From a virus, in IMG/VR virus record IMGVR_UViG_3300025030_000086, positions 9,158 through 73,157 of that record: a stretch of DNA of 64,000 nucleotides. The stretch is one strand, 5' to 3'. The translations under genes and the position numbers were made by a program. Below, piece by piece: positions 1 through 64,000 of the stretch. Each line of letters opens with the position of its first letter. The first letter of the stretch is position 1. Under the pieces are notes generated by a model. It did not search any database. It saw only the letters and a list, made by a program, of their open reading frames with translations, and was not told the DNA's origin.

Positions 1-226
1 TATTATATGTATCTACCGAAATATCGTCTGGATTATATTGGCCCGCATAGGATTGAATAGCACCTGCTATTTGAGATAAAGGCCCACCATGCTTGGATAA
101 TTCACCTTTTTCTACTTTTTTAGAAATAGAATTGGTGAAATCCTCCAGCAACTTTGCATCTTTTTCAAAGATTTTCTGTACTTGCTTTAGATTTGGTGAT
201 TTTTTTAAAGACTTAGTTTTTGGCAT
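1..226 (-). CDS. probable portal protein, 5' part (runs off window)
   Basis: Open frame from ATG at 226 (MPKTKSLKKS...AGQYNPDDISVDTYN) to the window edge. YNPDD resembles N-termini of phage portal proteins, and the gene lies near the terminase. Confidence 0.5.
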   Translation of the reverse strand, partial: MPKTKSLKKSPNLKQVQKIFEKDAKLLEDFTNSISKKVEKGELSKHGGPLSQIAGAIQSYAGQYNPDDISVDTYN

Positions 227-233
227 ATAAGAA

Positions 234-271
234 TATTATACACCATAAAACCTAAAAAAATAAACGGATTT
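234..271 (-). promoter_or_regulatory. putative phage-specific (late) promoter: CGTTTAT7AGGTT box plus TATAAT
   Basis: Minus strand AAATCCGTTTATTTTTTTAGGTTTTATGGTGTATAATA directly upstream of the portal ATG; the same box recurs at 1814-1850 and 1930-1965. Confidence 0.5.
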
Positions 272-703
272 TAGACAGAGTTTGGCTAAAAGTATATTTT
301 ATATGAGGAAAACACCTATAATAGATAAATTTTTACATATGGAGTGTATTAATACAAATTTTTCATATTCTAAGAGTCCTTTCAGGACTGATGTTTAATA
401 TTTAAAATCCTTTCAGGATAATTCCTTCAGTGGTTTTGACTTTGAATTAAAAGTTTTTAGAAAGACGAACGAAACTGTAAGAAACAGCAAAGCTGTTTAG
501 AAACAGTGTAGTTGAGTCAATAACAGAAAGTGTGTGAAACACACTTGAAGGCGTTAGTCCGAATAAATTATATAAATAAAGTAAAGTATAGTAAACATAA
601 TACGACCTGTATAATACTGCTAAATGGTTTAAAAACCATCTCCACTATTAGAAAGATATTTTGCTTGTTCGACTATTTTATATCCTAATAGTTTTCATAC
701 TCA

Positions 704-823
704 TTCCTATCAAATTAGACATAGGAATTTTAATGGTATGTCATTTTTGCTATCGCACCTTAGCCTAAACAGTCTCTATTTGAAACTGCCCAATAGCTTC
801 CTATCAAATGTAACATAGGAAGT
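704..823. repeat. duplicated hairpin TTCCTAT-caaat(N5)-ATAGGAA (704-727 and 798-821)
   Basis: Two near-identical 24-bp inverted repeats seen directly. Confidence 0.75.
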
Positions 824-829
824 TGCAAG

Positions 830-1486
830 TCATACAGGCACTTGATATTCAGTATATCTATGTGAATTTTTATAATGATTTTCTAATTTTTTAGCATTTG
901 TACAATAAGCATGACAAAATTTACATTGAAATTTCCTATTTTTGAGAGCTTTTTCATTCTTACAAGGATTTATTCTATTTGTAATAACTTTTATTATTTC
1001 AAAGATATTCATTTCTACTTGCTCATTAGTAAATCTTAATATTTCAACATGGAAGGCTCTTTTTAATGTTTTTTCTCTCTGGTAATCCTTCTCCTTCTGT
1101 TCTGTGCTTCTGTGATAACCACCATCAATCTCTACAACTAAATTTTGTTTTGGAAAATAAAAATCCGTGATATAAAAAAAATTGTGTTTTTTAAAGAAAA
1201 AACCTTTTTGAAAAATAAAAGAAGCTTTGCCAAAAGATTTAGTCAATTGAATGTTCATTAATTTTTCAGTATTAGTTGGATTTTTTCTTAATATTTGTAT
1301 TCTTTCTTTCATCAAAGAAACATTTTCATCTATGTAGGCTTGCTTTTTTGGCTTATTTAATTTAATTTTTGTAATATCAATTTTTTCTTTCTTTTCCTCT
1401 TTCTTAATTAAAAAAGTAGCATAATTATCATACCATCTATTTATTTGATACACTTTTGGCAGAGTCTTACTTATCATATTTCTCAC
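830..1486 (-). CDS. DUF559/Vsr-like endonuclease with C-terminal C2H2 zinc finger
   Basis: YITDFY..LVVEIDGGYH..KDYQRE..ILRFTN motif; C-terminal CKFC-x12-H-x4-H. Confidence 0.8.
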   Translation of the reverse strand: MRNMISKTLPKVYQINRWYDNYATFLIKKEEKKEKIDITKIKLNKPKKQAYIDENVSLMKERIQILRKNPTNTEKLMNIQLTKSFGKASFIFQKGFFFKKHNFFYITDFYFPKQNLVVEIDGGYHRSTEQKEKDYQREKTLKRAFHVEILRFTNEQVEMNIFEIIKVITNRINPCKNEKALKNRKFQCKFCHAYCTNAKKLENHYKNSHRYTEYQVPV

Positions 1487-1785
1487 TTTTTCTTATTTTT
1501 CTGTAACCATTCTCTCCAATAAGCAATTGTTCTTGTTGGTTTAACTTCTTGACCTTTTTCTTTCAAATATTTTATTTCTTCACTTGTTAAAAGTGGTATG
1601 TCATGCAAAGCTTCTACATATTTGCATTTATCACATCTATAAAATGTATGGAGATGTGGCTGAGGTAAATCTTCTAAGACTTCCATAGGAATATCAGATA
1701 TATCTATACCAGCTTTTAAAATATCAATATGTGGATAGATACTTATCTCCTCTATCTCTATATTGCATTTCTTACAATGTGTCAT
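1483..1785 (-). CDS. hypothetical protein, two CxxC pairs
   Basis: 100-aa ORF whose stop overlaps the next start; AGGA RBS. Confidence 0.6.
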   Translation of the reverse strand: MTHCKKCNIEIEEISIYPHIDILKAGIDISDIPMEVLEDLPQPHLHTFYRCDKCKYVEALHDIPLLTSEEIKYLKEKGQEVKPTRTIAYWREWLQKNKKK

Positions 1786-1813
1786 ACATTTCCTATTTTG
1801 AGATTACTTTTAT

Positions 1814-1850
1814 AGTATACTACAAAAATCTAAAAAAAATAAGCGTATTT
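1814..1850 (-). promoter_or_regulatory. putative phage-specific promoter, copy 2
   Basis: Minus strand AAATACGCTTATTTTTTTTAGATTTTTGTAGTATACT. Confidence 0.45.
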
Positions 1851-1853
1851 ATT

Positions 1854-1928
1854 TGGTTCACAGAATAGGGATCGAACCTATAACCTTTGATCCAAAGTCA
1901 AATATTTTACCAATTAAACTATCTGTGA
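1854..1928 (-). tRNA. tRNA-Gln(UUG)
   Basis: Full cloverleaf: TCACAGA/TCTGTGA acceptor, D loop with TGG, TTTGA-CTTTGGA-TCAAA anticodon arm, GGTTCGATCC T arm, encoded CCA. Confidence 0.95.
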
Positions 1929-1929
1929 T

Positions 1930-1965
1930 AAATCGTTTATTTTTTTAGGTTATATACTATATACT
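1930..1965 (+). promoter_or_regulatory. putative phage-specific promoter, copy 3, facing HNH-terminase operon
   Basis: AAATCGTTTATTTTTTTAGGTTATATACTATATACT. Confidence 0.45.
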
Positions 1966-2006
1966 ATATACTATATACTATATACTATATACTATATACT
2001 ATATAG
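1951..2006. repeat. 7-bp tandem repeat (TATATAC)x7 plus TATATAG
   Basis: Seen directly. Confidence 0.95.
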
Positions 2007-2063
2007 TATAAATGTATCAAAGTCAAGTCTTTACTTATTTTAGGAATGTGATATAATTAACTT

Positions 2064-2633
2064 ATGATATTAATTAAAAAATTAGGCACTCGGTTAGATA
2101 AAAATGGTAAAAAACAAAGTTGGGCTATATTTAAATGTCCTAAATGTCTACAGGAAGTTGTGAGATTATTGGGGAGTGGGGATAGTCAAAAATCCTGTGG
2201 GTGTTATACAAATGTAAAGCATAAAGGAAGTTATACAAGATTATATAATACTTGGGCTATGATGAAACAAAGATGTTTAAATCCAAATGTAAAACAATTT
2301 AAAAATTATGGTGGTAGAGGTATAACTATATGCAATGAATGGTCAAATTTCACCCCTTTCAGGGATTGGTCACTAAATAATGGATATGCAGATAATCTAC
2401 AAATAAACAGAATAAATAATGATGGTAATTATGAACCAAGTAATTGTGAGTGGATTTCTCATAAAGAAAATGCAAGACATAGAAGAGGACAGAAAATAAA
2501 TATGGAAAAAGCTAATGAAATTAGGGCTTTGTGGAATACAGGAAATTACACACAGAAAGAATTAGCTGAAAAGTATAATGTAAATAGAATAACAATTTCT
2601 AAAATAATAAATAATAAAACATGGAAAAATTAA
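2064..2633 (+). CDS. HNH-type homing endonuclease (Zn-ribbon, YGGRGI HNH domain, C-terminal HTH)
   Basis: CxxC..KSCGC, YGGRGITIC.EW, INRINNDGNYEPSNC, TQKELAEKYNV HTH. Confidence 0.85.
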   Translation: MILIKKLGTRLDKNGKKQSWAIFKCPKCLQEVVRLLGSGDSQKSCGCYTNVKHKGSYTRLYNTWAMMKQRCLNPNVKQFKNYGGRGITICNEWSNFTPFRDWSLNNGYADNLQINRINNDGNYEPSNCEWISHKENARHRRGQKINMEKANEIRALWNTGNYTQKELAEKYNVNRITISKIINNKTWKN

Positions 2634-4214
2634 ATGCTTATTAAAAAGAAAAAAATACTTCCTCCTGAATTAAATGAAGATAATCTTAGACGTTACGTAA
2701 AGAACCGGATGGATTTTAGACGGGAGCAGTTTGTATTAGAACCATCTCTTGATTTTCCAGAAGGGGGTTTATTTGGAGACTTGTGTCAGCAATGGCAGAT
2801 AGACTATATATTTAAGCCAATTGATTTGAGAGATGAAAAAGGATTTCCATCTTACAGATTGCTTTATATTGGTTTACCTAAGAAATTTGGGAAAACAGCT
2901 CTTTTGGGGGGTGAGTGTCTTGTTCAACTATTACTTTCACCCAGACCAACAGAGGAGAATTATATTTTATCAGGAGACAAGTTTCAAGCCGCTTATTTAT
3001 TACAAAAAATTAAGGATTTTATAGCTCGTAATCCTAATTTTGTTGATTTATTCACAATATATAAAAATGAAATAATCGTACCAAGCACGGGTGCAATGAT
3101 TCAAGTAATGAGTTCAGAAGCCTCATCCAAGCAGGGGCGTAACCCAGACTTCTACATTTTTGATGAATTTTGGAATCAGCCAAATAGAGATTTATTTGAT
3201 ACTATGTTCTTGGGGCAAGCAGCCAAACCCTCGTCTCAAGGGATTATAATTACAAATACGGGTTACGACAAAAAGTCAATTTGTTGGGAAACACATGAAT
3301 TATGTCGAAGTGGCGATTTTAAAAACTTTTATTTCTTTGAACCAACTGGGGTGTTGCTTGAATCTTTAAAAACTCCTTGGATTTCAGAACAATGGTTTGA
3401 AATAGAACGTAAATCCATGCCCCCAAAAGTATTTAACCGATTTCGTAAAAACCTCTGGGTTGATGAGGGAGAACATCCTTTTATGCCAGATGAAGGATGG
3501 AAATGTTTTAAATCATATCTTTCAGAAAAATCCATATGTTATAAAGGCCCTCATTATGTAGGAATAGACCTTGGATTAAAAAAGGATGCAGCTTCTTTAA
3601 CAGTTCTCCATAGAGCAGGAAGAAAATTGGAAGGGGACATGTTTAGGAGATGGTTAGGTAGTTCAGAAAATCCTGTAAAGATAAGTGAAATAGAAGATGA
3701 ATTGATAATGATATTAAGAAATTTCCATGACTGTGTTTTAGTTTGTGATCCCTGGCAATTAATGGGAACTATACAAAGATTCAGGAGTGTTGGCATTGAG
3801 GTCATTGAATTTTATTTAACAGCAGAGAATATTGGAAAATTAAGTCGTAACTTATTTTACCTATTTAAAAATCAATCCTTAGATTTGCCAAAATATTCAA
3901 AACTTGAAGATGAATTGAAAGGACTACAAGTAGTTGAGAAAAGTTATGGATGGAGGATTGACCATAGTGAGGATACAAGTAGTGATATTACAATGGGTTT
4001 AGGTATGGCTGCGGTCGTTGCAATGGAACGTGGGATTGATACCTATAGCGGAAAAGATTTAGCGGATTTGGGTTTCTTGAATCAAAAATCTATTTTTAAA
4101 TCAGGTGAAAAAAGAGATTTTATGGAAAAAATTGAAATTATAGAAAATAAAGTAGATGTGGATAAAACTAATGCAGGCCCAAAAGTGTTTAGCTTTTCTA
4201 AGAGGCAATTTTAA
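2634..4214 (+). CDS. terL: terminase large subunit
   Basis: Walker A LPKKFGKT, Walker B YIFDE, coupling motif ITNTG, RNase H-like nuclease VGIDLG..D; 526 aa. Confidence 0.9.
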   Translation: MLIKKKKILPPELNEDNLRRYVKNRMDFRREQFVLEPSLDFPEGGLFGDLCQQWQIDYIFKPIDLRDEKGFPSYRLLYIGLPKKFGKTALLGGECLVQLLLSPRPTEENYILSGDKFQAAYLLQKIKDFIARNPNFVDLFTIYKNEIIVPSTGAMIQVMSSEASSKQGRNPDFYIFDEFWNQPNRDLFDTMFLGQAAKPSSQGIIITNTGYDKKSICWETHELCRSGDFKNFYFFEPTGVLLESLKTPWISEQWFEIERKSMPPKVFNRFRKNLWVDEGEHPFMPDEGWKCFKSYLSEKSICYKGPHYVGIDLGLKKDAASLTVLHRAGRKLEGDMFRRWLGSSENPVKISEIEDELIMILRNFHDCVLVCDPWQLMGTIQRFRSVGIEVIEFYLTAENIGKLSRNLFYLFKNQSLDLPKYSKLEDELKGLQVVEKSYGWRIDHSEDTSSDITMGLGMAAVVAMERGIDTYSGKDLADLGFLNQKSIFKSGEKRDFMEKIEIIENKVDVDKTNAGPKVFSFSKRQF

Positions 4215-4672
4215 TGAAGTTAATGAAAGACTTAGGTATAAGGTTAATTAAAGGGCATTGGTTTAGGTATGCTATATTTAAATGCTCTGAATGTTTACAA
4301 GAAGTTGAAAGACAAACAAGTGCAGGAAAAATAACAAAATCTTGTGGTTGTGTTAGATACTCAGAAAATAAAAAGAATTATAAACATGGGTTTTCAAAAA
4401 CAAAATTATATATGATTTGGAATAATATGAAACAAAGAGTTTTAAATCCTAAAAGAGATAATTATAAATATTACGGTGGAAGAGGAATAACAATATGTCC
4501 AGAATGGACAGATAAGTTAAATGGATTCATTACTTTTAGAGATTGGGCACTAAGTAATGAGTATGCAGACAACTTAGTTATTGATAGAATAAATCCAGAT
4601 GGTAATTATGAGCCATCTAATTGTAGATTTTTAACTATTGAGGAAAGCAATAGAAATAAGAGAAAGAATTAA
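4214..4672 (+). CDS. HNH-type homing endonuclease (no C-terminal HTH)
   Basis: KSCGC, YYGGRGITICPEW, IDRINPDGNYEPSNC. Confidence 0.85.
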   Translation: MKLMKDLGIRLIKGHWFRYAIFKCSECLQEVERQTSAGKITKSCGCVRYSENKKNYKHGFSKTKLYMIWNNMKQRVLNPKRDNYKYYGGRGITICPEWTDKLNGFITFRDWALSNEYADNLVIDRINPDGNYEPSNCRFLTIEESNRNKRKN

Positions 4673-4690
4673 AAAAGAAATTATTTTATT

Positions 4691-5089
4691 ATGGATAAAC
4701 AAGAATTTTTATGGCTTAGAAAAACTGATGACCAAAAAATAGAAACTATTAGAGAATACTTTTTAAAACCAAAAATATTATTAATAGAGAATCTTATTAA
4801 ATTAACAAAAAAGAACATAAAACAGTGTGGAGAAAAAATTGGATACTTACAAGAAATCTGTGACCAAGAAGAAATTGTGGTTACAAAAACAAAGATTAAA
4901 GAAATTAAGGCGAAGATTGAAGAAATACAGAGAAAAATTAAGAATGTTAAAGCTAAAAGGGGATATAAAGATAAGAAACTTAAAAGATTATTGGCGGCTG
5001 AATGGTCAGAGAAAGAAGAGTATTTAACAGATATGGAAGTCATGAATTATATAAGATATGGTGGGAAGAGAAAAATAAATGAATTATAA
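4691..5089 (+). CDS. hypothetical coiled-coil protein
   Basis: 132-aa ORF in operon orientation. Confidence 0.6.
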   Translation: MDKQEFLWLRKTDDQKIETIREYFLKPKILLIENLIKLTKKNIKQCGEKIGYLQEICDQEEIVVTKTKIKEIKAKIEEIQRKIKNVKAKRGYKDKKLKRLLAAEWSEKEEYLTDMEVMNYIRYGGKRKINEL

Positions 5090-5190
5090 ACATGGAGGTA
5101 AAGGAACTAAATTATATAGAACTTGGGAAAATGGGAATTAAAAATTGGAAAATTACTTGACAGATGAGGAAGTCATAAGGTATATTAGAT

Positions 5191-5877
5191 ATGGGAGAAA
5201 AAGAAAAAATGGATGAAGAAGAGTTTATTAATAAATTTCCTGAAGAAGAACAAACTGAAATTAGAAAAGATTTAGAAAATCTTGCAGAGGAAAATGAAAA
5301 ACTTATAGAAGAATTTACAGAAGACACTGATACTACAGATAAAAAGGTTGTTGGAAGACCCCCTGGTATTCCGGCTTCATCTGCACAGAAAGAAGCAGTA
5401 AGCAAAGCTGCAAAGAAATATCAACAAGACCTAAGAGATGGTTTAATTGAGAAACCTGCGTGGGAAACTCATGGTGCATATAGTTATATGAGTGGTGGTA
5501 GAGTTCCTAAAAAGAAAAGATATTTACTTGACTTTGTTCATAAGGAAAGAGAGAAATGGTTAGATGAATTAGGTGGGGAAGACAATCTTACCTCAATAGA
5601 AATAGCAATGCTTGATGAAGCAAGCCGTTTGTTGCTGTTTTCAACAATGGTAAATGATTACCTTTTATCTGATAAAGATACAGATGTTGTATATAAAGAT
5701 AGTGAAGGTGATATTAAAATGCACACTGGGTTATCTCGTCACTATTTATCCTTCACCAAAACATATATACAAATTTTAAAAGAATTACAAAAAATTGCTA
5801 CAACAAAAACAAAGAAAAAGGGTGGTTCAAAAAAAGACAGTGCAAGTATTTTGCAAAAGTTATATAAGGAAAATTAG
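5191..5877 (+). CDS. putative terminase small subunit
   Basis: GRP and W.THGAYS motifs followed by a helical region, as in many TerS; near terL. Confidence 0.45.
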   Translation: MGEKEKMDEEEFINKFPEEEQTEIRKDLENLAEENEKLIEEFTEDTDTTDKKVVGRPPGIPASSAQKEAVSKAAKKYQQDLRDGLIEKPAWETHGAYSYMSGGRVPKKKRYLLDFVHKEREKWLDELGGEDNLTSIEIAMLDEASRLLLFSTMVNDYLLSDKDTDVVYKDSEGDIKMHTGLSRHYLSFTKTYIQILKELQKIATTKTKKKGGSKKDSASILQKLYKEN

Positions 5878-5879
5878 AA

Positions 5880-6164
5880 ATGTTTGATAGAGAAAATTTT
5901 CAAACAATTACAAAATTACATTTGGAGAGGTACAAAATTTTGAAAGAAGCCAAACAGTATGAAGAATGTATCAAAGAGCTTGAGCAGATAATAACTCTTA
6001 TGAGCGAAGCCATAGTAACAATTTTTGGAAAATCCAAGGTAAATTACACAAAACCAAATCTCATTTTATCAGAAGGTATTAAAAATATTACATTAGATGA
6101 TGTTTTAAATCCCCATAATACAATAACTATTGATGCTGAAGGCAATCTAAAAATAAGGAAATAA
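5880..6164 (+). CDS. hypothetical protein
   Basis: 94-aa ORF packed in operon. Confidence 0.6.
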   Translation: MFDRENFQTITKLHLERYKILKEAKQYEECIKELEQIITLMSEAIVTIFGKSKVNYTKPNLILSEGIKNITLDDVLNPHNTITIDAEGNLKIRK

Positions 6165-6181
6165 GGAAATAAGGAAAATAT

Positions 6182-6799
6182 ATGAATATAGGATTTGATT
6201 TAGACGGGGTTTTGGCTAACTTTCATTATGGATTTTCTAAAATAGCAAATGAATTATTTGGTTCTCCTATAGTTAAGGATATTAATGAAGTTAAAGCTTA
6301 TAGGTGGGAGGACTGGGGTTATCCATTGGATAAGAAACAACATAATAAAGTATGGAGAGAAATAGATTCAAATACTAATGATTTTTGGTTAGATTTACAA
6401 CCATTGGTTGAAAATACTATTTTTGAAAGAATGAAAAAGATGGAAAAAGAAAACTGTAACTTTTTCTTTATTACTTCTCGTAAAAATACAGCAGGGAAAA
6501 GTGCATTATCACAGACAAAAGATTGGATAGAGAGTTGCACAGCTTTAAAGAATTTTTCCGTAATTCCTTCTCACAGGAAGGGTGGTATATTAGATAGAGC
6601 TGAAATAGATTATTTTATTGATGATTTACCAGAAAATGTAATTGAGGCTGCTATAGAAGCCCCGAAATGTAAATCTTTCCTTTTGGTTAGACCATACAAT
6701 TCATATGCTCTTGAGTTTATTAAAAAATCTCATAAATTTAAAAATATTGGGATAGTATATAGTGTAGGTGAGTTTTTAGACATCGTGGAACAACATTAA
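6182..6799 (+). CDS. HAD-family 5'(3')-deoxyribonucleotidase-like protein
   Basis: IGFDLDGVLA, FITSR, FIDD, RPYN motifs. Confidence 0.85.
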   Translation: MNIGFDLDGVLANFHYGFSKIANELFGSPIVKDINEVKAYRWEDWGYPLDKKQHNKVWREIDSNTNDFWLDLQPLVENTIFERMKKMEKENCNFFFITSRKNTAGKSALSQTKDWIESCTALKNFSVIPSHRKGGILDRAEIDYFIDDLPENVIEAAIEAPKCKSFLLVRPYNSYALEFIKKSHKFKNIGIVYSVGEFLDIVEQH

Positions 6800-6917
6800 A
6801 AGTGGCTATTCAGAATAGGAGAAAAGCTATTGGTATTGATTTAGGTTATTCAGATATTCAGGATAGGAAATTACAAAATATACAAATAAAATTGCTTAAA
6901 ATTGGAGGAGGATAGAA

Positions 6918-7622
6918 ATGACACATGATGGACATCATTACAGTCAGGATTGTAATTGTACTACTTGTTTTATGAATAGAGTAAAAACAACAAGAAAGTA
7001 TGTTAATAAAGCTATGGCAGGAGAAAAAACAGATATAATTAAAATGGAAACTATAGAAGGTACTAAACTTGAGGATGATGGGGAAGACGGGTGCTACATA
7101 GATTATGAAGATTTACATAAAAAGAGGTATAATAAATCAAATTCACCAGAAGAACCTGTATTAATTAAACATCCAACATATAATAATGGATTAGCATATG
7201 ATAAACACTTAGAATTAAATTCACATATAAATGAGATAGACAATAATTCAATTCCAATATATGTGAACAATGACCAAATTAGAAAGTTTGATAGTGGGGC
7301 AACACGAGACACTTCAGAAGGTAAAATAGATTTTGAAGGTTTTATATCACCAATAGTTTTAGAAGAATTTGGAAAATATATGCTGAAGCATCAGAAACAA
7401 TCAAATGGGGAATTGAGACCCTCCGACAATTGGCAGAAGGGGATGCCGAGAGATGTTTATATGAAATCTGCTTGGAGACACTTTCATGACTGGTGGATGG
7501 AACATAGAGGATATGATTCAAGAGAGGGGATGAAGGATGCTTTAAACGGTCTACTATTCAATTTGATGGGCTACATGCATGAATTGCTTTTAGAAGAAAG
7601 GAAAAATAATGAATCTAAATAG
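6918..7622 (+). CDS. dATP/dGTP diphosphohydrolase-domain (DUF5664-like) protein
   Basis: C-terminal RKFDSGATRD..GK..NWQKGMP..SAWRH. Confidence 0.7.
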   Translation: MTHDGHHYSQDCNCTTCFMNRVKTTRKYVNKAMAGEKTDIIKMETIEGTKLEDDGEDGCYIDYEDLHKKRYNKSNSPEEPVLIKHPTYNNGLAYDKHLELNSHINEIDNNSIPIYVNNDQIRKFDSGATRDTSEGKIDFEGFISPIVLEEFGKYMLKHQKQSNGELRPSDNWQKGMPRDVYMKSAWRHFHDWWMEHRGYDSREGMKDALNGLLFNLMGYMHELLLEERKNNESK

Positions 7623-8361
7623 ACAACGATTAGAAGTAAAAAAAGGAAAAGAATATGCTGAATTGGTTTTTATAGGAGATGTTCACTATGGGTCTAAACA
7701 ATGCAATGTTGAAAAGTTTGAAAAAATATTACAATATTGTTTAGAAAATGAGTTATATATATTTTGTATGGGTGATATGATAGAATCAAATTCAAGGCAC
7801 TCTGTTGGAGCTGGTGTATATGAACAAATATCTCCACAGAAGCAAATAGAGGATATTTCAGAATATCTCAGACCATTGGCAGAAAAGAATCTTATTGTAG
7901 GTTATCTTACAGGAAATCATGAGTCCAGGGTGAATAAAGAATTGGGTATAGATATATCCAAAATTATTTGTAAAGAGTTAAAAATACCTTACTTAGGTTA
8001 TGCAGGTTGGTCATTGTTCTATGTTGGCAATCAAAGTTATTCACTTTATTCCACGCATGGAGCTTCTTCAGCTACATTAAAGCATACGAAATTAAAAGCC
8101 ATACTTGATATAGCTAAATCTTTTGAAGCAGATATAGTTACTTGTGGACATGTGCATGATATAATTATAGATAGTGCAGAATATCAAAAAGTAAATAAGA
8201 AAAGAAAAATCGTAGATACAAGAAAATCCTATGTAATTGTCACAGGGCATTATTATAACTATGGTGGATATGCTCAGGAAAAAGGTTATTCTTTGACAAA
8301 GATGGGTAGTCCCAAAGTAAAGCTTTTTGGAGACAAATTTGACATCCACGTTAGCGTTTAA
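7609..8361 (+). CDS. calcineurin-like metallophosphoesterase
   Basis: GDVHYG, MGDMIE, GNHE, THG, GHVH motifs. Confidence 0.85.
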   Translation: MNLNRQRLEVKKGKEYAELVFIGDVHYGSKQCNVEKFEKILQYCLENELYIFCMGDMIESNSRHSVGAGVYEQISPQKQIEDISEYLRPLAEKNLIVGYLTGNHESRVNKELGIDISKIICKELKIPYLGYAGWSLFYVGNQSYSLYSTHGASSATLKHTKLKAILDIAKSFEADIVTCGHVHDIIIDSAEYQKVNKKRKIVDTRKSYVIVTGHYYNYGGYAQEKGYSLTKMGSPKVKLFGDKFDIHVSV

Positions 8362-8362
8362 A

Positions 8363-9778
8363 ATGAATTATTTCCAAGATAAATTTTCAACTCTATATTT
8401 AGGTGATTGTTTGGAAGAATTAAAAAATATTGAGGATAATAGCATTGATTCTATTGTTACTGATCCTCCTTATGGTTATTCCTTCATGGGAAAAGATTGG
8501 GATAAAGCCGTGCCCTCAATTAGTATTTGGAAAGAATGTTTAAGAGTTTTAAAACCCGGTTCTTTTGCTTTTATAATGTCTTCTCCAAGACAGGATATTT
8601 TATCAAGAATGATTATAAATTTGCAAGATGCTGGGTTTAGAACAGATTTTACAAGTATCTATTGGGCCTATGCTTCTGGATTTCCTAAAGCTACAAATAT
8701 AAGTAAAATTATAGATAAAAGATTGGGATGCGAAAGAGAAGTTATAGAAAATAGGAAAGTAACAGAGAATATGTCAAAAATGAGTAAGAATAGTCCAAAT
8801 AAAGATGGATATCCAAAACGACCAAGACCGAAAGACAATTATTGGACAGGAGAAATTTTAGATACTAAAGCTATAAGTGAGCAAGCTAAAGAATTTGATG
8901 GTTCTTATTCAGGATTCCAACCAAAACCAGCAGTAGAAATTATTATTGTATGCATGAAACCTTTATCTGAAAAAACTTTTGTTGAGCAAGCATTGAATAA
9001 TGGTAAGGGGATTACTTGGTTAGATAATTGCAGGATTCCTTATGAAAATAATTGTAGATTAAACAAAGGTGATAGTTATAAAGGAAATAGGAATGGTAGT
9101 AATAAAAAGTCTTTTTATCAAAAAGGTAATGGTAATATAGATTATAAATATGAATTACCGAATGGTAGATTTCCAGCTAATCTTTTAGTTTCTGATGATA
9201 TATTAAATGACGGTATTGATAGAAAAGGTGTTTCCGGTGGAGGCCCTAAAGAGTATGGCGGTGGTGGCGGCTTTGATAATAATTTGAATAGGCAACCTGT
9301 AAAAAATTATTATAATGATTCTGGTTCTTTTAGTAGATATTTTGATATTGATAAATGGTTTGAAACTAAAATAAAAGAATTACCAATTAGTATACAAAAA
9401 GTTTTTCCTTTTTTAATAGAATCTAAAGCATCTAAATCTGAAAAGGTAAAAGGTTTAGAATTTGAAAAATACAAAATTGGTGGCGGTATAAATGGTACAG
9501 AAGATATGTCATTGAGGACAGGAAGTGGGAATGAAAGAAATAATTTAAATAAGAACAATCACCCAACAGTTAAACCAATAAAATTAATGAGTTACTTAAT
9601 AACTTTAGGAAGTAGAGAAAATGATATTATTCTTGACCCATTTATGGGCAGTGGTTCTACAGGTATTGCTTCTAAATTATTGAATAGGAAATTTATTGGT
9701 ATTGAAAAAGAAGAAGAATACATTGAAATTGCTTCAAAAAGAATAGAAATTGTAAATAATCAACAAAAATTAATTTGA
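8363..9778 (+). CDS. DNA N4-cytosine/N6-adenine methyltransferase (beta class)
   Basis: N-terminal VTDPPY; C-terminal HPTVKP and LDPFMGSGSTG; likely ATG at 8363. Confidence 0.9.
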   Translation: MNYFQDKFSTLYLGDCLEELKNIEDNSIDSIVTDPPYGYSFMGKDWDKAVPSISIWKECLRVLKPGSFAFIMSSPRQDILSRMIINLQDAGFRTDFTSIYWAYASGFPKATNISKIIDKRLGCEREVIENRKVTENMSKMSKNSPNKDGYPKRPRPKDNYWTGEILDTKAISEQAKEFDGSYSGFQPKPAVEIIIVCMKPLSEKTFVEQALNNGKGITWLDNCRIPYENNCRLNKGDSYKGNRNGSNKKSFYQKGNGNIDYKYELPNGRFPANLLVSDDILNDGIDRKGVSGGGPKEYGGGGGFDNNLNRQPVKNYYNDSGSFSRYFDIDKWFETKIKELPISIQKVFPFLIESKASKSEKVKGLEFEKYKIGGGINGTEDMSLRTGSGNERNNLNKNNHPTVKPIKLMSYLITLGSRENDIILDPFMGSGSTGIASKLLNRKFIGIEKEEEYIEIASKRIEIVNNQQKLI

Positions 9779-10714
9779 CATACACGTGAGTATTTAATAT
9801 GAAAGTAGGATTAATAGATGTGGATTCCAAAATTCCAAATATTGCTTTGATGAAGCTATCCACATTTCATAAAGAAAGAGGAGATGCAGTAGAATTTTGG
9901 AAAGGTTCATTTTTTAATGATGAATATGATAAAATGTATGCTTCTAAAGTTTTTGATTTTTCTTCATTACCAAATGGGATGGACAAAAAGACAATTATTG
10001 GTGGAACGGGTTATGATTTAACTATTAAATTACCTGATGATATTGAATATTTATGTCCTGATTATTCATTGTATCCTAATTGTGATTATTCTATAGGATT
10101 TATTACAAGAGGTTGCAGCAGGAATTGTTCATTTTGCAAAGTTCCTAAAAAAGAGGGTAAAATTAGATTTAATCAATCATGGGAAAATTTTAAAAATCCA
10201 AATGGAAAATATTGGGTATTCTTAGATAATAATATCCTTGCCTATGAAAATCATTTAGATATTTTAAAAGAGATTAATGAAAGAAAAATGGTTATAGATT
10301 TTAACCAAGCAACAGATATAAGATTAGTTACAGAAGAAAATGCAAAAATATTGGCAACAATTAAATGGCATTCTTTTTACAGATTTTCTTTCGATTGGAT
10401 ATTTTTAGATAAACAGATTATTGAAAAGGTTAAGTTACTAAACAATTTTGGGTTATCCTCTTATAAAATGTTTTGTTTCATTTTGATTGGTTACAACACA
10501 ACTGTTGAGGAAGATTTATATAGAGTAGAATTATGTAGAGAATTAAAAATAAATCCTTTTGTTATGCCATATAATAAATTTGATAAATACCAAAAAGACT
10601 TTTCCAGATGGGTTAATCATAAAGCTATTTTTAAATTTGTTGCTTGGGAGGATTATAAGAAAAAGAATTGGGAAATGGTTGATATGAATGGACAACAAAA
10701 ATTAATTTGACATA
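9761..10714 (+). repeat. 22-bp direct repeat CAACAAAAATTAATTTGACATA (9761-9782 and 10693-10714)
   Basis: Identical 3' ends of the MTase and radical SAM genes (QQKLI-stop), each including TTGACA. Confidence 0.9.
9799..10710 (+). CDS. radical SAM protein (phage family often next to DNA methyltransferases)
   Basis: TRGCSRNCSFC (CxxxCxxC), PNIALMKLS N-terminus, FLDNN. Confidence 0.85.
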   Translation: MKVGLIDVDSKIPNIALMKLSTFHKERGDAVEFWKGSFFNDEYDKMYASKVFDFSSLPNGMDKKTIIGGTGYDLTIKLPDDIEYLCPDYSLYPNCDYSIGFITRGCSRNCSFCKVPKKEGKIRFNQSWENFKNPNGKYWVFLDNNILAYENHLDILKEINERKMVIDFNQATDIRLVTEENAKILATIKWHSFYRFSFDWIFLDKQIIEKVKLLNNFGLSSYKMFCFILIGYNTTVEEDLYRVELCRELKINPFVMPYNKFDKYQKDFSRWVNHKAIFKFVAWEDYKKKNWEMVDMNGQQKLI

Positions 10715-10734
10715 TTCATAGATTATGATAATAT
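10707..10734 (+). promoter_or_regulatory. sigma70-type promoter for the tRNA-like RNA
   Basis: TTGACA-16-TAATAT with extended -10 TG. Confidence 0.6.
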
Positions 10735-10753
10735 TAAATTATAAGGAAAAAAT

Positions 10754-10824
10754 GCGGTCAAAGTTTCAAGAGAGAAACACTTTTACCCAAAGAGGGGAAG
10801 GGGCAGTACCTTCTGACCGCTTCA
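10754..10824 (+). ncRNA. atypical tRNA-like RNA with glycine identity elements
   Basis: GCGGTCA/TGACCGC acceptor, U discriminator, GTTTC/GAAAC arm, short CTTTT-ACCCA-AAGAG arm, GAAGG-GGCAGTA-CCTTC T arm, ends TCA. Confidence 0.7.
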
Positions 10825-11121
10825 AATAATATGATAACAATAACAGTTTTTTATTCAATAGCAGATGGAAAAATTGTAACAGAAAAGGATTTAGATGTTA
10901 TTGATGCAGACATGAATTCTTTAATGCGGGAATGTGTCAATAAAGGATTTAAGGTAAATAATTATCAAGATAGAATTTTTCATTAAGGGGGACTAAAAAT
11001 GTCAAGAATAAATAATGCATATGTAAAGGAAGTATTAACAATAATTTTTGTTTTCTTTGTTTTCATCGTTGTTCCTATTTTTGTAATATTGACAGTAACT
11101 TAAAATATAGGAGAAATAAAG

Positions 11122-11331
11122 ATGTCAAAGGATAGTAATGTAACTTATACAAGTTTTCCAATAGCTTCAGTATTAGCAATAGTTTTTGTTGTACTAAAAT
11201 TAACAAATAATATCTCTTGGTCATGGTGGTGGGTGTTATCCCCACTATGGATACCTTTAGGTCTTATAGCTGTACTATTTGTTATTATATTTATTTTTTT
11301 GTTTGTAAAAACTTTGTTGGGGAGAACATGA
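11122..11331 (+). CDS. small membrane protein (WxWxWVLSPLW family)
   Basis: Two hydrophobic segments; paralogs at 44903 and 49224. Confidence 0.7.
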   Translation: MSKDSNVTYTSFPIASVLAIVFVVLKLTNNISWSWWWVLSPLWIPLGLIAVLFVIIFIFLFVKTLLGRT

Positions 11332-11555
11332 GTAGGATGTATACAAAATTATCTTGTGGATGTATGGTATCCTGTGAAGGTGCTGGTAGGCTTTTAGGTA
11401 CATGTCATAGGGATAATTGTCAATTTGCTATTTGGGTTCAGAAACACAGACAATGCCAGATATGTAATGAATGTTTGTTATGTAGTAATCATGATGGACA
11501 TTCTGAAAAGTTGGATGGTTTAGATTATTTAAAATCTATTTTGGGGATAAAGTAA
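11328..11555 (+). CDS. Cys/His-rich hypothetical protein
   Basis: ATG at 11328 after GGGAG, overlapping the previous stop. Confidence 0.55.
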   Translation: MSRMYTKLSCGCMVSCEGAGRLLGTCHRDNCQFAIWVQKHRQCQICNECLLCSNHDGHSEKLDGLDYLKSILGIK

Positions 11556-11752
11556 TGAATTCGCCAAATATTGCTCATGTAGCACTTAATAGAAGAGGGG
11601 CTTTGGAATTAGGGCAATCACCTTGTAATGTATGTGGCTGTGGTTATGCTTCATATTCTATAAATAAATCTGAATCTTGTCAAGATATTTGTGAAGAATT
11701 TAAAGAATATGTAAGTATATTGATAGAAAGATCTAAGAATGAGCAAAATTAA
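11555..11752 (+). CDS. hypothetical protein
   Basis: Translationally coupled ORF. Confidence 0.5.
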   Translation: MNSPNIAHVALNRRGALELGQSPCNVCGCGYASYSINKSESCQDICEEFKEYVSILIERSKNEQN

Positions 11753-12014
11753 ATGTCTCAATTGTGATATGATATTAGAATCTATTTATATGCATGATTT
11801 TCGTAGTTGTGATTGTGAAAATAGAACTTATATTGATGGTGGTGATAAATATATGAGATTTGGGTGTATGGATATAACTAAAGTATTGTTTTGGAATGAA
11901 AAAATGGGAAAGTTTTTGCCATATACTACAATAGTTAAAGAAGAAAGTATTGAGGAGCAAAAGGAGGGAGTAGTATGTTCAGAAAATTGTGGCAAACATT
12001 GTTCACAAAAGTAA
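11739..12014 (+). CDS. conserved phage Zn-binding protein
   Basis: KCxxC..ES..HDF..CxC...IDGG..Y.R pattern. Confidence 0.65.
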   Translation: MSKIKCLNCDMILESIYMHDFRSCDCENRTYIDGGDKYMRFGCMDITKVLFWNEKMGKFLPYTTIVKEESIEEQKEGVVCSENCGKHCSQK

Positions 12015-12090
12015 AATATAATACTTTAAATTCTTTTCAATTTTCCTTAATATGTAATATCAAATCTGGTAATATTAGGAGGATTGTTTA

Positions 12091-12717
12091 ATGAAATTAA
12101 TTGACCAAACATTTGAAATACTTACACCTATTGATAGTGATAAAATTTTAAGGAATCTTGAAAAAATAGGAAGGATCAGTTATAAAAGTGAAAATTTAAT
12201 AACTGAAGATAGTGCTAAAAAGTTTATTAAAAAGATAATAGAAAACAAACATGAAGCTGTTATAGAACATGAGAATATTTCTATCAAAGTTATAACAGAT
12301 AGGGGGGTTAGTCATGAGATTGTCAGACATCGCATAGCGTCTTATATACAAGAAAGTACAAGATTTTGTAATTACAGCAAAGAGAAATTTGGAAATGAAA
12401 TAGTTTATATAAAACCAGTAGATTTTGAATTATTGAAAAAAGATATAAAATTATTACAAACCATAGAACAACACTATTTAGAACGATTGAAAGATGGATT
12501 AACACCACAGCAAGCAAGATATTTTTTACCCAATGGACTTAAAACAGAAATTGTCATTACAATGAATTTGAGAGAATGGAGACATTTTTTTAAACTTAGA
12601 ACTGCCAAAGCAGCACATCCTCAAATGAGATATATGGCAAAAAATATTTTATGCAAATTGAATGAATTAGTAATGGTGATTTTTGAGGATTTGGGGGATT
12701 TGCATGAAATATCTTAA
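12091..12717 (+). CDS. thyX: FAD-dependent thymidylate synthase
   Basis: HEAVIEH, RGVSHEIVRHR, QESTRF, ARYFLP, NLREWRHFFKLR, AHPQMR. Confidence 0.95.
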   Translation: MKLIDQTFEILTPIDSDKILRNLEKIGRISYKSENLITEDSAKKFIKKIIENKHEAVIEHENISIKVITDRGVSHEIVRHRIASYIQESTRFCNYSKEKFGNEIVYIKPVDFELLKKDIKLLQTIEQHYLERLKDGLTPQQARYFLPNGLKTEIVITMNLREWRHFFKLRTAKAAHPQMRYMAKNILCKLNELVMVIFEDLGDLHEIS

Positions 12718-12719
12718 AT

Positions 12720-12848
12720 TTGATAAAAATTTTAGAACTGAAAGACAATGGAAATTACACACAACAACAATTAGCTGGAATATTTGAAATAAAGCAACAA
12801 ATGATTTCTTTTATTATAAATAATAAAAGTTGGAAAGGGATTAAATAA
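12720..12848 (+). pseudogene. remnant of HNH homing endonuclease (C-terminal HTH only)
   Basis: Translates LIKILELKDNGNYTQQQLAGIFEIKQQMISFIINNKSWKGIK*, matching the HTH tails of 2064/31255/35123; the upstream ATG is out of frame. Confidence 0.7.
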
Positions 12849-13954
12849 TGTCAATTCTTAAAATAGAAATTTGTAGAATAGAAAAGGTAGAAAATCATCC
12901 CAACGCTGATAGACTTGAAATAATTCAAGTTAAGGGTTGGAATTGTGTAGTTTCTAAAGGTTCATTTTTAGAAGGAGATTTATGTCTCTTTTTTCCAATA
13001 GACAGTATATTACCAGAAGAATTGGAAAAAAGAATATTTGGAGAAGACTCTAAAGTTAAATTGAATAAACATAGAGTTCGTACTATAAAATTGAGGGGAA
13101 TAATATCTCAGGGGTTGGTTATTAAACCCGAAGTGGCTGATATATTTGGTGCAAAAGAAGGTCAGGATTTTATATCACAACTTGGGATAATAAAGTATGA
13201 ACCCCCAGAAGAATTACCAAGTGTTTATGGGACTTGCAATAAGATTAAAAAAAGATATATTAATAGTAATTTCCATAAATATACATGTATAGAAAATATA
13301 AAGAACCATCCAAAGGTATTTGAGGATGGGGAAAGTGTGTATATAAGTGAAAAATTGCACGGGAGCAGTTTTAGATCGGGATGGGTAAAGAATGAAGCAA
13401 ATACTATATGGAAAAAGATTAAGAAATTATTTGGTTTATTACCAACACATGAATTTATTGTAGGGTCACGCAATGTTCAATTATCTTATAGAAATAAGAA
13501 TAAATACTTTTATGATAATAATGTATATGCGAGAATAGCAGAAAAGTATGATTTAAAAAATAAGTTAAAATTGGGCGAAGTAATTTATGGTGAAATCGTA
13601 GGAGATGGTATTCAACATGGATATGGTTATGGATGCAGACCAAATGAAACAGACTTTTATGCCTATGACCTCATGGTAAATGATAAATGGTTAAATGTTG
13701 TGGATTTTATAGATAGTTGTAAAATAAAAAGAATATCAACAGTACCTTTTCTGTACATAGGCCCATATAGTAAACAAATTGTGGATACATTTACAATAGG
13801 GGCATCTTTGCTATGCCCAACAGGACAGCCAATCAGAGAGGGCTGTGTGATTAAACCACTTGAGGAAAAGAATAATCCTTATGTTGGTAGAAAAGTTTTA
13901 AAATCTATAAATTCAGAGTATCTTTTGTTAAAAAATAACTCAGATTTCCATTAA
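12848..13954 (+). CDS. RNA ligase (DRB0094/Rnl2-like) with N-terminal OB/tRNA-binding domain
   Basis: HPNADRLE, KLRGIISQG, motif I SEKLHGSS, YGEIVG, REGCVIK, LKSIN. Confidence 0.9.
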   Translation: MSILKIEICRIEKVENHPNADRLEIIQVKGWNCVVSKGSFLEGDLCLFFPIDSILPEELEKRIFGEDSKVKLNKHRVRTIKLRGIISQGLVIKPEVADIFGAKEGQDFISQLGIIKYEPPEELPSVYGTCNKIKKRYINSNFHKYTCIENIKNHPKVFEDGESVYISEKLHGSSFRSGWVKNEANTIWKKIKKLFGLLPTHEFIVGSRNVQLSYRNKNKYFYDNNVYARIAEKYDLKNKLKLGEVIYGEIVGDGIQHGYGYGCRPNETDFYAYDLMVNDKWLNVVDFIDSCKIKRISTVPFLYIGPYSKQIVDTFTIGASLLCPTGQPIREGCVIKPLEEKNNPYVGRKVLKSINSEYLLLKNNSDFH

Positions 13955-13967
13955 TTAGGAGGTTCTT

Positions 13968-14294
13968 ATGTCAGTACATATATGCCCTATCTGTCAAGGG
14001 AGAGGTAAAGTAATTAAAGGTTTTTATGATTATGAAAATGAGTTAATGACATCAACACCTTTATCAGAAACCGAAGAATGCAGGACATGCAAAGGATTGG
14101 GGATTGTTTGGAATAATGTTCCTACTTATTCATACTACTCATTACCTAATTTACCTATGAGAGAAGATAATTTACCAATAAGAGATATTCCGTATAATCC
14201 ATGTGATACTTGTCCTGTTAGGAGGAATACGAATTGGAATGGTGTTTGTCATTGTACATTACCTCATATATATAATAGTAATATAAGATATTAA
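13968..14294 (+). CDS. DnaJ-type CxxCxGxG zinc-finger protein with second Cys cluster
   Basis: CPICQGRG, CRTCKGLG, NPCDTC..CHCTLP. Confidence 0.65.
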   Translation: MSVHICPICQGRGKVIKGFYDYENELMTSTPLSETEECRTCKGLGIVWNNVPTYSYYSLPNLPMREDNLPIRDIPYNPCDTCPVRRNTNWNGVCHCTLPHIYNSNIRY

Positions 14295-14295
14295 A

Positions 14296-14490
14296 ATGAA
14301 GAAATTAATTATATCACCAATGGAAATAGCAATAGCTACGCCACCATTTCCTTATATATATTTTTGTGAAGAAGCATGGAACAAGTGGTTTACGAATAAG
14401 CTAATATTAGCTGGTTTTGATTTAACTAAAGAATTTAAACAAATAGAATTTAAAGCTGTTGGTGGAGTTATTTTTACACAAGATGAATAA
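14296..14490 (+). CDS. hypothetical protein
   Basis: Packed ORF. Confidence 0.5.
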   Translation: MKKLIISPMEIAIATPPFPYIYFCEEAWNKWFTNKLILAGFDLTKEFKQIEFKAVGGVIFTQDE

Positions 14491-15250
14491 TAGAATCCTG
14501 CATGGGCTTGAATTTGAGCTTCAATTAATGGTTGAAACAGAAGAAGGTCTAAAAGTTGTTTCAGCAGAGAATTATTTAAATAGACATTATAATTTATTGC
14601 CTCAATGCACAACTTTTGATTATGGAAATTTGGAGATTTCTACCCCACCAAGAGAGAGTTATAAAGAAGCTGTAGATATAGCAAACTATATTTTAACAGA
14701 TAAATTAGTACCTGCACTTATTAATGATTTTAAACTTGAAAAGTTTGCCTTATTTTTACCAACTCCTATGTGTAGATTTTTTTATAATGAGGAGCCTGTT
14801 TATCATATACGAAATAAAAAAAGAATTTATACAGGTAAAAAGATTCAAATAATTAGACCAAATGAGGAGGTTTGTTGTTTAAAACATTGGAATATATCTA
14901 TTAATATTGACCCAGATGTATGTGAACGAGAGGGTGGCATGAAAGCTTTTTTGGAAATTCCTAATTACCATAATTTTAAAGATTATCTTGATAAATTTAT
15001 GAAAAAATACTGGCCATATAATTATGAATTACTCTTGTCTAAAGGTTATCAAGTAGTAGTAAAAGATTTAGAAATACCTTATGATGGTAGAGTTCATATA
15101 AAAATACCGTATCATTATACACCAATTAATAGTAATCCTAACCTGTTGCCTAGATTTGAAGATATACTTTTACCACCGGATAGGGGATGGAAAAACTTAG
15201 TTTGTTACTATAAAGATAATAGTTTTACAAAAGTGAGGGATTTGATATGA
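14483..15250 (+). CDS. putative COOH-NH2 ligase (glutamine synthetase/GCS fold)
   Basis: HGLEFEL (GxExE), D.GNLEISTPP, H.NISIN. Confidence 0.45.
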   Translation: MNNRILHGLEFELQLMVETEEGLKVVSAENYLNRHYNLLPQCTTFDYGNLEISTPPRESYKEAVDIANYILTDKLVPALINDFKLEKFALFLPTPMCRFFYNEEPVYHIRNKKRIYTGKKIQIIRPNEEVCCLKHWNISINIDPDVCEREGGMKAFLEIPNYHNFKDYLDKFMKKYWPYNYELLLSKGYQVVVKDLEIPYDGRVHIKIPYHYTPINSNPNLLPRFEDILLPPDRGWKNLVCYYKDNSFTKVRDLI

Positions 15251-15416
15251 TAAATTGGCTTATACATACTCCACATATGATAATAAGTATGTTCATAATT
15301 ATACTTTTAGTAAAGACTTTGCTTGATATTAGGAGATGATATGACAACTTGGATTCTTAATAATCAAGACGTTATATTGGGTATATTCATAGGACTTTGC
15401 TTAGGAAAGATACTAC

Positions 15417-15722
15417 TTGACAATAGGTAATATATTAGTTAATATTATATATGACACTGATTATGATGTTTATGTTGGACGGGGAAGCAAATGGGGTAAT
15501 CCTTTCTATATAGAAAAAGATAGTTATGGATGTGAAATAGAAGGTAGTAGAGAAGGCATAATAAAATTATATGAACAATGGATAAGAAAACAAAAATATT
15601 TAATTGATTCTTTACATGAATTAAGAGATAAAAAGTTGGGTTGTTTTTGCTATCCATTGCCTTGTCATGGAGATGTATTAATAAAATTAATTGGAGAGAT
15701 ATATGAAAATAGTAATATGTGA
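15417..15722 (+). CDS. DUF4326 family protein
   Basis: VYVGRGSKWGNPF..LGCFCYPLPCHGDVL. Confidence 0.85.
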   Translation: MTIGNILVNIIYDTDYDVYVGRGSKWGNPFYIEKDSYGCEIEGSREGIIKLYEQWIRKQKYLIDSLHELRDKKLGCFCYPLPCHGDVLIKLIGEIYENSNM

Positions 15723-16137
15723 TAATAAGCATGAAATTGACTGTTACGAAGTGCATTGTACAATATGTGCATTACTTCATGAAATTAAAAGATTAAAAAA
15801 AGAAGTAGAAAGAACAAAAGAGATTTATTCAACTTATGTAAATAGATATTAATTTAGGAAATGATATTGGTTCTCTATTAAATACTACGAAAGAACCAAA
15901 AGAAAGAAAAATAGAGGATTGTGGTTTATGTGGCACTTGCAAATTTTTTCATTTAACAAAAACAAAATTTGAAGTAATTAAATCTAAATGTACGTTACAG
16001 AATTTTAATATTTCAGTAAAAGACCCTATAATATTTTGTAATACTTATCAAAAAATGGGTGAAATGTCATTATATGAGATGTCTCAAATAGCATTTTTTA
16101 TTGAGATTGAGGAAGAAGAAGAGAAGGTGGGATTCTG

Positions 16138-16341
16138 ATGGCTGATTTTTGCAAACAATGTGCGGATGAATTAGGTTTACCAAATAAAGATTTAGTGGGG
16201 ATTACTACAGAAAAGGATATGTTAGATAAAAAATCTCAATTAGTTATATGTGAAGGTTGTGGATATACACAAGTAGATACACAAGGTATTTGTTTAACTA
16301 AGTGTTTATTAAGGCATGGTACTTTTGGTGGTTGGAATTAA
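16138..16341 (+). CDS. conserved small Cys-rich phage protein
   Basis: MADFCKQC...VICEGCG..QVD..G.C. Confidence 0.65.
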   Translation: MADFCKQCADELGLPNKDLVGITTEKDMLDKKSQLVICEGCGYTQVDTQGICLTKCLLRHGTFGGWN

Positions 16342-16356
16342 TAAAAGGAGATAAAT

Positions 16357-17277
16357 ATGCAAATTAAGACAATTGAAAAAAATTTAAGAGGTAAGATGAA
16401 TGAATGGTTATTGACTATAACTGATGAGGAACTTCGTGGAAAAGTGAAGAATAATTTATTAGTTAGTGGTGGTAGTATAGTTTCTTTGCTATTGAGAGAA
16501 GATGTGAATGATTATGATGTCTATATTAAAGATATGGATGTATTAATAGAATTGGTAAAATATTATACCAATAATTATCAAAATATAACAATTTTAGATG
16601 GTAGAAAAAAAGCAGATTATGTCTCCTTTTTAAAGCTTGACCAAATAGGCATATATAAAATTACTGTAGAAAATTTGAAACCTGATCAAGTTAAACTATA
16701 TTTTGAAAACAAAACAGGAGGACATAGGACTCTTGAGGAAGTTGGGAATCTAAAATATGTTCCGTTATTCTTTAGTCCGAATGCAATATCATTATCAAAT
16801 AATGTGCAAATTGTTACACGTTTTCATGGAAATAATGAGGATATACATAAAACTTTTGACTTTATACATGCAACTAATTATTTTACATTTAAAGAAGGTC
16901 TTGTTACAAATAAAGAAGCCTTGGAATCTATTATTTGCAAACAACTAAAATATCAAGGTAGCTTATATCCATTAACTTCTATTATACGAATGAAGAAATT
17001 TATAAAAAGAGGTTGGAATATCAATGCAGGTGAAATACTAAAGATTATGTTCCAGATATCGGAACTTAACTTGCATGACCTAAATGTTTTAGAGGAGCAA
17101 CTGATTGGCATAGACGTGGCTTATTTTGCAGAACTTATTCAAATATTAAGAACTGTGGATGCTTCTAAAATTACAAGCTCTTATATAAATGAGATTATTG
17201 ATAGAGTATTTAATACCGCTGATGAAGATATTGAGACAAATACTAAATTAATAAATGATGTAGGGGATGCTTTATGA
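16357..17277 (+). CDS. nucleotidyltransferase-like protein (Pol beta superfamily)
   Basis: VSGGSI..DVNDYDVY, NAISL, FDFIH, RMKKFIKRGW. Confidence 0.65.
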   Translation: MQIKTIEKNLRGKMNEWLLTITDEELRGKVKNNLLVSGGSIVSLLLREDVNDYDVYIKDMDVLIELVKYYTNNYQNITILDGRKKADYVSFLKLDQIGIYKITVENLKPDQVKLYFENKTGGHRTLEEVGNLKYVPLFFSPNAISLSNNVQIVTRFHGNNEDIHKTFDFIHATNYFTFKEGLVTNKEALESIICKQLKYQGSLYPLTSIIRMKKFIKRGWNINAGEILKIMFQISELNLHDLNVLEEQLIGIDVAYFAELIQILRTVDASKITSSYINEIIDRVFNTADEDIETNTKLINDVGDAL

Positions 17278-17513
17278 AAAAAGATTATTCATCTGAATAT
17301 GATAAGAATTATCTAAGTTTTGAAAAGATAAGTGGTAAAAAAATAAAAGATATTATTGGTTATACCTGTGAAGGATTTGATGGAGACCATTGTTTTAAAA
17401 TTCATGCTATTATTTTTGAGGATAAAACTAAATTTTTTGTAGAAGGGGAACATGATCTTCCTTATATAACAGTTGATGAGAAAACTGATGCAACTATAAA
17501 GAGTGTTTCATAA
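17274..17513 (+). CDS. hypothetical protein
   Basis: Coupled ORF with GGGG RBS. Confidence 0.55.
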   Translation: MKKDYSSEYDKNYLSFEKISGKKIKDIIGYTCEGFDGDHCFKIHAIIFEDKTKFFVEGEHDLPYITVDEKTDATIKSVS

Positions 17514-17758
17514 TGATTGATGGATTATTGGGCAAAATAGATAGTATAAGAATTTTACAAAATCTGTTAATCCCTAATTATACAAATAAACAAACTTTTA
17601 TTCCAAAAAGTAAAAAGAAAAGAATTATTAATAAGTGCAGGAAAAAATATACTATATCAGTTTCAAATAATTTCACATTTTGGTTAGATAATACAAGTGT
17701 TGTTTGTTCAAATTTAATGTATAATACATTTCTTAAATTGAAGATTTGGGGGAAATAA
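17513..17758 (+). CDS. hypothetical protein
   Basis: Coupled ORF. Confidence 0.5.
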   Translation: MIDGLLGKIDSIRILQNLLIPNYTNKQTFIPKSKKKRIINKCRKKYTISVSNNFTFWLDNTSVVCSNLMYNTFLKLKIWGK

Positions 17759-18003
17759 TGAAAAGATTTAGCTTGTTATTTAGTGATGGTAAGGATTTCG
17801 TCTTTATTCCAAATAAAGAAATATGCAAGAAATTATTTGGTAATAAGAAAAATGCTGTAATATATATTAAAAAATCTAAAAATGTGTATGCAACAGAAGG
17901 CAGGTCTATTAGTTTGTATGATTTAGAACAATGTGGGTTCAAGAAAATTAAAGCAAATGAGGAACCACAAGAAGTTCTTACTTTGTTAGATGAATTTATA
18001 TGA
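17758..18003 (+). CDS. hypothetical protein
   Basis: Coupled ORF, ATG 17758. Confidence 0.5.
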   Translation: MKRFSLLFSDGKDFVFIPNKEICKKLFGNKKNAVIYIKKSKNVYATEGRSISLYDLEQCGFKKIKANEEPQEVLTLLDEFI

Positions 18004-18650
18004 AAAAATTAACCGAAGTAGACCTTGCAAAACCTGTAATCTCCTATCTTGAAGAAAGAGGGTGGGATGTTTACCAAGAAGTATTAATATATGGTAAAAT
18101 AGCTGATATTGTAGCTACTTTTGGTAAATTAACATGGATTCTTGAGTGTAAGACCTCATTATCTTTAAAATTATTGGAACAAATCTATGCTTGGAGAGGC
18201 AGGGCAAATTATTTATCTATAGTTATTCCAATTGCAGTAAGTAATGGTTTTACAAAGGATTTATTAATAAAGAATAAAATAGGAGTTTTAACTATTAGAA
18301 ATTCAGAGGTATTTGAAAATATTCACCCACAATTGAATAGGAAAGTAATAAATATACAAAAATTCATTAAACCGGAACATAAAACTTGGGCTGAAGCTGG
18401 TTCTCAACACGGTTATTATACACCTTTTCAACAAACAAAAACAAATATAGAATATAGGATTAAAAATTACCCAAATGGTATACTATTTAAAGATTTTATG
18501 AAATTGACTGAACATCACTATGCTTCTGAAGCAACGGCTAGGTCTTGTTTACAAAAATGGATAGAATCTGGTATTATAAAAGGTGCTAAAATTGTTAATC
18601 AAGACAATAAATTATTCATCTACCCAGTAATTATTGACAAGTCTAAATAA
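18000..18650 (+). CDS. PD-(D/E)XK nuclease, MmcB-like
   Basis: TE.DL, VYQEV, IADIVA, ILECKT.LSL.LLEQ. Confidence 0.65.
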   Translation: MKKLTEVDLAKPVISYLEERGWDVYQEVLIYGKIADIVATFGKLTWILECKTSLSLKLLEQIYAWRGRANYLSIVIPIAVSNGFTKDLLIKNKIGVLTIRNSEVFENIHPQLNRKVINIQKFIKPEHKTWAEAGSQHGYYTPFQQTKTNIEYRIKNYPNGILFKDFMKLTEHHYASEATARSCLQKWIESGIIKGAKIVNQDNKLFIYPVIIDKSK

Positions 18651-18661
18651 TATGGTATATT
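18634..18661 (+). promoter_or_regulatory. sigma70-type promoter
   Basis: TTGACA-16-TATATT with extended TG. Confidence 0.55.
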
Positions 18662-18827
18662 AAAGATATGAAAACAATAGCAAATATATTAATAAGTTGT
18701 ACAATATCGGTATGGGTATATATTTTATTTTTTGAGTCTTTGGTAAATACTTTTTTATATCAACCATTATTGGCATTAGGTCTTATATTCATAATTTATT
18801 ATATTATATTTTATTTATTGGAGACAT

Positions 18828-19154
18828 ATGACAAAATACAAAAAGGGTTATAAAGTTGTTCAAAAAAGCACTTTAATTTCTTGTTCTATTCTGAATAAAG
18901 GTATTAAATACAAAGTAAATGATTGGGTTAAACCTAGGAAAGATTGTGGGCCTTTGTGTGTATTTGATTCTTTATCATGTATTAAAAAATATTAATCCCA
19001 TAACACAGATACTATTTATGAATGTTTATATGAACCAGATTTAGAAGAAAATTTTGTATATTTACAAACTTCATCAGTATTTTTGAATTTGCCATATTTA
19101 ACATGAGGTACGGTATTGGCAAAAAAGGTAAAACTTATAAAAAGGATCCGCTAA
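18828..19154 (+). pseudogene. phage hypothetical gene with two in-frame stops
   Basis: Continuous frame MTKYKKGYKVV..CGPLCVF..KKY*(TAA)SHNT..YECLYEP..YLT*(TGA)GTVLAKKVKLIKRIR*. Confidence 0.6.
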
Positions 19155-19165
19155 AAAGGAGATTC

Positions 19166-19342
19166 ATGGATTGGGAAGAGGCTTGTAAAATATCAGATTC
19201 TTCTATAGCTGTAAGAATAGATGAAAATGGTACAAAAATTCATAGAAATTCCTTTGGAGTATGGTATTTCAATTCTGAATTTACTGGAATATATCTTGAA
19301 GAGAAAACAGCAGAAGGTTTTCTTGATTGGAAACCATTCTAA
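19166..19342 (+). CDS. hypothetical protein (paralog of 20511-20711)
   Basis: AGGAG RBS; MDWEEACK..EGFLDWKP. Confidence 0.6.
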   Translation: MDWEEACKISDSSIAVRIDENGTKIHRNSFGVWYFNSEFTGIYLEEKTAEGFLDWKPF

Positions 19343-19515
19343 ATATATGAAATGATTGAGGAATATTAGATGAATTGTTCTCTATGTAATACAGAATGTA
19401 TTAGGGATGTTGTTGATAATGGTGTTGGTGAAGAATATTCTCCTTGGTCTTGTCCCAATTGTGGGTGGTATCAAGGAGATGAAGTAGATGAATTATTTAA
19501 GGAGGAATACAAGAT

Positions 19516-19722
19516 ATGTTAACAAAATTAGCGGTTAGATACTTAACATATAAGTTGAGAAAAGATAAGGGTTTTTGGATAAGTTATCAATCCAATATAG
19601 CAATGACTTTTTTTGATAATTATTATAAATTTTTTCCTAAAACAAGGCATTCAAGATTATCTATATCTAAATTTTGTAATACAAGTGCTGAAGATTTTTT
19701 AAATCTATGGACAAGGAGATAG
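19516..19722 (+). CDS. hypothetical protein
   Basis: GGAGG RBS, 68 aa. Confidence 0.6.
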   Translation: MLTKLAVRYLTYKLRKDKGFWISYQSNIAMTFFDNYYKFFPKTRHSRLSISKFCNTSAEDFLNLWTRR

Positions 19723-19724
19723 AA

Positions 19725-19988
19725 ATGATACGAAAAAATCCTTACCAAATGCTTTTGGATAAAATTGTTACTTTTTGTAATAATGATATTATTTATAGAC
19801 ATCAAAAATTAATGTTTATATATCCGATAGATAAATTAACTAATACTTGGACTATGAATCAATTATATGAAAGAGTGGTGGCAGCGGATCAATTAAGATA
19901 TGATGTAGTATTGAAATCTACAAATAATGGCTTAGAAGTTCATTATATTAAACAGATAGAAATACCTATTGAATGGAGAAATTATTAA
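19725..19988 (+). CDS. hypothetical protein
   Basis: AGGAG RBS before ATG 19725. Confidence 0.6.
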   Translation: MIRKNPYQMLLDKIVTFCNNDIIYRHQKLMFIYPIDKLTNTWTMNQLYERVVAADQLRYDVVLKSTNNGLEVHYIKQIEIPIEWRNY

Positions 19989-20182
19989 TGGCTGATTATT
20001 ATTTAGATACGATGGATTATGGAGATGAAGAGAACTACCCCTATCCTTATAAAATGGATAGGGGGCCTGGGAAATGTCCCATATGTGGTGATTTTACATT
20101 TAAAAGAAAGGGGAAATTTGGTTCTTTTTATGGCTGTAGTAAATATCCTATATGCAAAGGGAGTAGATGTTTTGATGAATAA
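19988..20182 (+). CDS. topoisomerase-type C4 zinc-finger protein
   Basis: CPICG...RKGKFGSFYGCSKYPICKG. Confidence 0.75.
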   Translation: MADYYLDTMDYGDEENYPYPYKMDRGPGKCPICGDFTFKRKGKFGSFYGCSKYPICKGSRCFDE

Positions 20183-20510
20183 AATGGTAAAAAAGAAGTG
20201 TGTTTGGTATTGTTATGTATGTGGAAAAGCGTTAGGTAAGATTTTCTCACTGGCTTCGATGAGGAATAGTACGGATAGAGTATTTTTAGCACATATAAAA
20301 TGTTCGGTTCAAATAGGTGATTCTTTTATAATGGATGTAGAAAAGAAAAGCATTAAATATTCAGAAGAAGAAAGGATATAATTTATGCTATGTTAGGTAA
20401 ATTCTTACTTTATCTATTAAATGAAATAATATTTTTTATCTGTATGTTTATAGGATTTAGATATAGGAACACTAAGCTATATAATAAAGTTTCTAAATTG
20501 GTTATATAAA

Positions 20511-20711
20511 ATGCATTGGACAGAGGCTTGTAAAAAATCCCCAATAGGAATAGCGGAAAGAAGAGATTTAGATACAGAAGTAGAATCAATCTATTATAAA
20601 TATAAAGAAGGACATGTAGTAGGTAAGAAAAATGGTATATACTATTATAATAATATTCCTATGTTTAAAATAGAGGGTTATTTAGATTGGACACCTTGTT
20701 ATAAAATATAA
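20511..20711 (+). CDS. hypothetical protein (paralog of 19166-19342)
   Basis: MHWTEACK..EGYLDWTP. Confidence 0.6.
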   Translation: MHWTEACKKSPIGIAERRDLDTEVESIYYKYKEGHVVGKKNGIYYYNNIPMFKIEGYLDWTPCYKI

Positions 20712-21420
20712 TTTTTCCCAATTTTTTCAATAGTTTAGACATACCCCCTAACATAAATAATTTATATCTATTGGCAATCCTGAAAAATATGGTCGGTATT
20801 TTTATACCCCATCCGGCTTATTTCTCGCTTGCAATTAAAAATAATCACTAAAGTATTGATTTTATTGATATTTTTGGTGATGGTCTGTTAATAACTTTTG
20901 TGAATAATAAGACATTCTTTTACATATTAGTTGCATAAAAGCGTAAACTATTGATTTTATTAATGTTTATTTATGGTTTACACTTCTGATATACTGTAAA
21001 CCTCATATAGGAATGTTTCACTTTGAAACATTATAGACAATAAACTGAACATCATAATTAGTGAATAAATGTCTATTAGTTGATATACTATACCTCATAT
21101 ACACTATATATTGTATAATAAGTAATAAAATACTATAGATTATCAGATATATGAGTAATGATATGTTATATCTATAAGACTAAAGAAATAGAATAAAGCA
21201 TTATACTATAGATTGCTATACATGATAGATGTTATTAAAATAATAATAGAAGCTGATCATATACATGTTAATCATAAATCCGGTTAATGGTAGTAAATAT
21301 ATAAAATAGACATTAATAACTATATATGCTATAGATATATAATTTAACACTTAATAGGGGGTTATATATGCAGTCTGTTTAATAGCAGACTTACATACAT
21401 AAATAATCATTAATCTTTTA

Positions 21421-21456
21421 ATAGGATATTGCTTATATAGGATATCCTATTTTTTT
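21421..21456 (+). terminator. intrinsic terminator
   Basis: ATAGGATAT...ATATCCTAT followed by a T run. Confidence 0.6.
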
Positions 21457-21580
21457 ATCTCTACACTGCCATATCCTTGTTTTAATCCACTTTTTATTAC
21501 TCCACTTATATCTTAGTATTGTTTATCTGTATAACCTGCTATACAGGCGGATAAGCGTTATAATTAGTATTTATTAATTA

Positions 21581-21611
21581 TTGACAAAAACAAAAAAAGT
21601 ATTATTATAAT
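21581..21611 (+). promoter_or_regulatory. sigma70-type promoter of small-gene cassette
   Basis: TTGACA-16-TATTAT(AAT). Confidence 0.65.
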
Positions 21612-21638
21612 AATAGAACATCATTTCAGGGGATTAAA

Positions 21639-21902
21639 ATGAGTATATTATTAAAAATGGATAGCAAAAAAAGAGTAAATAGTCTCAAGGGTAAAATAGT
21701 AATAATTGAGACTAATAAAATAGATTTATTAAATTCTACATTCCAGACTACTGTATATGTAACAGAAATAAGAAAATTTATATCTGAAAAAGCCTCTTTA
21801 GAATTTGTTAAATCATTAAATTGTAAGGATGTAAAAAATGTCTTTATATCAGATAATAGAAATATAATAAAAACAAACGTAACGCATTTGACAAAAAAAT
21901 AG
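21639..21902 (+). CDS. hypothetical protein (first gene of cassette)
   Basis: GGGG RBS downstream of the promoter. Confidence 0.6.
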   Translation: MSILLKMDSKKRVNSLKGKIVIIETNKIDLLNSTFQTTVYVTEIRKFISEKASLEFVKSLNCKDVKNVFISDNRNIIKTNVTHLTKK

Positions 21903-22261
21903 GGGGTTGAAATGAAAACTTTATCTTTTAAAATAGCAGTAAAGGGGGTAATCTACACGGTCTCTTTACTGGAGTTGCAAACATTACAGATAAAACATAT
22001 TACTTTTAGATATGTTATAGGATAGGGGGTTGAAATGGATATATCTGAAATATGAGATAGAAAATATTTTAAATAATAATTAATGTATAGGAATATATAT
22101 CCGATAAAGTATATGGAACATAAATAGGGGGTGTAAAATGGAAAAGAAAATCATATACAAAGTCAAGATAGAAAACAGGTTTTTCACCTTAACAGAAGTT
22201 GAATACAAGGCTTTAGTTGCGAAAGGTAAAATAATTAATGTGCTTTACAAGGGGGTATAAA

Positions 22262-22480
22262 ATGACTAAAAAAGATTATATAAAGATAGCAGATACATTA
22301 ATTGACAGTTTTAAGGATTGTTGCGGATTGGAGTCGAATGACATACGTTATATCCATAGATTATATCTCAATAAGTTTTGTGACATGTTAACAGTAGATA
22401 ATAGTAAGTTTGATGTTAATAAATTTAAAGAGTATATTGAGAAAAGAATAAGGATTGATTCTACAATGGAGTTAAAATAA
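22262..22480 (+). CDS. conserved phage early protein
   Basis: MTKKDYIKIA..DNSKFD..KF pattern, GGGGG RBS. Confidence 0.7.
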   Translation: MTKKDYIKIADTLIDSFKDCCGLESNDIRYIHRLYLNKFCDMLTVDNSKFDVNKFKEYIEKRIRIDSTMELK

Positions 22481-23112
22481 TGGAACTAATAACAGGTATA
22501 ATATTATTGATCAATTTGGTTGCCGTTGTTTTGGTTGCAGTAATATCAATAATAATGTATTTATTGAAAGGATAATAAAAAATGATAATAGTAGGAGTAT
22601 TGAACATTAAAACTAATATAATAGAAAATAAGTTTTTGAGTAGAAATGAAATAAAAGATTTACTGTCTAAAGGGGTATCAGTTTACTATCGTTTGAATGA
22701 TTTTTGGATATTATAAAGGGGGTAATATGGAAAATATTATGCAAGAAATTAAAAAGGACTATGATAATGCTGAAAATTTCTTTTTTTCATATGATAGAAG
22801 TATCGTAACATTTACTTGTATAAAGGACGGGGTGTTACATAGAATGATGTATAACAGAAGATTAAAATTATATACTATTACAGAAATAGGGGGGTAATAT
22901 GGAAAGCGTAGTTATAAAAGAGGAAAATATGAAAAATGGATCTTTAACTCTATTCAATCCTGTTAATAAATTAATAAATAATAGGATTATAGTAAATGGG
23001 ATTGCTATGACTATACAGGAGTTTAGGGTAATGAAAGAGGGGGTTAAATAATAATTAATGTATAGGAATATATATCCGATAAAGTATGTAGACATAAATC
23101 AGGGGGGTTAAA

Positions 23113-23301
23113 ATGATTATAACAATTACGAATAAAGAACATAAAGAGTACATAAAGGGTAAATATGTTAGTGCTCATAATTTTGTAACTTGTATAGAAA
23201 ATAATATATTATTTATTGATTTTACTTATTTTACTAACACTTTGACAAGAAAATACTGTCGGTATTATCCATCAACAAAACTCTTTATATTAGTAAAATA
23301 A
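23113..23301 (+). CDS. hypothetical protein
   Basis: GGGGGG RBS. Confidence 0.55.
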   Translation: MIITITNKEHKEYIKGKYVSAHNFVTCIENNILFIDFTYFTNTLTRKYCRYYPSTKLFILVK

Positions 23302-23323
23302 CAATTATATATAGGGGGTTGAA

Positions 23324-23542
23324 ATGACAAAAATAATTAGAATAGAAAGAATGGCAGCAAAAAAAGGATATATCATTAATATTGCTCCTGCTAATAGCTG
23401 GATAGGAAGCAAGGGTAAGGGAAAATGGGCATACAGCCTTTATATTAAGGGGCAGGGCATATATGAGCCTATTAAAGCTTATGGATCATTGATAAAATTG
23501 GAAGAGTCATTAAAACAAATTTTTTTATCTTTATCTTATTAA
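23324..23542 (+). CDS. hypothetical protein
   Basis: GGGGG RBS. Confidence 0.55.
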   Translation: MTKIIRIERMAAKKGYIINIAPANSWIGSKGKGKWAYSLYIKGQGIYEPIKAYGSLIKLEESLKQIFLSLSY

Positions 23543-23680
23543 AGGGGGTTAAATAATGGAAAATATGGAAAGGGCATTAAATCCGGTTGCGTTAAAAATA
23601 TTGATAGAAAATAAGCAAAAATATGTATCGGATACACTTAGTATATTAGCAGAATTGTTAAAAAAATTAAAGGGGGTAAA

Positions 23681-24151
23681 ATGATAAATATACAAGTATA
23701 TCAAGAAATTGCACGGGTTTTGAATGCTATGGAAAATTGCAGGAAAATAAAAAAAGATAGTAATGAAACACTATATAATGAAACATACTGGTATGATAGA
23801 CATGCTGAAAAGGTAGATTATATTATTAAAAACTATTTACCCCACGGATCAGGGATTGACAGCAAAACTGAAATAGACTTTGCAAAAAGTAATGATGATA
23901 AGATAGTAATTAATAGTGGATATCATTGTATGAATTCAAATGGTTATTATGATGGATGGGTCAATTTTAGAATATTAATAATTCCTTGTTTACTTTTTGG
24001 TTTTAAACTAAAGATAATAGGTAATTTTGGGAAGTATAAACATGTAAAGGATTATTTATATGATTTATATCATTATAATCTTGATCAAAATTTTGATACT
24101 GAAAAGTATAATAGATTTTATGATGATAACAATAAAATTAATGTATCCTGA
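23681..24151 (+). CDS. conserved phage hypothetical protein
   Basis: LPHGSGID..YHCMNSNGYYDGW motif. Confidence 0.7.
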   Translation: MINIQVYQEIARVLNAMENCRKIKKDSNETLYNETYWYDRHAEKVDYIIKNYLPHGSGIDSKTEIDFAKSNDDKIVINSGYHCMNSNGYYDGWVNFRILIIPCLLFGFKLKIIGNFGKYKHVKDYLYDLYHYNLDQNFDTEKYNRFYDDNNKINVS

Positions 24152-24195
24152 AATATATCCGATAAAGTATATAGAACATAAATGAGGGGGTTGAA

Positions 24196-24477
24196 ATGAA
24201 AATTATTACAAAAATAATGGAAGTTTATGAATTTTCGGAACTGAATGAGGATGCAAAAAAGAAGGTAATAAATAATTATATTAATTTTTTATTGGAAGCT
24301 TTACCATATGAGGATATGTCGGAAAATATGAAAAAAGCTTGTGATAAAGCTGAACATATGAGAACCCCTTGGTTTACGGGTAGTTACATTTTTGATTATT
24401 GTATAGATGAGTTGCAGGAGACATTACAAAACTGTTATGAATTTTTGGCCGATGGTAGCATTTATAGTGATAATTAA
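24196..24477 (+). CDS. conserved phage hypothetical protein
   Basis: VYEFSEL..AK.K..YEFLADG motif. Confidence 0.7.
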   Translation: MKIITKIMEVYEFSELNEDAKKKVINNYINFLLEALPYEDMSENMKKACDKAEHMRTPWFTGSYIFDYCIDELQETLQNCYEFLADGSIYSDN

Positions 24478-24489
24478 GGGGGTGGAGTA

Positions 24490-24759
24490 ATGAAAATTCC
24501 TAAAAAATATACTGGATACAAGTTTAAGAGAAAATTATTAAATAAAATACTTAAATATGCATATCCGCCAACATATAATGCACGCAATGCAATTGGTTAT
24601 TCATTCTCCATTACCCTGGAAAATGATATATATAATTGGGTGGGTGGGTGGGATTTTGATACGCATGATATAAAAGAGGATTTTTTCCTGGATTTTAAAG
24701 ATTTTGTAGTATATTATATAGAGTCTGGGGAAGCAGTTGCAAGAGGGGGGTTGAAATGA
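24490..24759 (+). CDS. hypothetical protein
   Basis: RBS and packed ORF. Confidence 0.55.
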   Translation: MKIPKKYTGYKFKRKLLNKILKYAYPPTYNARNAIGYSFSITLENDIYNWVGGWDFDTHDIKEDFFLDFKDFVVYYIESGEAVARGGLK

Positions 24760-24959
24760 AAAATGAGAATGAAAAGTTAGGGTTACGTTTATCAAGTTAC
24801 ATTTGTAATGAAATGTTGCTAATTTGTGGGATGACATATCAAGAGTGTTTAGAATTTACAAAAAAACTTGAAATTATGGTTAAACAGTCAGATTTTTTAG
24901 AATTATACGATGGAACTACTTATTATAAAACATTTACACCGATAGAAAAGAGGGGGTAA
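24756..24959 (+). CDS. hypothetical protein
   Basis: GGGGGG RBS, overlapping start/stop. Confidence 0.55.
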   Translation: MKNENEKLGLRLSSYICNEMLLICGMTYQECLEFTKKLEIMVKQSDFLELYDGTTYYKTFTPIEKRG

Positions 24960-25155
24960 AATTATGCTTTATAAAGTAATTACTGTAAAAAATAAAAAAG
25001 AGAAAATTTTTACTGATAATACTTGCAATGGAGTTATTTTCAATTTTTGTGATAATTTTTTAAAGTTTTGGAATGTATCATATGAGATATATGAGTATAG
25101 CAATAAAAAATGGGTGTTAATTGGATATAGTAATAATCCGTAAAGGGGGTTATAA

Positions 25156-25521
25156 ATGAAAAATTTTAGATATAAGATTATGCAAAAAGGTGACAATTAT
25201 GTAGAAGCGAATGAGGTCAATTTTTTTGGCATTTTTGGCACAAAATATCATATTGAAAGCATTTTATTAAGCCTTGACTGTTATGATACAAACTTTTATA
25301 AAAATACAATAATTAATTTACAAGAGAATGAGCATCTTTTCAGATATACAAATGATAGATGCAAAACTGGGAAAGTAACCCCTTTAGTAAAGATCAATAT
25401 TGATAAAGGATTAATCTATTTTTTGGCAGATAATGAGTATAATAAAAGCTTTGATAATTTTCCAATTTTTGATAGCAGGGGCGAACAATTAACATTTTTA
25501 GTGTTAAAAAATAAGCTATAA
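25156..25521 (+). CDS. hypothetical protein (last gene of cassette)
   Basis: GGGGG RBS. Confidence 0.6.
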   Translation: MKNFRYKIMQKGDNYVEANEVNFFGIFGTKYHIESILLSLDCYDTNFYKNTIINLQENEHLFRYTNDRCKTGKVTPLVKINIDKGLIYFLADNEYNKSFDNFPIFDSRGEQLTFLVLKNKL

Positions 25522-25530
25522 TTTTATAAA

Positions 25531-25572
25531 AAATAAGGGGTTGATCCTATAGGGTTAATCCCTTATTTTTTT
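25531..25572 (+). terminator. intrinsic terminator, probably bidirectional
   Basis: AAATAAGGGGTTGATCCTATAGGGTTAATCCCTTATTTTTTT. Confidence 0.75.
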
Positions 25573-25578
25573 ATATTA

Positions 25579-25671
25579 ATACAGTGGTATGATTTACAAA
25601 TTTTTTTTGATACAGTGGATTGATTTACAAATTTTTTTTGATACAGTGGTATGATTTACAAATTTTTTTTG
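25579..25671. repeat. 31-bp tandem repeat x3 (ATACAGTGGTATGATTTACAAATTTTTTTTG)
   Basis: Seen directly; copy 2 differs at two bases. Confidence 0.95.
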
Positions 25672-25813
25672 ATATGGCGGTAAAGGTCTTCAGGATTGCC
25701 ATTATATGGCAGGATATGGCGGTAAAGGTCTTCAGGATTGCCATTATATGGCAGGATATGGCGGTAAAGGTCTTCAGGATTGCCATTATATGGCAGGATA
25801 TGGCGGTAAAGGT
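25671..25813. repeat. 42-bp tandem repeat x3.4 (GATATGGCGGTAAAGGTCTTCAGGATTGCCATTATATGGCAG)
   Basis: Perfect copies with internal palindrome TGCCAT-TAT-ATGGCA. Confidence 0.95.
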
Positions 25814-25839
25814 ATAAAAAATGTTACAAATTGAAACAA

Positions 25840-25945
25840 AAACAATATATTGTGTTGCAAAAATGATACATACAAGATATAGTCATACCATATATAGTAT
25901 GTTACGAAAAAGTAACACAACATATAGTCATACCATATATAGTGT
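25840..25945. promoter_or_regulatory. array of five NrdR-box-like 16-mers
   Basis: AAACAATATATTGTGT, ATACAAGATATAGTCA, ATACCATATATAGTAT, ACACAACATATAGTCA, ATACCATATATAGTGT versus consensus acaCwAtATaTwGtgt. Confidence 0.5.
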
Positions 25946-26000
25946 TGTAAAAATGATACACCACAAATGGATATATGAGGAAGTCTCAAAACTGCAAAAA

Positions 26001-26072
26001 TGAGCTACCTACTTCAGATACCAAAATTGAGATACCAATTTAGGATGAGCTACCTACTTCAGATACCAATTT
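26001..26072 (+). repeat. direct repeat TGAGCTACCTACTTCAGATACCAA x2 with extra AGATACCAA
   Basis: Copies at 26001 and 26046. Confidence 0.9.
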
Positions 26073-26084
26073 TAATAAAAATAT

Positions 26085-26112
26085 TTGACAATTAATAAAA
26101 TTAAGATATACT
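26085..26112 (+). promoter_or_regulatory. early sigma70-type promoter
   Basis: TTGACA-16-TATACT; near-identical to 26481. Confidence 0.75.
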
Positions 26113-26148
26113 GATAATTAGAATATAATAATAATAGGAGATATCAGC

Positions 26149-26475
26149 ATGAAAAATCTTACAAAGAAAACCACAAAAGAACATTATGAAAAGTTTAGAG
26201 ATATGGCAATTGGAGCAGAGATAACATTAAAAAGATTGCCAAAACCTTTGGGTTATTCTGTAGAAGAGTTGAGAAAACTATATATAGAAGATAATAATCT
26301 AAACAATATACCATTAATTGAATTGGACAGTTTTTACTTGTGTTTACCATCATATACAAGGAAAATTATAACTAATATGGCAGATAATTGTTGCGTATAC
26401 AAACATTTATTAATTTATGAAGTTTTAGGAGCTACACCTATTTTTACAGATATCCCCCTTAATTTGAGGGATTAA
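26149..26475 (+). CDS. hypothetical protein
   Basis: AGGAG RBS, own promoter. Confidence 0.65.
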   Translation: MKNLTKKTTKEHYEKFRDMAIGAEITLKRLPKPLGYSVEELRKLYIEDNNLNNIPLIELDSFYLCLPSYTRKIITNMADNCCVYKHLLIYEVLGATPIFTDIPLNLRD

Positions 26476-26480
26476 AATAT

Positions 26481-26508
26481 TTGACAATTAATAAAATTCA
26501 TATATACT
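26481..26508 (+). promoter_or_regulatory. early sigma70-type promoter
   Basis: TTGACA-16-TATACT. Confidence 0.75.
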
Positions 26509-26529
26509 AATAATAAAGGAGAACATAAA

Positions 26530-27096
26530 ATGGAAACAATAAGAGAAGAGATTTATAAAAATTATACTATAAAGATTGTAGTAGATGATAGGCCCCTTGA
26601 TCCTATAGAAGAGTTTGATAGTTTTGGAAAGATGGTATGTTTCCATAAGTGGTATAGTTTAGGTCATAAGCATAATCTTAGAAGTGGTGATTTTGATTCT
26701 TTGGAAGATGTTAAAAATTATTTAATAAAAGAGGAGAAAGCCTATATTATCCTTCCCCTTTATTTATACGATCATTCAGGAATTACAATAAGCACAACCC
26801 CCTTTAATTGTATGTTTGACAGTGGACAGATAGGTTTTATTTATGCCACAAAAGAACAGATATTAAAGGAATATGGGGTTAAAAGGATAACCCCTAAAAT
26901 CAGAAAGAAAGTGGAAAAACTTCTCATAGCTGAAGTTGACACTTATGACAAATATTTAACAGGGGAAGTCTACGGTTTCCAGATATTGAAGGATGGGGAT
27001 ATTGAAGATAGTTGTTACGGATATTATGACACCCCTAAAAATATTATGTCTGAATGTAAGTTGAGAATAGATGAATATGAGGAACAATTTATTTAA
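26530..27096 (+). CDS. conserved phage/ICE hypothetical protein
   Basis: LPLYLYDHSGITIST.PF..FDSGQIGFIY..YLTGEVYG..DSCYGYY. Confidence 0.75.
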   Translation: METIREEIYKNYTIKIVVDDRPLDPIEEFDSFGKMVCFHKWYSLGHKHNLRSGDFDSLEDVKNYLIKEEKAYIILPLYLYDHSGITISTTPFNCMFDSGQIGFIYATKEQILKEYGVKRITPKIRKKVEKLLIAEVDTYDKYLTGEVYGFQILKDGDIEDSCYGYYDTPKNIMSECKLRIDEYEEQFI

Positions 27097-27112
27097 AAAA
27101 GGAGAACTATAA

Positions 27113-27295
27113 ATGAAAACATTTTCTATCGAAAAGCAAAATGAGTTAGGTAAAGAGATTGCTTTAATTCTCTGCTTGAAGAAAAATAAAAATGAAAAAT
27201 ATGTCACAATGTGGGGAGAGAAAACGGCAATTGGTTTATTAAATTTAGTTTGCAGAATTGTTAAAAGTATAGAAATTATGGGGGGAGAACTATAA
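27113..27295 (+). CDS. hypothetical protein
   Basis: AGGAG RBS; Y.T.WG.KT..GL motif. Confidence 0.6.
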   Translation: MKTFSIEKQNELGKEIALILCLKKNKNEKYVTMWGEKTAIGLLNLVCRIVKSIEIMGGEL

Positions 27296-27919
27296 ATGAA
27301 AACAAGTCTATATGAAAGGAAAATTGCATATAATAATATAAAAGGCAATGAACTTTTAAAAAGGGCCATAGAAGTATCTTTAACTGGACAGCATACCATA
27401 ACTGTTATTGGCAATGTTGATAATGGAAAAGAATATTTAGATATTGTATTTAAGTCAAGAACAGAATATTGTGGAGAAGACCCCATATTTAATGAAAATT
27501 TATTTACTTTTGTACAACCTTGTTTTTGCGGTAATTTTGGTGATGAGGGTTGTGGTTGTTCAGTAGAAGAGATTATATTACATAAAAGATCAAAGGAATA
27601 TATAAATGCTATGAAAAGTCAAATAATTGTTAAATTAGAAAGACCCCTATTTAATGAGATTGTTAGTGTATTAACAGGAGAATCTTTCCAAAACGTTGTG
27701 GACAGGATATATACATTTAATAGGTTAAAAACAATTGAAGGAACTGATCAAGACGCAATGGAATTTTTAAAAACTGCATATAATAAATTGTTGTTTACAG
27801 GTAATCAAATAAATAGAGTTTTGGCAGTTTCAAGAACAATTGCAATAATGGATAATTCTGGTAGAGTTAAAGCTCATCATATAGCAGAAGCTATACAATA
27901 TCAAGCATTAGATTATTAA
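27296..27919 (+). CDS. truncated ComM/YifB (Mg-chelatase-like) protein
   Basis: KRAIEV..GQHT..IG..NGK, PCFCG..CGCS, RVLAVSRTIA..HIAEAIQY. Confidence 0.75.
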   Translation: MKTSLYERKIAYNNIKGNELLKRAIEVSLTGQHTITVIGNVDNGKEYLDIVFKSRTEYCGEDPIFNENLFTFVQPCFCGNFGDEGCGCSVEEIILHKRSKEYINAMKSQIIVKLERPLFNEIVSVLTGESFQNVVDRIYTFNRLKTIEGTDQDAMEFLKTAYNKLLFTGNQINRVLAVSRTIAIMDNSGRVKAHHIAEAIQYQALDY

Positions 27920-28087
27920 GAGGAGGTTAACTAAAAATGAATATTTGTACAAATAATAAACATGGTGAAATAGTTTACGATAGTGGTTATAGGTATTGCC
28001 CCGCTTGTGAAAGAATAGAAAAATTGTTAAGTGATATAAAGGATGCAGAAATGGAACTAAAAAATTTAATAGAAAAAGAGGGGGGGT

Positions 28088-28627
28088 TTGAAAATGAATA
28101 AGAAATTAAGTGATGCAGTAATAACAGAATTGTCATTTTTAACAAGTAAAGAAATGAGAAATATTTTACAGAAGTTTGCTGATAATTTTGACAATTCTCA
28201 TTTTGAAATGTTACGACACATTGCAAAGACCTACACTGATGAACAAATAACCCCCTTGCTACCTACACCCCAAAAAGTTAAATCAAAGGATAAACGGACA
28301 AGGGAAGAAAAATTGGAAGAGTTAAAGGGGTATTATGTCAAAGAAAATATAGATGAAACAAGAGTAACTACAAATGATATACCTATTTTAAAAAGAGGTA
28401 GATCAAAAAGCAAGGATGGTACTTTGAAAGATAGAGTATTTGAATTATTGGATATGAATTTGAGAACGGAGGAGCATGCTGATAATGTAGATACTAATTT
28501 AACTTATGATAATATTCTAAAGTCCGGTATACTGAATATTGCAGAAAATACTTATAAGGTAATTTTATCAGCATGGAGGAAAGAAAAAGGGATTAAGGTA
28601 AGAAGAGGAAGACCTTCTAAAAATTAA
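28088..28627 (+). CDS. hypothetical DNA-binding protein with AT-hook-like motifs
   Basis: KRGRSK and C-terminal RRGRPSK. Confidence 0.55.
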   Translation: MKMNKKLSDAVITELSFLTSKEMRNILQKFADNFDNSHFEMLRHIAKTYTDEQITPLLPTPQKVKSKDKRTREEKLEELKGYYVKENIDETRVTTNDIPILKRGRSKSKDGTLKDRVFELLDMNLRTEEHADNVDTNLTYDNILKSGILNIAENTYKVILSAWRKEKGIKVRRGRPSKN

Positions 28628-28640
28628 TATACTTTAATTA

Positions 28641-28680
28641 TTGACATTACTCAAAATAGTAGTATACTAATAATTAAAGG
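28641..28680 (+). promoter_or_regulatory. repeated early promoter plus RBS cassette
   Basis: TTGACATTACTCAAAATAGTAGTATACTAATAATTAAAGG; near-identical at 33380 and 36674. Confidence 0.8.
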
Positions 28681-28991
28681 GGGATTATAAAATGGAAAGA
28701 TACTTAGAAAATGGAGATATGGTATTTGCAACAGGTGTTTTTTTGAGATACTTTAATGGAAAATTTGAAGTGTCAAGTTTTAAAGATGATACTTATTTTG
28801 ACGGTAACATTGTTGAAGATATTGAAAATAAACCTTATACAGAAGAGGAATAAAGGGGGATTATATGCTTTATTATGGTATTATAATTGGTTCATTTATC
28901 ATTTTTTATGCAGTTTTTATTTATAGTTTATGCAAAATTTCAAAAGATTGTGATATGAGGGCAGATAAATTATTTAAAGAAATGAGGATGA

Positions 28992-29270
28992 ATGAAAACA
29001 AAAGTGATTTATAGGAAATTTAAAACAACTGAAAGTATTGTTGCAATTTTTCCAGAATTGGGATACCCTGGATTTACTTCTAAAAAAGGTCTTATAATGG
29101 ATTATATGTATTTTGGCCAACACGGAGAATGTATTTATGACACCATTATAAAAATGACTATAAAAGCGTCTCCTAAAAATTATGAGGTATTGGAAGCACA
29201 ATTGAGAGATTTAGGATATGATTTAGAAATTACTACACATAAGGGGTATCAAAAATTATTGACAAAGTAA
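28992..29270 (+). CDS. conserved phage hypothetical protein
   Basis: KVIYRKF..IVAIFPE..Y..GQHG motif. Confidence 0.7.
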   Translation: MKTKVIYRKFKTTESIVAIFPELGYPGFTSKKGLIMDYMYFGQHGECIYDTIIKMTIKASPKNYEVLEAQLRDLGYDLEITTHKGYQKLLTK

Positions 29271-29579
29271 TAATCATAGGAGATTATGAAATGTTTTATA
29301 AAAGTATAGGATTGTCAAAAGTCTTATTAAGACATAATGAAAACTATATTACCCCATTTCAGTCCATTGCAGAAGAGGAGATACTTGATAGATATTGGTT
29401 CAATAGGTTTAGTTATGAAAGTTTCAAGGCATGAAAACATGGTTTGGTGTAGAGTTTAAAGGTTTTTATGTTGGTAAAGTCTATTGTAATAAGCAAGACC
29501 TTATTAATGAATTCAATAAACAATTCATGTATGAGATACAAGGGAATTTGTTTAAGGTTTTTGGAAAAATTGGAAAAAG

Positions 29580-31268
29580 ATGAAAACAATCCATATTAAA
29601 GATAATGTATTAATAATAAAGATACCGTATGATATTAATCTTGTATCATTAATCAAGACTTTCTTTTCCGGTAGGTCATGGGATAGCAATTTAAAAGTCT
29701 GGAAGTGCCCTGTAAATGAAAAGAATTTAATAGCTACCTACTCCATGATAGAAAATCATGACTTTACTGTATTTCCTGAAATGATGATTGAACTCGAAAA
29801 ATATAAAGGACAATTTGAAATACAGAAGGTTGAAAATGAAAAGAAGATAGCAGCCTCAAAAGCTATAGATGCAAATATTGAGATACCTAATTTGAAGGGA
29901 GAACTCTTCCCGTTTCAAAAAGCAGGAGTGCAATTCATAGAAAATACCAATGGTAAAACCTTAATAGCTGATGAAATGGGGTTAGGGAAGACCTTGCAAT
30001 CAATAGCTTATTGCCAATTACATGCAGAAAAAAGACCTATTTTAGTTATTTGTCCAGCAACATTAAAGTTGAATTGGCAAAGAGAATTTAGAAAATGGAC
30101 AAATATAAAAAGCTATGTTATAAATTCGCAAGATCTCAAATATCAGCTACCTATCTATGAAGCATACATTATTAATTATGATATAGTGGGGAAAATGGAA
30201 ACATTGCTGAATAAGATGAAATTTCAAGTAATGATATTGGATGAAGCACATTATTTGAAAAACCCAAAAGCATTACGGTCAAAAGCAATAAATGGATTAA
30301 ATAAGAATATACCCCATATTTTGGCATTAACTGGTACACCAATACTTAATAGACCTGTTGAAATATTTAATATTTTAAAGATGTTAAGTCCTCAAAATTT
30401 TGGCAATTATTTTGATTTTGTGAAAAGATATTGTGGAGCTACCTATGGAAAATGGGGTCTGGATGTATCAGGAGCTACCAATATTCAAGAATTAAGTGAT
30501 AAATTACGAGCAACAGTAATGATCAGAAGGGAAAAAAAGGATGTATTGGCAGAATTACCAGACAAGACAAGGGTAGTAGTCCCTCAAATATGTGATTTAA
30601 AAGCATACAAAAAAGTAGAGGATGATTTAATAAATTACTTAATTGAATCAAAGAATAAGTCAAAACTTGCAGCGGAAAAAATTAGTCAAGTAGAACAATT
30701 GGCAAAAGTTGAATATGCAAAACAGGAAGCGGTTAAAGCAAAACTCCCCCTATTTATTGAATGGAGTAAAGATTTTATTGAGGAAAATGGTAAATTAGTA
30801 ATTTTTGCTCATCATAAAGAATTTGTTGAAAAGTTAATGTTTGAACTGAAGGACTATAATCCGGTTAAAATAGTGGGTGGTATGGAAATTGAGGATAAAC
30901 AATCCTCAATAGATGCTTTCCAAAATAATAAAGAATGTAAAGTAATTATTTGTAGTCTAAAAGCCGCTGGTGTTGGGATAACTTTAGTTGCAAGTAGTTA
31001 TGTAGCATTTTTAGAGTTAGGATGGACACCCGGTGAACATGATCAGGCTGAAGATAGACTACACCGGATAGGGCAGAAAGATAATGTTACTTGTTATTAT
31101 TTTTTGGCAGAAAATACTATTGAGGAAACAATTTACGATCTACTTCAGAAAAAAAGAGATATTTTTCAAAAACTAATGCAAGATCAACATACAATTATAG
31201 GAACTCTTGATAATAATATTCTGAATGATTTAACAAATAAAATAGTAAATAAAAATGAAGTTAATTAG
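29580..31268 (+). CDS. SNF2/SWI2-family (HARP/SMARCAL1-like) helicase
   Basis: LIADEMGLGKT, ILDEAH, LTGTPILN, QAEDRLHRIGQ. Confidence 0.92.
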   Translation: MKTIHIKDNVLIIKIPYDINLVSLIKTFFSGRSWDSNLKVWKCPVNEKNLIATYSMIENHDFTVFPEMMIELEKYKGQFEIQKVENEKKIAASKAIDANIEIPNLKGELFPFQKAGVQFIENTNGKTLIADEMGLGKTLQSIAYCQLHAEKRPILVICPATLKLNWQREFRKWTNIKSYVINSQDLKYQLPIYEAYIINYDIVGKMETLLNKMKFQVMILDEAHYLKNPKALRSKAINGLNKNIPHILALTGTPILNRPVEIFNILKMLSPQNFGNYFDFVKRYCGATYGKWGLDVSGATNIQELSDKLRATVMIRREKKDVLAELPDKTRVVVPQICDLKAYKKVEDDLINYLIESKNKSKLAAEKISQVEQLAKVEYAKQEAVKAKLPLFIEWSKDFIEENGKLVIFAHHKEFVEKLMFELKDYNPVKIVGGMEIEDKQSSIDAFQNNKECKVIICSLKAAGVGITLVASSYVAFLELGWTPGEHDQAEDRLHRIGQKDNVTCYYFLAENTIEETIYDLLQKKRDIFQKLMQDQHTIIGTLDNNILNDLTNKIVNKNEVN

Positions 31269-31824
31269 AAAATTGGGGACAAGAATAAGTAAAAGTGGTC
31301 GGTTAGTAAGTTATGGTATATATCTTTGTCCATTTCCAGAATGTTTAGCAGAAGTTGAAAGACCTTTGGGTAATGGGGAAAGAAAAAAGTCTTGTGGGTG
31401 TAGAAGAAAAAAGGGGAATAGCTATACAAGATTATATAAAATTTGGACAGGTGTTAAAAATAGATGTTTTAATTCCAACAATCAAGCATATTTAGACTAT
31501 GGTGGAAGAGGAATAACAATATGTCCAGAATGGACAAATGATTATACTACTTTCAGAGATTGGGCATTAAATAATGGTTATCAAGAAAACTTAGTTATTG
31601 ATAGGATTAATCCTGATGGTAATTATGAACCCTCTAATTGTAGATGGTTAACAATATTAGAAAGTTTGAGAAATAAGACAAATACAATAACTATGGAAAT
31701 AGCTAATGAAATTAGAGATTTGTATAAAACAAAAAATTTTACTCAACAAGAAATAGCTGATAAATTTAATGTAAGTCAAGAAACAGTGTCTTTAATTATA
31801 AATAATAAGCAATGGATAAAATAA
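31255..31824 (+). CDS. HNH-type homing endonuclease (Zn-ribbon, YGGRGI, HTH)
   Basis: Same motifs as 2064. Confidence 0.85.
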   Translation: MKLIRKLGTRISKSGRLVSYGIYLCPFPECLAEVERPLGNGERKKSCGCRRKKGNSYTRLYKIWTGVKNRCFNSNNQAYLDYGGRGITICPEWTNDYTTFRDWALNNGYQENLVIDRINPDGNYEPSNCRWLTILESLRNKTNTITMEIANEIRDLYKTKNFTQQEIADKFNVSQETVSLIINNKQWIK

Positions 31825-32319
31825 ATGACAATTAATAAATTAATAAATAATATATTCAGGGATAGGAAAAGGGTAGCAAAGAAGATTAAAAATCACAAAA
31901 GTGAGCTACCTATTTTTGAAAAAAATGTGAAGAGGATGTTCAAAACTATAAAATACACAAAGTCAATTGATACTATGATAAAAAACTTCGATAATATTAA
32001 GCAAGAATTTCAAAACGTGATGAGCTACCTACCCCCTGATATAGAATTGGAATTGAATGGGCAGGTAATAAAAGATATTAATAGTATTGATACTATTAGA
32101 GATACCTATATTAAAGATTTTATAAATGAAAGAATAGACATGGAGTTAGAAAAGGAAAAAATAGTAACTTCCATATTTTTAAAAGAAAATTTAATAAAAC
32201 GTGCTTTAAATAGAGCATTGATAGCATTTACATATTTTCCAAATGATGCAGAATTTGTTTGTAAAATTGCGGAGTTAGAGGAAATGTTATTAAATTGTTA
32301 TAATAAGGAGAACAAATAA
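31825..32319 (+). CDS. hypothetical protein
   Basis: 164-aa ORF; contains two TGAGCTACCTA motifs. Confidence 0.6.
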   Translation: MTINKLINNIFRDRKRVAKKIKNHKSELPIFEKNVKRMFKTIKYTKSIDTMIKNFDNIKQEFQNVMSYLPPDIELELNGQVIKDINSIDTIRDTYIKDFINERIDMELEKEKIVTSIFLKENLIKRALNRALIAFTYFPNDAEFVCKIAELEEMLLNCYNKENK

Positions 32320-32540
32320 TGAAGAAAAAAGGAAAAATATTTTTAAAGATATTTGATACAACAATTGATTTGTACAAAGAAATTGAGTTAGATGCAGATT
32401 ATATAAGATTTTATACACATGAAAATGATTATATAGATATTAAATTTAAAGGTTTTGATTTATCTCTTAGAGGAATAGGGCAATTAAAAGTATTCCCCAA
32501 TTCCTCAAATTCTATCATCATAGAACAGGAAGAACCATAA
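32319..32540 (+). CDS. hypothetical protein
   Basis: AGGAG RBS, coupled. Confidence 0.55.
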   Translation: MKKKGKIFLKIFDTTIDLYKEIELDADYIRFYTHENDYIDIKFKGFDLSLRGIGQLKVFPNSSNSIIIEQEEP

Positions 32541-32704
32541 TGAGTAAAGAATTAGAACAAGCCATTGAATTACATACAAAACTGGATAAAAATTGGGGAT
32601 TAGAATCACCCAATAATTCCTGGCCCCTTGATTTAATTATTTATTATAATAATAGAAAGGAGAAAGAAAATGAAAATTCATGTGGATCTGAAAAAGGGGA
32701 TTGA
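32540..32704 (+). CDS. small hypothetical protein (paralog of 38298-38468)
   Basis: ELEQAIELHTKLDK..WP; below the ORF-track cutoff. Confidence 0.5.
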   Translation: MSKELEQAIELHTKLDKNWGLESPNNSWPLDLIIYYNNRKEKENENSCGSEKGD

Positions 32705-32924
32705 GAATATTTCAATAATTATAATGATACTTGATACAGAGGATAAAACATTAGCAAATAAATTATTTAGATCCCCTTTAGATTATCCCTCAAATAAAGA
32801 TTATGTCTATGTAGAAAATGTGGGTAATTGTGATTATATAGAAAACATTTTTAGAACTGAAGAAGGGGCTAAGAGTTGGGCAGAATTTGAAATAAAATGT
32901 TTAAAAAATAAATTATGCATATAA
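32670..32924 (+). CDS. hypothetical protein
   Basis: AGGAG RBS. Confidence 0.55.
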   Translation: MKIHVDLKKGIENISIIIMILDTEDKTLANKLFRSPLDYPSNKDYVYVENVGNCDYIENIFRTEEGAKSWAEFEIKCLKNKLCI

Positions 32925-32948
32925 CAATTAATTAAAGGGGTTTCAATA

Positions 32949-33383
32949 ATGAACAAAAGAAATTACAAACATGGGGAATCCTATGTAAGGTTACATAATA
33001 TATGGGGATTAATGAAACAAAGAATTTTAAATCCTAATAGTAAAAATTATAAATATTATGGTGGTAGAGGAATAACAATATGTCCAGAATGGACAAATGA
33101 TTATATTGTTTTCAGAGATTGGGCACTAAATAATGGTTATAAAGAAGGATTACAAATACACAGAGAAAATGATGGGAATTACGAACCAGATAGTTGTAGA
33201 TGGGTAACAAGAACTGAAAATTTAAGACACACAAGAAAAACTATAACTATGGAAATTGCTGATGAAATTAGAGATTTGTACAAAACAGGGAATTTTTCCA
33301 TGCAAGAGTTAGGAAATAAATATAGCATAAGTAAACAAATGGTATCTTACATTTTGAATAATAAAAATTGGAAAAATGTTTGA
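32949..33383 (+). CDS. HNH-type homing endonuclease lacking the N-terminal Zn-ribbon
   Basis: KHGES..YYGGRGITICPEW..GNYEPDSCRW..HTH. Confidence 0.8.
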   Translation: MNKRNYKHGESYVRLHNIWGLMKQRILNPNSKNYKYYGGRGITICPEWTNDYIVFRDWALNNGYKEGLQIHRENDGNYEPDSCRWVTRTENLRHTRKTITMEIADEIRDLYKTGNFSMQELGNKYSISKQMVSYILNNKNWKNV

Positions 33384-33420
33384 CATTACCAAAAATAGTA
33401 GTATACTAATAATTAAAGGA
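33380..33420 (+). promoter_or_regulatory. repeated early promoter plus RBS cassette
   Basis: TTGACA-16-TATACTAATAATTAAAGGA. Confidence 0.8.
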
Positions 33421-33556
33421 GATATATGACTAAGGAAAGTATAAAGGTTCAATGCCAAGAATGTGAAAAGGTTTTTAGAACAAAAAAATTAGTTCCTGAA
33501 TGCCCGGAATGTAATGGATTAGATATTGATTTATATTATGGAAAGGAGAACAAGTA

Positions 33557-34528
33557 ATGTCACATAATCTTAACATGAATGAAGAAGGCAAGGCAGATAT
33601 GATGTATACAGGGGAGACCCCTTGGCACAAATTAGGTACATATTTGGGGGAAAATGCGGTAACGGCAGAAGAAGCAATTAAGGCTGCAAATATGGAATGG
33701 GAAGTATCTCTTCATCCAATTTATTCCGGCTTTGCAGAAATGAAGGAAGTTGATGATTTTAAAGCAGTTATTAGACAAGATACAGGAGAAGTTTTGGGTA
33801 TAAGGAAGCAAAAATATACACCGTATCAGAATAAAGATGCTTTCAAGGTATTAGATCCATTTATAGGAGAAGGAAAAGCGGTTTGGCATACAGCAGGAGT
33901 TTTAGGAAAAGGTGAAAGAATATGGATATTGGCAAAACTACCCGGACAATTAGAAGTAACAAAAAATGATATAATAGACAAGTATTTTCTATTAACAAAT
34001 TCCCATGATGGTTCAACAGGAATAAAGTTAATGTTTACCCCTATAAGGGTTGTTTGTCAAAATACGTTACAAATGGCATTAATAAGTGGACAATCTTCAA
34101 TTATGAATATAAAGCATACCAAAAACCATGAAATAAAGATAAAACAAGCATTGAAGGTTTTAGGTCTTGTTGAGCAAATAGCTACAGATTTTGAAATTGA
34201 TGCTAAGAAAATGTATGAATTTAAGATGACTGATGCAGATATTGATAATTATTTAGCAGAAATTATTAATATAACAGGAGAAGCAAAGGAAAAGACTAAA
34301 CTATATGCAGATAAATCTTATATTAGATACAGAGATTATTTGGAAGGTGGGATAGGGACAGACATAGCAGGTGTAAAAGGCAGTCTATGGGGGGCTTATA
34401 ATGCGGTAACAGAAGCTATTGATCATACTGATAGAAAGATTAAAAATCATTTGCAGTATAGTCAATTTGGTGCTGGTGCTGTTATCAAGGACAAGGCTTG
34501 GAAGAGTGCAAAAAAATTGATAAGATAG
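33557..34528 (+). CDS. DUF932/DUF945 family protein
   Basis: PWHKLG, Y.PYQN, TAG.L..G, NSHDGS, TPIRVVCQNT, GSLWGAYNAVTE. Confidence 0.9.
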   Translation: MSHNLNMNEEGKADMMYTGETPWHKLGTYLGENAVTAEEAIKAANMEWEVSLHPIYSGFAEMKEVDDFKAVIRQDTGEVLGIRKQKYTPYQNKDAFKVLDPFIGEGKAVWHTAGVLGKGERIWILAKLPGQLEVTKNDIIDKYFLLTNSHDGSTGIKLMFTPIRVVCQNTLQMALISGQSSIMNIKHTKNHEIKIKQALKVLGLVEQIATDFEIDAKKMYEFKMTDADIDNYLAEIINITGEAKEKTKLYADKSYIRYRDYLEGGIGTDIAGVKGSLWGAYNAVTEAIDHTDRKIKNHLQYSQFGAGAVIKDKAWKSAKKLIR

Positions 34529-34536
34529 GGGGTTTA

Positions 34537-34905
34537 ATGAAAAAGATAACACTTAAAAGATCGCTTGAATTATGTGCAGAATTATGGTCATGGCTTAGAG
34601 ATAATCCTGATGAAACATACAAGAATAATTGGCCTAAATGGAATAGATACAAGAATGTAGATAATAATTGTTTTGCATGTCATTATGATGAGTTAGAAGG
34701 CAGGAAACGAGGAGGAGTTAAGATTTGTTCTTTTTGTCCATTAAAAGAATTATGGAGTTTGCAGGGATATTGCATGGAAAAAAGTAGCCCTTTCAATAAA
34801 TGGTTGATAGCCAAAACAAATAAAAGTAGACAGAAATATGCAGGAATTATAGTAAATTTTTGTGAAAAAGAATTAGAAAAATTAAAAAACAAAAAGGGAG
34901 TTTAA
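34537..34905 (+). CDS. Cys-containing hypothetical protein
   Basis: ELW.WL..NP..K..CFAC..CSFCPL. Confidence 0.6.
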   Translation: MKKITLKRSLELCAELWSWLRDNPDETYKNNWPKWNRYKNVDNNCFACHYDELEGRKRGGVKICSFCPLKELWSLQGYCMEKSSPFNKWLIAKTNKSRQKYAGIIVNFCEKELEKLKNKKGV

Positions 34906-34906
34906 A

Positions 34907-35119
34907 ATGACTATTCTATGTGGCAAAAGAAGTGGTAAAGATTTAAAAATTTATGCAATTGCAAGAACAGAGAAGTCTCCAAAGAAGTATCTATATGGTA
35001 TTGTTTGTCTTGACAAAGAAGGAGGAGATCCAAAAGTAGTAACTGATATTAAATATGATAGATTGTCAACTATAAGAAGGAAGTTTAGAAATATACCAGC
35101 AGAGTTTAAAAAGGGATAA
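34907..35119 (+). CDS. hypothetical protein
   Basis: GGGAG RBS. Confidence 0.55.
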   Translation: MTILCGKRSGKDLKIYAIARTEKSPKKYLYGIVCLDKEGGDPKVVTDIKYDRLSTIRRKFRNIPAEFKKG

Positions 35120-35122
35120 AAA

Positions 35123-35737
35123 ATGCGATTAATTAGAAAATTAGGAACAAGGAAAAATAAAACAGGTAATAATTATACGAGTTGGGGTGTATTTTGGTGT
35201 AACTTTTGTAAACAAGAGGTAGAAAAAGAATTATCTGTTGGTAGAAGGTATAAATCTTGTGGTTGTGTAAGATATTCAGAAAATAAGGGTGATTATAAAC
35301 ATGGTGGAAAAGGGACAAAATTATATAATGTATGGCAATCTATAAAACAAAGAATTTTAAATCCAAATAATGAAGCATATAAAGATTATGGTGGTAGAGG
35401 AATAACAATATGTCCAGAATGGACAAATAAAGAAAATGGATTTATAAATTTCAGAGATTGGTCACTAAGTAATGGTTACAAAGAAGGATTACAAATAAAT
35501 AGAATAAATAATGATGGTAATTATGAACCATCTAATTGTAATTTTATCCCAGCTAAAGAAAATAATAAAAATCAAAGATTGAGAAAAGATAGTAAAATAA
35601 AAAATATTGAAATAGCTAATGAAATTAGAGCTTTATATGCTATAGGAAATTATATACAAAAAGAGTTAGCAAGTAGATTTAATATAAGTCAAGCAACAAT
35701 TTCTTTAATTATTAATAACAAACAATGGGTGAAATAA
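35123..35737 (+). CDS. HNH-type homing endonuclease (Zn-ribbon, YGGRGI, HTH)
   Basis: Same motifs as 2064. Confidence 0.85.
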   Translation: MRLIRKLGTRKNKTGNNYTSWGVFWCNFCKQEVEKELSVGRRYKSCGCVRYSENKGDYKHGGKGTKLYNVWQSIKQRILNPNNEAYKDYGGRGITICPEWTNKENGFINFRDWSLSNGYKEGLQINRINNDGNYEPSNCNFIPAKENNKNQRLRKDSKIKNIEIANEIRALYAIGNYIQKELASRFNISQATISLIINNKQWVK

Positions 35738-36298
35738 ATGTTAACTATAAAACAAAATATACAATTAATAAATGAGTTACTTAATACTTCTTATGGTAAT
35801 TTACAGAAATTAGCCTATGAAGAAGAAATTGAGCGATATGTGAGAGTTAGATTATTAGATATTACACAAATAGCAAAGGATATTTTAGAGTTTACTCATA
35901 ATCAGGAAGTTAAGCAACACAAGAATAAGAATAGAGTAAAGAAAGGATAGATATATGATACAGTTTAACCCAGGTGATGGAGAATTGTTTGGACATATAT
36001 TTACAACTGGAATACTGATATTTCTTATTGTATGTATTATTGTTGTTTGTTACTCTTCAAAAGGGAGACGGTAGATGGGGCACGCAAAAATTTGGGCTTT
36101 ATTCTCTACATTTGATGATTTAGAAGGTAATATTGAGAATACTCTTTTGTTAAGGGGGTGGTGGTATGAAAAACCTGCTATTTCAGAATTGAGAAAATAT
36201 TGTGGATGGGGTGGTGCAATTGTTCTTAGAAAACACGGAAAAACTTTGCATCGTCCATATACTTACTATCTAAAAAGATTATCAGAGGGGGTTCAGGT

Positions 36299-36673
36299 AT
36301 GAAATTAACTATTAGAAGTTTCATATTTTTAGCATACCTTATATTATTATTTCCTTACCAAACTTCGAGTGCTTCAATAACTTTGAATTATGAAAAGGAG
36401 ATGTCAAAAATAAAGATTATTGCTAATAAGGTTATCCAATGTGAATCGGAAGGAAAACATAACGTGTGGGGCGATTTAACTCTACAATATCCGGTGTATG
36501 GCATAGCACAGTTTCAAAAAGGGACTTTTTATTGGCTGTCCAATATATCAGGAAATAAGAATTTTAGATGGAAAAATAAAGAACACCAAATAAAACTGTT
36601 ACATTGGGCTTTGTTGAATGGACATGGTAGATTGTGGACATGCTATAGATGGTATAAAAAGGGTATAATTTAG
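36299..36673 (+). CDS. exported lysozyme-like/transglycosylase-like protein
   Basis: N-terminal hydrophobic signal, VIQCES, YGIAQF, W.C. Confidence 0.6.
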   Translation: MKLTIRSFIFLAYLILLFPYQTSSASITLNYEKEMSKIKIIANKVIQCESEGKHNVWGDLTLQYPVYGIAQFQKGTFYWLSNISGNKNFRWKNKEHQIKLLHWALLNGHGRLWTCYRWYKKGII

Positions 36674-36711
36674 TTGACATATCCAAAAATAGTAGTATAC
36701 TAATAATTAAA
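36674..36711 (+). promoter_or_regulatory. repeated early promoter
   Basis: TTGACATATCCAAAAATAGTAGTATACTAATAATTAAA. Confidence 0.8.
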
Positions 36712-36807
36712 TGAATTTTTCAAATTTTGTGGTTCCCCAGGTTCAGGTAGTGAGCTTGTTTTTAATTTAAAAGGTAAATTTTTAAGTCAATCATTTTATG
36801 AATAATT

Positions 36808-37257
36808 ATGAAAACAATAACTTATCATAATTTATCTCAAAACACTAACGGTAGATTGGTTTATTTCAGGTCAACAGATATTGAACAAATGAATTGGCAT
36901 AGACTATTATGGTCTATTCCTGATGAAATGTTATATCATTTATCTCAGGGAAAACAGATAAGAATTATTGATAAAACGTCTTCTAAAAAGGGGGGTAAAA
37001 TTAAAAGGATTTTTATTCCTATAATGAATGATTTATTAAATAATTTATATTTTGATATACCTGCTAAGAATAAAAATTTAGTAAATCATTATCTATATGC
37101 TTTGGAGACTATGAAGAAGGATAAAAGTTTATTAACAAAATTTTTGTATTGGAGAGGGATAATATTTAATCTTGTTAATATAATAGGAGAAGATATTATT
37201 GTTGATAAAGAACCTAATCCGTTAAGGCCAAAGAAGTATTTGAAACTTCTGGAGTAA
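36808..37257 (+). CDS. hypothetical protein
   Basis: 149-aa ORF. Confidence 0.6.
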   Translation: MKTITYHNLSQNTNGRLVYFRSTDIEQMNWHRLLWSIPDEMLYHLSQGKQIRIIDKTSSKKGGKIKRIFIPIMNDLLNNLYFDIPAKNKNLVNHYLYALETMKKDKSLLTKFLYWRGIIFNLVNIIGEDIIVDKEPNPLRPKKYLKLLE

Positions 37258-37267
37258 GGAGAAATAG

Positions 37268-37528
37268 ATGTCATTTGAAATGGAAAAAATTAGAGGCTTA
37301 AAAGTTATAGCTTTGAAAGGTGGGGGATACAGGGATAAAAGGTTTAAAGATATTGAAGTTAAATATATTTTGTTTTCAGATAAAAGAACTTATATTGAAT
37401 TAGAAGAACAGGATTATTATACATTTCATGATTTTTCATCTTATGCAAGATATGTTAATATTCATAGTAATGAAGAGGAATGGAAAAGAATTTTTAAACT
37501 TGATGATGCTAATGAGGATATTTGTTAG
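37268..37528 (+). CDS. hypothetical protein
   Basis: AGGAG RBS. Confidence 0.6.
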   Translation: MSFEMEKIRGLKVIALKGGGYRDKRFKDIEVKYILFSDKRTYIELEEQDYYTFHDFSSYARYVNIHSNEEEWKRIFKLDDANEDIC

Positions 37529-37737
37529 GGGGTTACTTAAATGAAAAATGTAAATCTTGTATTAAGTGTTATTTTAAATTATGAAACTAAAAAAGGTAAT
37601 AAAGAAGTATGCCATGAGATAGAGGTCTATCTTGGTAATGTACCTGAAACATACATAGATGTGGAAGAAGTGGTAAAACTTATTAAACAAAATATAAAAA
37701 TAAATGTAAAGGAAGTTGAAATTTATGGAGATTAAAG

Positions 37738-38301
37738 ATGTCAAAGAATGAGCGGGACAAATATTTATTGAAAGAGGAGTATAAGAAATTTATTGAAAAT
37801 ACTCCTGAACAATATAAACTATTTTGGAAAATTGTGTTTCATTCTGGTCTTAGGATATCTGAAGGATTGAATCTAACAGTTAATGACATATTATGGAATG
37901 AGAATAAATTATTAATTGCTACATTGAAGCGTAAAGGTCATCCCATCATTCCTATAATAATTTCAAAAGACTTAATAGATGAATTGAAAATATATATAAA
38001 AGAATCTGGAAGAATGTGGAAGAATCCGGCAATTAATGGAAGAATCTGGAAGTATAGTAGACAATATGCATGGAGAATATTCAAGTCTATTTGCATAAAA
38101 GCGGAATTAAACCCAAAGTATAGCCCTCATGCTCTACGTCATTCTCATGGTGTTATGATAGCAGATATAACAAACGGTAATATGGTTGAGATTAAAAATA
38201 GATTAAGACATTCATCTATAAAATCAACTGAATTCTATGTTCATTGTTCTGAAGCCAAACAAAAGGAATTATCCAATAAAATAGAGGAGTATATGAAATG
38301 A
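37738..38301 (+). CDS. short tyrosine recombinase (catalytic domain only)
   Basis: SGLRISE, LKRK, HALRHS, RLRHSSIKSTEFY: R-K-H-R-H-Y residues all present. Confidence 0.9.
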   Translation: MSKNERDKYLLKEEYKKFIENTPEQYKLFWKIVFHSGLRISEGLNLTVNDILWNENKLLIATLKRKGHPIIPIIISKDLIDELKIYIKESGRMWKNPAINGRIWKYSRQYAWRIFKSICIKAELNPKYSPHALRHSHGVMIADITNGNMVEIKNRLRHSSIKSTEFYVHCSEAKQKELSNKIEEYMK

Positions 38302-38468
38302 AAAATCAATATAAAGCTGAATTAAAACAAGCTATAGAATTTCACTTAAAAATGGATAAACAATCGGGAAGAGCAGATAAAAAAGCATGGCCCCCTTGGT
38401 TATTAGGAATTTATGAAGAAGGGAATTATAATGAAGATAATATAAATAATAAAAAGGAGATATTATAA
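38298..38468 (+). CDS. small hypothetical protein (paralog of 32540-32704)
   Basis: ELKQAIEFHLKMDK..WP; GAGGAG RBS. Confidence 0.5.
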   Translation: MKNQYKAELKQAIEFHLKMDKQSGRADKKAWPPWLLGIYEEGNYNEDNINNKKEIL

Positions 38469-38866
38469 TGTGTTTGTATAATGTGGATAATTCAATAAAG
38501 GACAAAGATTTTGGTTACAAAATAATAAGCAAAGATGGTAGAGCAAGGTTTTTAAAGAGTAAAAAGTTAACTGAAGGAAAATGGTTAAATGAATATAATT
38601 ATAGACAAGATTATTATAAAAAAGAAAACTACTTGTTTTTAGAATCAGAGTCATATTATGATAAATTAGCATATTTGATGGGGTGGCATGTTTTTTACAC
38701 CAAAAAAGAGGCAATGAGTTATAATAAATATATATTACGTGACCCTACTATTAAAATTGTAAAAGTTGGGATTAAAAATATAGTGGCAAAGGGTTATCAA
38801 TGTACGCAACATTCATATAGGACAATTGTTTGTAAATACATAAAAATAGAAAAGGAGATGAAATGA
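38468..38866 (+). CDS. hypothetical protein
   Basis: MCL..GYKI..GWHVF pattern, AGGAG RBS. Confidence 0.6.
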   Translation: MCLYNVDNSIKDKDFGYKIISKDGRARFLKSKKLTEGKWLNEYNYRQDYYKKENYLFLESESYYDKLAYLMGWHVFYTKKEAMSYNKYILRDPTIKIVKVGIKNIVAKGYQCTQHSYRTIVCKYIKIEKEMK

Positions 38867-39072
38867 TAATAAGAACAGATGAAGGTGACAGGATAATATT
38901 AAATGAGGAAGTAAATCTTTACAGTTTAGATGAACGTATTAAAACGACAAACAGTGTAAAAATTAATGGTAAAACCATGACCGTTGATGAGTTTAAGAAA
39001 GGAAAAATAGATCCAAAAAAAGGTCATTGGGGTCGAAAAGCTATGAATGAGATGGATAATGATTTAATCTAA
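38863..39072 (+). CDS. hypothetical protein (last + strand gene)
   Basis: AGGAG RBS; converges with the - strand arm. Confidence 0.55.
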   Translation: MIIRTDEGDRIILNEEVNLYSLDERIKTTNSVKINGKTMTVDEFKKGKIDPKKGHWGRKAMNEMDNDLI

Positions 39073-39257
39073 ATCAGCATCTATCACAAGATTTGCCCAT
39101 AAGCAAAGGTCTTTTATTAATCTATTTCTTTTATCATATGGTATTTCGTAGTCATTAAATATCAATATTAATTCTTCCTGAAGTACATCATTTATTTTAG
39201 ATTTTATGGCTTGTTTAATTTCATTTCTTTTTATATTATCCATTTTATCTCCATTTA

Positions 39258-39390
39258 CCACAATATATGGTATGTTACAATATGAAACACAAGATGTTGT
39301 GTACTTTACTATTTATATGATTATAAGTAAATATTTTAAAACCACAAAAGTGAGCTACCTATTTCAATATAAAAATCCAGATACCAATTT
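39258..39390. promoter_or_regulatory. composite module: NrdR-like box pair, TGTTACA-N3-TGAAACA, TGAGCTACCTA, AGATACCAATTT
   Basis: Same motif set as 25822-26072. Confidence 0.6.
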
Positions 39391-39401
39391 AATGATGGAA
39401 T

Positions 39402-39776
39402 TTAACCCTTACTCTTATTAACTGGAAAATTTAACCATCCATTTTTACTAAATATATTAAATAATGCCAATGCTAATATATTGATTGATTTCTCCTCATC
39501 ATCACCCATAGATGAGAAAAGCCCCATTTCCAATTCACCATCAACAGCATGTAAAATTTCATGGAGTAATGTAATAAAAACATCCTCCAATGGCTTATTT
39601 TTATAATATATTCTTATAGTCCTGTCCCAAGGATCGTGTTGACCAACCAAACTTGCCCTTTTCTCCGCATCTACATCATTTGGTAGTTCATGATATGCAA
39701 TTGTGTAAGGAATACCAAGAAGCTCAAAATTTGTTGGCAGTTCAGAAACTTTGTAATTTTTTCCACTTTTAAACAT
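39402..39776 (-). CDS. HExxH metallopeptidase-like protein
   Basis: TLLHEILHAV...E. Confidence 0.65.
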   Translation of the reverse strand: MFKSGKNYKVSELPTNFELLGIPYTIAYHELPNDVDAEKRASLVGQHDPWDRTIRIYYKNKPLEDVFITLLHEILHAVDGELEMGLFSSMGDDEEKSINILALALFNIFSKNGWLNFPVNKSKG

Positions 39777-40004
39777 TTAGATACCCCCCTTATTTTTTAA
39801 ATTAGAGAATATTCCCCATAGAGAAAAAATAAAAAATATGAAGAAGAGAAAACTTTGTTGAATTTCCCCTATTTTATAATTATATATCATAAGAAATAAA
39901 TCGGTAAATGACCATAGATAAAATCCCCATAATAATTTATTTTTAATAATACATATTTTACCAATTAAGGAAAGAACGATTATACCCCATAAGAAATATC
40001 CCAT
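39777..40004 (-). CDS. small 3-TM membrane protein, PnuC-like half
   Basis: Hydrophobic; WGFYLW..D..Y..Q..WG pattern. Confidence 0.5.
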   Translation of the reverse strand: MGYFLWGIIVLSLIGKICIIKNKLLWGFYLWSFTDLFLMIYNYKIGEIQQSFLFFIFFIFSLWGIFSNLKNKGGI

Positions 40005-40156
40005 TTAAATATCCCAATAAAAAGTTATATCAAAAAATAACCATCCTAAATTATATACTCTGGAACAATCATGGTAAAAGGGAATTAAATACCATTTATG
40101 TAGTGGGAAAAATCCTATATTTAAAACAGGTCTGTAATATATTACATTTTTTTTCA

Positions 40157-40768
40157 TTATGCTATCTCCTTTGTTTCTGAAAACTTCCCATTATGGGTAA
40201 CAAAAAACACCTTATCAGCTTGTTCTGCTATTTCTGGTATTTGAGAAACTATTATAAATTGTATATTTAATTTTTTACTTAAATCTTTAATCATTTTCAT
40301 AGCATTTTCTGTTTTACCATGCAAAAACCGCATGGGTTCATCCAAAATCAATGTGTTTGTTGATTTAGGATTTTCTATGCTCCAAAGGACTACTCGTAAT
40401 GCAAAGGAGGCAACATCCAGTATACCACCCCCACAACTATCTTTTGGATCGGCTTCTTCCCCCCTTAATTTAAGACTAATTTTAGCTTCGGGTTTGTTAC
40501 GTTTAATGTCAAAATCTATAATAAATTGGTAGTCCTCCTCAAAAACTGCTTGTAATGCAGTAGTAACCATAGATTCTATGTAATCTTTTAAATAGGATTG
40601 GGTATGCTTTCCAGCTTCGGCTACTATAGCTCTTGCTTTTTGCAAATTTTCATTATATTCTTTTAATGAAACTTGCTCTTTTTCTTTTATTTCTAAAGAA
40701 GCAAGAGTTAGTTGACATTCAGTTTTGAAAGCAATAAACTTTGTTTTAAGTTGCTCTACTTTTTCCAT
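40157..40768 (-). CDS. sbcC: SbcC/Rad50-like ATPase, C-terminal half
   Basis: Signature-like SCGGG, FALR, Walker B LILDEP, IIVSQ..ADK. Confidence 0.8.
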   Translation of the reverse strand: MEKVEQLKTKFIAFKTECQLTLASLEIKEKEQVSLKEYNENLQKARAIVAEAGKHTQSYLKDYIESMVTTALQAVFEEDYQFIIDFDIKRNKPEAKISLKLRGEEADPKDSCGGGILDVASFALRVVLWSIENPKSTNTLILDEPMRFLHGKTENAMKMIKDLSKKLNIQFIIVSQIPEIAEQADKVFFVTHNGKFSETKEIA

Positions 40769-41182
40769 TCACCAACTCCAATCATCTTCTTGATTTTTAA
40801 GATTTTTACATTTCTTACATATTCTGTTGATTTTTGGATCTATGCTTTCAAATTTTTTTAAACAACATAAACATATAACAACTGTTAATAATATCTTATC
40901 TTTTGATTTTCTTCCCTGTGTTATTGGAAAAGATACTTTTTTCTTTATATTTAATCCAGCTTGCTCCAAGCAAGCATTCCAACTTAAATTAAAATTTTTG
41001 TTTATATGACTATAACTACAAACTTTATTACAATTATAGTCAAATTCATTTCTTGTCAAAAAGCAAGTTCCTGCAATATCTCTCAAATTTTCTATAAAAT
41101 CTGAAAATTTGATTACTGATGTACCATGCAGTTTCATATTTATTTTGATACTTCCCAATAAACTAAATAACAATTTTGGCAC
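40769..41182 (-). CDS. protein with homing-endonuclease-associated repeat and C4 Zn finger
   Basis: T..EF..S...I..F..SWN..LE.AGL; CLCC..F.S...NRICKKC. Confidence 0.55.
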   Translation of the reverse strand: MPKLLFSLLGSIKINMKLHGTSVIKFSDFIENLRDIAGTCFLTRNEFDYNCNKVCSYSHINKNFNLSWNACLEQAGLNIKKKVSFPITQGRKSKDKILLTVVICLCCLKKFESIDPKINRICKKCKNLKNQEDDWSW

Positions 41183-41318
41183 ATATGAACTTCTACCAAA
41201 TCAGAGCTATACCAAGTATCTGTGATAGTGATGAGTGGTCTTTTGTATAATGCTTCCAATAACAAAGGCTTGTGTCTATTAAATAGAATACATAATAATT
41301 TTTTAAACATAAAACCTC

Positions 41319-41573
41319 CTATATAAATCCAAATTTTTCTTTTAATTCTGTGTATTTACTTTCTATTGCAATTCCCAATGTTTCAACTTCCTTAGTTAAT
41401 TTTTGAACCGTCTGTTCAGCTTCTATAAAATTATCTAAATTATAATCTTTTTTTAGCGTGGATAATAAAGCCTTTTTTTGCCCCTTACTTTCAGCCAAAT
41501 CTTCTCGTGCCTTCTCAATCTTTAATTTAATCGCTTTAAGAGTTTTTTCCACTTCTTTTGTGTCTATAGGCAT
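41319..41573 (-). CDS. small coiled-coil protein
   Basis: Heptad-rich, 84 aa. Confidence 0.6.
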   Translation of the reverse strand: MPIDTKEVEKTLKAIKLKIEKAREDLAESKGQKKALLSTLKKDYNLDNFIEAEQTVQKLTKEVETLGIAIESKYTELKEKFGFI

Positions 41574-41659
41574 GTTACATATCCTTTCTGAAGAAAAATA
41601 ATGTTGTAAATATTATCAAAAATATAAAGACGTATGTGATTATAATAGCAATTAATTCA

Positions 41660-42124
41660 TTATCTGTCATCATCTCTATTCCTTTCCATATATTCTTGTG
41701 GGATAATAATCATAGATTTTTTATTTATTATTTTTACAGATTCTCTATGACCCAAAAAACAACTAAGGAATAAACCTATTTTTAATTTTGTATCTTCAAT
41801 ATCTATATTCAAGCAATACTTTGTATTCAATTCTTCTAAAAAATGTTCAATTTTTCTTGCAGTATTTGTCACTGTGTCAAGCAACTGTGGGTTATAATAT
41901 ATAGAAAAACCAAACATTTTTTCATCCATATGGTAAGTTTCCATAAATGTTGGATTTTGCACAGAATGAATAAAAATATGAGGCATTACTATATAATATT
42001 TAATAAGAATAGGAAATACTACTTTATTGGGATTAAATTCTTCTTCTTGTGAATAATCATTTTCTATAGTTATTTTTTCTTTATAATCTACAAGATATGG
42101 TTGATTGGTTATTGATGAATTCAT
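41660..42124 (-). CDS. hypothetical protein
   Basis: 154-aa coupled ORF. Confidence 0.55.
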   Translation of the reverse strand: MNSSITNQPYLVDYKEKITIENDYSQEEEFNPNKVVFPILIKYYIVMPHIFIHSVQNPTFMETYHMDEKMFGFSIYYNPQLLDTVTNTARKIEHFLEELNTKYCLNIDIEDTKLKIGLFLSCFLGHRESVKIINKKSMIIIPQEYMERNRDDDR

Positions 42125-43053
42125 TATTTTTCAATCTCCTCAAATGCCTTAATTATAATATTTTTAATATCATTTTCAGTTGATTTCATCATTAATTCAA
42201 GATTTTTTCTAAAATTTAAACTCTGTCCTATCTCATTGTTTTTTATACTATTTATAAATTCTTGCAATTTTTGATTCTCTTTTTTATCCACTCTTTCCAA
42301 TGCCTCCGGCTTAAATACCTCATCAGCGGGTTTATGAATTATTGGTAAATTAATTAATTCATATGTTAAATCTTCATCATTTATTTCTAACATATATATA
42401 TGAGGAATTAAATCAGATTCATTTAAGGTTTTTCTAACCAAACAACCACAATTCACAATTGTTTGGTTTTTATATTTATAAAATACTGGATGATGCCAAT
42501 CTCCACTTATAATTATATCATATGGATACTTTTTAGCAAGTTTATCTGATTGCAGAAAGTCCTCCATTCCTTTCCATACAGGCTTATCCAATATAGTTTT
42601 ATGAATTAATAATATATTGAAATTGTCTACATCTTCTATTATAGGAATTTCATCTCCATAATCACATCCATAAAGATCAATATTTCTACCAAAAGTTATA
42701 CGTTTGAAGGTCTGCATATAGCCTAAAGATTCCATTAATTTCAAGGCTGTTCTATCTTTAGTCCTAAATCTTTGATCATGCTGTCCCCAAACGGTTAAGA
42801 ATTGAATCTCATTATTATTGCCATTATTAATACTATATTTATTAAATAATTTTATATAATATTCCAATACGTCAAAAGACGGGCGGGGGTTATCGAAAAC
42901 GTCCCCTGGGCACAGGATATATTCACATCTATTTTTTGAAGCTATTTGAAATATCTGCTCAACCTTATTCAACTGAGTTTCAAAGAAATTATCTATCCTG
43001 TTTTCTGGATTAGAAGCTCTCAAATGTAAATCTCCGGTAATTAAAAATTTCAT
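42124..43053 (-). CDS. sbcD: SbcD/Mre11-like nuclease
   Basis: TGDLH, PGDVFD, WGQHD, SGDWH, NCG.L.R. Confidence 0.88.
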   Translation of the reverse strand: MKFLITGDLHLRASNPENRIDNFFETQLNKVEQIFQIASKNRCEYILCPGDVFDNPRPSFDVLEYYIKLFNKYSINNGNNNEIQFLTVWGQHDQRFRTKDRTALKLMESLGYMQTFKRITFGRNIDLYGCDYGDEIPIIEDVDNFNILLIHKTILDKPVWKGMEDFLQSDKLAKKYPYDIIISGDWHHPVFYKYKNQTIVNCGCLVRKTLNESDLIPHIYMLEINDEDLTYELINLPIIHKPADEVFKPEALERVDKKENQKLQEFINSIKNNEIGQSLNFRKNLELMMKSTENDIKNIIIKAFEEIEK

Positions 43054-43255
43054 TTATCTCATCCCCACATCAAAAGCTTGTATGGCCTTTTCCCAATCTA
43101 ACTCACATTTTATTTCAGTCCATCCATTTGCTATTTTATAATCTTCAGCTATTTTGTTAGCCTCTTCTTTATTTTGAGCTATAATTTTAATAGTATTAAT
43201 AAAATAAGTATTAATATAACCATCTGCTTTATAATATTTATACTTCTCCATATTG

Positions 43256-44314
43256 TTATACCCCCCTCTCACACAAAGGACATATACCTGCTTCTTCTAA
43301 GGTCTTCTTAAACTCTTTTTCCTCTTTTTCAATAAGTTTTTCCATCTTTTTTATAGTTTCAAAATATACATCCCAACTCTGTTTTAAATTATTTATTTTA
43401 TTTAGCACATCAGAAGTGGCTAAGTATTTTATAACATTACTCTCAAGCTCTGGCAAGCCCTCCCCCTGTTTTAAAATAGCCTCAGTTGCTTCAATATCAA
43501 CATCCAATATGGATAAACTTATTAATATTTTTTCTAAATCTCTTATTAAAGCTAAATTCGTGTTATAATCCAACCATAAATACTCCAATACTTTAATTTC
43601 ATCTTCAAGACCAACATATTTATTTTCTATGCTCTTTATAATATTTTCTGTCCTAATTCCTTCCGATACTATGTAGGTTAATAATTTAACTTTATTTTCT
43701 AATATTTTAACTTTAGTATCATATTCTACTATTTTATTTACTAAATTCTCAATTAAATCATAATCTTTGAACTTTTCAAGGCTTGTATTCAATTTATCTA
43801 AATCTTGTTTTTTTATCTCAAGTTCTTTATTTGTAGATGTTATTTTTGAAGATATGTTAGAAATCAAAGCGTCTATATCATCCAGCTTGACTATTTTATT
43901 AATTGTTCTGCCAACTTCTCCTGCACTATCCATCAAAAGGAAGTGTCTTTCAAACTGTGAGGCACAATTTATATCAGATATATTAATTGCAGAACTGATC
44001 TCTGAAGGAACATCATTGCCTATGGTATTAAATAATGAGCTACCTATTTGATATGAATTTATAGAATTGTTTCTTTCTCTTACAATTTCAGTATCATTAA
44101 TAATCAATGATACCTTGCAAGTTTCCTTTTTGTCACTAAAAGTGGATTTGAAAGCTAACCCTTGTGGTCTGTTAGTAATAATCCAATTCAAAGCTCTGAG
44201 AATAGCAGTTTTCCCATTATTGCTTTGACCAGATATTATATTTATTCCAGAGGAAAATTTTAAATAGGAATCTTTATGGCTCTGAAAATTTTGGAGTTTA
44301 ATGGATTGTATCAT
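43256..44314 (-). CDS. sbcC: SbcC/Rad50-like ATPase, N-terminal half ending at Zn hook
   Basis: NFQSH, Walker A GQSNNGKT, Q-loop, coiled coil, terminal CPLC. Confidence 0.85.
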   Translation of the reverse strand: MIQSIKLQNFQSHKDSYLKFSSGINIISGQSNNGKTAILRALNWIITNRPQGLAFKSTFSDKKETCKVSLIINDTEIVRERNNSINSYQIGSSLFNTIGNDVPSEISSAINISDINCASQFERHFLLMDSAGEVGRTINKIVKLDDIDALISNISSKITSTNKELEIKKQDLDKLNTSLEKFKDYDLIENLVNKIVEYDTKVKILENKVKLLTYIVSEGIRTENIIKSIENKYVGLEDEIKVLEYLWLDYNTNLALIRDLEKILISLSILDVDIEATEAILKQGEGLPELESNVIKYLATSDVLNKINNLKQSWDVYFETIKKMEKLIEKEEKEFKKTLEEAGICPLCERGV

Positions 44315-44318
44315 TTAT

Positions 44319-44906
44319 TTACCAATTATGTTCAGTATTATAAAAATTTTCTTCATAAAATAATCCATTTTTGAAATAAGCAGGATTGACATAATCAAAA
44401 AAATCTGTTAATAACATAATTACAACTTCAGTTTCATTAATGTATCCGCTTGTATATCTCTTATTGCCAATACTACCAAAATAGCTTTGGAACGTATTAT
44501 ATAAATTATCCTCAAAAATAATTATTTCCTTTTTATTGTTCTTTTTGATTATTAATAATGGAGTTTTATCATCTCTTTCAGCATCCCCAACACATTGCTC
44601 CCACCAATCATGGATTAAACTTTTGTTTTTGTATACTAAAAAATCAAGAGAAAAATCTTTGTAACTTTTTAATTCAATACTAAATTTATTAATAAATTTT
44701 ATACCTTCTAAATCTGTTGAAGTGGTATCCCCTTGTTGACCAGAAGTTTTTTTACCTTTTTTAAATCTTTGTGTAGCCATTGCCCCACTTGAAGCAGATC
44801 TAAAAAATACATCATCTCTTTCATTTTCTGTATACCAAAGAGACAGCAATTTACAAATTTTCCGTTCAAACTCCCCACCTTTTAATTTTCCACCACCAGG
44901 TCTCAT
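44319..44906 (-). CDS. Holliday junction resolvase (Hjc-like PD-(D/E)XK)
   Basis: KGGEFER, R..SSG, GD, IELK, WWEQ. Confidence 0.8.
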   Translation of the reverse strand: MRPGGGKLKGGEFERKICKLLSLWYTENERDDVFFRSASSGAMATQRFKKGKKTSGQQGDTTSTDLEGIKFINKFSIELKSYKDFSLDFLVYKNKSLIHDWWEQCVGDAERDDKTPLLIIKKNNKKEIIIFEDNLYNTFQSYFGSIGNKRYTSGYINETEVVIMLLTDFFDYVNPAYFKNGLFYEENFYNTEHNW

Positions 44907-45124
44907 TTTTTCTCCTCAAAAAATTCGGATAATACACCGCCGAGTAAAAACTGGAATGCTCCTCCTAACCATATCCATAGTGGGCTTAATAACCAAAACC
45001 AAGGTAAATTTATCCACTTAGTAAGTTGAAGCCATTCTAAAAATATAGTCAATATTACAGGAATAAATATAGCATATTTGAAAAAGGATTTCATCTCTTC
45101 ACTATCTGTTTTATTTATTGACAT
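44903..45124 (-). CDS. small membrane protein (WxWxxSPLW family)
   Basis: PWFWLLSPLW. Confidence 0.65.
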   Translation of the reverse strand: MSINKTDSEEMKSFFKYAIFIPVILTIFLEWLQLTKWINLPWFWLLSPLWIWLGGAFQFLLGGVLSEFFEEKK

Positions 45125-45380
45125 TAAAACTTCTCCTTAAATGGGAAACTCACAAAAACAGTTGCAATATATCCAAGAGACATTTTACCCGTTTCAATAG
45201 CTTTAACTTCTTCATCATAAATACCTGAGTTTGATTGCAGAAATCCACCCACATCAAAAATATTAATATAACCTCTTTTTTCATTAATTTCAGACTTTTT
45301 ACTTGAACAACCCTTACAATCATTTCCACAACATAAATTATTATATTCTTCACCATATCTACGTGTATCCATAAAACCTC

Positions 45381-45680
45381 CTATTTTCTTTTAATTATTG
45401 TAGCTACACCATCAGCAGAATCTATTGAAAAGGATATAACATTTCTTATCTCAATAATCTCTTCTTCATGTTCTTTCACAATTTCCCAATCATTAGCAAC
45501 TATATCTAAAATAGTCAATGTGAGATAAATTTCAGCATTATTAATGGAATATGAAATACCCTCATGGTTAAACCAAATCGGTTTTGTATGCTCAGGCCAA
45601 CACCTTCTTCTAAATAATAATTTAATTTTAGAATTAGATAAACAATTACTCCATATTCTATATACTTCAGTAATATACAT
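45381..45680 (-). CDS. hypothetical protein
   Basis: RR..W...DIVANDWEIV motif, GGAGG RBS. Confidence 0.6.
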   Translation of the reverse strand: MYITEVYRIWSNCLSNSKIKLLFRRRCWPEHTKPIWFNHEGISYSINNAEIYLTLTILDIVANDWEIVKEHEEEIIEIRNVISFSIDSADGVATIIKRK

Positions 45681-45691
45681 AAAAACCTCCT

Positions 45692-46003
45692 TTAATAACC
45701 ATCATTATCTTCCATACATTCATAATCACCATCATTATGCCAATCCCCCAATGGAATCATATTATCTGATTCTGTTCTATAATTATTAATATCTTCATAA
45801 TCATTTATATCTATAAGTGAAGAACCCTTTAAAATATATTTTGGATATAAATAATCATTAGAAATATCTTCAAGTTCTTTTATAATCGCAAGCACCCTTT
45901 CTTTAGGAATATCTTCTCCGTAAACTTCTCTTAAAACTTTTGAAGCAGATGATATAGCTAAAAATTTACCCAATGTTCTAAATGTATGGTCTAATTTAGT
46001 CAC
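45692..46003 (-). CDS. hypothetical protein
   Basis: Coupled ORF. Confidence 0.55.
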   Translation of the reverse strand: MTKLDHTFRTLGKFLAISSASKVLREVYGEDIPKERVLAIIKELEDISNDYLYPKYILKGSSLIDINDYEDINNYRTESDNMIPLGDWHNDGDYECMEDNDGY

Positions 46004-46311
46004 TGATTCTCCTCTACTTCATATAATAATTTTAATGCTTCATTTAGTATTATATTAAATTGTTCCTCTGTTGCTTGATTTAAACATGTTTCATTCCCAC
46101 ATAAATGTTTGGTAGCTTTCTCATACTTTTCTCTACACAATAATTTATTATTGTTCATATATTCATTAGTCACTATTTTATGAGCAATAATGAATAGCTT
46201 ATCTGTGTCTTCTTTACAAGAAATCAAAGATCTTTCGGTTAAAGAATTTAAACTATCTAATTCTGGTTGTATGTATAACATTTTATCCCTCATCGTCACA
46301 ATCATGATCAC
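46000..46311 (-). CDS. hypothetical protein
   Basis: Coupled ORF. Confidence 0.5.
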   Translation of the reverse strand: MIMIVTMRDKMLYIQPELDSLNSLTERSLISCKEDTDKLFIIAHKIVTNEYMNNNKLLCREKYEKATKHLCGNETCLNQATEEQFNIILNEALKLLYEVEENQ

Positions 46312-46418
46312 CTATACAAGATTCACATAAATTATCTATAGAACAAATATCACAATATGCACCATCATTAATTATTTCTGCACTGCACATACTACATTCT
46401 TTTATTACAAAAGCTGGT

Positions 46419-47474
46419 TCATTCTTTTCCATTCTCTTCCTCTAAATATTTAGGCTTCCTAATAATTTTTGCCTTTTCCTCAATTGTGTCCCATACTTGT
46501 TTTACAGCATCCTTAACTTCTTGTTCCTTATTATTACTACTTATAAATTGTATAAAATCCTCTCTTGCATAAGCATTTTCACCATAAGCTATCCTACCAT
46601 TACCGGATTTAAGATAAAATTTATTATCTACAAGATAGTCTACCATACTACCTAAATCGTCTATCCCATATTCAAATAATATATTAAAATTACACTCTCT
46701 AAAAGGTTTCCATACTCTATTCTTTTTAGCCTTTGCTTTTATTTCTATACCAGTTGTTATATCACCATTTTTCATCAATCCTTTATTATATAACCACACT
46801 ATTTGATAAGCATAGAAATCTAATGCTTTACCACCGGAACGTCTTTTAGTTTCTCCAAAAATTACACCGATAGCATCTCTTATTTGAGATACAACTATCA
46901 AAAGCATGTTCTTTTTATTAATCTTCTGTGTCAATCTTCTAAACAATTCACCCAATTTCTTTTGTTTAATCATATTATAACTTTTTTGATTAAAATCTTG
47001 TTCCAATTCCTCTTCTGTAGAAATAGCATCTAAACTATCCAATACATATATTACTAAATCATAATTATCTGAAGACTTTATTTCTTTATTTACATCTTCA
47101 TACCAGTGTTCTATAGTAGATGATTGTCTCCATTCAATATTATCTGTTGGAACACCTATTTGTTTAGCATTCTCCAAATTTATAGCTGATTCTGTATCAT
47201 TATATATCATTTTGACATCATACTTCTTCCGTAATACATGAAAGACATATGACATTGCTTCTAAACAAAGCAATGATTTTCCTATTTGCTTATCCCCGAC
47301 AAGATTTATAATTTTACCCACTGGGTAGCCATTTTCTGTACTATTGGTTAATACCAAATTTAGATTTGTGCTACCAGAGGAAACATACTTTAATTCTCTG
47401 GTAACTATTCCATTATCTTCCACAGTATCTTCAACTTCATCATCTACTATTTTTTTCTTTCTACCTCTACCCAT
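46419..47474 (-). CDS. recA: RecA/UvsX-like recombinase
   Basis: SSGS..L, G.P.G, Walker A GDKQIGKS, LDSL, SQIR..IGV.FG, SGGKALDFYA, KKNR. Confidence 0.9.
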   Translation of the reverse strand: MGRGRKKKIVDDEVEDTVEDNGIVTRELKYVSSGSTNLNLVLTNSTENGYPVGKIINLVGDKQIGKSLLCLEAMSYVFHVLRKKYDVKMIYNDTESAINLENAKQIGVPTDNIEWRQSSTIEHWYEDVNKEIKSSDNYDLVIYVLDSLDAISTEEELEQDFNQKSYNMIKQKKLGELFRRLTQKINKKNMLLIVVSQIRDAIGVIFGETKRRSGGKALDFYAYQIVWLYNKGLMKNGDITTGIEIKAKAKKNRVWKPFRECNFNILFEYGIDDLGSMVDYLVDNKFYLKSGNGRIAYGENAYAREDFIQFISSNNKEQEVKDAVKQVWDTIEEKAKIIRKPKYLEEENGKE

Positions 47475-48012
47475 TGTCTTTCTCCCATCTCTTCAATACT
47501 GTTACTGCCCTAACTGAAGTTACATTTGTATGATTATAATCACCAGAAGTACCACAATCTATTAATCTTATAGTTGCATAGTATACCAACTTTTTAGGTA
47601 ATCTCCAAGCTAACCAGTTATAAAAATCTTCTTTTAAGTATTCTATTTTATAAATCATAATATCTCCTATATTATTTTGTAAAAAAGATCTAACTTATCA
47701 AACAAAGATTCATCAAATATTTCGTGATGACTTACTAAACTATTCAATTTTCGTATATTATTAACTTTTCCACTAATTCTAACCATAGAGTAAGACACCC
47801 TTTTGGTGGGCCTATCTAAAGAATAATCAGACCCACCATTAAGTTTATAAGCTATTAATACTTCTTTCATTAATCCTCACCCAATATAAAATGTCTCCAA
47901 CCTTCTGTTCCAAAAAAATCTTCTTCATCAAGTTTATCTAAAGCTATTATTAAATCTATTAAATAATCTTTTACAAATTCAGCAGACATTCCTTTTATAT
48001 TTCCAATTTTCA

Positions 48013-49047
48013 TTAACTATTAACCCTCTCACGTAACTTCCTCTTTAAGGCTTCCTTTGGGTCTTCTGGTTGAGCTTCCTCTTCAATAATTGCCTTTGTT
48101 ACATTTTTTCCCACCGCCTCTTTAACAAGCCTCTTCAGCTTCTTAGTTCCCATTTCTTCAATCTCAGATTCTTCAAAATCATCACTAAGGGCTGTAATTG
48201 CCAAAGCCTCAAGTTGATCTCTATCCATATCATCAATTGATGTTGTTTTTGTTTCAGTAATAGAAGATGCCTCTTCTACAGCCCTTACTACAGTTTCACT
48301 CCTTGTAGCAGTTTCATCAATTGGTGAAACATCCTTTTTGGGTGAAACTTCCCCACCAAGACCTAAAAAGGTATCCTTTACTTCTTCATAACTTGCATAT
48401 TCTATTACTTCAGTAAATGGTAGAATTCCTTCAAGCCATTCATCTTTTGCCACTGTAGGACTATCATCCAATTGAAAATTCTTGTATACTGAAAAAGTAG
48501 TATTTGGCTTCTTCTCTCTATCAAAATAAATAGCAATACCATCATCTATATTGGCAAGATTCAATATTTCATCCGTAGCCTTCTTATAACTAACACCCAA
48601 TATATCATCCATTGCTGTACGAGGACATGACCAAACTTGAGCAACTTGCTTATCCACAGAAAGACTTAAATCTACTACCCATACAAGATATCTTGTCTGT
48701 GGATATAGATCTTTAGCCATTTCCGGCTCTGTATCCCACAACTCAGCTTGTTGTTCACATATAGGACATAGGCTACTTTTCATCCGTTTAAGACATAGAT
48801 ATTGATCATTATTAACACCAACATTCTGATGAATATGGACAGTAAGACCATAAAAGTTAAGATTATCATCAGGATGTGCTGGTAAAAGTCTTACCTTATG
48901 TGCCTTATCAGTTACCTTCCAAAAAGCTCCATCTCCTGTTGCAGAAAAAATAGTTTTACTATTATTCTTATCAGGGTACTTTCCACGAGAATCATAAGCA
49001 GCTTTTAATGATTCCTTTGACGGGGACTTCCAATTCTTTTTATCCAT
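48013..49047 (-). CDS. single-stranded DNA-binding protein (gp32-like) with C-terminal helical extension
   Basis: VRLLP..H..C..CPICE Zn site, RYLVWVVD, acidic tail; next to recA. Confidence 0.7.
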   Translation of the reverse strand: MDKKNWKSPSKESLKAAYDSRGKYPDKNNSKTIFSATGDGAFWKVTDKAHKVRLLPAHPDDNLNFYGLTVHIHQNVGVNNDQYLCLKRMKSSLCPICEQQAELWDTEPEMAKDLYPQTRYLVWVVDLSLSVDKQVAQVWSCPRTAMDDILGVSYKKATDEILNLANIDDGIAIYFDREKKPNTTFSVYKNFQLDDSPTVAKDEWLEGILPFTEVIEYASYEEVKDTFLGLGGEVSPKKDVSPIDETATRSETVVRAVEEASSITETKTTSIDDMDRDQLEALAITALSDDFEESEIEEMGTKKLKRLVKEAVGKNVTKAIIEEEAQPEDPKEALKRKLRERVNS

Positions 49048-49223
49048 TGTTTGCTTCCTCCTTGTTATTTATAATATTGACAAATTATTCCTAAAATTAC
49101 AAATGGTGAAACTATTAAAAATGAGCCTACTATATGTACTACAAGGAATTTTAAATCCGCATCTTTTTCTGTATCCTCTTTTTGATAATTAAACCAATCC
49201 CAATTTTTATGCATAAAAATCTC

Positions 49224-49433
49224 TCAAAATATTATTACTAATAATAACATTGCTATAGCTATTAAAATAGCTAAAATTGGTAATATCCATAGTGGACTCA
49301 ATAACCAAAACCATGACACATTTAATATATCAAAGAAATTTAAAGAAAGCAAGAATAAATATATCATCCATATTAATAAAGCAACTGCATTTATTAATGC
49401 TTTATCATATTTCAATTGTTTAATTATTCTCAT
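49224..49433 (-). CDS. small membrane protein (WxWxxSPLW family)
   Basis: SWFWLLSPLW. Confidence 0.65.
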   Translation of the reverse strand: MRIIKQLKYDKALINAVALLIWMIYLFLLSLNFFDILNVSWFWLLSPLWILPILAILIAIAMLLLVIIF

Positions 49434-49659
49434 TGCTGTTCCCTATTATAGCAGGATTTACTTTTTCATATAGATGCATGAATTGGGCTTGTTCCCCAAC
49501 TCTTTCAGTATCTTTTCTAAATCGTCTTTGCCAATAAGATGATAAATGAATACCTTTACTAACATTTATATCATATCCCCAATCTATGCCACCGTGCCCT
49601 GGTAAATCAGAAACATAAAGTATCTTATTAAAACTTGATTTATAACCAATAGTTTTCAT
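49420..49659 (-). CDS. hypothetical protein
   Basis: DWGY..LS.YWQRRF motif. Confidence 0.55.
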   Translation of the reverse strand: MKTIGYKSSFNKILYVSDLPGHGGIDWGYDINVSKGIHLSSYWQRRFRKDTERVGEQAQFMHLYEKVNPAIIGNSNENN

Positions 49660-49661
49660 CT

Positions 49662-50129
49662 CTATTCCTTATCTTCAGCCATCTTCTTTTGCAATCTTTC
49701 CTTTATACTCTCAGTTCCTTGCCTCTTAACTATTTTTGTTTCCACACTGGCCCAATATCCTGATATGTAAAGCTCTACAAGAAGCTTCAACATATCACGT
49801 CTTTGCTGAAATGCATCTCTTATTACTTCCGCTTCTTTAGCATCGGAACAACTATTTATATATTTCTGTTGCAAGTCAGCGTATTGTAAATTTCTTGTAA
49901 TTTCATTTTGTACCATAGCTTCTGTCAATTTCTTACCCTCAGCACTTGCAGCTTCTCTTATAATACCATCTAAACGTGCTGACATTTGCTCAACTGCTAA
50001 TTTAATCTCATCCCTTTTCTTATATAATGAGGCTAAATTTTGTGTATAATTATCAAATAGAACTGGTTGCCTTAGACAGCATTCATCTAGTTCACTCTGA
50101 TCAATTTTTAAATCTTCTCTATATCCCAT
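49662..50129 (-). CDS. UvsY-like recombination mediator
   Basis: DLKID...LD....QP..F, K.TE, A..QR..ML; context with SSB and RecA. Confidence 0.6.
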   Translation of the reverse strand: MGYREDLKIDQSELDECCLRQPVLFDNYTQNLASLYKKRDEIKLAVEQMSARLDGIIREAASAEGKKLTEAMVQNEITRNLQYADLQQKYINSCSDAKEAEVIRDAFQQRRDMLKLLVELYISGYWASVETKIVKRQGTESIKERLQKKMAEDKE

Positions 50130-50145
50130 TTATTTCTCCTTTATA

Positions 50146-50205
50146 GGGGATTTTTGCGGGTGAGTTCATCCCCAAACTCTTGATGCTTATGAACAATCCA
50201 TCAAT
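50146..50205 (-). promoter_or_regulatory. structured 5' leader with H-type pseudoknot
   Basis: GAGUU-U-GGGGAU-G-AACUC-ACCCGCAAAA-AUCCCC just before the AAGGAG RBS; TTTACA-17-TATATT promoter upstream. Confidence 0.55.
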
Positions 50206-50246
50206 ATTAATATATCATAACTTTTTCAAAATGTAAAGATTAATTT

Positions 50247-51161
50247 TTATAAAACCCAAGCCTTATATATTAGAAGCAAAAGTTCTGATTTTTGACTTCC
50301 AAAAGTAAGTGGGCTAAGAAATAATTCCAATTTTTCTGCATAAATACTTGGACTATCAGCCTTTTTTAAACATGCTGCTAAGTATCCAGCAATAACTATC
50401 CTCATCTGCTCCGACTCAATATTTATATTCTCATATGTTTTTACTACATTTTTCCAATCAGTTCTTGGTCTTTTAATTATTAATCTACATAATTCAATAA
50501 TGTCTTGTTCCTGTTCCAATTCATCTGCCAATAAGGTACATATTTTATCAAAATCTTTAATATCCTTTACTTGATTCAGCATTACTAATGCTTTGCGTGG
50601 ACATCCCGATGACTTATATACTAAAAGATTCAAAACATCTTCTGATATTACTAATTTTTCTAACGTGGTAACATATACTAAAATTGACTCAATATCTTTA
50701 TTAGATAAAGCTTTTAAGGTATAGGACAAACATCTATTTTTAATAGTTGGTAATAGCTTCTGTTGGTCTGTTGTACATAATATAAAATATGAATATTTAG
50801 GAGAATCCTCCAACAATTTTAAGAGGCAATTCTGACCCTCTTTGGTTAATTGTTGAACCTCATCTAATATAAATACTTTATTATTGCCCAATAGTGGAGA
50901 TCTCCTTGCAACTTCATTTAATTCTCTTATGAAGTCTACCCCATTCGTATTTGCAATATTAATTTCAATTATGTCACTACTGGCATTTAGCATGTTTGCC
51001 ATAATTCTTGCAAATGTGGTTTTTCCTGTTCCTGAAGGGCCTGAGAATAGAAAAGCATGTGGGAAAGCCTTTTCTTTAAACAAAGATTTTAGGCTTTCTT
51101 TAATCTCCTTATGTCCAAAGACTTCTTCTAATGTTTTTGGCCTGTAATCATTATATAGCAT
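50247..51161 (-). CDS. clamp loader AAA+ subunit (DnaX-like)
   Basis: YRPKTLEEV.G, GPSGTGKTT, ILDEVQ, LLKLLE, TI.NRC. Confidence 0.88.
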   Translation of the reverse strand: MLYNDYRPKTLEEVFGHKEIKESLKSLFKEKAFPHAFLFSGPSGTGKTTFARIMANMLNASSDIIEINIANTNGVDFIRELNEVARRSPLLGNNKVFILDEVQQLTKEGQNCLLKLLEDSPKYSYFILCTTDQQKLLPTIKNRCLSYTLKALSNKDIESILVYVTTLEKLVISEDVLNLLVYKSSGCPRKALVMLNQVKDIKDFDKICTLLADELEQEQDIIELCRLIIKRPRTDWKNVVKTYENINIESEQMRIVIAGYLAACLKKADSPSIYAEKLELFLSPLTFGSQKSELLLLIYKAWVL

Positions 51162-51418
51162 TAAACCCCCCATTTGTAGCATTTAGCATATACTTCAATA
51201 AGGTCTTCATTCTCATTATTTTCATTAAATTCAATAAAGGCTCCTTGACAATGAGGATGTATTCCTTTTATATTCTCAATCCATTTCTCAATTATAAATT
51301 GTCTAACAAAGGGTTCTGGATTTTCTTTAAGAAAATTTAAAGAAACCACACTGATAAGCTCCCAACCAACTCCGTTAAGAAACATTAATAATATTAAAGA
51401 TGTTATAATATTTTTCAT
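51161..51418 (-). CDS. hypothetical exported protein
   Basis: N-terminal hydrophobic segment; own TTGACA-17-TATATT promoter near 51455. Confidence 0.5.
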   Translation of the reverse strand: MKNIITSLILLMFLNGVGWELISVVSLNFLKENPEPFVRQFIIEKWIENIKGIHPHCQGAFIEFNENNENEDLIEVYAKCYKWGV

Positions 51419-51461
51419 TATACTTAAATATATACTTATTATTTTAAATTGTCAATATGAA

Positions 51462-53897
51462 TCAAATATCAAAAATTTCCTTTATTGAAAAAATGTCAAA
51501 CCAATTATTCCCAATACTTCCTTCTACTACTAAAGGCACATCAATCATAAAATCATATTGTTTCATTTCCATTATTCCTTGAATTTCCTCAATAGCATCT
51601 TTGGCATCTTGCTCTTTTACACACATGATCAATTCATCATGGCAGTTTAAATAGATCCAATAACCTCTTCTTGATATTTTATTCATTACTTTACTTACAA
51701 TAGAAGAGGCTCCTCCCTGAACAGGTGTATTTAGAATTTCATTAGTTGTTAATGGGGCATATCTTCTACGCCCAGGGGGGATCTCAACATATCTCTTTTT
51801 TTCATAAATTTTAAGTATTCCTTGTTGCCACTCCAAAATCTCTGGAAAATCAAACCAAAGTTTCTCAAGCAACATCTCTGCTTTTGATTCTGAAATACCT
51901 AATCTTTTAGCCGTAGATTTTGGTTTAGACCCATAAAATGAGGGAAACACAAATTCGTTTTTAGCTCTGTATCTCATCATTTTAACAGATTTTTGTGTAG
52001 CATTTTTAATAACTTCTTCACCCCAAATCTCTACAGCCTTAGCCATATGAATATCATATCCTGAAATGATGGCGTCTATTAATTTTCTACAATTACTTAG
52101 AGCAGCTAAAACCCTTGCTTCTAATTGAGCATAATCAAATATAATTAATACATATCCGTCAGGAGCCACAATTATTTGTCTAATTTCGGGATGTTTCCTC
52201 TTATCCAAATTTTGTAAATTTATATCTGAACTTCCTAAGCGTCCAGTTTCTATTGGATAAAAATTTGTATGATATTTCCCATCTGGGAATATACAATCCT
52301 TATACCCCTTTAATATCTTACCTTCTATACCTGAGTATTCCCTAAATTTTAATAATAATTCACAAAATCTGCTCTGTCCTACATAAGTTGCCAAAACTTC
52401 TTTATCAACCGCTGGTTTACCAGCTTTTTTGGTCTTTTTGAAAGATTCTAAATTTTCTATTTGAAATAATATTATAGGAATATCTTTACTATTAGATTTC
52501 AAAGCTGGCATTTTGCCATATTTGCTTTTAAATGTTGTTATACTATCTAAATTAAATAATTCTTTTTCTATATTCTCTCTTTCAATCACATAATCTTTTA
52601 ATAATTTATCTCTACTCTCCTCATTTGTACAAGCACCATCGTATTGAATCTGTGCTATAGTTATTGCAGTTTCTAATTGCTCTCTATAACAATTATTTAA
52701 TTTTTCATCCTTATCTAATAATTTTTCCTGCTTTTTAAAAATTCTGTATTCCCAAATAGAATCTTTAGCATTATAATCAAGTAACTCTTCAATTGGTAAT
52801 TGTGTCAAATCCTCCATTATAGAATTTGGATAAGTTTTCCAACTAACACCATAATTCACAAATGCTAAAAAATCTAAACTGCGTGTTCCATTACGACAAT
52901 CCAATATATATTTCTGTAGCATTGAATCTTCAATATTAGTTATATCAATATTTAAAATAGCTTTGACCCATTCCATTTCAAATACAGAATTATGTATACC
53001 TTTTCTACTTCTTGGATTTGTTAATAGGTCTGAAAATCTACTCTTTATCTGTTTTTCCTGTTCATCTGTCCAATATTTTTTCTTATCTATAAATGTATGA
53101 TAACTTATAGGAAAGGCATAAACTGTTTCACCATCAAAGGTAATGGCACTTGTTAATATTTTAGATTTTTCAAAATATGGTTTTAATCCAAGAGTTTCTA
53201 TATCAAATACAAAAAAATCCTTATTATCAGCCATATCAAAAAAGCTTGTAACTGCTTGATATGTAAGCAATTTGATAATTTTAAAAGGTTTTGGTTGTGG
53301 AAGAGGGACAGTAATTAAATCTTTAACAATTGATAAATCTTCTCTTAATACTTTTAAAGAATCGGTGTAATTTGTACCTTTAGTCCATTGTATTTTGTTA
53401 TCTGAAACTCCATCTTTCAAGATTTTAGACATTGGAAATACTGGAACTACCCAGCAATTCAAATCATGTAATGGTACAATATTGCCTCTCCATCCATGAA
53501 TCCCAGGCTCAGATCTATTAAGTAAAGATTTAATAGCAGCATTGCCCATTGCTATTATTACTTTAGGTTTTGCTTTTTTAATATCGGCAAATACTTTTGG
53601 TCTACAAGCATTTATCTGAATATCCGTTGCTCCATCTTTATCCGCTTTGCAAGAAACCGCATTATTATATCTTACTTTTTCAGGATTGATTTTTAAATGT
53701 TCTAAAATTGTATTAAGGACTTCACCGGATTCCCCCTTAAAAGGTTTCCCCATTAAATCATCTCTTTCAGAAGGCCATTCACCAAGTATATATATATCAA
53801 CATTCTCAGGCCCAATGGGGGTCATTTCGGGGGATTTGCACTTTTTGGACAAGTCACAATTGGAGCAAAAAGGAGATTTTAATTCGTCAAATGCCAT
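51462..53897 (-). CDS. polA: family A DNA polymerase with N-terminal uracil-DNA glycosylase-like domain and 3'-5' exonuclease
   Basis: CxxC/GEWP/NAVSC UDG-like region; FDIET and YNAKD exonuclease; TGRLGS, DYAQLEAR, RAK..VF..FYG, HDE. Confidence 0.92.
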   Translation of the reverse strand: MAFDELKSPFCSNCDLSKKCKSPEMTPIGPENVDIYILGEWPSERDDLMGKPFKGESGEVLNTILEHLKINPEKVRYNNAVSCKADKDGATDIQINACRPKVFADIKKAKPKVIIAMGNAAIKSLLNRSEPGIHGWRGNIVPLHDLNCWVVPVFPMSKILKDGVSDNKIQWTKGTNYTDSLKVLREDLSIVKDLITVPLPQPKPFKIIKLLTYQAVTSFFDMADNKDFFVFDIETLGLKPYFEKSKILTSAITFDGETVYAFPISYHTFIDKKKYWTDEQEKQIKSRFSDLLTNPRSRKGIHNSVFEMEWVKAILNIDITNIEDSMLQKYILDCRNGTRSLDFLAFVNYGVSWKTYPNSIMEDLTQLPIEELLDYNAKDSIWEYRIFKKQEKLLDKDEKLNNCYREQLETAITIAQIQYDGACTNEESRDKLLKDYVIERENIEKELFNLDSITTFKSKYGKMPALKSNSKDIPIILFQIENLESFKKTKKAGKPAVDKEVLATYVGQSRFCELLLKFREYSGIEGKILKGYKDCIFPDGKYHTNFYPIETGRLGSSDINLQNLDKRKHPEIRQIIVAPDGYVLIIFDYAQLEARVLAALSNCRKLIDAIISGYDIHMAKAVEIWGEEVIKNATQKSVKMMRYRAKNEFVFPSFYGSKPKSTAKRLGISESKAEMLLEKLWFDFPEILEWQQGILKIYEKKRYVEIPPGRRRYAPLTTNEILNTPVQGGASSIVSKVMNKISRRGYWIYLNCHDELIMCVKEQDAKDAIEEIQGIMEMKQYDFMIDVPLVVEGSIGNNWFDIFSIKEIFDI

Positions 53898-53898
53898 A

Positions 53899-54903
53899 TT
53901 AGTCTATTAAAGTTGAAAGGATTGTTATTGTTTCTGACCGTCCCTGGATTGCTTTAATTTCATTCTCCTTATTCAATACTGAAAAAGTATCTAATGTAAG
54001 AATTTTCTTTAAATAATCAGTTGTGATTCTGAAATTTATTTCTTCTGCTTTATTAGGAATCTCTATATCAAAGGTTTCACTAATATTTGGTGTGTGCATG
54101 GTTATAGCATTATCTTTTATAGTAACATTCATTACTTCATCAAAAAGACTAATTCTATCAACTACTTGTCTGATTTCTTCTGTTGGATTAATTTCAAAAG
54201 CAGGACTGTACTTTTTCATCAAATTCTCAAAATCTGGACATTCTTGTTGCTCATAGTTTGCAACATATAGTATTGTATTATCTCCTATAGCCTTAAATCC
54301 ACAGGAGTAAACTTCCAATGTTTTGAATATACCTTTAAATTTTAATAATAGTTTTACAAAATTAGATGGTATAAATATAGAATTTTCATAATCTATACCT
54401 GTTTCATCTACAAAAACTATTTCTCTATTACTACTATATATTTTCTTATTTTTTAAGTATACGCCACAAAAAGCTGTATCATTTTTGGATGAAAATTGTA
54501 ATGCCTCATTTAATGCATTCATAAAATTCAAAGATACATTTATTCTACATAAAAAGTCTTTCGCAGAATATTTCAAAGATGGTGAATCTGGAAAATCATT
54601 TAAAGATTCTGTTGGAATAACAAATTTATTCTTTTTACCATAATTTATAGTAAGTGTATTTTCATTTGTTGTAAATGTTAAATCTGTTTCCTTATTCATA
54701 GATGATAAAAATTTTGACATCTTTTCCGTCAATACACATCCATTAAAAGGTAGTTTATTATCCAGACACATCTCTAAGTAAACTTCCATATTTGTCGCTT
54801 TTATTATATTATCTTTTACATAAGTGTACTCTGTTATTGGAGAAAACCCCTTTCCTAATATTGATGATGTTTCAAAAATCTTTTTTAATTCATTTACCTG
54901 CAT
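53899..54903 (-). CDS. putative sliding clamp (DnaN-like)
   Basis: 334 aa, ATN.E and DFP repeat pattern; adjacent to polymerase and clamp loader. Confidence 0.6.
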   Translation of the reverse strand: MQVNELKKIFETSSILGKGFSPITEYTYVKDNIIKATNMEVYLEMCLDNKLPFNGCVLTEKMSKFLSSMNKETDLTFTTNENTLTINYGKKNKFVIPTESLNDFPDSPSLKYSAKDFLCRINVSLNFMNALNEALQFSSKNDTAFCGVYLKNKKIYSSNREIVFVDETGIDYENSIFIPSNFVKLLLKFKGIFKTLEVYSCGFKAIGDNTILYVANYEQQECPDFENLMKKYSPAFEINPTEEIRQVVDRISLFDEVMNVTIKDNAITMHTPNISETFDIEIPNKAEEINFRITTDYLKKILTLDTFSVLNKENEIKAIQGRSETITILSTLID

Positions 54904-54917
54904 TTTTTATCCTCCTA

Positions 54918-55748
54918 TTAAATTGTCTCTTTTATTACCATTCCGTAATTATTAACTTTTTTATCAAAAACTAAATTTGGTTTTTTAATTAATCTATTTT
55001 TCTTAAATAGTTTGTAATTCACATGATGTTGTTCATGTCCAAATTTATAAGATACCTTTACTGAATCTGGATGTTGTTTCTGCAAAGATTCTGCCATCTT
55101 TTTTCTTCCATCTAAAATATATAATTCATCCGTATTCCCACCTTTCATTGTCATTGTAGCTTTTTTTCCTATTAAAAAAACATTAAACAATAAAGTGCAC
55201 CAACCATCTTTCAAAACTCTAATAGATAAATCCGTATCCTCATTGTAAGTTCCTCTCCATTTATAAGGAACATCATTTCTTATAAGTAGACATGAATAAA
55301 TTCTTGTATTCAAATAATATGGAGGCAGTCTACTCATAGATTTACAAAGGAATCTATAATTGAATCCTGATAAAGCTATGTTCTCATATCTATTTACAAA
55401 ATCCTCAGCAATTTTGAATATTATGCCAGTATTCACGGGAATTCTTTTATTTCTATTAAGTCTATAAAATGCTTCAATATTATCGTCAAGTATCCAATGC
55501 CATTTATGACCCTCTTTGATACTATGCTCCCATACCCAGTTTCTTGCCGGAATAGAACCTTGCCCTAAATTGCTGAAGGGCATTACTAATATTTTGCTTT
55601 TGTCTATATATAAAGAATATTTTTCATACTCTTGTGGTTCAATCACAATTCTATAAGGCATTTTCATATCATCCAATGCTCTACTTGTTAATCTACTTTC
55701 CCATCTACCTTTTGAAATTATATAAATTGGATAATTATTCTGATTCAA
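54918..55748 (-). CDS. TET/JBP-associated (TAGT/GREB1-like) glycosyltransferase
   Basis: YPIYIISKGR, EPQE, ARN, HWILDDNI, RIYSC.L, YNEDTDL, KGGNT. Confidence 0.8.
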   Translation of the reverse strand: MNQNNYPIYIISKGRWESRLTSRALDDMKMPYRIVIEPQEYEKYSLYIDKSKILVMPFSNLGQGSIPARNWVWEHSIKEGHKWHWILDDNIEAFYRLNRNKRIPVNTGIIFKIAEDFVNRYENIALSGFNYRFLCKSMSRLPPYYLNTRIYSCLLIRNDVPYKWRGTYNEDTDLSIRVLKDGWCTLLFNVFLIGKKATMTMKGGNTDELYILDGRKKMAESLQKQHPDSVKVSYKFGHEQHHVNYKLFKKNRLIKKPNLVFDKKVNNYGMVIKETI

Positions 55749-55977
55749 GACAATACCTTTTATTTATAAATGAATCTTTAATTAATTGTGGGTATCTTAT
55801 ACTCTTAGTCTTTTTAGTTAATTTCTGTCCTATTAGTTTAGAGAATTCTTCTAAATCTTCCTTTGTTTTAAATCTAATTTTTATTAAACTATAAAATTCC
55901 TCAGCTTCTTGAACAAATTCTGGCATATCTACCCATTCTTTTCCCCAATCGGAGTCAAAAAAAGTTTTCTGTGACAT
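55735..55977 (-). CDS. small protein coupled to the glycosyltransferase
   Basis: EW.DMPEFVQ..F...ED..F..LIGQK.T..TKSI.YP; overlaps the GT start. Confidence 0.65.
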   Translation of the reverse strand: MSQKTFFDSDWGKEWVDMPEFVQEAEEFYSLIKIRFKTKEDLEEFSKLIGQKLTKKTKSIRYPQLIKDSFINKRYCLESE

Positions 55978-55992
55978 TTAAATTGCTCCTCT

Positions 55993-56931
55993 TTAAAATT
56001 TTAATAATTTGTTTATTTCCCATTTTGCCATATCTCCAGGATCTTTGCCATGAGGTAATTTTATAACTCTTGTTTTACAAAAAGGACTTAAATAATCTGC
56101 TAAATCCTGTGCCTTCTTACTTGTTGTTATCAAATGTGGGTCATTGTCAAAAAGAATTATTAACTCCTCAGCTTTTAGTCCAATTAATATATTTCTCTGC
56201 TCTTGCGTTATTTCCGTGCCACAAAGTGCTACTGTACGGTCAAGTCCTGTTTTAATAGCATCAAAGCAACCCTCAACTATAATTATCTGTTGTCTACCAA
56301 TTACATTATTATAATTATATATCATTTTTTTAATATTGACAAGACTTTCTTCATTTGGACAATTAAGGTATCTAACTTTTGCAGTTTTATCCCAACTTCT
56401 CCCAATAAAATTAACCATCTTACCGTTTAAGAAAAAAGGAATAATTATTGAGTTCTTGTATTTCCCATACACGCAATAACGTAAATCTGCTTGCCCAATA
56501 TCATCCCATGTCAAATCATATTTCTCTTTTAAAAAATTAAAAGCAACTTCCTGCCACATATTTGTTGTATTATAATCAAATCTATAAGTATGTAGTGGTA
56601 ATTTAAAATCTTTATTCTGTATAATTATAGGCTCTTCTACTATCTTATTCCTTTCCTCCAAAACCTTTTTTAACTCTGATGTTGGGCTAATTATCTCCTT
56701 AGCTTCAATGAAAGAAATACCTAATAATTTAGATATTAATTTTGGGAGATTCCCCTTAACTCCACAAACCCAACAACCAAAAACACCCTTTGTTAAAGAA
56801 ATTGATAAATGGAATCTATTTTCCCCACAAAAAAAACAGCAAACTCCTATTTCGTCTCTACCAATGTTGCTGCCACTTTTTCTATATTCTATTTTTTGCT
56901 TTAATAATAGATTTTCTATATTGAAAGGCAT
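55993..56931 (-). CDS. dnaG: DNA primase (Zn finger plus TOPRIM)
   Basis: C.FC..H..CWVC, IIIPF, GR, VEG.FDA, FDND, KDPG. Confidence 0.88.
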   Translation of the reverse strand: MPFNIENLLLKQKIEYRKSGSNIGRDEIGVCCFFCGENRFHLSISLTKGVFGCWVCGVKGNLPKLISKLLGISFIEAKEIISPTSELKKVLEERNKIVEEPIIIQNKDFKLPLHTYRFDYNTTNMWQEVAFNFLKEKYDLTWDDIGQADLRYCVYGKYKNSIIIPFFLNGKMVNFIGRSWDKTAKVRYLNCPNEESLVNIKKMIYNYNNVIGRQQIIIVEGCFDAIKTGLDRTVALCGTEITQEQRNILIGLKAEELIILFDNDPHLITTSKKAQDLADYLSPFCKTRVIKLPHGKDPGDMAKWEINKLLKF

Positions 56932-56933
56932 CT

Positions 56934-57506
56934 TTAGCCCCAAAGTTTTTTATTGATTATTTTTGTAATAGTCCCTTGTCTTAAATTATATTTTTTGCCT
57001 AATTGTTCTTGTGTACAATTACCTGTTTTATATAAATCTCTAATTTCATTAGCAATTTTTTCATCTATTTTGCATCTTCTTGTATTTCTTCCATTTTCTT
57101 TATGTGAAATCCAATTACAATTACTTGGTTCATAATTACCATCATTATTTATTCTGTTTATTTGTAGTCCTTCTTTGTATCCATTATTTACTGCCCAATC
57201 CCTGAAAGGGATGAATTCTAACCATTCATTGCATACTGCAATACCCCTACCACCATAATTTTTGTAACCTTTATCGTTTAAATTTAGACATCTTTTCTTC
57301 ATACTTGACCAAACTTTATGAAGTTTTGTATGACTTTCTCCATGTTTTATTAAAAATTTTTGTTTCATACAACCACAAGATTTATTTCTTTTCCCATCTC
57401 CAAGTCTCCTTATAACTTCTTGCTTGCAATGTTCACAGTAAAACAATCCAAAACTGACCATTCTACTATTTATAATTCTTGGCGGTAGATTTTTTATTAA
57501 TTGCAT
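56934..57506 (-). CDS. HNH-type homing endonuclease (Zn-ribbon, YGGRGI, HTH)
   Basis: Same motifs as 2064. Confidence 0.85.
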   Translation of the reverse strand: MQLIKNLPPRIINSRMVSFGLFYCEHCKQEVIRRLGDGKRNKSCGCMKQKFLIKHGESHTKLHKVWSSMKKRCLNLNDKGYKNYGGRGIAVCNEWLEFIPFRDWAVNNGYKEGLQINRINNDGNYEPSNCNWISHKENGRNTRRCKIDEKIANEIRDLYKTGNCTQEQLGKKYNLRQGTITKIINKKLWG

Positions 57507-57512
57507 AGCTAT

Positions 57513-58835
57513 TTAATTGTCCATAAGTTCTGAGAACGTGCAAAAATTGCCCATGTCAAAATTAGTATAAATTCTAATCTGTGCCCATTTCTTTGAACTT
57601 CTTGATCTCATCACAAATAAACGTGCTTGATTTAATAGCAATTCTTCATTGGTCTGATTTATACTAATCGCCAAATCACATACATTAAGTATATCTATAC
57701 TCCCTCTAATATCTTTACTTTGTATAATTTTATTTCCTATAGCTGCTCTTTGACTATGTGTAGATGTCACAACTGCAATATTCTTTTCCATAGCTATACG
57801 CCGTAATTCATGGCTCAATTCTTCAAGTGCTTTCCAATCATCCCCACGTTTATTTTCATTATATTTTAGTCCCTGTAATCCATCAACTAATATTATATCT
57901 GGGGATTTCCCATGAGCTAATTCCAAATCACTGATTAAATTTTCTAATTTCCTAATAGACAATGTTTTATCTGGAAATTCTTTCAAAAACAAAGAACCTC
58001 CAAAACTCCTCATTGCTTTAAGAGACTTCTTGACTTTATTCACATTACCTAAATGGTCTGGTTTAAATCTAATTTTTTCCTTTCCTGACCAAATCTCCAA
58101 TTCTTCCATTGGTTTATTTGTTACACCTGAAAATCTTTGGAAAAATCTACTTTTAACTTGATGTTCAGACATCTCTGTTGTAATGTAAAGAATATCTTTG
58201 GAATATAGCAAAGCCTTGCTACCTAAGAAAATGAAAAAGAAAGATTTTCCTACATTCAAAGGGGCAACTATAACAGATAATTCTTTTCTCTTCAATCCAC
58301 CAATTATTAAATCAAGTGCTTTTATCCCTGTTGGGCAACAAATCTCACCATTATATTCATCATTATAAAATCCTTTCAAATCTTCTTCTAATAAATTTAC
58401 TGTATTAGAATATCCTATTTTATCTAATAATAATTTTTTAACCCTTTCCTCAATGCCATCAATATCATTATTATCAAGTAATTCTACGCTTTCTATAAGT
58501 GTTTTTTCCCATAGCCTTTTTCTAAGGAACAAATCTAATTTATCAAAAATGTATTCTTTAATGTAAACTTCAGAAAATAATTTATTTAAATAGGCTATTA
58601 TTATAGTTTGTTCATTTTCTGGAAAATTTGTTAAAATAATTTCGTCAGCTTTTTCTCCTATAGTAACTCCATATTTATCATAAAAGTCAAAAGATATTTT
58701 ACATATTTGCTTTTGAATTGAGGATTTAAAAATATCAGGATTAATTTTGTTTCTGCAAATAATTAGGAATTTTAAATCCGTAAGAATTAAAAACAAAATC
58801 CCATTTTGAATATCATCACTCAATGTTTCATTCAT
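57513..58835 (-). CDS. dnaB: replicative helicase
   Basis: PTGI..LD..IGG, APLNVGKS, TEMS, ILVD, L..IA.E. Confidence 0.88.
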   Translation of the reverse strand: MNETLSDDIQNGILFLILTDLKFLIICRNKINPDIFKSSIQKQICKISFDFYDKYGVTIGEKADEIILTNFPENEQTIIIAYLNKLFSEVYIKEYIFDKLDLFLRKRLWEKTLIESVELLDNNDIDGIEERVKKLLLDKIGYSNTVNLLEEDLKGFYNDEYNGEICCPTGIKALDLIIGGLKRKELSVIVAPLNVGKSFFFIFLGSKALLYSKDILYITTEMSEHQVKSRFFQRFSGVTNKPMEELEIWSGKEKIRFKPDHLGNVNKVKKSLKAMRSFGGSLFLKEFPDKTLSIRKLENLISDLELAHGKSPDIILVDGLQGLKYNENKRGDDWKALEELSHELRRIAMEKNIAVVTSTHSQRAAIGNKIIQSKDIRGSIDILNVCDLAISINQTNEELLLNQARLFVMRSRSSKKWAQIRIYTNFDMGNFCTFSELMDN

Positions 58836-59563
58836 ATTTTATTTCTCATTATATTTTTATAGAATTCCGTCCAGTAATTTCTTTTGTTTTTTCCATTAGT
58901 TCTTGTATGACAGGAAGTGCCTAAAGTAATTAAATTTTCTGGATTATTATTCTTTTTATTGTAATCAATATGATGAACATGAAGTCTATCATGTATTTCA
59001 GTGCAATTCGGAAATTGGCACATATAATTATCTCTTTCAAGTATAGATTTCTTTATTTGTTTAAACTCCTTTGGATATATTTCAAAAGATTTACCGCCTT
59101 GCCAAGAAGGACTATTTTCACCAGCAAATCTACCTTTTCTTGCTTTTGATATATTTTGTCTATGCTCCTTTGTAAATACTTTTCCTAATGTTTTCCCTTT
59201 ATTACTTTCGCCTATTTTACGTTTTGTTTCTTCTGGACGATGCTTTCCATACATGGGGTGCTTTTCCTTGGTTCTACCAAAAGCAGGGCATTCCTCTCCC
59301 CTTTTTCCAAACATTGGATTATTCACCCCATTAAAATCCGCATGATTTTCTTTCATTTTTTGTTTATGATTTTCACTTTTCTTTTTTCCTTTAAGTGATA
59401 CAGATTTTAATTCATTGGATATGCAACCACAAGATTTATCTCTTTTTCCAGAACTAAGGTCTTTTTCTACTTCTTGGAAACAAAAAGGACATTTAAATAC
59501 AGCATAACTTACATTATTACCACTTTTATTTTTTCTTACACCCAATCTTTTAATTAATTCCAT
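58832..59563 (-). CDS. HNH homing endonuclease with Zn-ribbon and NUMOD3 repeats
   Basis: KSCGC, NPMFGK/HPMYGKH repeats, W.GG, ERDNY.CQ, HVHHIDYNK.NN..NLI. Confidence 0.85.
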   Translation of the reverse strand: MELIKRLGVRKNKSGNNVSYAVFKCPFCFQEVEKDLSSGKRDKSCGCISNELKSVSLKGKKKSENHKQKMKENHADFNGVNNPMFGKRGEECPAFGRTKEKHPMYGKHRPEETKRKIGESNKGKTLGKVFTKEHRQNISKARKGRFAGENSPSWQGGKSFEIYPKEFKQIKKSILERDNYMCQFPNCTEIHDRLHVHHIDYNKKNNNPENLITLGTSCHTRTNGKNKRNYWTEFYKNIMRNKI

Positions 59564-60320
59564 AAAACAACTTTCTCTCTTCTTCCAGCATCTTTTTTTC
59601 TTCAAACATTAATTTTTCCTTATCTATATCAGAAACATCCCTTGGATAAAACATTAATATTTCTTTCCCTTCTTCGGATAACCAATTTAAAAATTTATCC
59701 TGTGCAAATTTTGATACAAGAAAACCCAAATCATACTTTTTGCCACCTAAAGAATCAAACAGCACAAGAAAATATAATTCCACAAATCTCTTTAATAAAA
59801 GTCTCTTATCCCATAAAGGCTTCAAAAATAAGTATAATTGCATAAATATTTCTTCATCTTGTTCTGTAAAAATACCTGTATATTTAATTCCTGCATCATT
59901 CAGATAAGCAAGTTTAAATCCTTCCATTATTGGAGATATGTTTGATGCTTCCCCGTGCTTTAATACTAGCATAATTTTAGAAAAATTGTAATAAAAAATG
60001 CCTATACTCCAACAATTTTTCAAAGCTAAATTATCTCTACTTACAAAGTATTTTTCACATGCTTTTTGCAAAAATTCTAATTTATGTTCACAGCCAAAAA
60101 TAGAAATATCTTCATAAGTCTTTAATAATTTATTTATTAATTTTATATCTTTCCCAAACTCTATCTTAGCCGGAATTCCAAATAAAGTTTCATACCTTTC
60201 AGCATAATATTCTAAAAATTCTTTAGAAATAAGTGAGTTAGGATTTATCTTTTTATTTAGAGATACTTTTTCACTTATTACAATATCTTCAAATAAATTT
60301 GTTGTTTTCTTTCGTTTCAT
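59550..60320 (-). CDS. hypothetical protein in replication operon
   Basis: 256-aa ORF between exonuclease and helicase. Confidence 0.6.
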   Translation of the reverse strand: MKRKKTTNLFEDIVISEKVSLNKKINPNSLISKEFLEYYAERYETLFGIPAKIEFGKDIKLINKLLKTYEDISIFGCEHKLEFLQKACEKYFVSRDNLALKNCWSIGIFYYNFSKIMLVLKHGEASNISPIMEGFKLAYLNDAGIKYTGIFTEQDEEIFMQLYLFLKPLWDKRLLLKRFVELYFLVLFDSLGGKKYDLGFLVSKFAQDKFLNWLSEEGKEILMFYPRDVSDIDKEKLMFEEKKMLEEERKLFYGIN

Positions 60321-61173
60321 TTATAAGTAACTGCTTAAAATCTGATAAATTTAATTTATTCAAATTATATTCTTGAAATAAAGCAATAAAAGCTTTCTTA
60401 TCAAAACTGCTCTGTGGAATTTTAATATTTATTTTATCACTCTCAAATGGTATACGTATAAGTTCAACATTCATTTCAAGATCAACTTCCTTGCCATAAA
60501 TGCTCAACCAATGATTCCAGCACCGTCCCTGCTGTATAAGTTTTACAGCCCTCTTTACACCAATACCTTCTACACCCTTGATATTGTCACCTTTATCCCC
60601 CATTAATGCCTTCACATAGATGTACTTTTCAGGAATTATACCAAACTCTTTTTTAAAATCAAGTATGGAATAAAATTCTTTTCTATGGGGCAAATATTGA
60701 ACCACCCTATCCCCAAGTAATTGATACATATCATTATCTGAACTAACTATAATAAATTGATTATCAATACTGGATTCTTTTACAAAATAGGCTATTAAAT
60801 CGTCTGCTTCATAACCTTCTAATGATATATTTGCCCAATCTCCTAAAGTCTTTAAACTATCCTTTAATTTATCTAATAAAGTGTAATGATTTGCTTTATT
60901 TTTAAAATCTGTACTTGATTTACTTTGCCTATTTCCTTTATAATCGGAATATAATTTCTTCCTATTATTAATTTTTGAATCCCATATTAAAATAATATTA
61001 GTTGGTTGATTATATTTTTGTTTTATTTTATTGCATGTGGATAATAATCCTGTAAAGAAGGAATGAATGAATAAATTTACTTGGTGGGATGATTGAAATT
61101 GTGAATCATAACTTGGAATAGAAGTTAAAATTCTTATGGCAAAATTATTACCATCAAAAAGAATATTGAGCAT
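60289..61173 (-). CDS. 5'-3' exonuclease/flap endonuclease
   Basis: FDGNN, YKGNR, YEADDLI, SSDNDMYQL, GDKGDNIKGV.GIG.K.A. Confidence 0.92.
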   Translation of the reverse strand: MLNILFDGNNFAIRILTSIPSYDSQFQSSHQVNLFIHSFFTGLLSTCNKIKQKYNQPTNIILIWDSKINNRKKLYSDYKGNRQSKSSTDFKNKANHYTLLDKLKDSLKTLGDWANISLEGYEADDLIAYFVKESSIDNQFIIVSSDNDMYQLLGDRVVQYLPHRKEFYSILDFKKEFGIIPEKYIYVKALMGDKGDNIKGVEGIGVKRAVKLIQQGRCWNHWLSIYGKEVDLEMNVELIRIPFESDKINIKIPQSSFDKKAFIALFQEYNLNKLNLSDFKQLLINETKENNKFI

Positions 61174-61190
61174 TTAAATGCCTCTCCTTA

Positions 61191-61895
61191 TTATAAAATA
61201 TTAATAATTATATTTTGATAATAATCTGTCCAATAAGTTCTGTTATTTTTACCATTTGTTTTTGCATGACAAGAAGAACATAAAGCAATTAAATTTTTTG
61301 AGTTATTATTCTTTTTATTATAGTCAATATGATGGACATGTAACTTTTTATGTTCTCCTTTACAATTTGGATCTTGACAAGTATAATTAGCTCTTTTTAA
61401 TATGGAGTGTTTTAAAGGTTTATTGAATTCAATACCATATTCTTCAAATGATTTACCATTCTGCCAATGGGGGGAATTTTCTCCGGTATATTTACCTGTT
61501 CTTGCTTTAGCTTGTTTTTGTTTTGATTCCTCAGTACGTTGTTTTCCAAACATACCGTTATTTTCGGGATTTTTATTTCTTTCTATTGCTGATTCTTTCA
61601 TTTTTTGTCTTGTTTCTTCTGTAGGATGTTTCCCTTTCTGTGCTTCAGAATATCTTTTTCGTTGTTCTTCTGTTCTTTTTTTACCAAAATTTGGACTTAA
61701 TTTCCCCTTTTTTCCATATTGAAAATTGTATATTCCTTTATTTTTAATGCAACCACATGATTTTGCTTTCTTGCCATCACTCAACCGTCTTTCTACTTCT
61801 TTATTACAATTATCAAATGAACACCAAAAGACACCCCAACTTTCCATCCTTCCTAATTTATTTAGTCTTGTCCCCAATTTTCTAATCAATTCCAT
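61191..61895 (-). CDS. HNH homing endonuclease with Zn-ribbon and NUMOD3 repeats
   Basis: KSCGC, TEE.R repeats, HVHHIDYNKKNN..NLI.LC..CH. Confidence 0.85.
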   Translation of the reverse strand: MELIRKLGTRLNKLGRMESWGVFWCSFDNCNKEVERRLSDGKKAKSCGCIKNKGIYNFQYGKKGKLSPNFGKKRTEEQRKRYSEAQKGKHPTEETRQKMKESAIERNKNPENNGMFGKQRTEESKQKQAKARTGKYTGENSPHWQNGKSFEEYGIEFNKPLKHSILKRANYTCQDPNCKGEHKKLHVHHIDYNKKNNNSKNLIALCSSCHAKTNGKNNRTYWTDYYQNIIINIL

Positions 61896-62063
61896 ATTAT
61901 TTTTCCTCTAAACCTTGCTTAATATTTTTTCTATGCTCACGTCTTAATCTTTTAATAGATAACCTTTTATTCTGTTCAAGTGGTTCACCTTCTTTATCAT
62001 CTAAATAAGGATTTCTCTTCATAGTAATTTTTCTCTTAGGTTCTTTTCTTTCAAATCGTATAC

Positions 62064-62468
62064 TCACAAACATCCCATATGTGTTTCACGGTTAATATCT
62101 TCCAAAACTACTTTTCTAAACGCCAAAGAAATCATATAATCATATTCACCACTATATCTCTCAGTTGGCTCTACTCCAAATTTCAGTCCAAAATATAACT
62201 GATAACCTTTCTTGCCAAGACTCCTATCTTTATATAATTTACCAAAACTTATAGATACAAAAAATGGGAAAAATAGATTAATCCTTACAAGATATAAATC
62301 TAATGTGAAGATATGCCAAGGTTTTAAGGGAAGAAAAAAATGTACCCCAATATTATTTGGATGCTTCTTCAACCTCAACAATCTAAACAGTATAAACTCT
62401 TGCAATATAATAGATTTTTGGTATAAATATTCCAATATTTTGTTATTTGGATAAAAAGTACCAAGCAT
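62064..62468 (-). CDS. hypothetical protein
   Basis: 134-aa ORF in arm orientation. Confidence 0.5.
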   Translation of the reverse strand: MLGTFYPNNKILEYLYQKSIILQEFILFRLLRLKKHPNNIGVHFFLPLKPWHIFTLDLYLVRINLFFPFFVSISFGKLYKDRSLGKKGYQLYFGLKFGVEPTERYSGEYDYMISLAFRKVVLEDINRETHMGCL

Positions 62469-62650
62469 TTTAAAATTCTCCTATTGTTTAAGTATATCAG
62501 AAATTTGTTAGAAAGCAATCATTTTTTTGAAGTTTTTTGTACTAATTCAGGTTCTTTTTCCCATTTCCCACATTTACAACAATAGAAGCCTCCATCATTT
62601 CTCATTTTACAGTAACAGTGATCCGACAAACATTTTTTCACCTTAACCTC

Positions 62651-63073
62651 TTATTTATTTTTAGTTCTCCACATCTTCTCAATACCCCTTGTACCAGCAC
62701 TAACTCCAAGAACAACCAACATAGCTGACCAGATACCGTCTGGAATTATTATTGGCTGTAATCCATAAGAAGCAAAATAAGGCATTAATATAAAATTGTT
62801 GCAAATCAAAGCTACAAAGCAAAACCCTACCAACGGACGCCAAGCATAAACTATAAATTTATCTGATTGTGCCTCAGTCCTCATAGTTGCATTTACTGTT
62901 TCTAATTGTGCTTGTATATTTTTTTCCTCTTCAAGGGCTAATTCCAAAGCCTTTATTTTAAATTCCTCCTTCTCTTTATCGGAAATAGTTGGAGGAAGAT
63001 ATTTATCTACTAATTTCCCAACAACCTTTCCTACAGTGCTGCTTAACAAATCTCCAATTATAGGCAATCCCAT
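62651..63073 (-). CDS. holin (3TM/GTA-holin-like)
   Basis: EAQS..WRPLVG..LG....RG.EK. Confidence 0.75.
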   Translation of the reverse strand: MGLPIIGDLLSSTVGKVVGKLVDKYLPPTISDKEKEEFKIKALELALEEEKNIQAQLETVNATMRTEAQSDKFIVYAWRPLVGFCFVALICNNFILMPYFASYGLQPIIIPDGIWSAMLVVLGVSAGTRGIEKMWRTKNK

Positions 63074-63082
63074 AAAACCTCC

Positions 63083-63358
63083 TTAAAAAATTTTTGCTAT
63101 AACTCCACCAATTATACTTGCTATACCCAATTTGGTGACTTCCCAAAGTCTGTTGTTACCAGTTTCTTTCATTTTTTTCATACTACTTGAGCATTCATCA
63201 ACATCTTTTTTTATATTTATAATTTCTATTTCTTGGCGTGCTTGATTTTGCATAATCTCAAGTATCTGTTTTTGACCATCCTTTAATTCCTTAATATCTG
63301 TTTGAATAGGATTTAAGTAAATTTCAAATAAGTCTTTAATTTCCATAATTAACTCCAA
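63083..63358 (-). CDS. coiled-coil protein with C-terminal TM (XhlA/holin-like)
   Basis: Coiled coil plus terminal hydrophobic helix, next to the holin. Confidence 0.5.
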   Translation of the reverse strand: MELIMEIKDLFEIYLNPIQTDIKELKDGQKQILEIMQNQARQEIEIINIKKDVDECSSSMKKMKETGNNRLWEVTKLGIASIIGGVIAKIF

Positions 63359-64000
63359 TCTTAATTATACTTTGATAGAATTCTGTCCAATATTGTCTTT
63401 TCTTTTTACCAAATGTCTTGGCATGGCAATTATCACATAAAGTTATAATATTCTCTGGATTATTGTTCTTTTTGTTATAATCAATATGATGCAAATCTAA
63501 AGCATCTGTTTTATATTCACAATCAGGACATTGACATGTGTAGTTATCACGTTCTAATATCTGTTGTTTTAATTCTTTGTTAAATTCTATACCATATTTT
63601 TCAAAAGATATTCCATTTTGCCAATTAGGGGATAGTTCTCCTGTTTTCCCTTTACGAGATTCAGACATTTTTTGTACTGTTTTTTCAGAATAAGGATTAT
63701 CTTTACCCTTGTTCCACGGTTCAACACCTTTATGAGATTCAGACATTTTTTGTCTTGCTTCCTCTGTTTGTTTTTTACCATACATGGGGTGATTTTCACC
63801 ACTAAAATCTGCATGATTATCTTTTATTTTTTGTCTTGCTTCCTCTGTATGTTTTTTGCCATAAAAAGGGTTATTTTCACCTTTAGTTGCTTCTCTCATT
63901 TTTTCTTTTGTTTCTTCCGTTGCTTTCATTCCTAAATGAGATTCCCTTACTTTTTGTCTCATTTCTTCAGAATATTGATTGCAACCACAAGATTTATTTC
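63336..64000 (-). CDS. HNH homing endonuclease with NUMOD3 repeats (5' end outside window)
   Basis: Frame open to the edge with NKSCGC; NPFYGKKHTEE repeats; LHHIDYNKKNN..CH. Confidence 0.85.
   Translation of the reverse strand, partial: NKSCGCNQYSEEMRQKVRESHLGMKATEETKEKMREATKGENNPFYGKKHTEEARQKIKDNHADFSGENHPMYGKKQTEEARQKMSESHKGVEPWNKGKDNPYSEKTVQKMSESRKGKTGELSPNWQNGISFEKYGIEFNKELKQQILERDNYTCQCPDCEYKTDALDLHHIDYNKKNNNPENIITLCDNCHAKTFGKKKRQYWTEFYQSIIKIGVNYGN

What the first reader, a model, noticed from the sequence alone, without database searches (positions are those of the whole stretch)
10754..10824. Non-canonical tRNA-Gly-like RNA with its own promoter
Seen: a perfect 7-bp acceptor stem (G1-C72, C2-G71, G3-C70) with U73, but a 5-bp D stem whose loop lacks GG, a shrunken anticodon arm (loop ACCCA, or TTACCCA on a 3-bp stem), a 2-nt variable region, T loop GGCAGUA instead of UUCRANY, and a 3' TCA rather than CCA. 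Established: those acceptor elements are bacterial GlyRS determinants; non-proteinogenic tRNA-Gly species exist; GGCRGUA is the T-loop variant of alphaproteobacterial tmRNA. Inference: a glycyl donor for non-ribosomal chemistry (it directly follows the MTase/radical SAM pair) or a decoy for anticodon nucleases. Standard tRNA scanners may miss it.
Basis: partly seen in the sequence, partly recalled or inferred. Interest (0 to 1): 0.7.

Follow-up and report, generated by a model that had tools for sequence, protein, structure and literature searches.

The report
Remodelled phage tRNA-Gly-like RNA gene
This is a real, conserved small RNA gene of a groundwater phage, a glycine-type transfer RNA with an unusual "elbow" and a shortened anticodon arm, which belongs to a large family of odd tRNAs that standard gene finders overlook.

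Summary
Window 10754-10821 folds into a cloverleaf (-26 kcal/mol, z -3.6, 0 of 200 shuffles as good). ARAGORN and Rfam give nothing there.

Its exact T arm (GAAGG-GGCAGUA-CCUUC) recurs in 53 tRNA-shaped loci of IMG/VR (31 distinct sequences) and in bacterial tRNA arrays. These carry many anticodons, matching identity elements, a D loop with A-G instead of GG, and strong covariation. ARAGORN missed this tRNA in all 32 loci given; Rfam's tRNA model found 11 of 22.

A covariance model built without the window scores the element at 51.9 bits.

The window's version is Gly-type (G1-C72, C2-G71, G3-C70, U73, an ACC/CCC loop) but 4 nt shorter in the anticodon/variable region.

Six metagenome contigs carry the same short form, all with encoded CCA. 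It varies less than third codon positions next door (4/50 vs 15/51, p=0.01). Its upstream neighbours differ, and it is absent from close relatives.

Best reading: a maintained tRNA-like RNA that is probably not a normal decoder. Function is untested. The link to the MTase/radical SAM pair is not supported. No RNA data were found.

The parts
10707..10734 (+). sigma-70-type promoter TTGACA-16 nt-TAATAT (TG-extended -10). Its -35 box overlaps the stop codon of the radical SAM gene.
   Evidence: 10 of 12 matches. Conserved in L003 and in L191/L193/L194/L195. The same 16-mer follows the MTase gene at 9765-9780. Transcription is inferred, not shown.
10740..10828 (+). 89-nt presence/absence block: leader plus tRNA-like gene plus 7-nt trailer, relative to the nearest relative.
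   Evidence: Alignment with L003. Contigs of runs X1 and X7 join 10739 to 10831 with 'AC' between. L197 also lacks it.
10754..10821 (+). tRNA-like RNA body, 68 nt from G1 to discriminator U.
   Evidence: Fold. Family model R1 gives 51.9 bits, E 3.9e-13, model positions 1-71. ARAGORN -mt calls Gly(acc). Orthologues in L190-L195.
10754..10760 (+). 5' strand of the acceptor stem (GCGGUCA).
   Evidence: Pairs 7 of 7 with 10814-10820. A7>G in L191/L193/L194/L195 keeps the pair as G-U.
10763..10778 (+). D arm GUUUC-AAGAGA-GAAAC. The loop keeps the family's invariant A-G and has no GG.
   Evidence: The model alignment places A-G under the family's invariant A17 G18.
10780..10796 (+). Remodelled anticodon/variable region CUUUUACCCAAAGAGGG: 17 nt where the family has 21. 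The pairing is ambiguous.
   Evidence: Identical in all 7 contigs except G42>A at 10795 in L190/L192.
10797..10813 (+). T arm GAAGG-GGCAGUA-CCUUC, with a tmRNA-type T loop.
   Evidence: The exact 17-mer occurs in 53 tRNA-shaped viral loci and in bacterial arrays. The RF01849 consensus T loop is GGCgGUA.
10814..10824 (+). 3' strand of the acceptor stem (UGACCGC), discriminator U (10821), then UCA.
   Evidence: 10822 is C (giving CCA) in 6 of 6 orthologues and in most laid contigs.
10831..10986 (+). 51-aa ORF of unknown function, the constant downstream neighbour. It has no Shine-Dalgarno sequence of its own.
   Evidence: Present after the element in 7 of 7 contigs. Also present without it in L003/L196 and L197. 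No Pfam or PHROG match.

Best explanation
The element is a genuine, selectively maintained RNA gene. It is a glycine-type member of a large family of phage and tRNA-array tRNAs that use an alternative elbow.

The family's alternative elbow:
- The D loop has A-G in place of G18-G19.
- The T loop is GGCAGUA, so 54/58 are G/G, 55 is G and C56 is kept. Alphaproteobacterial tmRNA has the same T loop.

In this phage lineage the anticodon/variable region has lost 4 nt. No canonical arrangement of a 5-bp stem, a 7-nt loop and a 4-nt variable loop can form.

Most likely mechanism (all steps inferred):
1. It is transcribed from the early-type promoter 19 nt upstream, together with the 51-aa gene behind it.
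2. It is cut out like a tRNA: RNase P at G1, and CCA encoded in 6 of 7 copies.
3. It folds into an L shape through the alternative elbow.
4. It is a plausible substrate of bacterial GlyRS, because G1-C72, C2-G71, G3-C70, U73 and a CC-containing loop are all kept.

Because of the shortened arm it probably does not decode like its full-length Gly(ACC) relatives. It would then act as a tRNA mimic: a decoy or competitor for a tRNA-binding host factor, or a glycine carrier.

Shown: family membership, conservation and accessory status. Inferred: processing, charging and the non-decoding role.
For: Family:
- The 17-mer T arm is found in 57 viral stretches. Of these, 56 could be assessed and 53 are tRNA-shaped, giving 31 distinct sequences.
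- RNAalifold on these 31 gives a cloverleaf of 21 pairs, 16 with compensatory changes.
- Anticodon loops fit Lys, Pro, Gly, Gln, Ile, Thr, Val, Met and His. The acceptor features that I recall as identity elements match, such as C1-G72/A73 for Pro and U1 with G73 for Gln (read).

Membership:
- Model R1, built without the window, hits 10754-10821 at 51.9 bits. The phage's ordinary tRNA-Gln scores 26.8 bits and all else scores 13.4 bits or less.
- The D-loop A-G is kept.

Gly type:
- Only the Gly(ACC) members (L011, L039, L184-L188) share GCGG...CCGC-U and a UNACC/UACCC loop.
- ARAGORN -mt calls Gly(acc).
- GGU is the phage's commonest Gly codon, 280 of 681.

Maintenance:
- 6 orthologues share the short region and all encode CCA.
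- Variable sites are 4 of 50 in the element (search key excluded) against 15 of 51 third codon positions in the adjacent ORF, Fisher p=0.0097.
- L191, L193, L194 and L195 have identical elements while their ORFs differ by up to 10%.
- The three body changes do not break any stem of the core fold: A-U>G-U, the unpaired position 26, and G42>A.
- Homology between different left flanks begins 1 nt before the tRNA 5' end.
Against: - No RNA data exist. No listed sequencing run holding the stretch is on record as RNA, so transcription and processing are unshown.
- The R1 score is partly circular, because the family was found with the window's own T arm. About half of the 51.9 bits must come from those 17 positions (my estimate).
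- The conservation test rests on 7 closely related contigs that share ancestry. Against all ORF positions it is not significant (4/50 vs 28/156, p=0.12). Recent recombinational spread could mimic selection.
- The element is dispensable: it is absent from L003/L196, L197 and some contigs of the same samples.
- The window's own copy has lost the encoded CCA.
- Every pairing model for the anticodon region is weak, adding at most about -5 kcal/mol to the core fold. A single 4-nt deletion could have disabled a normal tRNA.
- No partner protein was identified.
Confidence: 0.5

Rival explanations
1. It is still a working elongator tRNA-Gly that reads GGU (anticodon ACC) or GGG (CCC). It would have a compact, mitochondrion-like core in which a longer D stem or a re-paired arm compensates for the missing 4 nt.
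For: - The rest of the family looks decoding-competent. Members fill gaps in tRNA sets: Lys(UUU) in L005, and Ile(GAU) in 5 of 5 cyanobacterial arrays where ARAGORN finds no Ile(GAU).
- The Gly identity set and CCA are kept.
- ARAGORN -mt finds a parse with a 5-layer anticodon stem, a 7-nt loop UUACCCA, U33 and anticodon ACC.
- GGU is the preferred Gly codon.
- Purifying selection is suggested.
Against: - That parse costs 7-13 kcal/mol against the models that keep the perfect 5-bp D stem, and it contains an A.A (or G.A) mismatch.
- The other parses give a 3-4 bp stem, or no variable loop, and C or A at position 33 or C at 37.
- None of the 31 distinct family sequences in IMG/VR is shorter than 71 nt.
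- Bacterial ribosomes are not known to accept such geometry (general knowledge, recalled).
Confidence: 0.2
2. It is a recently disabled tRNA-Gly pseudogene. One 4-nt deletion would have inactivated it, and it persists because little time has passed and it rides in a gene cassette between a promoter and a retained gene.
For: - One indel event suffices (the S2 alignment).
- The anticodon region is poorly structured.
- The element is dispensable in close relatives.
- The window's copy has mutated CCA to UCA.
- All carriers are close relatives: the adjacent ORF is 87-99% identical between them.
Against: - The element varies less than neighbouring third codon positions (p=0.0097) and is identical in contigs whose ORFs differ by 10%.
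- No stem-breaking change occurs in 7 copies.
- CCA is kept in 6 of 7.
- It occurs behind at least 3 different upstream contexts with the junction at the tRNA 5' end. This suggests that the unit is moved and kept as such.
Confidence: 0.25
3. It is a small protein-coding gene (25 aa from ATG 10752, or 34 aa from 10725) with a Shine-Dalgarno sequence. The RNA fold would be incidental.
For: - AAGGA lies 5 nt before ATG 10752.
- The stop TAA lies 1 nt before the next ATG.
- The frame is open in the orthologues.
Against: - AAGGA is AAAGA in L191 and L194. L190 and L192 have TTG instead of ATG behind a different flank.
- The four variable sites give 1 synonymous and 3 non-synonymous changes (read).
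- There is no Pfam match.
- Homology to a covarying tRNA family explains the sequence fully.
Confidence: 0.03

Closest known systems
Elongator tRNA-Gly / generic tRNA (Rfam RF00005)
   Same: - Cloverleaf with a 7-bp acceptor stem, 5-bp T stem, 7-nt T loop with C56, and a discriminator.
- CCA in the orthologues.
- The bacterial Gly acceptor set G1-C72, C2-G71, G3-C70, U73 (the set itself is recalled knowledge).
   Different: - No G18 G19, no U54 U55, and no U33 in most parses.
- The anticodon/variable region is 4 nt short.
- No Rfam match even at E<=10, and no ARAGORN call in standard mode.
The GGCAGUA-T-loop tRNAs of phage tRNA clusters and bacterial long tRNA arrays (defined here; model R1)
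   Same: - Identical 17-nt T arm.
- D-loop A-G.
- Overall cloverleaf.
- 51.9 bits to R1.
   Different: - All 31 distinct IMG/VR members are 71-73 nt to the discriminator, with a 5-bp/7-nt anticodon arm and a variable loop of 4-6 nt. This one is 68 nt.
- Its D stem can form 5 bp.
- It stands alone, not in a cluster.
Non-proteinogenic tRNA-Gly of staphylococci (glycine donors for FemXAB)
   Same: Glycine identity combined with an elbow that lacks G18, G19 and U55. PMC4574755 (passages read) says that the three non-proteinogenic species lack G18, G19, U55 and C56 and carry U18U19 or C18U19.
   Different: - Those tRNAs carry UCC anticodons in anticodon arms that I recall as ordinary, and they work with host Fem enzymes.
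- Here C56 is kept and the anticodon arm is remodelled.
- No Fem-like gene is in the record.
- The odd elbow is shared with non-Gly tRNAs of the family.
- Supplemental Fig. 2 of that paper, with the sequences, could not be seen.
tRNA-like domain of alphaproteobacterial two-piece tmRNA (Rfam RF01849)
   Same: - T arm with loop GGCRGUA on a G-rich stem (consensus GGGGGCgGUACCC).
- A phage of the same tRNA family (L011) encodes such a tmRNA with GGCAGUA.
   Different: - tmRNA is permuted, has a tag reading frame and pseudoknots, and has alanine identity (G3-U70, recalled).
- The element has none of these. It has normal 5'-to-3' order and G3-C70.
Phage T4 stable RNAs C and D, and bacterial pseudo-tRNAs such as Bacillus cereus tRNA-Other (recalled, not checked here)
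   Same: Small tRNA-derived RNAs, encoded with or like tRNAs, that are not ordinary decoders.
   Different: No sequence relation was tested. This is a resemblance of kind only.

Membership tests
Canonical tRNA (RF00005) | Score at or above the curated threshold of the Rfam tRNA model (29 bits), or a call by ARAGORN in bacterial mode. | tested here: not met
   No match at gathering score or at E<=10. ARAGORN finds 0 genes there.
Canonical tRNA (RF00005) | 7-bp acceptor stem, discriminator, 3' CCA (encoded or added). | tested here: met
   7 of 7 Watson-Crick pairs. CCA is encoded in 6 of 6 orthologues; the window has UCA.
Canonical tRNA (RF00005) | Elbow nucleotides G18 G19 in the D loop and U54 U55 C56 in the T loop. 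| tested here: not met
   The D loop is AAGAGA and the T loop is GGCAGUA. Only C56 is kept.
Canonical tRNA (RF00005) | Anticodon arm of 5 bp with a 7-nt loop (U33, purine 37), followed by a variable region of 4 nt or more. | tested here: not met
   Only 17 nt are available for the arm plus variable region. Six parses were evaluated and none meets all conditions.
GGCAGUA-T-loop tRNA family (model R1, defined here) | T arm GAAGG-GGCAGUA-CCUUC (or the RGCRKUA variants) together with a D loop carrying A-G in place of GG. | tested here: met
   Exact 17-mer. A-G aligned to the family's invariant positions.
GGCAGUA-T-loop tRNA family (model R1, defined here) | Significant full-length match to a covariance model built without the candidate. 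| tested here: met
   51.9 bits, E 3.9e-13, model positions 1-71. Caveat: the T arm was the search key.
GGCAGUA-T-loop tRNA family (model R1, defined here) | Standard length (71-73 nt to the discriminator) with a regular anticodon arm. | tested here: not met
   68 nt. The model deletes 4 positions in the anticodon arm.
tRNA-Gly identity (bacterial GlyRS substrates) | G1-C72, C2-G71, G3-C70, U73 and C35 C36 (set recalled from the literature). | tested here: inconclusive
   The acceptor elements are all present. CC is present in the loop, but its numbering depends on the parse. Charging is not testable here.
Non-proteinogenic tRNA-Gly (staphylococcal type) | Weak EF-Tu binding, and use by Fem-type aminoacyl transferases. 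| not testable with these tools
   No FemAB, Acetyltransf_6 or L/F-transferase match in the 73-kb record, which is about 51% complete. A host enzyme cannot be excluded.
tmRNA (RF01849, RF04321) | Tag reading frame, pseudoknots, permuted or standard tmRNA architecture. | tested here: not met
   No tmRNA match in the window. ARAGORN -m at a lowered threshold finds none.
Small protein-coding gene | Conserved start codon and ribosome-binding site, with an excess of synonymous change. | tested here: not met
   The Shine-Dalgarno sequence is lost in L191/L194. ATG is replaced by TTG in L190/L192. Changes are 1 synonymous to 3 non-synonymous.

The most novel reading that the evidence does not exclude
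Two linked claims.

(a) Many phages, cyanobacterial long tRNA arrays and Verrucomicrobial arrays use a second, self-consistent tRNA elbow: A18-G19 in the D loop, and G54/G55/C56/G58 in the T loop, the tmRNA type. This elbow cannot receive the universal m5U54 and pseudouridine-55 marks. It is invisible to ARAGORN and half-visible to Rfam's tRNA model, so viral and array tRNA sets are systematically under-counted.

(b) This phage lineage has turned a Gly member of that family into a conserved, CCA-ended tRNA mimic with a truncated anticodon arm. It would be charged or bound like tRNA-Gly but kept off the ribosome, as a decoy against tRNA-directed host defences or as a glycine carrier.
Probability: 0.3. 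Interest if true: 0.8.

Novelty: new variant of a known kind. Interest (0 to 1): 0.6.

Why it matters
Three reasons.

1. Annotation. A recurrent class of tRNA genes is skipped by ARAGORN (missed in all 32 loci given) and found only half the time by Rfam's tRNA model (11 of 22). Counts of viral tRNAs and of "missing" isoacceptors in phage clusters and bacterial tRNA arrays are therefore biased. An example is tRNA-Ile(GAU) in cyanobacterial arrays.

2. Structure. The family shows that the D-loop/T-loop elbow, usually treated as nearly invariant, has a second solution. It is shared with alphaproteobacterial tmRNA and used for many amino-acid identities. This bears on RNase P, the CCA-adding enzyme, EF-Tu, the ribosome, and on nucleases and modification enzymes that read the elbow.

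3. Function. The short-armed Gly derivative is a natural candidate for a non-decoding tRNA mimic in a phage. It can be tested directly by expression, charging and nuclease assays.

If it proves to be a fresh pseudogene, only the first two points remain.

Tried and rejected
**Expression.** One search for sequencing runs listed 20 runs from 11 studies, labelled groundwater, soil or sediment metagenomes. No RNA holder was listed, so nothing can be said on transcription. Laying contigs of 4 runs gave variants and joints only.

**Cultured phages.** Three blastn searches of the 'phages' collection were run. The 1.7-kb region gave no match. A family member gave no match at E<=1e-3. The element gave only 18-27-nt chance-level matches at E 0.7-9.

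**Literature.** Six full-text searches and passages of three papers (PMC8421152, PMC4758250, PMC4574755) turned up no description of a GGCAGUA-type tRNA elbow in phages or arrays. This is not proof that none exists. Puerto-Galan and Vioque 2012 on the Anabaena cluster is not in the library, and supplements are closed.

**Glycyl-donor idea.** FemAB, Acetyltransf_6 and Leu/Phe-transferase profiles found nothing in the record.

**tmRNA idea.** No tmRNA features were found.

**Global similarity to Gly(ACC) relatives.** Outside the T arm the element is only 44-48% identical to them, no closer than to other members (22-53%). The Gly assignment therefore rests on the acceptor set and the loop motif, not on overall likeness.

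**The MFE hairpin CCC/GGG (33-35 with 41-43).** G42>A in L190/L192 breaks it, so I do not adopt it.

**Other steps.**
- The protein at 16357-17277 looked by eye like a nucleotidyltransferase, but it has no Pfam match and only PHROGs of unknown function.
- The script's flag "tRNA-shaped" for 70 of 120 genome loci includes some false flags by eye, such as L080, L090, L112 and L117. I use it only as "about half".
Full report
**What is in the window**

The window is part of a 73,157-base IMG/VR virus record, estimated at 51% complete. It is AT-rich and carries phage genes: large terminase, a sliding-clamp-like protein, ThyX, RNA ligase and several HNH endonucleases.

- a 7-bp all-Watson-Crick acceptor stem, GCGGUCA/UGACCGC;
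- two unpaired A;
- a 5-bp D stem, GUUUC/GAAAC, with loop AAGAGA;
- 17 nt, CUUUUACCCAAAGAGGG;
- a T arm, GAAGG-GGCAGUA-CCUUC;
- discriminator U;
- then UCA.

The minimum-free-energy fold is this cloverleaf. It has -26.0 kcal/mol against -15.9 +/- 2.8 for shuffles, z -3.63, with 0 of 200 shuffles as good. The stretch is a G+C island, 0.43 against 0.2-0.3.

A promoter-like site, TTGACA-16-TAATAT with TG, lies at 10707-10734.

ARAGORN and Rfam at gathering score find only an ordinary tRNA-Gln at 1854-1928. A permissive Rfam scan of 10600-11000 at E<=10 gives no tRNA-type match.

**It belongs to a large family**

Searching IMG/VR for the exact 17-nt T arm gave 57 stretches.
- 56 could be assessed; one was cut by a contig end.
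- 53 lie in a complete tRNA-shaped context, giving 31 distinct sequences.
- 3 (L007, L009, L020) look like chance hits. Chance hits of that order are expected for a 17-mer.

The 31 sequences are 71-73 nt to the discriminator. Their anticodon loops fit Lys(UUU, CUU), Pro(UGG), Gly(ACC), Gln(UUG), Ile(GAU), Thr, Val, Met/Ile(CAU) and His. They carry the acceptor features I recall as identity elements for those amino acids, for example C1-G72 with A73 for Pro, and U1 with G73 for Gln.

RNAalifold gives a cloverleaf of 21 pairs, 16 with compensatory changes. The T stem is invariant by construction.

All have a D loop with an invariant A-G where ordinary tRNAs have G18 G19.

Many sit inside phage tRNA clusters, in gaps of about 75 nt between genes that ARAGORN does call. 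ARAGORN called none of these T-arm tRNAs in the 32 loci I gave it.

Rfam's tRNA model detected 2 of 4 and 9 of 18, which is 11 of 22.

A covariance model of the 31 (R1) found further members in the same loci. Their T loops were GGCGGUA, GCCGGUA, AGCAUUA, AGCGUUA and AGCAUAA. Positions 54 and 58 therefore vary together (G/G or A/U), while G55 is usual and C56 is constant.

I read this as an alternative elbow:
- G19-C56 is kept;
- G18-pseudouridine-55 is replaced by A18-G55;
- T54-A58 is replaced by G54-G58 or A54-U58.

That structural reading is inference.

**The family also occurs in cells, and the T loop is that of alpha-type tmRNA**

Roughly half were tRNA-shaped.

- One version, with loop CUGAUAA (Ile GAU), sits in the long tRNA arrays of filamentous cyanobacteria. 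In 5 of 5 such loci ARAGORN finds 21-27 tRNAs but no Ile(GAU).
- A Lys(UUU) version sits in Verrucomicrobiales arrays.

That members fill gaps in otherwise complete sets suggests that the family as a whole decodes (inference).

A phage of the family (L011) also encodes a two-piece tmRNA that matches Rfam alpha_tmRNA at 125.7 bits. Its T loop is GGCAGUA, and the family consensus printed by Rfam is GGGGGCgGUACCC.

I found no description of this tRNA class in six full-text searches and three papers. That does not exclude prior description elsewhere.

**How the window's element fits**

R1, built without the window, hits 10754-10821 at 51.9 bits (E 3.9e-13, full model). The phage's ordinary tRNA-Gln scores 26.8 bits, and nothing else in 64 kb scores above 13.4. 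There is no second copy in the whole record.

The score is partly circular because the T arm was my search key. The remainder is about what a real tRNA scores under this model.

The D-loop A-G aligns with the family's invariant positions.

The element differs in one respect: the model deletes 4 positions in the anticodon arm. Seventeen nt must serve for what takes 21 nt in the family.

I evaluated six pairings. With the 5-bp D stem kept, the anticodon region adds at most 5 kcal/mol. The options are:
- a CCC/GGG hairpin, which G42>A in two orthologues breaks;
- a 5-bp G-U-rich stem with loop ACCCAAA and no variable loop;
- a 4-bp stem with loop UACCCAA and a 2-nt variable loop;
- a 4-bp stem CUUU/AAAG with loop UACCC, which is the model's own alignment;
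- a 3-bp stem with loop UUACCCA.

ARAGORN's mitochondrial mode calls the element as a 68-nt Gly(acc) with a 5-layer anticodon stem. It does so by borrowing from the D stem, and that costs 7-13 kcal/mol relative to the other models.

None of the pairings is a canonical decoding geometry.

**Glycine type**

Within the family only the Gly(ACC) members share GCGG...CCGC plus U73. These are L011 and its identical copies, L039, and L184-L188. Their loops are UUACCAA or UAACCAA, against UUACCCA/UACCCAA here.

These relatives are solitary genes in AT-rich phage contigs, with a -10-like box just upstream (read), as in the window.

Outside the T arm the overall identity to them is only 44-48%, no higher than to other members. 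The assignment therefore rests on identity elements and the loop motif.

GGU is the phage's commonest glycine codon: 280 of 681 Gly codons in ORFs of 150 aa or more.

**Orthologues, polymorphism and selection**

A metagenome scan with a 21-nt key found 6 contigs, L190-L195.
- All have the same short anticodon region.
- All encode U73-CCA; the window alone has UCA.
- Variable sites in the 71 nt number four: A7>G (A-U to G-U), A26>G (unpaired), G42>A, and C>U in CCA.

With the 21 key positions excluded, 4 of 50 sites vary.
- Against third codon positions of the adjacent 51-codon ORF, 15 of 51 vary (Fisher p=0.0097).
- Against all ORF positions, 28 of 156 vary (p=0.12).

Four contigs have identical elements while their ORFs differ by up to 10%. 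This argues for constraint, or for recent spread. It argues against neutral decay, but it rests on few, related sequences.

The element is accessory.
- The nearest relative, L003 (radical SAM protein 93% identical), lacks exactly 89 nt, 10740-10828.
- L197 lacks it.
- Contigs of runs X1 and X7 join 10739 to 10831 directly.

Upstream neighbours differ:
- the radical SAM gene in the window only;
- other small genes after the phosphoesterase (L193) or the MTase (L194, L192);
- a promoter-less flank in L190/L192.

The homology starts 1 nt before the tRNA 5' end. The downstream 51-aa ORF is constant.

The region is a shuffled set of small cassettes. The same 16-mer, a gene end plus the TTGACA box, closes both the MTase and the radical SAM genes, and HNH endonuclease paralogues abound.

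**The small ORF**

A 25-aa frame (ATG 10752 to TAA 10829) with AAGGA upstream coincides with the element. It is not supported:
- AAGGA is AAAGA in L191 and L194;
- ATG is TTG behind another flank in L190 and L192;
- the changes are 1 synonymous to 3 non-synonymous.

**Interpretation**

Shown:
- a real, conserved, accessory RNA gene of the alternative-elbow tRNA family;
- Gly-type by its acceptor set;
- a remodelled anticodon arm.

Inferred:
- transcription from the promoter;
- RNase P and CCA maturation;
- possible glycylation;
- loss of normal decoding.

I put about 0.5 on a maintained tRNA mimic. Its role is open: a decoy or competitor for a tRNA-binding host factor, a glycine carrier, or also a processing signal for the leaderless-looking downstream mRNA. 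I put 0.2 on a still-decoding compact tRNA-Gly, 0.25 on a young pseudogene and 0.03 on a peptide gene.

The closest named analogue for "Gly identity plus odd elbow" is the non-proteinogenic tRNA-Gly of staphylococci. These lack G18, G19, U55 and C56 (PMC4574755, passages). Here, however, the odd elbow is a family trait. No Fem-type or L/F-transferase gene is in the record. The proposed tie to the MTase/radical SAM pair fails on gene context.

**Limits**
- No RNA run was listed.
- tRNAscan-SE was not available.
- Supplements of papers were closed.
- The host is unknown.

Noticed in passing
L005, L021, L028, L053, L054, L057 and other viral loci; L063, L065, L098, L102, L128 (cyanobacteria); L079, L093, L095, L138 (Verrucomicrobiales): Phage tRNA clusters and bacterial long tRNA arrays contain tRNAs with a tmRNA-type T loop (GGCAGUA and variants) and an A-G D loop. 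ARAGORN skips them and Rfam's tRNA model finds about half. In 5 of 5 cyanobacterial arrays this is the only Ile(GAU). L021 has four such genes in a row (6561-6894).
   Followed up: partly
L011:6868-7300: A phage contig carrying the Gly(ACC) odd-elbow tRNA also encodes an alphaproteobacterial-type two-piece tmRNA (RF01849, 125.7 bits) whose T loop is GGCAGUA.
   Followed up: partly
window 2064-2633, 4214-4672, 31255-31824, 32949-33383, 35123-35737 (+); 56934-57506, 58832-59563, 61191-61895 (-): At least eight paralogous HNH homing-endonuclease-like ORFs are scattered through the window (tblastn against L003:590-1168; PHROG HNH endonuclease hits for 2064-2633).
   Followed up: partly
window 9765-9780 and 10697-10712: The identical 16-mer AAAAATTAATTTGACA ends both the DNA methylase and the radical SAM genes (both proteins end in QQKLI) and supplies a -35 box. 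This is a repeated promoter cassette between small genes, in a region whose gene content is shuffled among relatives (L003, L004, L193, L194, L197).
   Followed up: partly
window 6918-7622: This ORF has a just-sub-threshold match to the N-terminal domain of dATP/dGTP diphosphohydrolase (PF18909, 25.4 bits against a cut-off of 27), next to a metallophosphoesterase. It may be dNTP-pool manipulation. PurZ was not looked for.
   Followed up: no
window 10991-11149: Contigs of runs X1, X7 and X9 skip 134-150 nt here or replace them with 17 other letters. The small membrane-protein ORFs downstream are also presence/absence polymorphic in the population.
   Followed up: no
window about 1950-1980 (- strand): A short tandem repeat (TATAG-like units) lies just upstream of the ordinary tRNA-Gln gene.
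   Followed up: no
L053:9391-9458; L185 and L188 (Gly type): Other irregular family members were seen: a 68-nt one with a reduced D arm, and Gly(ACC) tRNAs whose anticodon loop is UAACCAA (A instead of U at position 33).
   Followed up: no
window 16357-17277: A 306-aa protein with a GGS...DYD motif that looked to me like a nucleotidyltransferase. It has no Pfam match and only PHROGs of unknown function. In L004 its homologue directly follows the radical SAM gene.
   Followed up: partly

Follow-up and report, generated by a model that had tools for sequence, protein, structure and literature searches.

Cluster A mycobacteriophages of the L5 gp71 type carry stoperators, asymmetric sites of ~13-14 bp that occur in many copies with an orientation tied to a direction, and the repressor that binds them is a monomer of ~180 aa with two DNA-binding domains (PMC9283540). 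In phage tf, a 9-mer with two two-fold degenerate positions is found at 14 sites, all on one strand, in a genome with convergent transcription units where 11 of the 14 sites lie in one half; neighbouring sites are separated by 1.5% of the genome or more, the nicks described are ligatable, and the relatives of tf have similar site positions with a different main variant (PMC3517423). The injection-stop region in the pre-early terminal repeat of T5 consists of non-coding direct repeats and palindromes that edge the first-expressed genes; these elements keep their order in relatives, and another repeat region of related sequence is found a few kb from them (preprint 10.1101/866236). Here we compare with these systems a word that, judging from sequence comparison, is kept by selection on a single strand, both within the early-gene block of an uncultivated clade of low-GC groundwater phages and next to it. 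It most likely marks putative binding sites for a phage protein that would act in one direction.

The window analysed is a stretch of 64,000 nucleotides from a 73,157-bp viral record. Its + strand contains nine copies of AGCTACCTA and its - strand none, compared with a mean of 0.31 and a maximum of 2 in 100 dinucleotide shuffles. A previous sequence-only reading of this DNA had listed nine copies, all on the + strand, had expected less than one such 9-mer per strand, and had proposed a k-mer count on both strands against a shuffled background; the positions and the polarity agree with our counts. The 11-mer TGAGCTACCTA is present in six of the nine copies, and its observed/expected ratio is the second highest among 11-mers occurring at least five times in the record, the first being a Shine-Dalgarno/start word. 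The second motif reported in the same reading, AGATACCAA, was found at 26016, 26030, 26061 and 39379, on the + strand only, and the 22 bp said to be common to the copies at 31902 and 39351 are an identical stretch, CACAAAAGTGAGCTACCTATTT.

The AGCTACCTA and AGATACCAA words form one family, AG[AC]TACC[AT]A, with 16 copies on the + strand and one on the - strand of the whole record, which stands for the whole genome only in this limited sense because it is classed as linear and ~51% complete. Exact + copies number 15 in 26000-39400, one in 39400-45000 and none elsewhere in the record; they are confined to ~18 kb (26003-44046), and ~55 kb of the 73-kb record is without them. In genome G001, which like the 73-kb record is incomplete, no copy occurs after 11.6 kb, that is, in the last 11 kb. 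One-mismatch variants are not enriched (22 + / 17 -) and stay at background level on both strands. The extended consensus is asymmetric and ~14 bp long, T[GC]AG[AC]TACC[AT]A[C/T/A]TT, with a 9-bp core and an A-rich stretch 4-8 bp upstream of the core. The polarity extends to relatives: ten related metagenome loci (84.5 kb in total, SNF2 61-91% identical) contain 66 copies, all on the SNF2-sense strand (66 + / 0 -). The 149 distant SNF2 loci (1.81 Mb) have 22 + and 20 - copies and no polarity. Phage, plasmid-free genome and MAG collections yielded no close relative. The features of the locus are summarized in Table 1.

Table 1. Motif copies, clusters and associated features of the locus, with positions counted in the window
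Feature	Position	Strand	Remarks
Non-coding repeat-rich region upstream of cluster A	25522-26000		repeat layout alike in relatives
A-side arm of A/B direct repeat, 61 bp	25988-26048	+	~80% identical to 39338-39395
Cluster A, five tandem copies (starts 26003, 26016, 26030, 26048, 26061)	26001-26069	+	starts 13-18 bp apart; 45-bp direct repeat D3
Promoter-like TTGACA-N16-TATACT, first of five	26085-26112	+	others at 26481, 28641, 33380, 36674
Candidate reader, 177-179 aa	28088-28627	+	SAP-like N-terminal and winged-helix-like C-terminal domains; clade-specific
SNF2 helicase gene, five copies (29732, 29881, 30145, 30437, 30473)	29580-31268	+	
164-aa clade-specific ORF, three copies (31904, 32023, 32100)	31825-32319	+	
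Tyrosine recombinase, 187 aa, catalytic domain only	37738-38301	+	PF00589 at 1.2e-18
Cluster B, two copies (39353, 39379), starts 26 bp apart	39338-39395	+	B-side arm of A/B repeat
Outlying copy, full 14-bp consensus, start 44038	44036-44049	+	antisense in SbcC-like ORF 43256-44314 (-)
Sole - strand copy, AGCTACCAA	46109-46117	-	fits background rate

The DNA after cluster A is very AT-rich, and the 630-bp non-coding region around the cluster contains three further repeat families. The part upstream of the cluster contains a 31-bp repeat present three times, a 42-bp repeat also present three times (in a 59-nt register, with a fourth unit starting at 25799) and two 29-nt promoter-like repeats 90 bp apart. 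The cluster ends 16 bp before the -35 element of the first early promoter, a gap that ranges over 16-33 bp in relatives. Cluster B falls in the gap that separates two genes of the - strand, 39064-39252 and 39402-39776, and the last early gene ends ~280 bp before it; here and in relatives it is 7-15 kb from cluster A and similar to it in sequence. Cluster A was found in 5/5 loci that reach its region and cluster B in 5/5. Across relatives, tandem copies start 12-18 bp apart, in clusters of 2-5 copies with spacings of 12-45 bp. A few same-strand copies fall within the first 4-5 kb of the opposing, leftward arm, where they lie between or inside leftward genes and keep the + orientation (39353, 39379 and 44038 here; 7705-11605 in the relative L088). 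The copy at 44038 is the one that had been claimed to be antisense in sbcC, and the ORF in which it lies agrees with that claim.

Half of the copies (8/16) are inside genes, and several lines of evidence indicate that these are retained as DNA sequence. The earlier claim that the motif is read in different frames holds, as all three are used: SELP, SYL and RDTY in the 31825 ORF, and ATY, EIP and QLP in SNF2. The SNF2 genes carry 1-5 copies, against means of 0.07-0.59 after synonymous-codon shuffling (P<=0.012 in nine of ten relatives), and the coding sequences of the module carry eight, against a shuffle mean of 0.44 and a maximum of 4 (n=2000). The copies contain the rare codons ACC (11% of Thr), CTA (9% of Leu) and AGC (6% of Ser). 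The SNF2 site at 29881, ATT GAG ATA CC[T/A] A, is identical in all ten relatives, in a gene where, of 190 columns whose amino acid is conserved, just 28 keep a single codon, and paired changes create new copies, for example from AAT TAC TTA to AGC TAC CTA. Motif copies are also the longest invariant blocks in diverged intergenic DNA. Retention at synonymous positions in relatives had been put forward beforehand as a check, and it is observed. Together with the polarity in 11 genomes or loci and the excess over shuffles, it makes the proposed directional cis-signal, kept at the level of the DNA sequence, well supported by these comparisons.

The early block is predicted to be a separate transcription unit of 7-15 kb. 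Its five promoter-like sites are the only matches to the N16-TATACT consensus among eight matches to a looser pattern in the record. A terminator-like hairpin (inverted repeat I1, 25528-25571) that carries a T-run closes the upstream operon; a terminator scan found no terminator-like site near B. The first motif site lies more than 3 kb downstream of promoters 1 and 2, and no copy is found between promoters 4 and 5 and cluster B.

We tentatively favor a reading that we consider possible but short of probable, in which the copies are oriented binding sites of a clade-specific DNA-binding protein and act as stoperator-like polar barriers. A phage-encoded, sequence-specific protein would bind the ~14-bp sites as a monomer, head to tail, at two multi-copy stations, one just upstream of the first strong early promoter (A) and one past the last early gene (B), while further single copies would be bound within genes and up to 4-5 kb into the leftward arm. 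With the function that we infer for them, the sites would be orientation-dependent barriers or insulators for a machine running rightwards through the block, most likely host RNA polymerase coming from the early promoters. By keeping early transcription within bounds and later switching it off, they would do what stoperators do in mycobacteriophages. Such barriers also resemble the polar terminator sites that flank rRNA genes.

The product of 28088-28627 is the best candidate for the reader. Two invariant RGR arms flank its helical domain. Its fold resembles SAP domains (Z 6.9-7.2) and winged-helix domains (Z 4.5-5.5), all values being below the Z that the tool treats as reliable, and Foldseek returned nothing at E<=0.001. 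Among 5.8 billion proteins only 36 belong to its family, which is present in 5/5 close loci covering the region and in 0/149 distant loci. Its predicted build, with two DNA-binding-like domains in 177-179 aa, is similar to that of the ~180-aa stoperator repressor, but no match to an L5 gp71-type repressor was obtained with its profile against PDB at E<=10, nor among the 50 fold matches listed. Among the readers named in the sequence-only reading, this protein and the short recombinase stay good candidates, while nothing points to SNF2 or the 31825 protein.

The analogy with stoperators, also drawn in that reading, holds in part. As in those phages, there are many copies of one asymmetric site (here 16, with a 9-bp core and a 14-bp consensus), the orientation of the sites goes with a direction, and some sites are internal to transcription units. 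However, stoperators are mostly found at promoters and in short intergenic gaps, throughout the genome, whereas half of the copies here are in genes and all fall in ~18 of 73 kb; they form tandem clusters, and there is no sign of lysogeny. Nor does their orientation follow transcription in the opposing arm: the copies there are unflipped, an exception to the stoperator rule that would disappear if these copies acted on rightward read-through. That the sites are not promoter-proximal also counts against a barrier. Cluster A, being upstream of promoter 1 at a varying gap, cannot block transcripts from that promoter, and the homogenization of A and B and the adjacent recombinase are left unexplained by a pure barrier model.

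In the next reading, the motif copies would be cleavage sites specific to one strand, of the kind that gives T5, phiKMV-like phages and tf their localized single-strand interruptions, or sequence-specific swivel sites like those of a type IB topoisomerase. The catalytic-domain-only recombinase or another nickase would cut the motif strand only, possibly targeted by the 28088 protein. We consider this unlikely. As in tf, the word is a 9-mer with two degenerate positions, almost exclusively on one strand (16 + / 1 -), in a convergent layout and without a flip in the opposing arm; with all sites on one strand, double-strand breaks would be avoided. Conservation of some positions and, in L088, a change of the main variant to AGATACCAA have parallels in tf and its relatives. 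A one-strand word, an uneven spread and ~14-16 sites are further points of likeness to the T5, phiKMV-like and tf sites. Residues R39, K64, H131, R134, H158 and Y167 are invariant in 24 sequences of the recombinase, which is universal in the clade at 176-191 aa. On the other hand, cleavage of tandem copies that start 12-18 bp apart would release short oligonucleotides. The account of tf mentions neither such products nor any counterpart to the tandem clusters found here, whose copies start 12-45 bp apart and which occupy two conserved non-coding stations. Sites of this type would be isolated, hundreds of bases apart; the copies here come in clusters of 2-5. One-mismatch, near-cognate words are not depleted, given the 22 + and 17 - copies above, and the motif is limited to ~18 kb. 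Moreover, tyrosine recombinases leave a 3'-phosphotyrosyl link, unlike the ligatable nicks described for tf.

Alternatively, A and B could be att- or res-like sites of the recombinase, and exchange between them would excise the early block, turn it into a circle or resolve multimers arising in replication. The scattered copies would be accessory or vestigial binding sites. The repeats invite such a reading, as a recombinase gene adjoins one of two homogenized direct repeats that flank a gene block. In 5/5 loci covering the region this gene is within the block, 0.55-1.4 kb to the upstream side of cluster B, and its family is tightly conserved (58 matches, 57 of them at >=60% identity with lengths of 110-191 aa, the last at 29%). 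A direct repeat shared by A and B within each genome is also found elsewhere (50 bp in L090, 100 bp at 92% in L088 and 29/30 bp in L087), and A and B within one genome are more alike than the same regions between genomes. We nevertheless consider it distinctly unlikely. The motif copies themselves are direct repeats and not inverted arms around a 6-8-bp crossover region; small palindromes are present nearby. The recombinase is without an N-terminal DNA-binding domain. The position of the block is constant in all relatives down to 61% SNF2 identity and so gives no sign of mobility. No A-to-B joint, whether of a circle or of an empty site, was seen among the 15 joints listed, out of a set with 29 more, in assembled contigs of public runs. 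The selected in-gene copies have no role in such an exchange, and homologous recombination alone could homogenize A and B.

The copies might also be iterons of a replication origin together with a second cis-acting replication region, bound by a phage initiator. Two-region arrangements are familiar from lambda ori, SPP1 oriL/oriR and P4 ori/crr, and both the setting of cluster A, a tandem array beside very AT-rich DNA with three other repeat families in a non-coding region of conserved layout, and the second similar cluster 7-15 kb off would suit one. Selected copies scattered in genes over 18 kb are atypical of iterons, however; no initiator gene was recognized beside A, the replication genes are in the other arm, and DnaA-box-like words show no clustering at A or B. 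We regard iterons as improbable.

Action of the word in early transcripts, where it would be bound by a protein or cut and would control mRNA decay or translation, would make the strand polarity automatic. It is consistent with 15 of the 16 copies being sense in the rightward block; those a little past B might be carried on read-through RNA, and the head-to-tail spacing of 12-14 nt suits single-strand binders. Yet cluster A is upstream of promoter 1 and downstream of the terminator-like hairpin, and the copies that lie 4-5 kb inside the leftward arm are on the antisense strand of its genes. No RNA fold was predicted around B (z-score 0.35), and no Rfam family matched the motif. The core word varies between A and C at one position and between A and T at another, and it is flanked by A- and T-tracts; both features would fit groove readout of duplex DNA better. 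The word probably acts as DNA and not as RNA, and we give an RNA element little credence, hardly that of the iterons. A single Rfam match in the record, SNORD25 at 24410-24492, is below the gathering score.

Least of all do we credit the Chi/KOPS analogue that had been proposed, here taken as a guide for a translocating nuclease or motor, which might be host RecBCD/AddAB, an FtsK-like pump, the phage SNF2 or the terminase. The word is short, over-represented and absolutely polar whatever the local gene direction, and a tyrosine recombinase is nearby, as XerCD is for KOPS, but Chi and KOPS are replicon-wide, whereas this motif is local (in the 73-kb record ~55 kb lack it, and in G001 the last 11 kb do), gathered in tandem clusters that a guide word does not need, and specific to one phage clade, not common to unrelated phages. 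Such a guide is very unlikely.

The injection-stop region of T5 is comparable in another respect. In T5, as in the sequence layout here, a repeat-packed non-coding stretch edges the early block; the two T5 regions are mutually inverted with DnaA boxes, whereas A and B are direct and the DnaA boxes unclustered. Contig depth, a poor measure, shows no doubling over the early block.

The word AGCTACCTA occurs nine times in the window, exclusively on the + strand when both strands are counted, whereas the average over 100 dinucleotide-preserving shuffles was 0.31 copies, with 2 at most. The nine positions reported by the sequence-only reading were all correct on recount, and its second motif, AGATACCAA, was likewise recovered at 26016, 26030, 26061 and 39379, again on the + strand only. 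Six of the AGCTACCTA copies carry the 11-mer TGAGCTACCTA. The consensus AG[AC]TACC[AT]A covers both words as a single family, which is found 16 times on the + strand and once on the - strand of the 73,157-bp record (classed as linear, about 51% complete). Fifteen of the + strand copies fall in 26000-39400, one is at 44038 and there are none elsewhere in the record. Words that differ from the family by one mismatch stay at background level on both strands. Motif strings occur in 539 papers; the 20 of these that were listed concern unrelated subjects, none of them a phage.

With an SNF2 profile, ten related metagenome loci were recovered whose SNF2 helicases are 61-91% identical. Their 84.5 kb contain 66 family copies, every one on the SNF2-sense strand. 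At 85-91% identity a locus does not count as independent of the window; independence is far greater for the loci at 61-80% (L084, L085, L086, L087, L088 and L090). The 22.9-kb record behind L088 has its 11 forward copies all within the first 11.6 kb and a single reverse copy at 18.1 kb. The other 149 SNF2 loci (1.81 Mb, SNF2 at most 46% identical) have 22 copies on the + and 20 on the - strand, which sets the natural background at roughly one copy every 80-90 kb on each strand. Since these distant loci are at background and the ten close loci are polar, the motif system is confined to one clade. No close relatives were found among GenBank phages, where the DNA match is limited to one HNH gene and the DNA polymerase is at most 28% identical. 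Searches of viral contigs with the exact motif pair and with the single SNF2 protein gave no match. In the genome/MAG collection, the recombinase profile found nothing and gave no host hint; SNF2 relatives there are at most 42% identical and do not indicate a host. Some close SNF2 homologues (P0012-P0014) are 850-921 aa long with intein and HNH Pfam domains, so the helicase gene is intein-invaded in some relatives. Distant homologues have SMARCAL1-like source names (the SNF2 N-terminus is encoded at 29580-29870), and the conserved N-terminal residues, about 90 in number (IKIPYD...W..P), may be a HARP-like annealing-helicase module.

Selection on the motif acts at the DNA level. When synonymous codons were shuffled within each SNF2 gene, the means were 0.07-0.59 copies, compared with 1-5 observed (P at most 0.012 in nine of ten genes; 0.14 in L086, which has one copy). 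Taken together, the coding sequences of the block have 8 copies, against a mean of 0.44 and a maximum of 4 in 2000 such shuffles. The copies use rare codons, including ACC (11% of Thr), TAC (17% of Tyr), CTA (9% of Leu), AGC (6% of Ser) and GAG (22% of Glu). The word ATT GAG ATA CC[T/A] A at SNF2 nucleotide 302 is unchanged in 10 of 10 relatives while the next amino acid is variable, which is the retention at synonymous positions that had been proposed as a check; the same codon is found in all ten at only 28 of the 190 SNF2 columns with a conserved, degenerate amino acid. Other sites turn over: L090 and L085 gained a copy through an Asn-to-Ser and a synonymous TTA-to-CTA change, and the ATY site of SNF2 is displaced by five codons among relatives, giving an ATYSLATY repeat. 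A polymorphic site at 32025 (C/A) coincides with the motif's degenerate third position. As the sequence-only reading had claimed, the motif is read in different frames; all three were found, and protein coding therefore does not explain it. If anything, the motif shapes the proteins rather than the reverse. Chance and coding bias are excluded by the dinucleotide and codon shuffles and by the polarity of the relatives versus the distant loci.

The phage has a G+C content of about 28% and two opposed gene arms. The + arm ends in a block of small ORFs, the SNF2 helicase, three HNH endonuclease paralogues, a DUF932 protein and a short tyrosine recombinase; the - arm encodes SbcCD-like, UvsX-like, SSB, family-A polymerase and DnaB-like proteins. 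A loose promoter pattern has eight matches in the record, five of which fit TTGACA-N16-TATACT, so the territory of the motif coincides with a separately promoted block, which looks like an early-gene block. Inverted repeat I1 (25528-25571), read from the sequence as a hairpin followed by a T-run, is terminator-like and probably marks the end of the upstream operon.

Features of the two gene arms and of the motif territory (window positions)
Feature	Position	Strand	Remark
tRNA-Gln, anticodon TTG	1854-1928	-	single; at the divergence point of the two arms, far from the motif
+ arm	2064-39072	+	begins with terminase
Non-coding region upstream of cluster A			630 bp; three other repeat families, order conserved in relatives
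Cluster A of the motif	26001-26069	+	
TTGACA-N16-TATACT sites	26085, 26481, 28641, 33380, 36674	+	
Gene of the 28088 protein	28088-28627	+	candidate motif reader
SNF2 gene	29580-31268	+	
HNH homing-endonuclease paralogues (three)	31255-31824, 32949-33383, 35123-35737		inside the early block
Tyrosine recombinase gene	37738-38301	+	
Conserved 62-aa gene	39064-39252	-	left of cluster B
Cluster B of the motif	39338-39395	+	

In a logo of 51 sites, drawn from six genomes, the core lengthens to T[GC]AG[AC]TACC[AT]A[C/T/A]TT, and positions -8 to -4 are rich in A. The logo collection comprised 56 sites, including five in Shine-Dalgarno contexts (AGGAGATACCTA) that may be incidental. Cluster A, present in all five loci that reach it, has two to five copies with starts 12-36 bp apart, and its end lies 16-33 bp upstream of the -35 element of the first promoter. 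Cluster B, also present in all five loci that reach it, consists of a pair of copies whose starts are separated by 26, 36 or 43 bp. It is about 280 bp beyond the last rightward gene, and the 62-aa gene to its left places it between two leftward genes, not exactly at the meeting point of the arms. Within SNF2 the copies sit in the 5' part of the gene. This arrangement of cluster A, SNF2 copies and cluster B is conserved among relatives. Outlying same-strand copies are found in the - arm, antisense to genes, at 44038 in the window and at 8734, 9180 and 11605 in L088. In aligned, diverged intergenic regions the longest invariant blocks are the motif copies. In every genome compared, clusters A and B repeat one another in direct orientation, and their likeness extends beyond the motif: over 61 bp (about 80%) in the window, 50 bp in L090, 100 bp (92%) in L088 and 29/30 bp in L087. 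The A and B spacers are closer within a genome than between genomes, indicating that the two stations have been homogenised.

The region upstream of A has repeats of its own. Tandem arrays at 25570-25813 consist of three 31-bp units and three 42-bp units in a 59-nt register, with the start of a fourth 42-bp unit at 25799 and a small TGCC...GGCA palindrome within each 42-bp unit. Relatives have arrays there with other unit sequences and the same palindrome style and position, and contigs break in them. A unit that resembles a promoter, TTG[CT]AA-N17-TATAGT and then ATACCATATATAGT, occurs two to five times before cluster A (25842-25960 in the window), with one related copy before cluster B (39255-39300); its right half resembles the extended motif (TGCAAAAATGA...). 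Three related contigs stop 230-380 nt upstream of cluster A, inside 30-45-bp tandem repeats; these stops are assembly breaks that give no evidence of genome ends. A T5- or SPO1-like long terminal repeat spanning A to B would predict a step in summed contig depth, and there was none at 26.0 or 39.4 kb in four runs, a weak negative since only contigs were available.

The motif is thus a conserved, oriented, clade-specific DNA-sequence signal tied to the early block, a conclusion that we regard as settled. The suggestion of a directional signal held at the DNA level is borne out by polarity, codon shuffles and site conservation. Recognition as duplex DNA is favoured from the sequence because of the A/C and A/T degenerate positions and the A- and T-tract flanks, which would suit groove readout with minor-groove arms, and because the first strong promoter comes only after cluster A, which itself follows the terminator-like hairpin. 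With tandem stations at both edges of the transcription unit and single copies within, an array of binding sites fits best among DNA-level mechanisms. The motif is not itself a promoter, as -10/-35 elements at a constant spacing are missing and the genes facing B run the opposite way. Our preferred but tentative prediction is that the motif acts as an orientation-dependent barrier or insulator against rightward-moving RNA polymerase, with the copies beyond B serving as possible fail-safe stops for read-through antisense to the opposing arm. Such a role compares with that of stoperators (PMC9283540). Another comparison is with the polar terminator sites found both upstream and downstream of rRNA genes. 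Against the barrier reading, the sites here are not promoter-proximal, half of them are inside genes, cluster A is unable to block its own promoter, and a barrier leaves the recombinase and the homogenisation of A and B out of account.

The strongest rival, though unlikely, comes from phage tf: the motif would mark strand-specific nick or swivel sites. Phage tf is described as having a 9-mer with two degenerate positions at 14 sites on a single strand, convergent arms, sites concentrated in one half of the genome, and conserved site positions with a main variant that shifts among relatives (PMC3517423). All of these features are matched here, and a strand-specific cutter would readily be supplied by the minimal recombinase, but the tandem clusters do not match phage tf as described there. 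Att- or res-like recombination between A and B, a rather improbable reading, accounts for the homogenised repeats and the adjacent recombinase; it gives no account of why the words are direct repeats, why copies lie in genes or why the block stays in one place.

The 187-aa tyrosine recombinase is a catalytic domain only, with PF00589 spanning residues 9-172. Its family has 58 members, 57 of them at least 60% identical and 110-191 aa long and the last 29% identical; none of the residues R, K, H, R, H and Y varies. The gene is 0.55-1.4 kb upstream of cluster B in five of five loci. Like the recombinase, the 28088 protein (177-179 aa) is clade-specific, with just 36 relatives among 5.8 billion proteins. 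It has two invariant RGR arms, and its model (pLDDT 74) has an N-terminal SAP-like domain (Z 6.9-7.2) and a C-terminal winged-helix-like domain (Z 4.5-5.5), values below the reliable level of the tool and therefore a lead, not a fold assignment. Foldseek against the PDB gave no match for this model at E of 0.001 or below, and the ESM Atlas gave no usable lead for it or for the 31825 protein, the product of a 164-aa clade-specific ORF. The HNH endonucleases are rejected as readers since L082, L084 and L088 have the motif without them. T5-type nicks have had no clear purpose since the 1960s. It is a long shot that the two proteins form a site- and strand-specific DNA enzyme, in which the SAP/winged-helix/RGR protein would aim the recombinase at oriented 14-bp sites to nick or swivel one strand, with the A/B repeats as main stations. 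Such an enzyme could relax torsional stress at both boundaries of the heavily transcribed early block or, alternatively, lay nicks of the T5 type. The predicted complex of the two proteins scored 0.02, a value that speaks neither for nor against their pairing.

Clusters acting as origin iterons are an improbable reading as well and explain fewer features; DnaA-box-like 9-mers (TTATCCACA, at most one mismatch) number 42 versus 26.7 expected on both strands of the window, mostly on the - strand within the + arm, with no clustering at A or B. An RNA-level element, slightly less probable still, also explains fewer features. No RNA structure was found at cluster B, and a tRNA or known RNA family was rejected, the single Rfam match (SNORD25, 24410-24492) being below the gathering score and away from the motif. 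Chi/KOPS-like guidance is highly improbable and again covers fewer of the features.

To our knowledge, few phage genomes carry arrays of oriented sites, and such arrays are informative. It was through stoperators that repression of transcription elongation came to light, and the words found on one strand in T5, phiKMV and tf lie at nicks that still have no known role. Here, one uncultivated groundwater clade combines absolute polarity, clear in-gene selection that is powerful enough to affect the proteins, homogenised stations at both boundaries, a minimal tyrosine recombinase and a clade-specific DNA-binding-like protein, which is unusual. Should the sites prove to be barriers, stoperator-like logic would extend to a phage that looks lytic, and the early genes would form an insulated domain; should they be cut instead, phage DNA nicking would be tied to a minimal recombinase. 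In both cases there would be a defined 14-bp site and two small proteins, directly testable in vitro without host growth.

Several minor features of the genome were also observed. The same small hairpin (TGTCCATTCTGGACA) is on the - strand in each of the three HNH paralogues; related loci have none or one HNH gene, at other places, and joints between the paralogues are seen in metagenome contigs. The word CCACAAGATT recurs seven times genome-wide in genes of both arms (for example at 4347, 35262, 57373, 59427 and 63985), with similar flanks and a CTTCTTG end about 40 nt on; it looks like the mark of a second repeated-gene family, possibly another endonuclease family. The commonest ribosome-binding word is AGGGGGT / GGGGGTTGAAATG, not GGAGG, and it makes up the most over-represented 8- to 11-mers of the whole record. 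The SbcC-like ATPase is apparently split on the - strand into a 352-aa N-terminal ORF (43256-44314) and a separate 203-aa ATPase ORF (40157-40768), with SbcD (42124-43053) and small ORFs between them.
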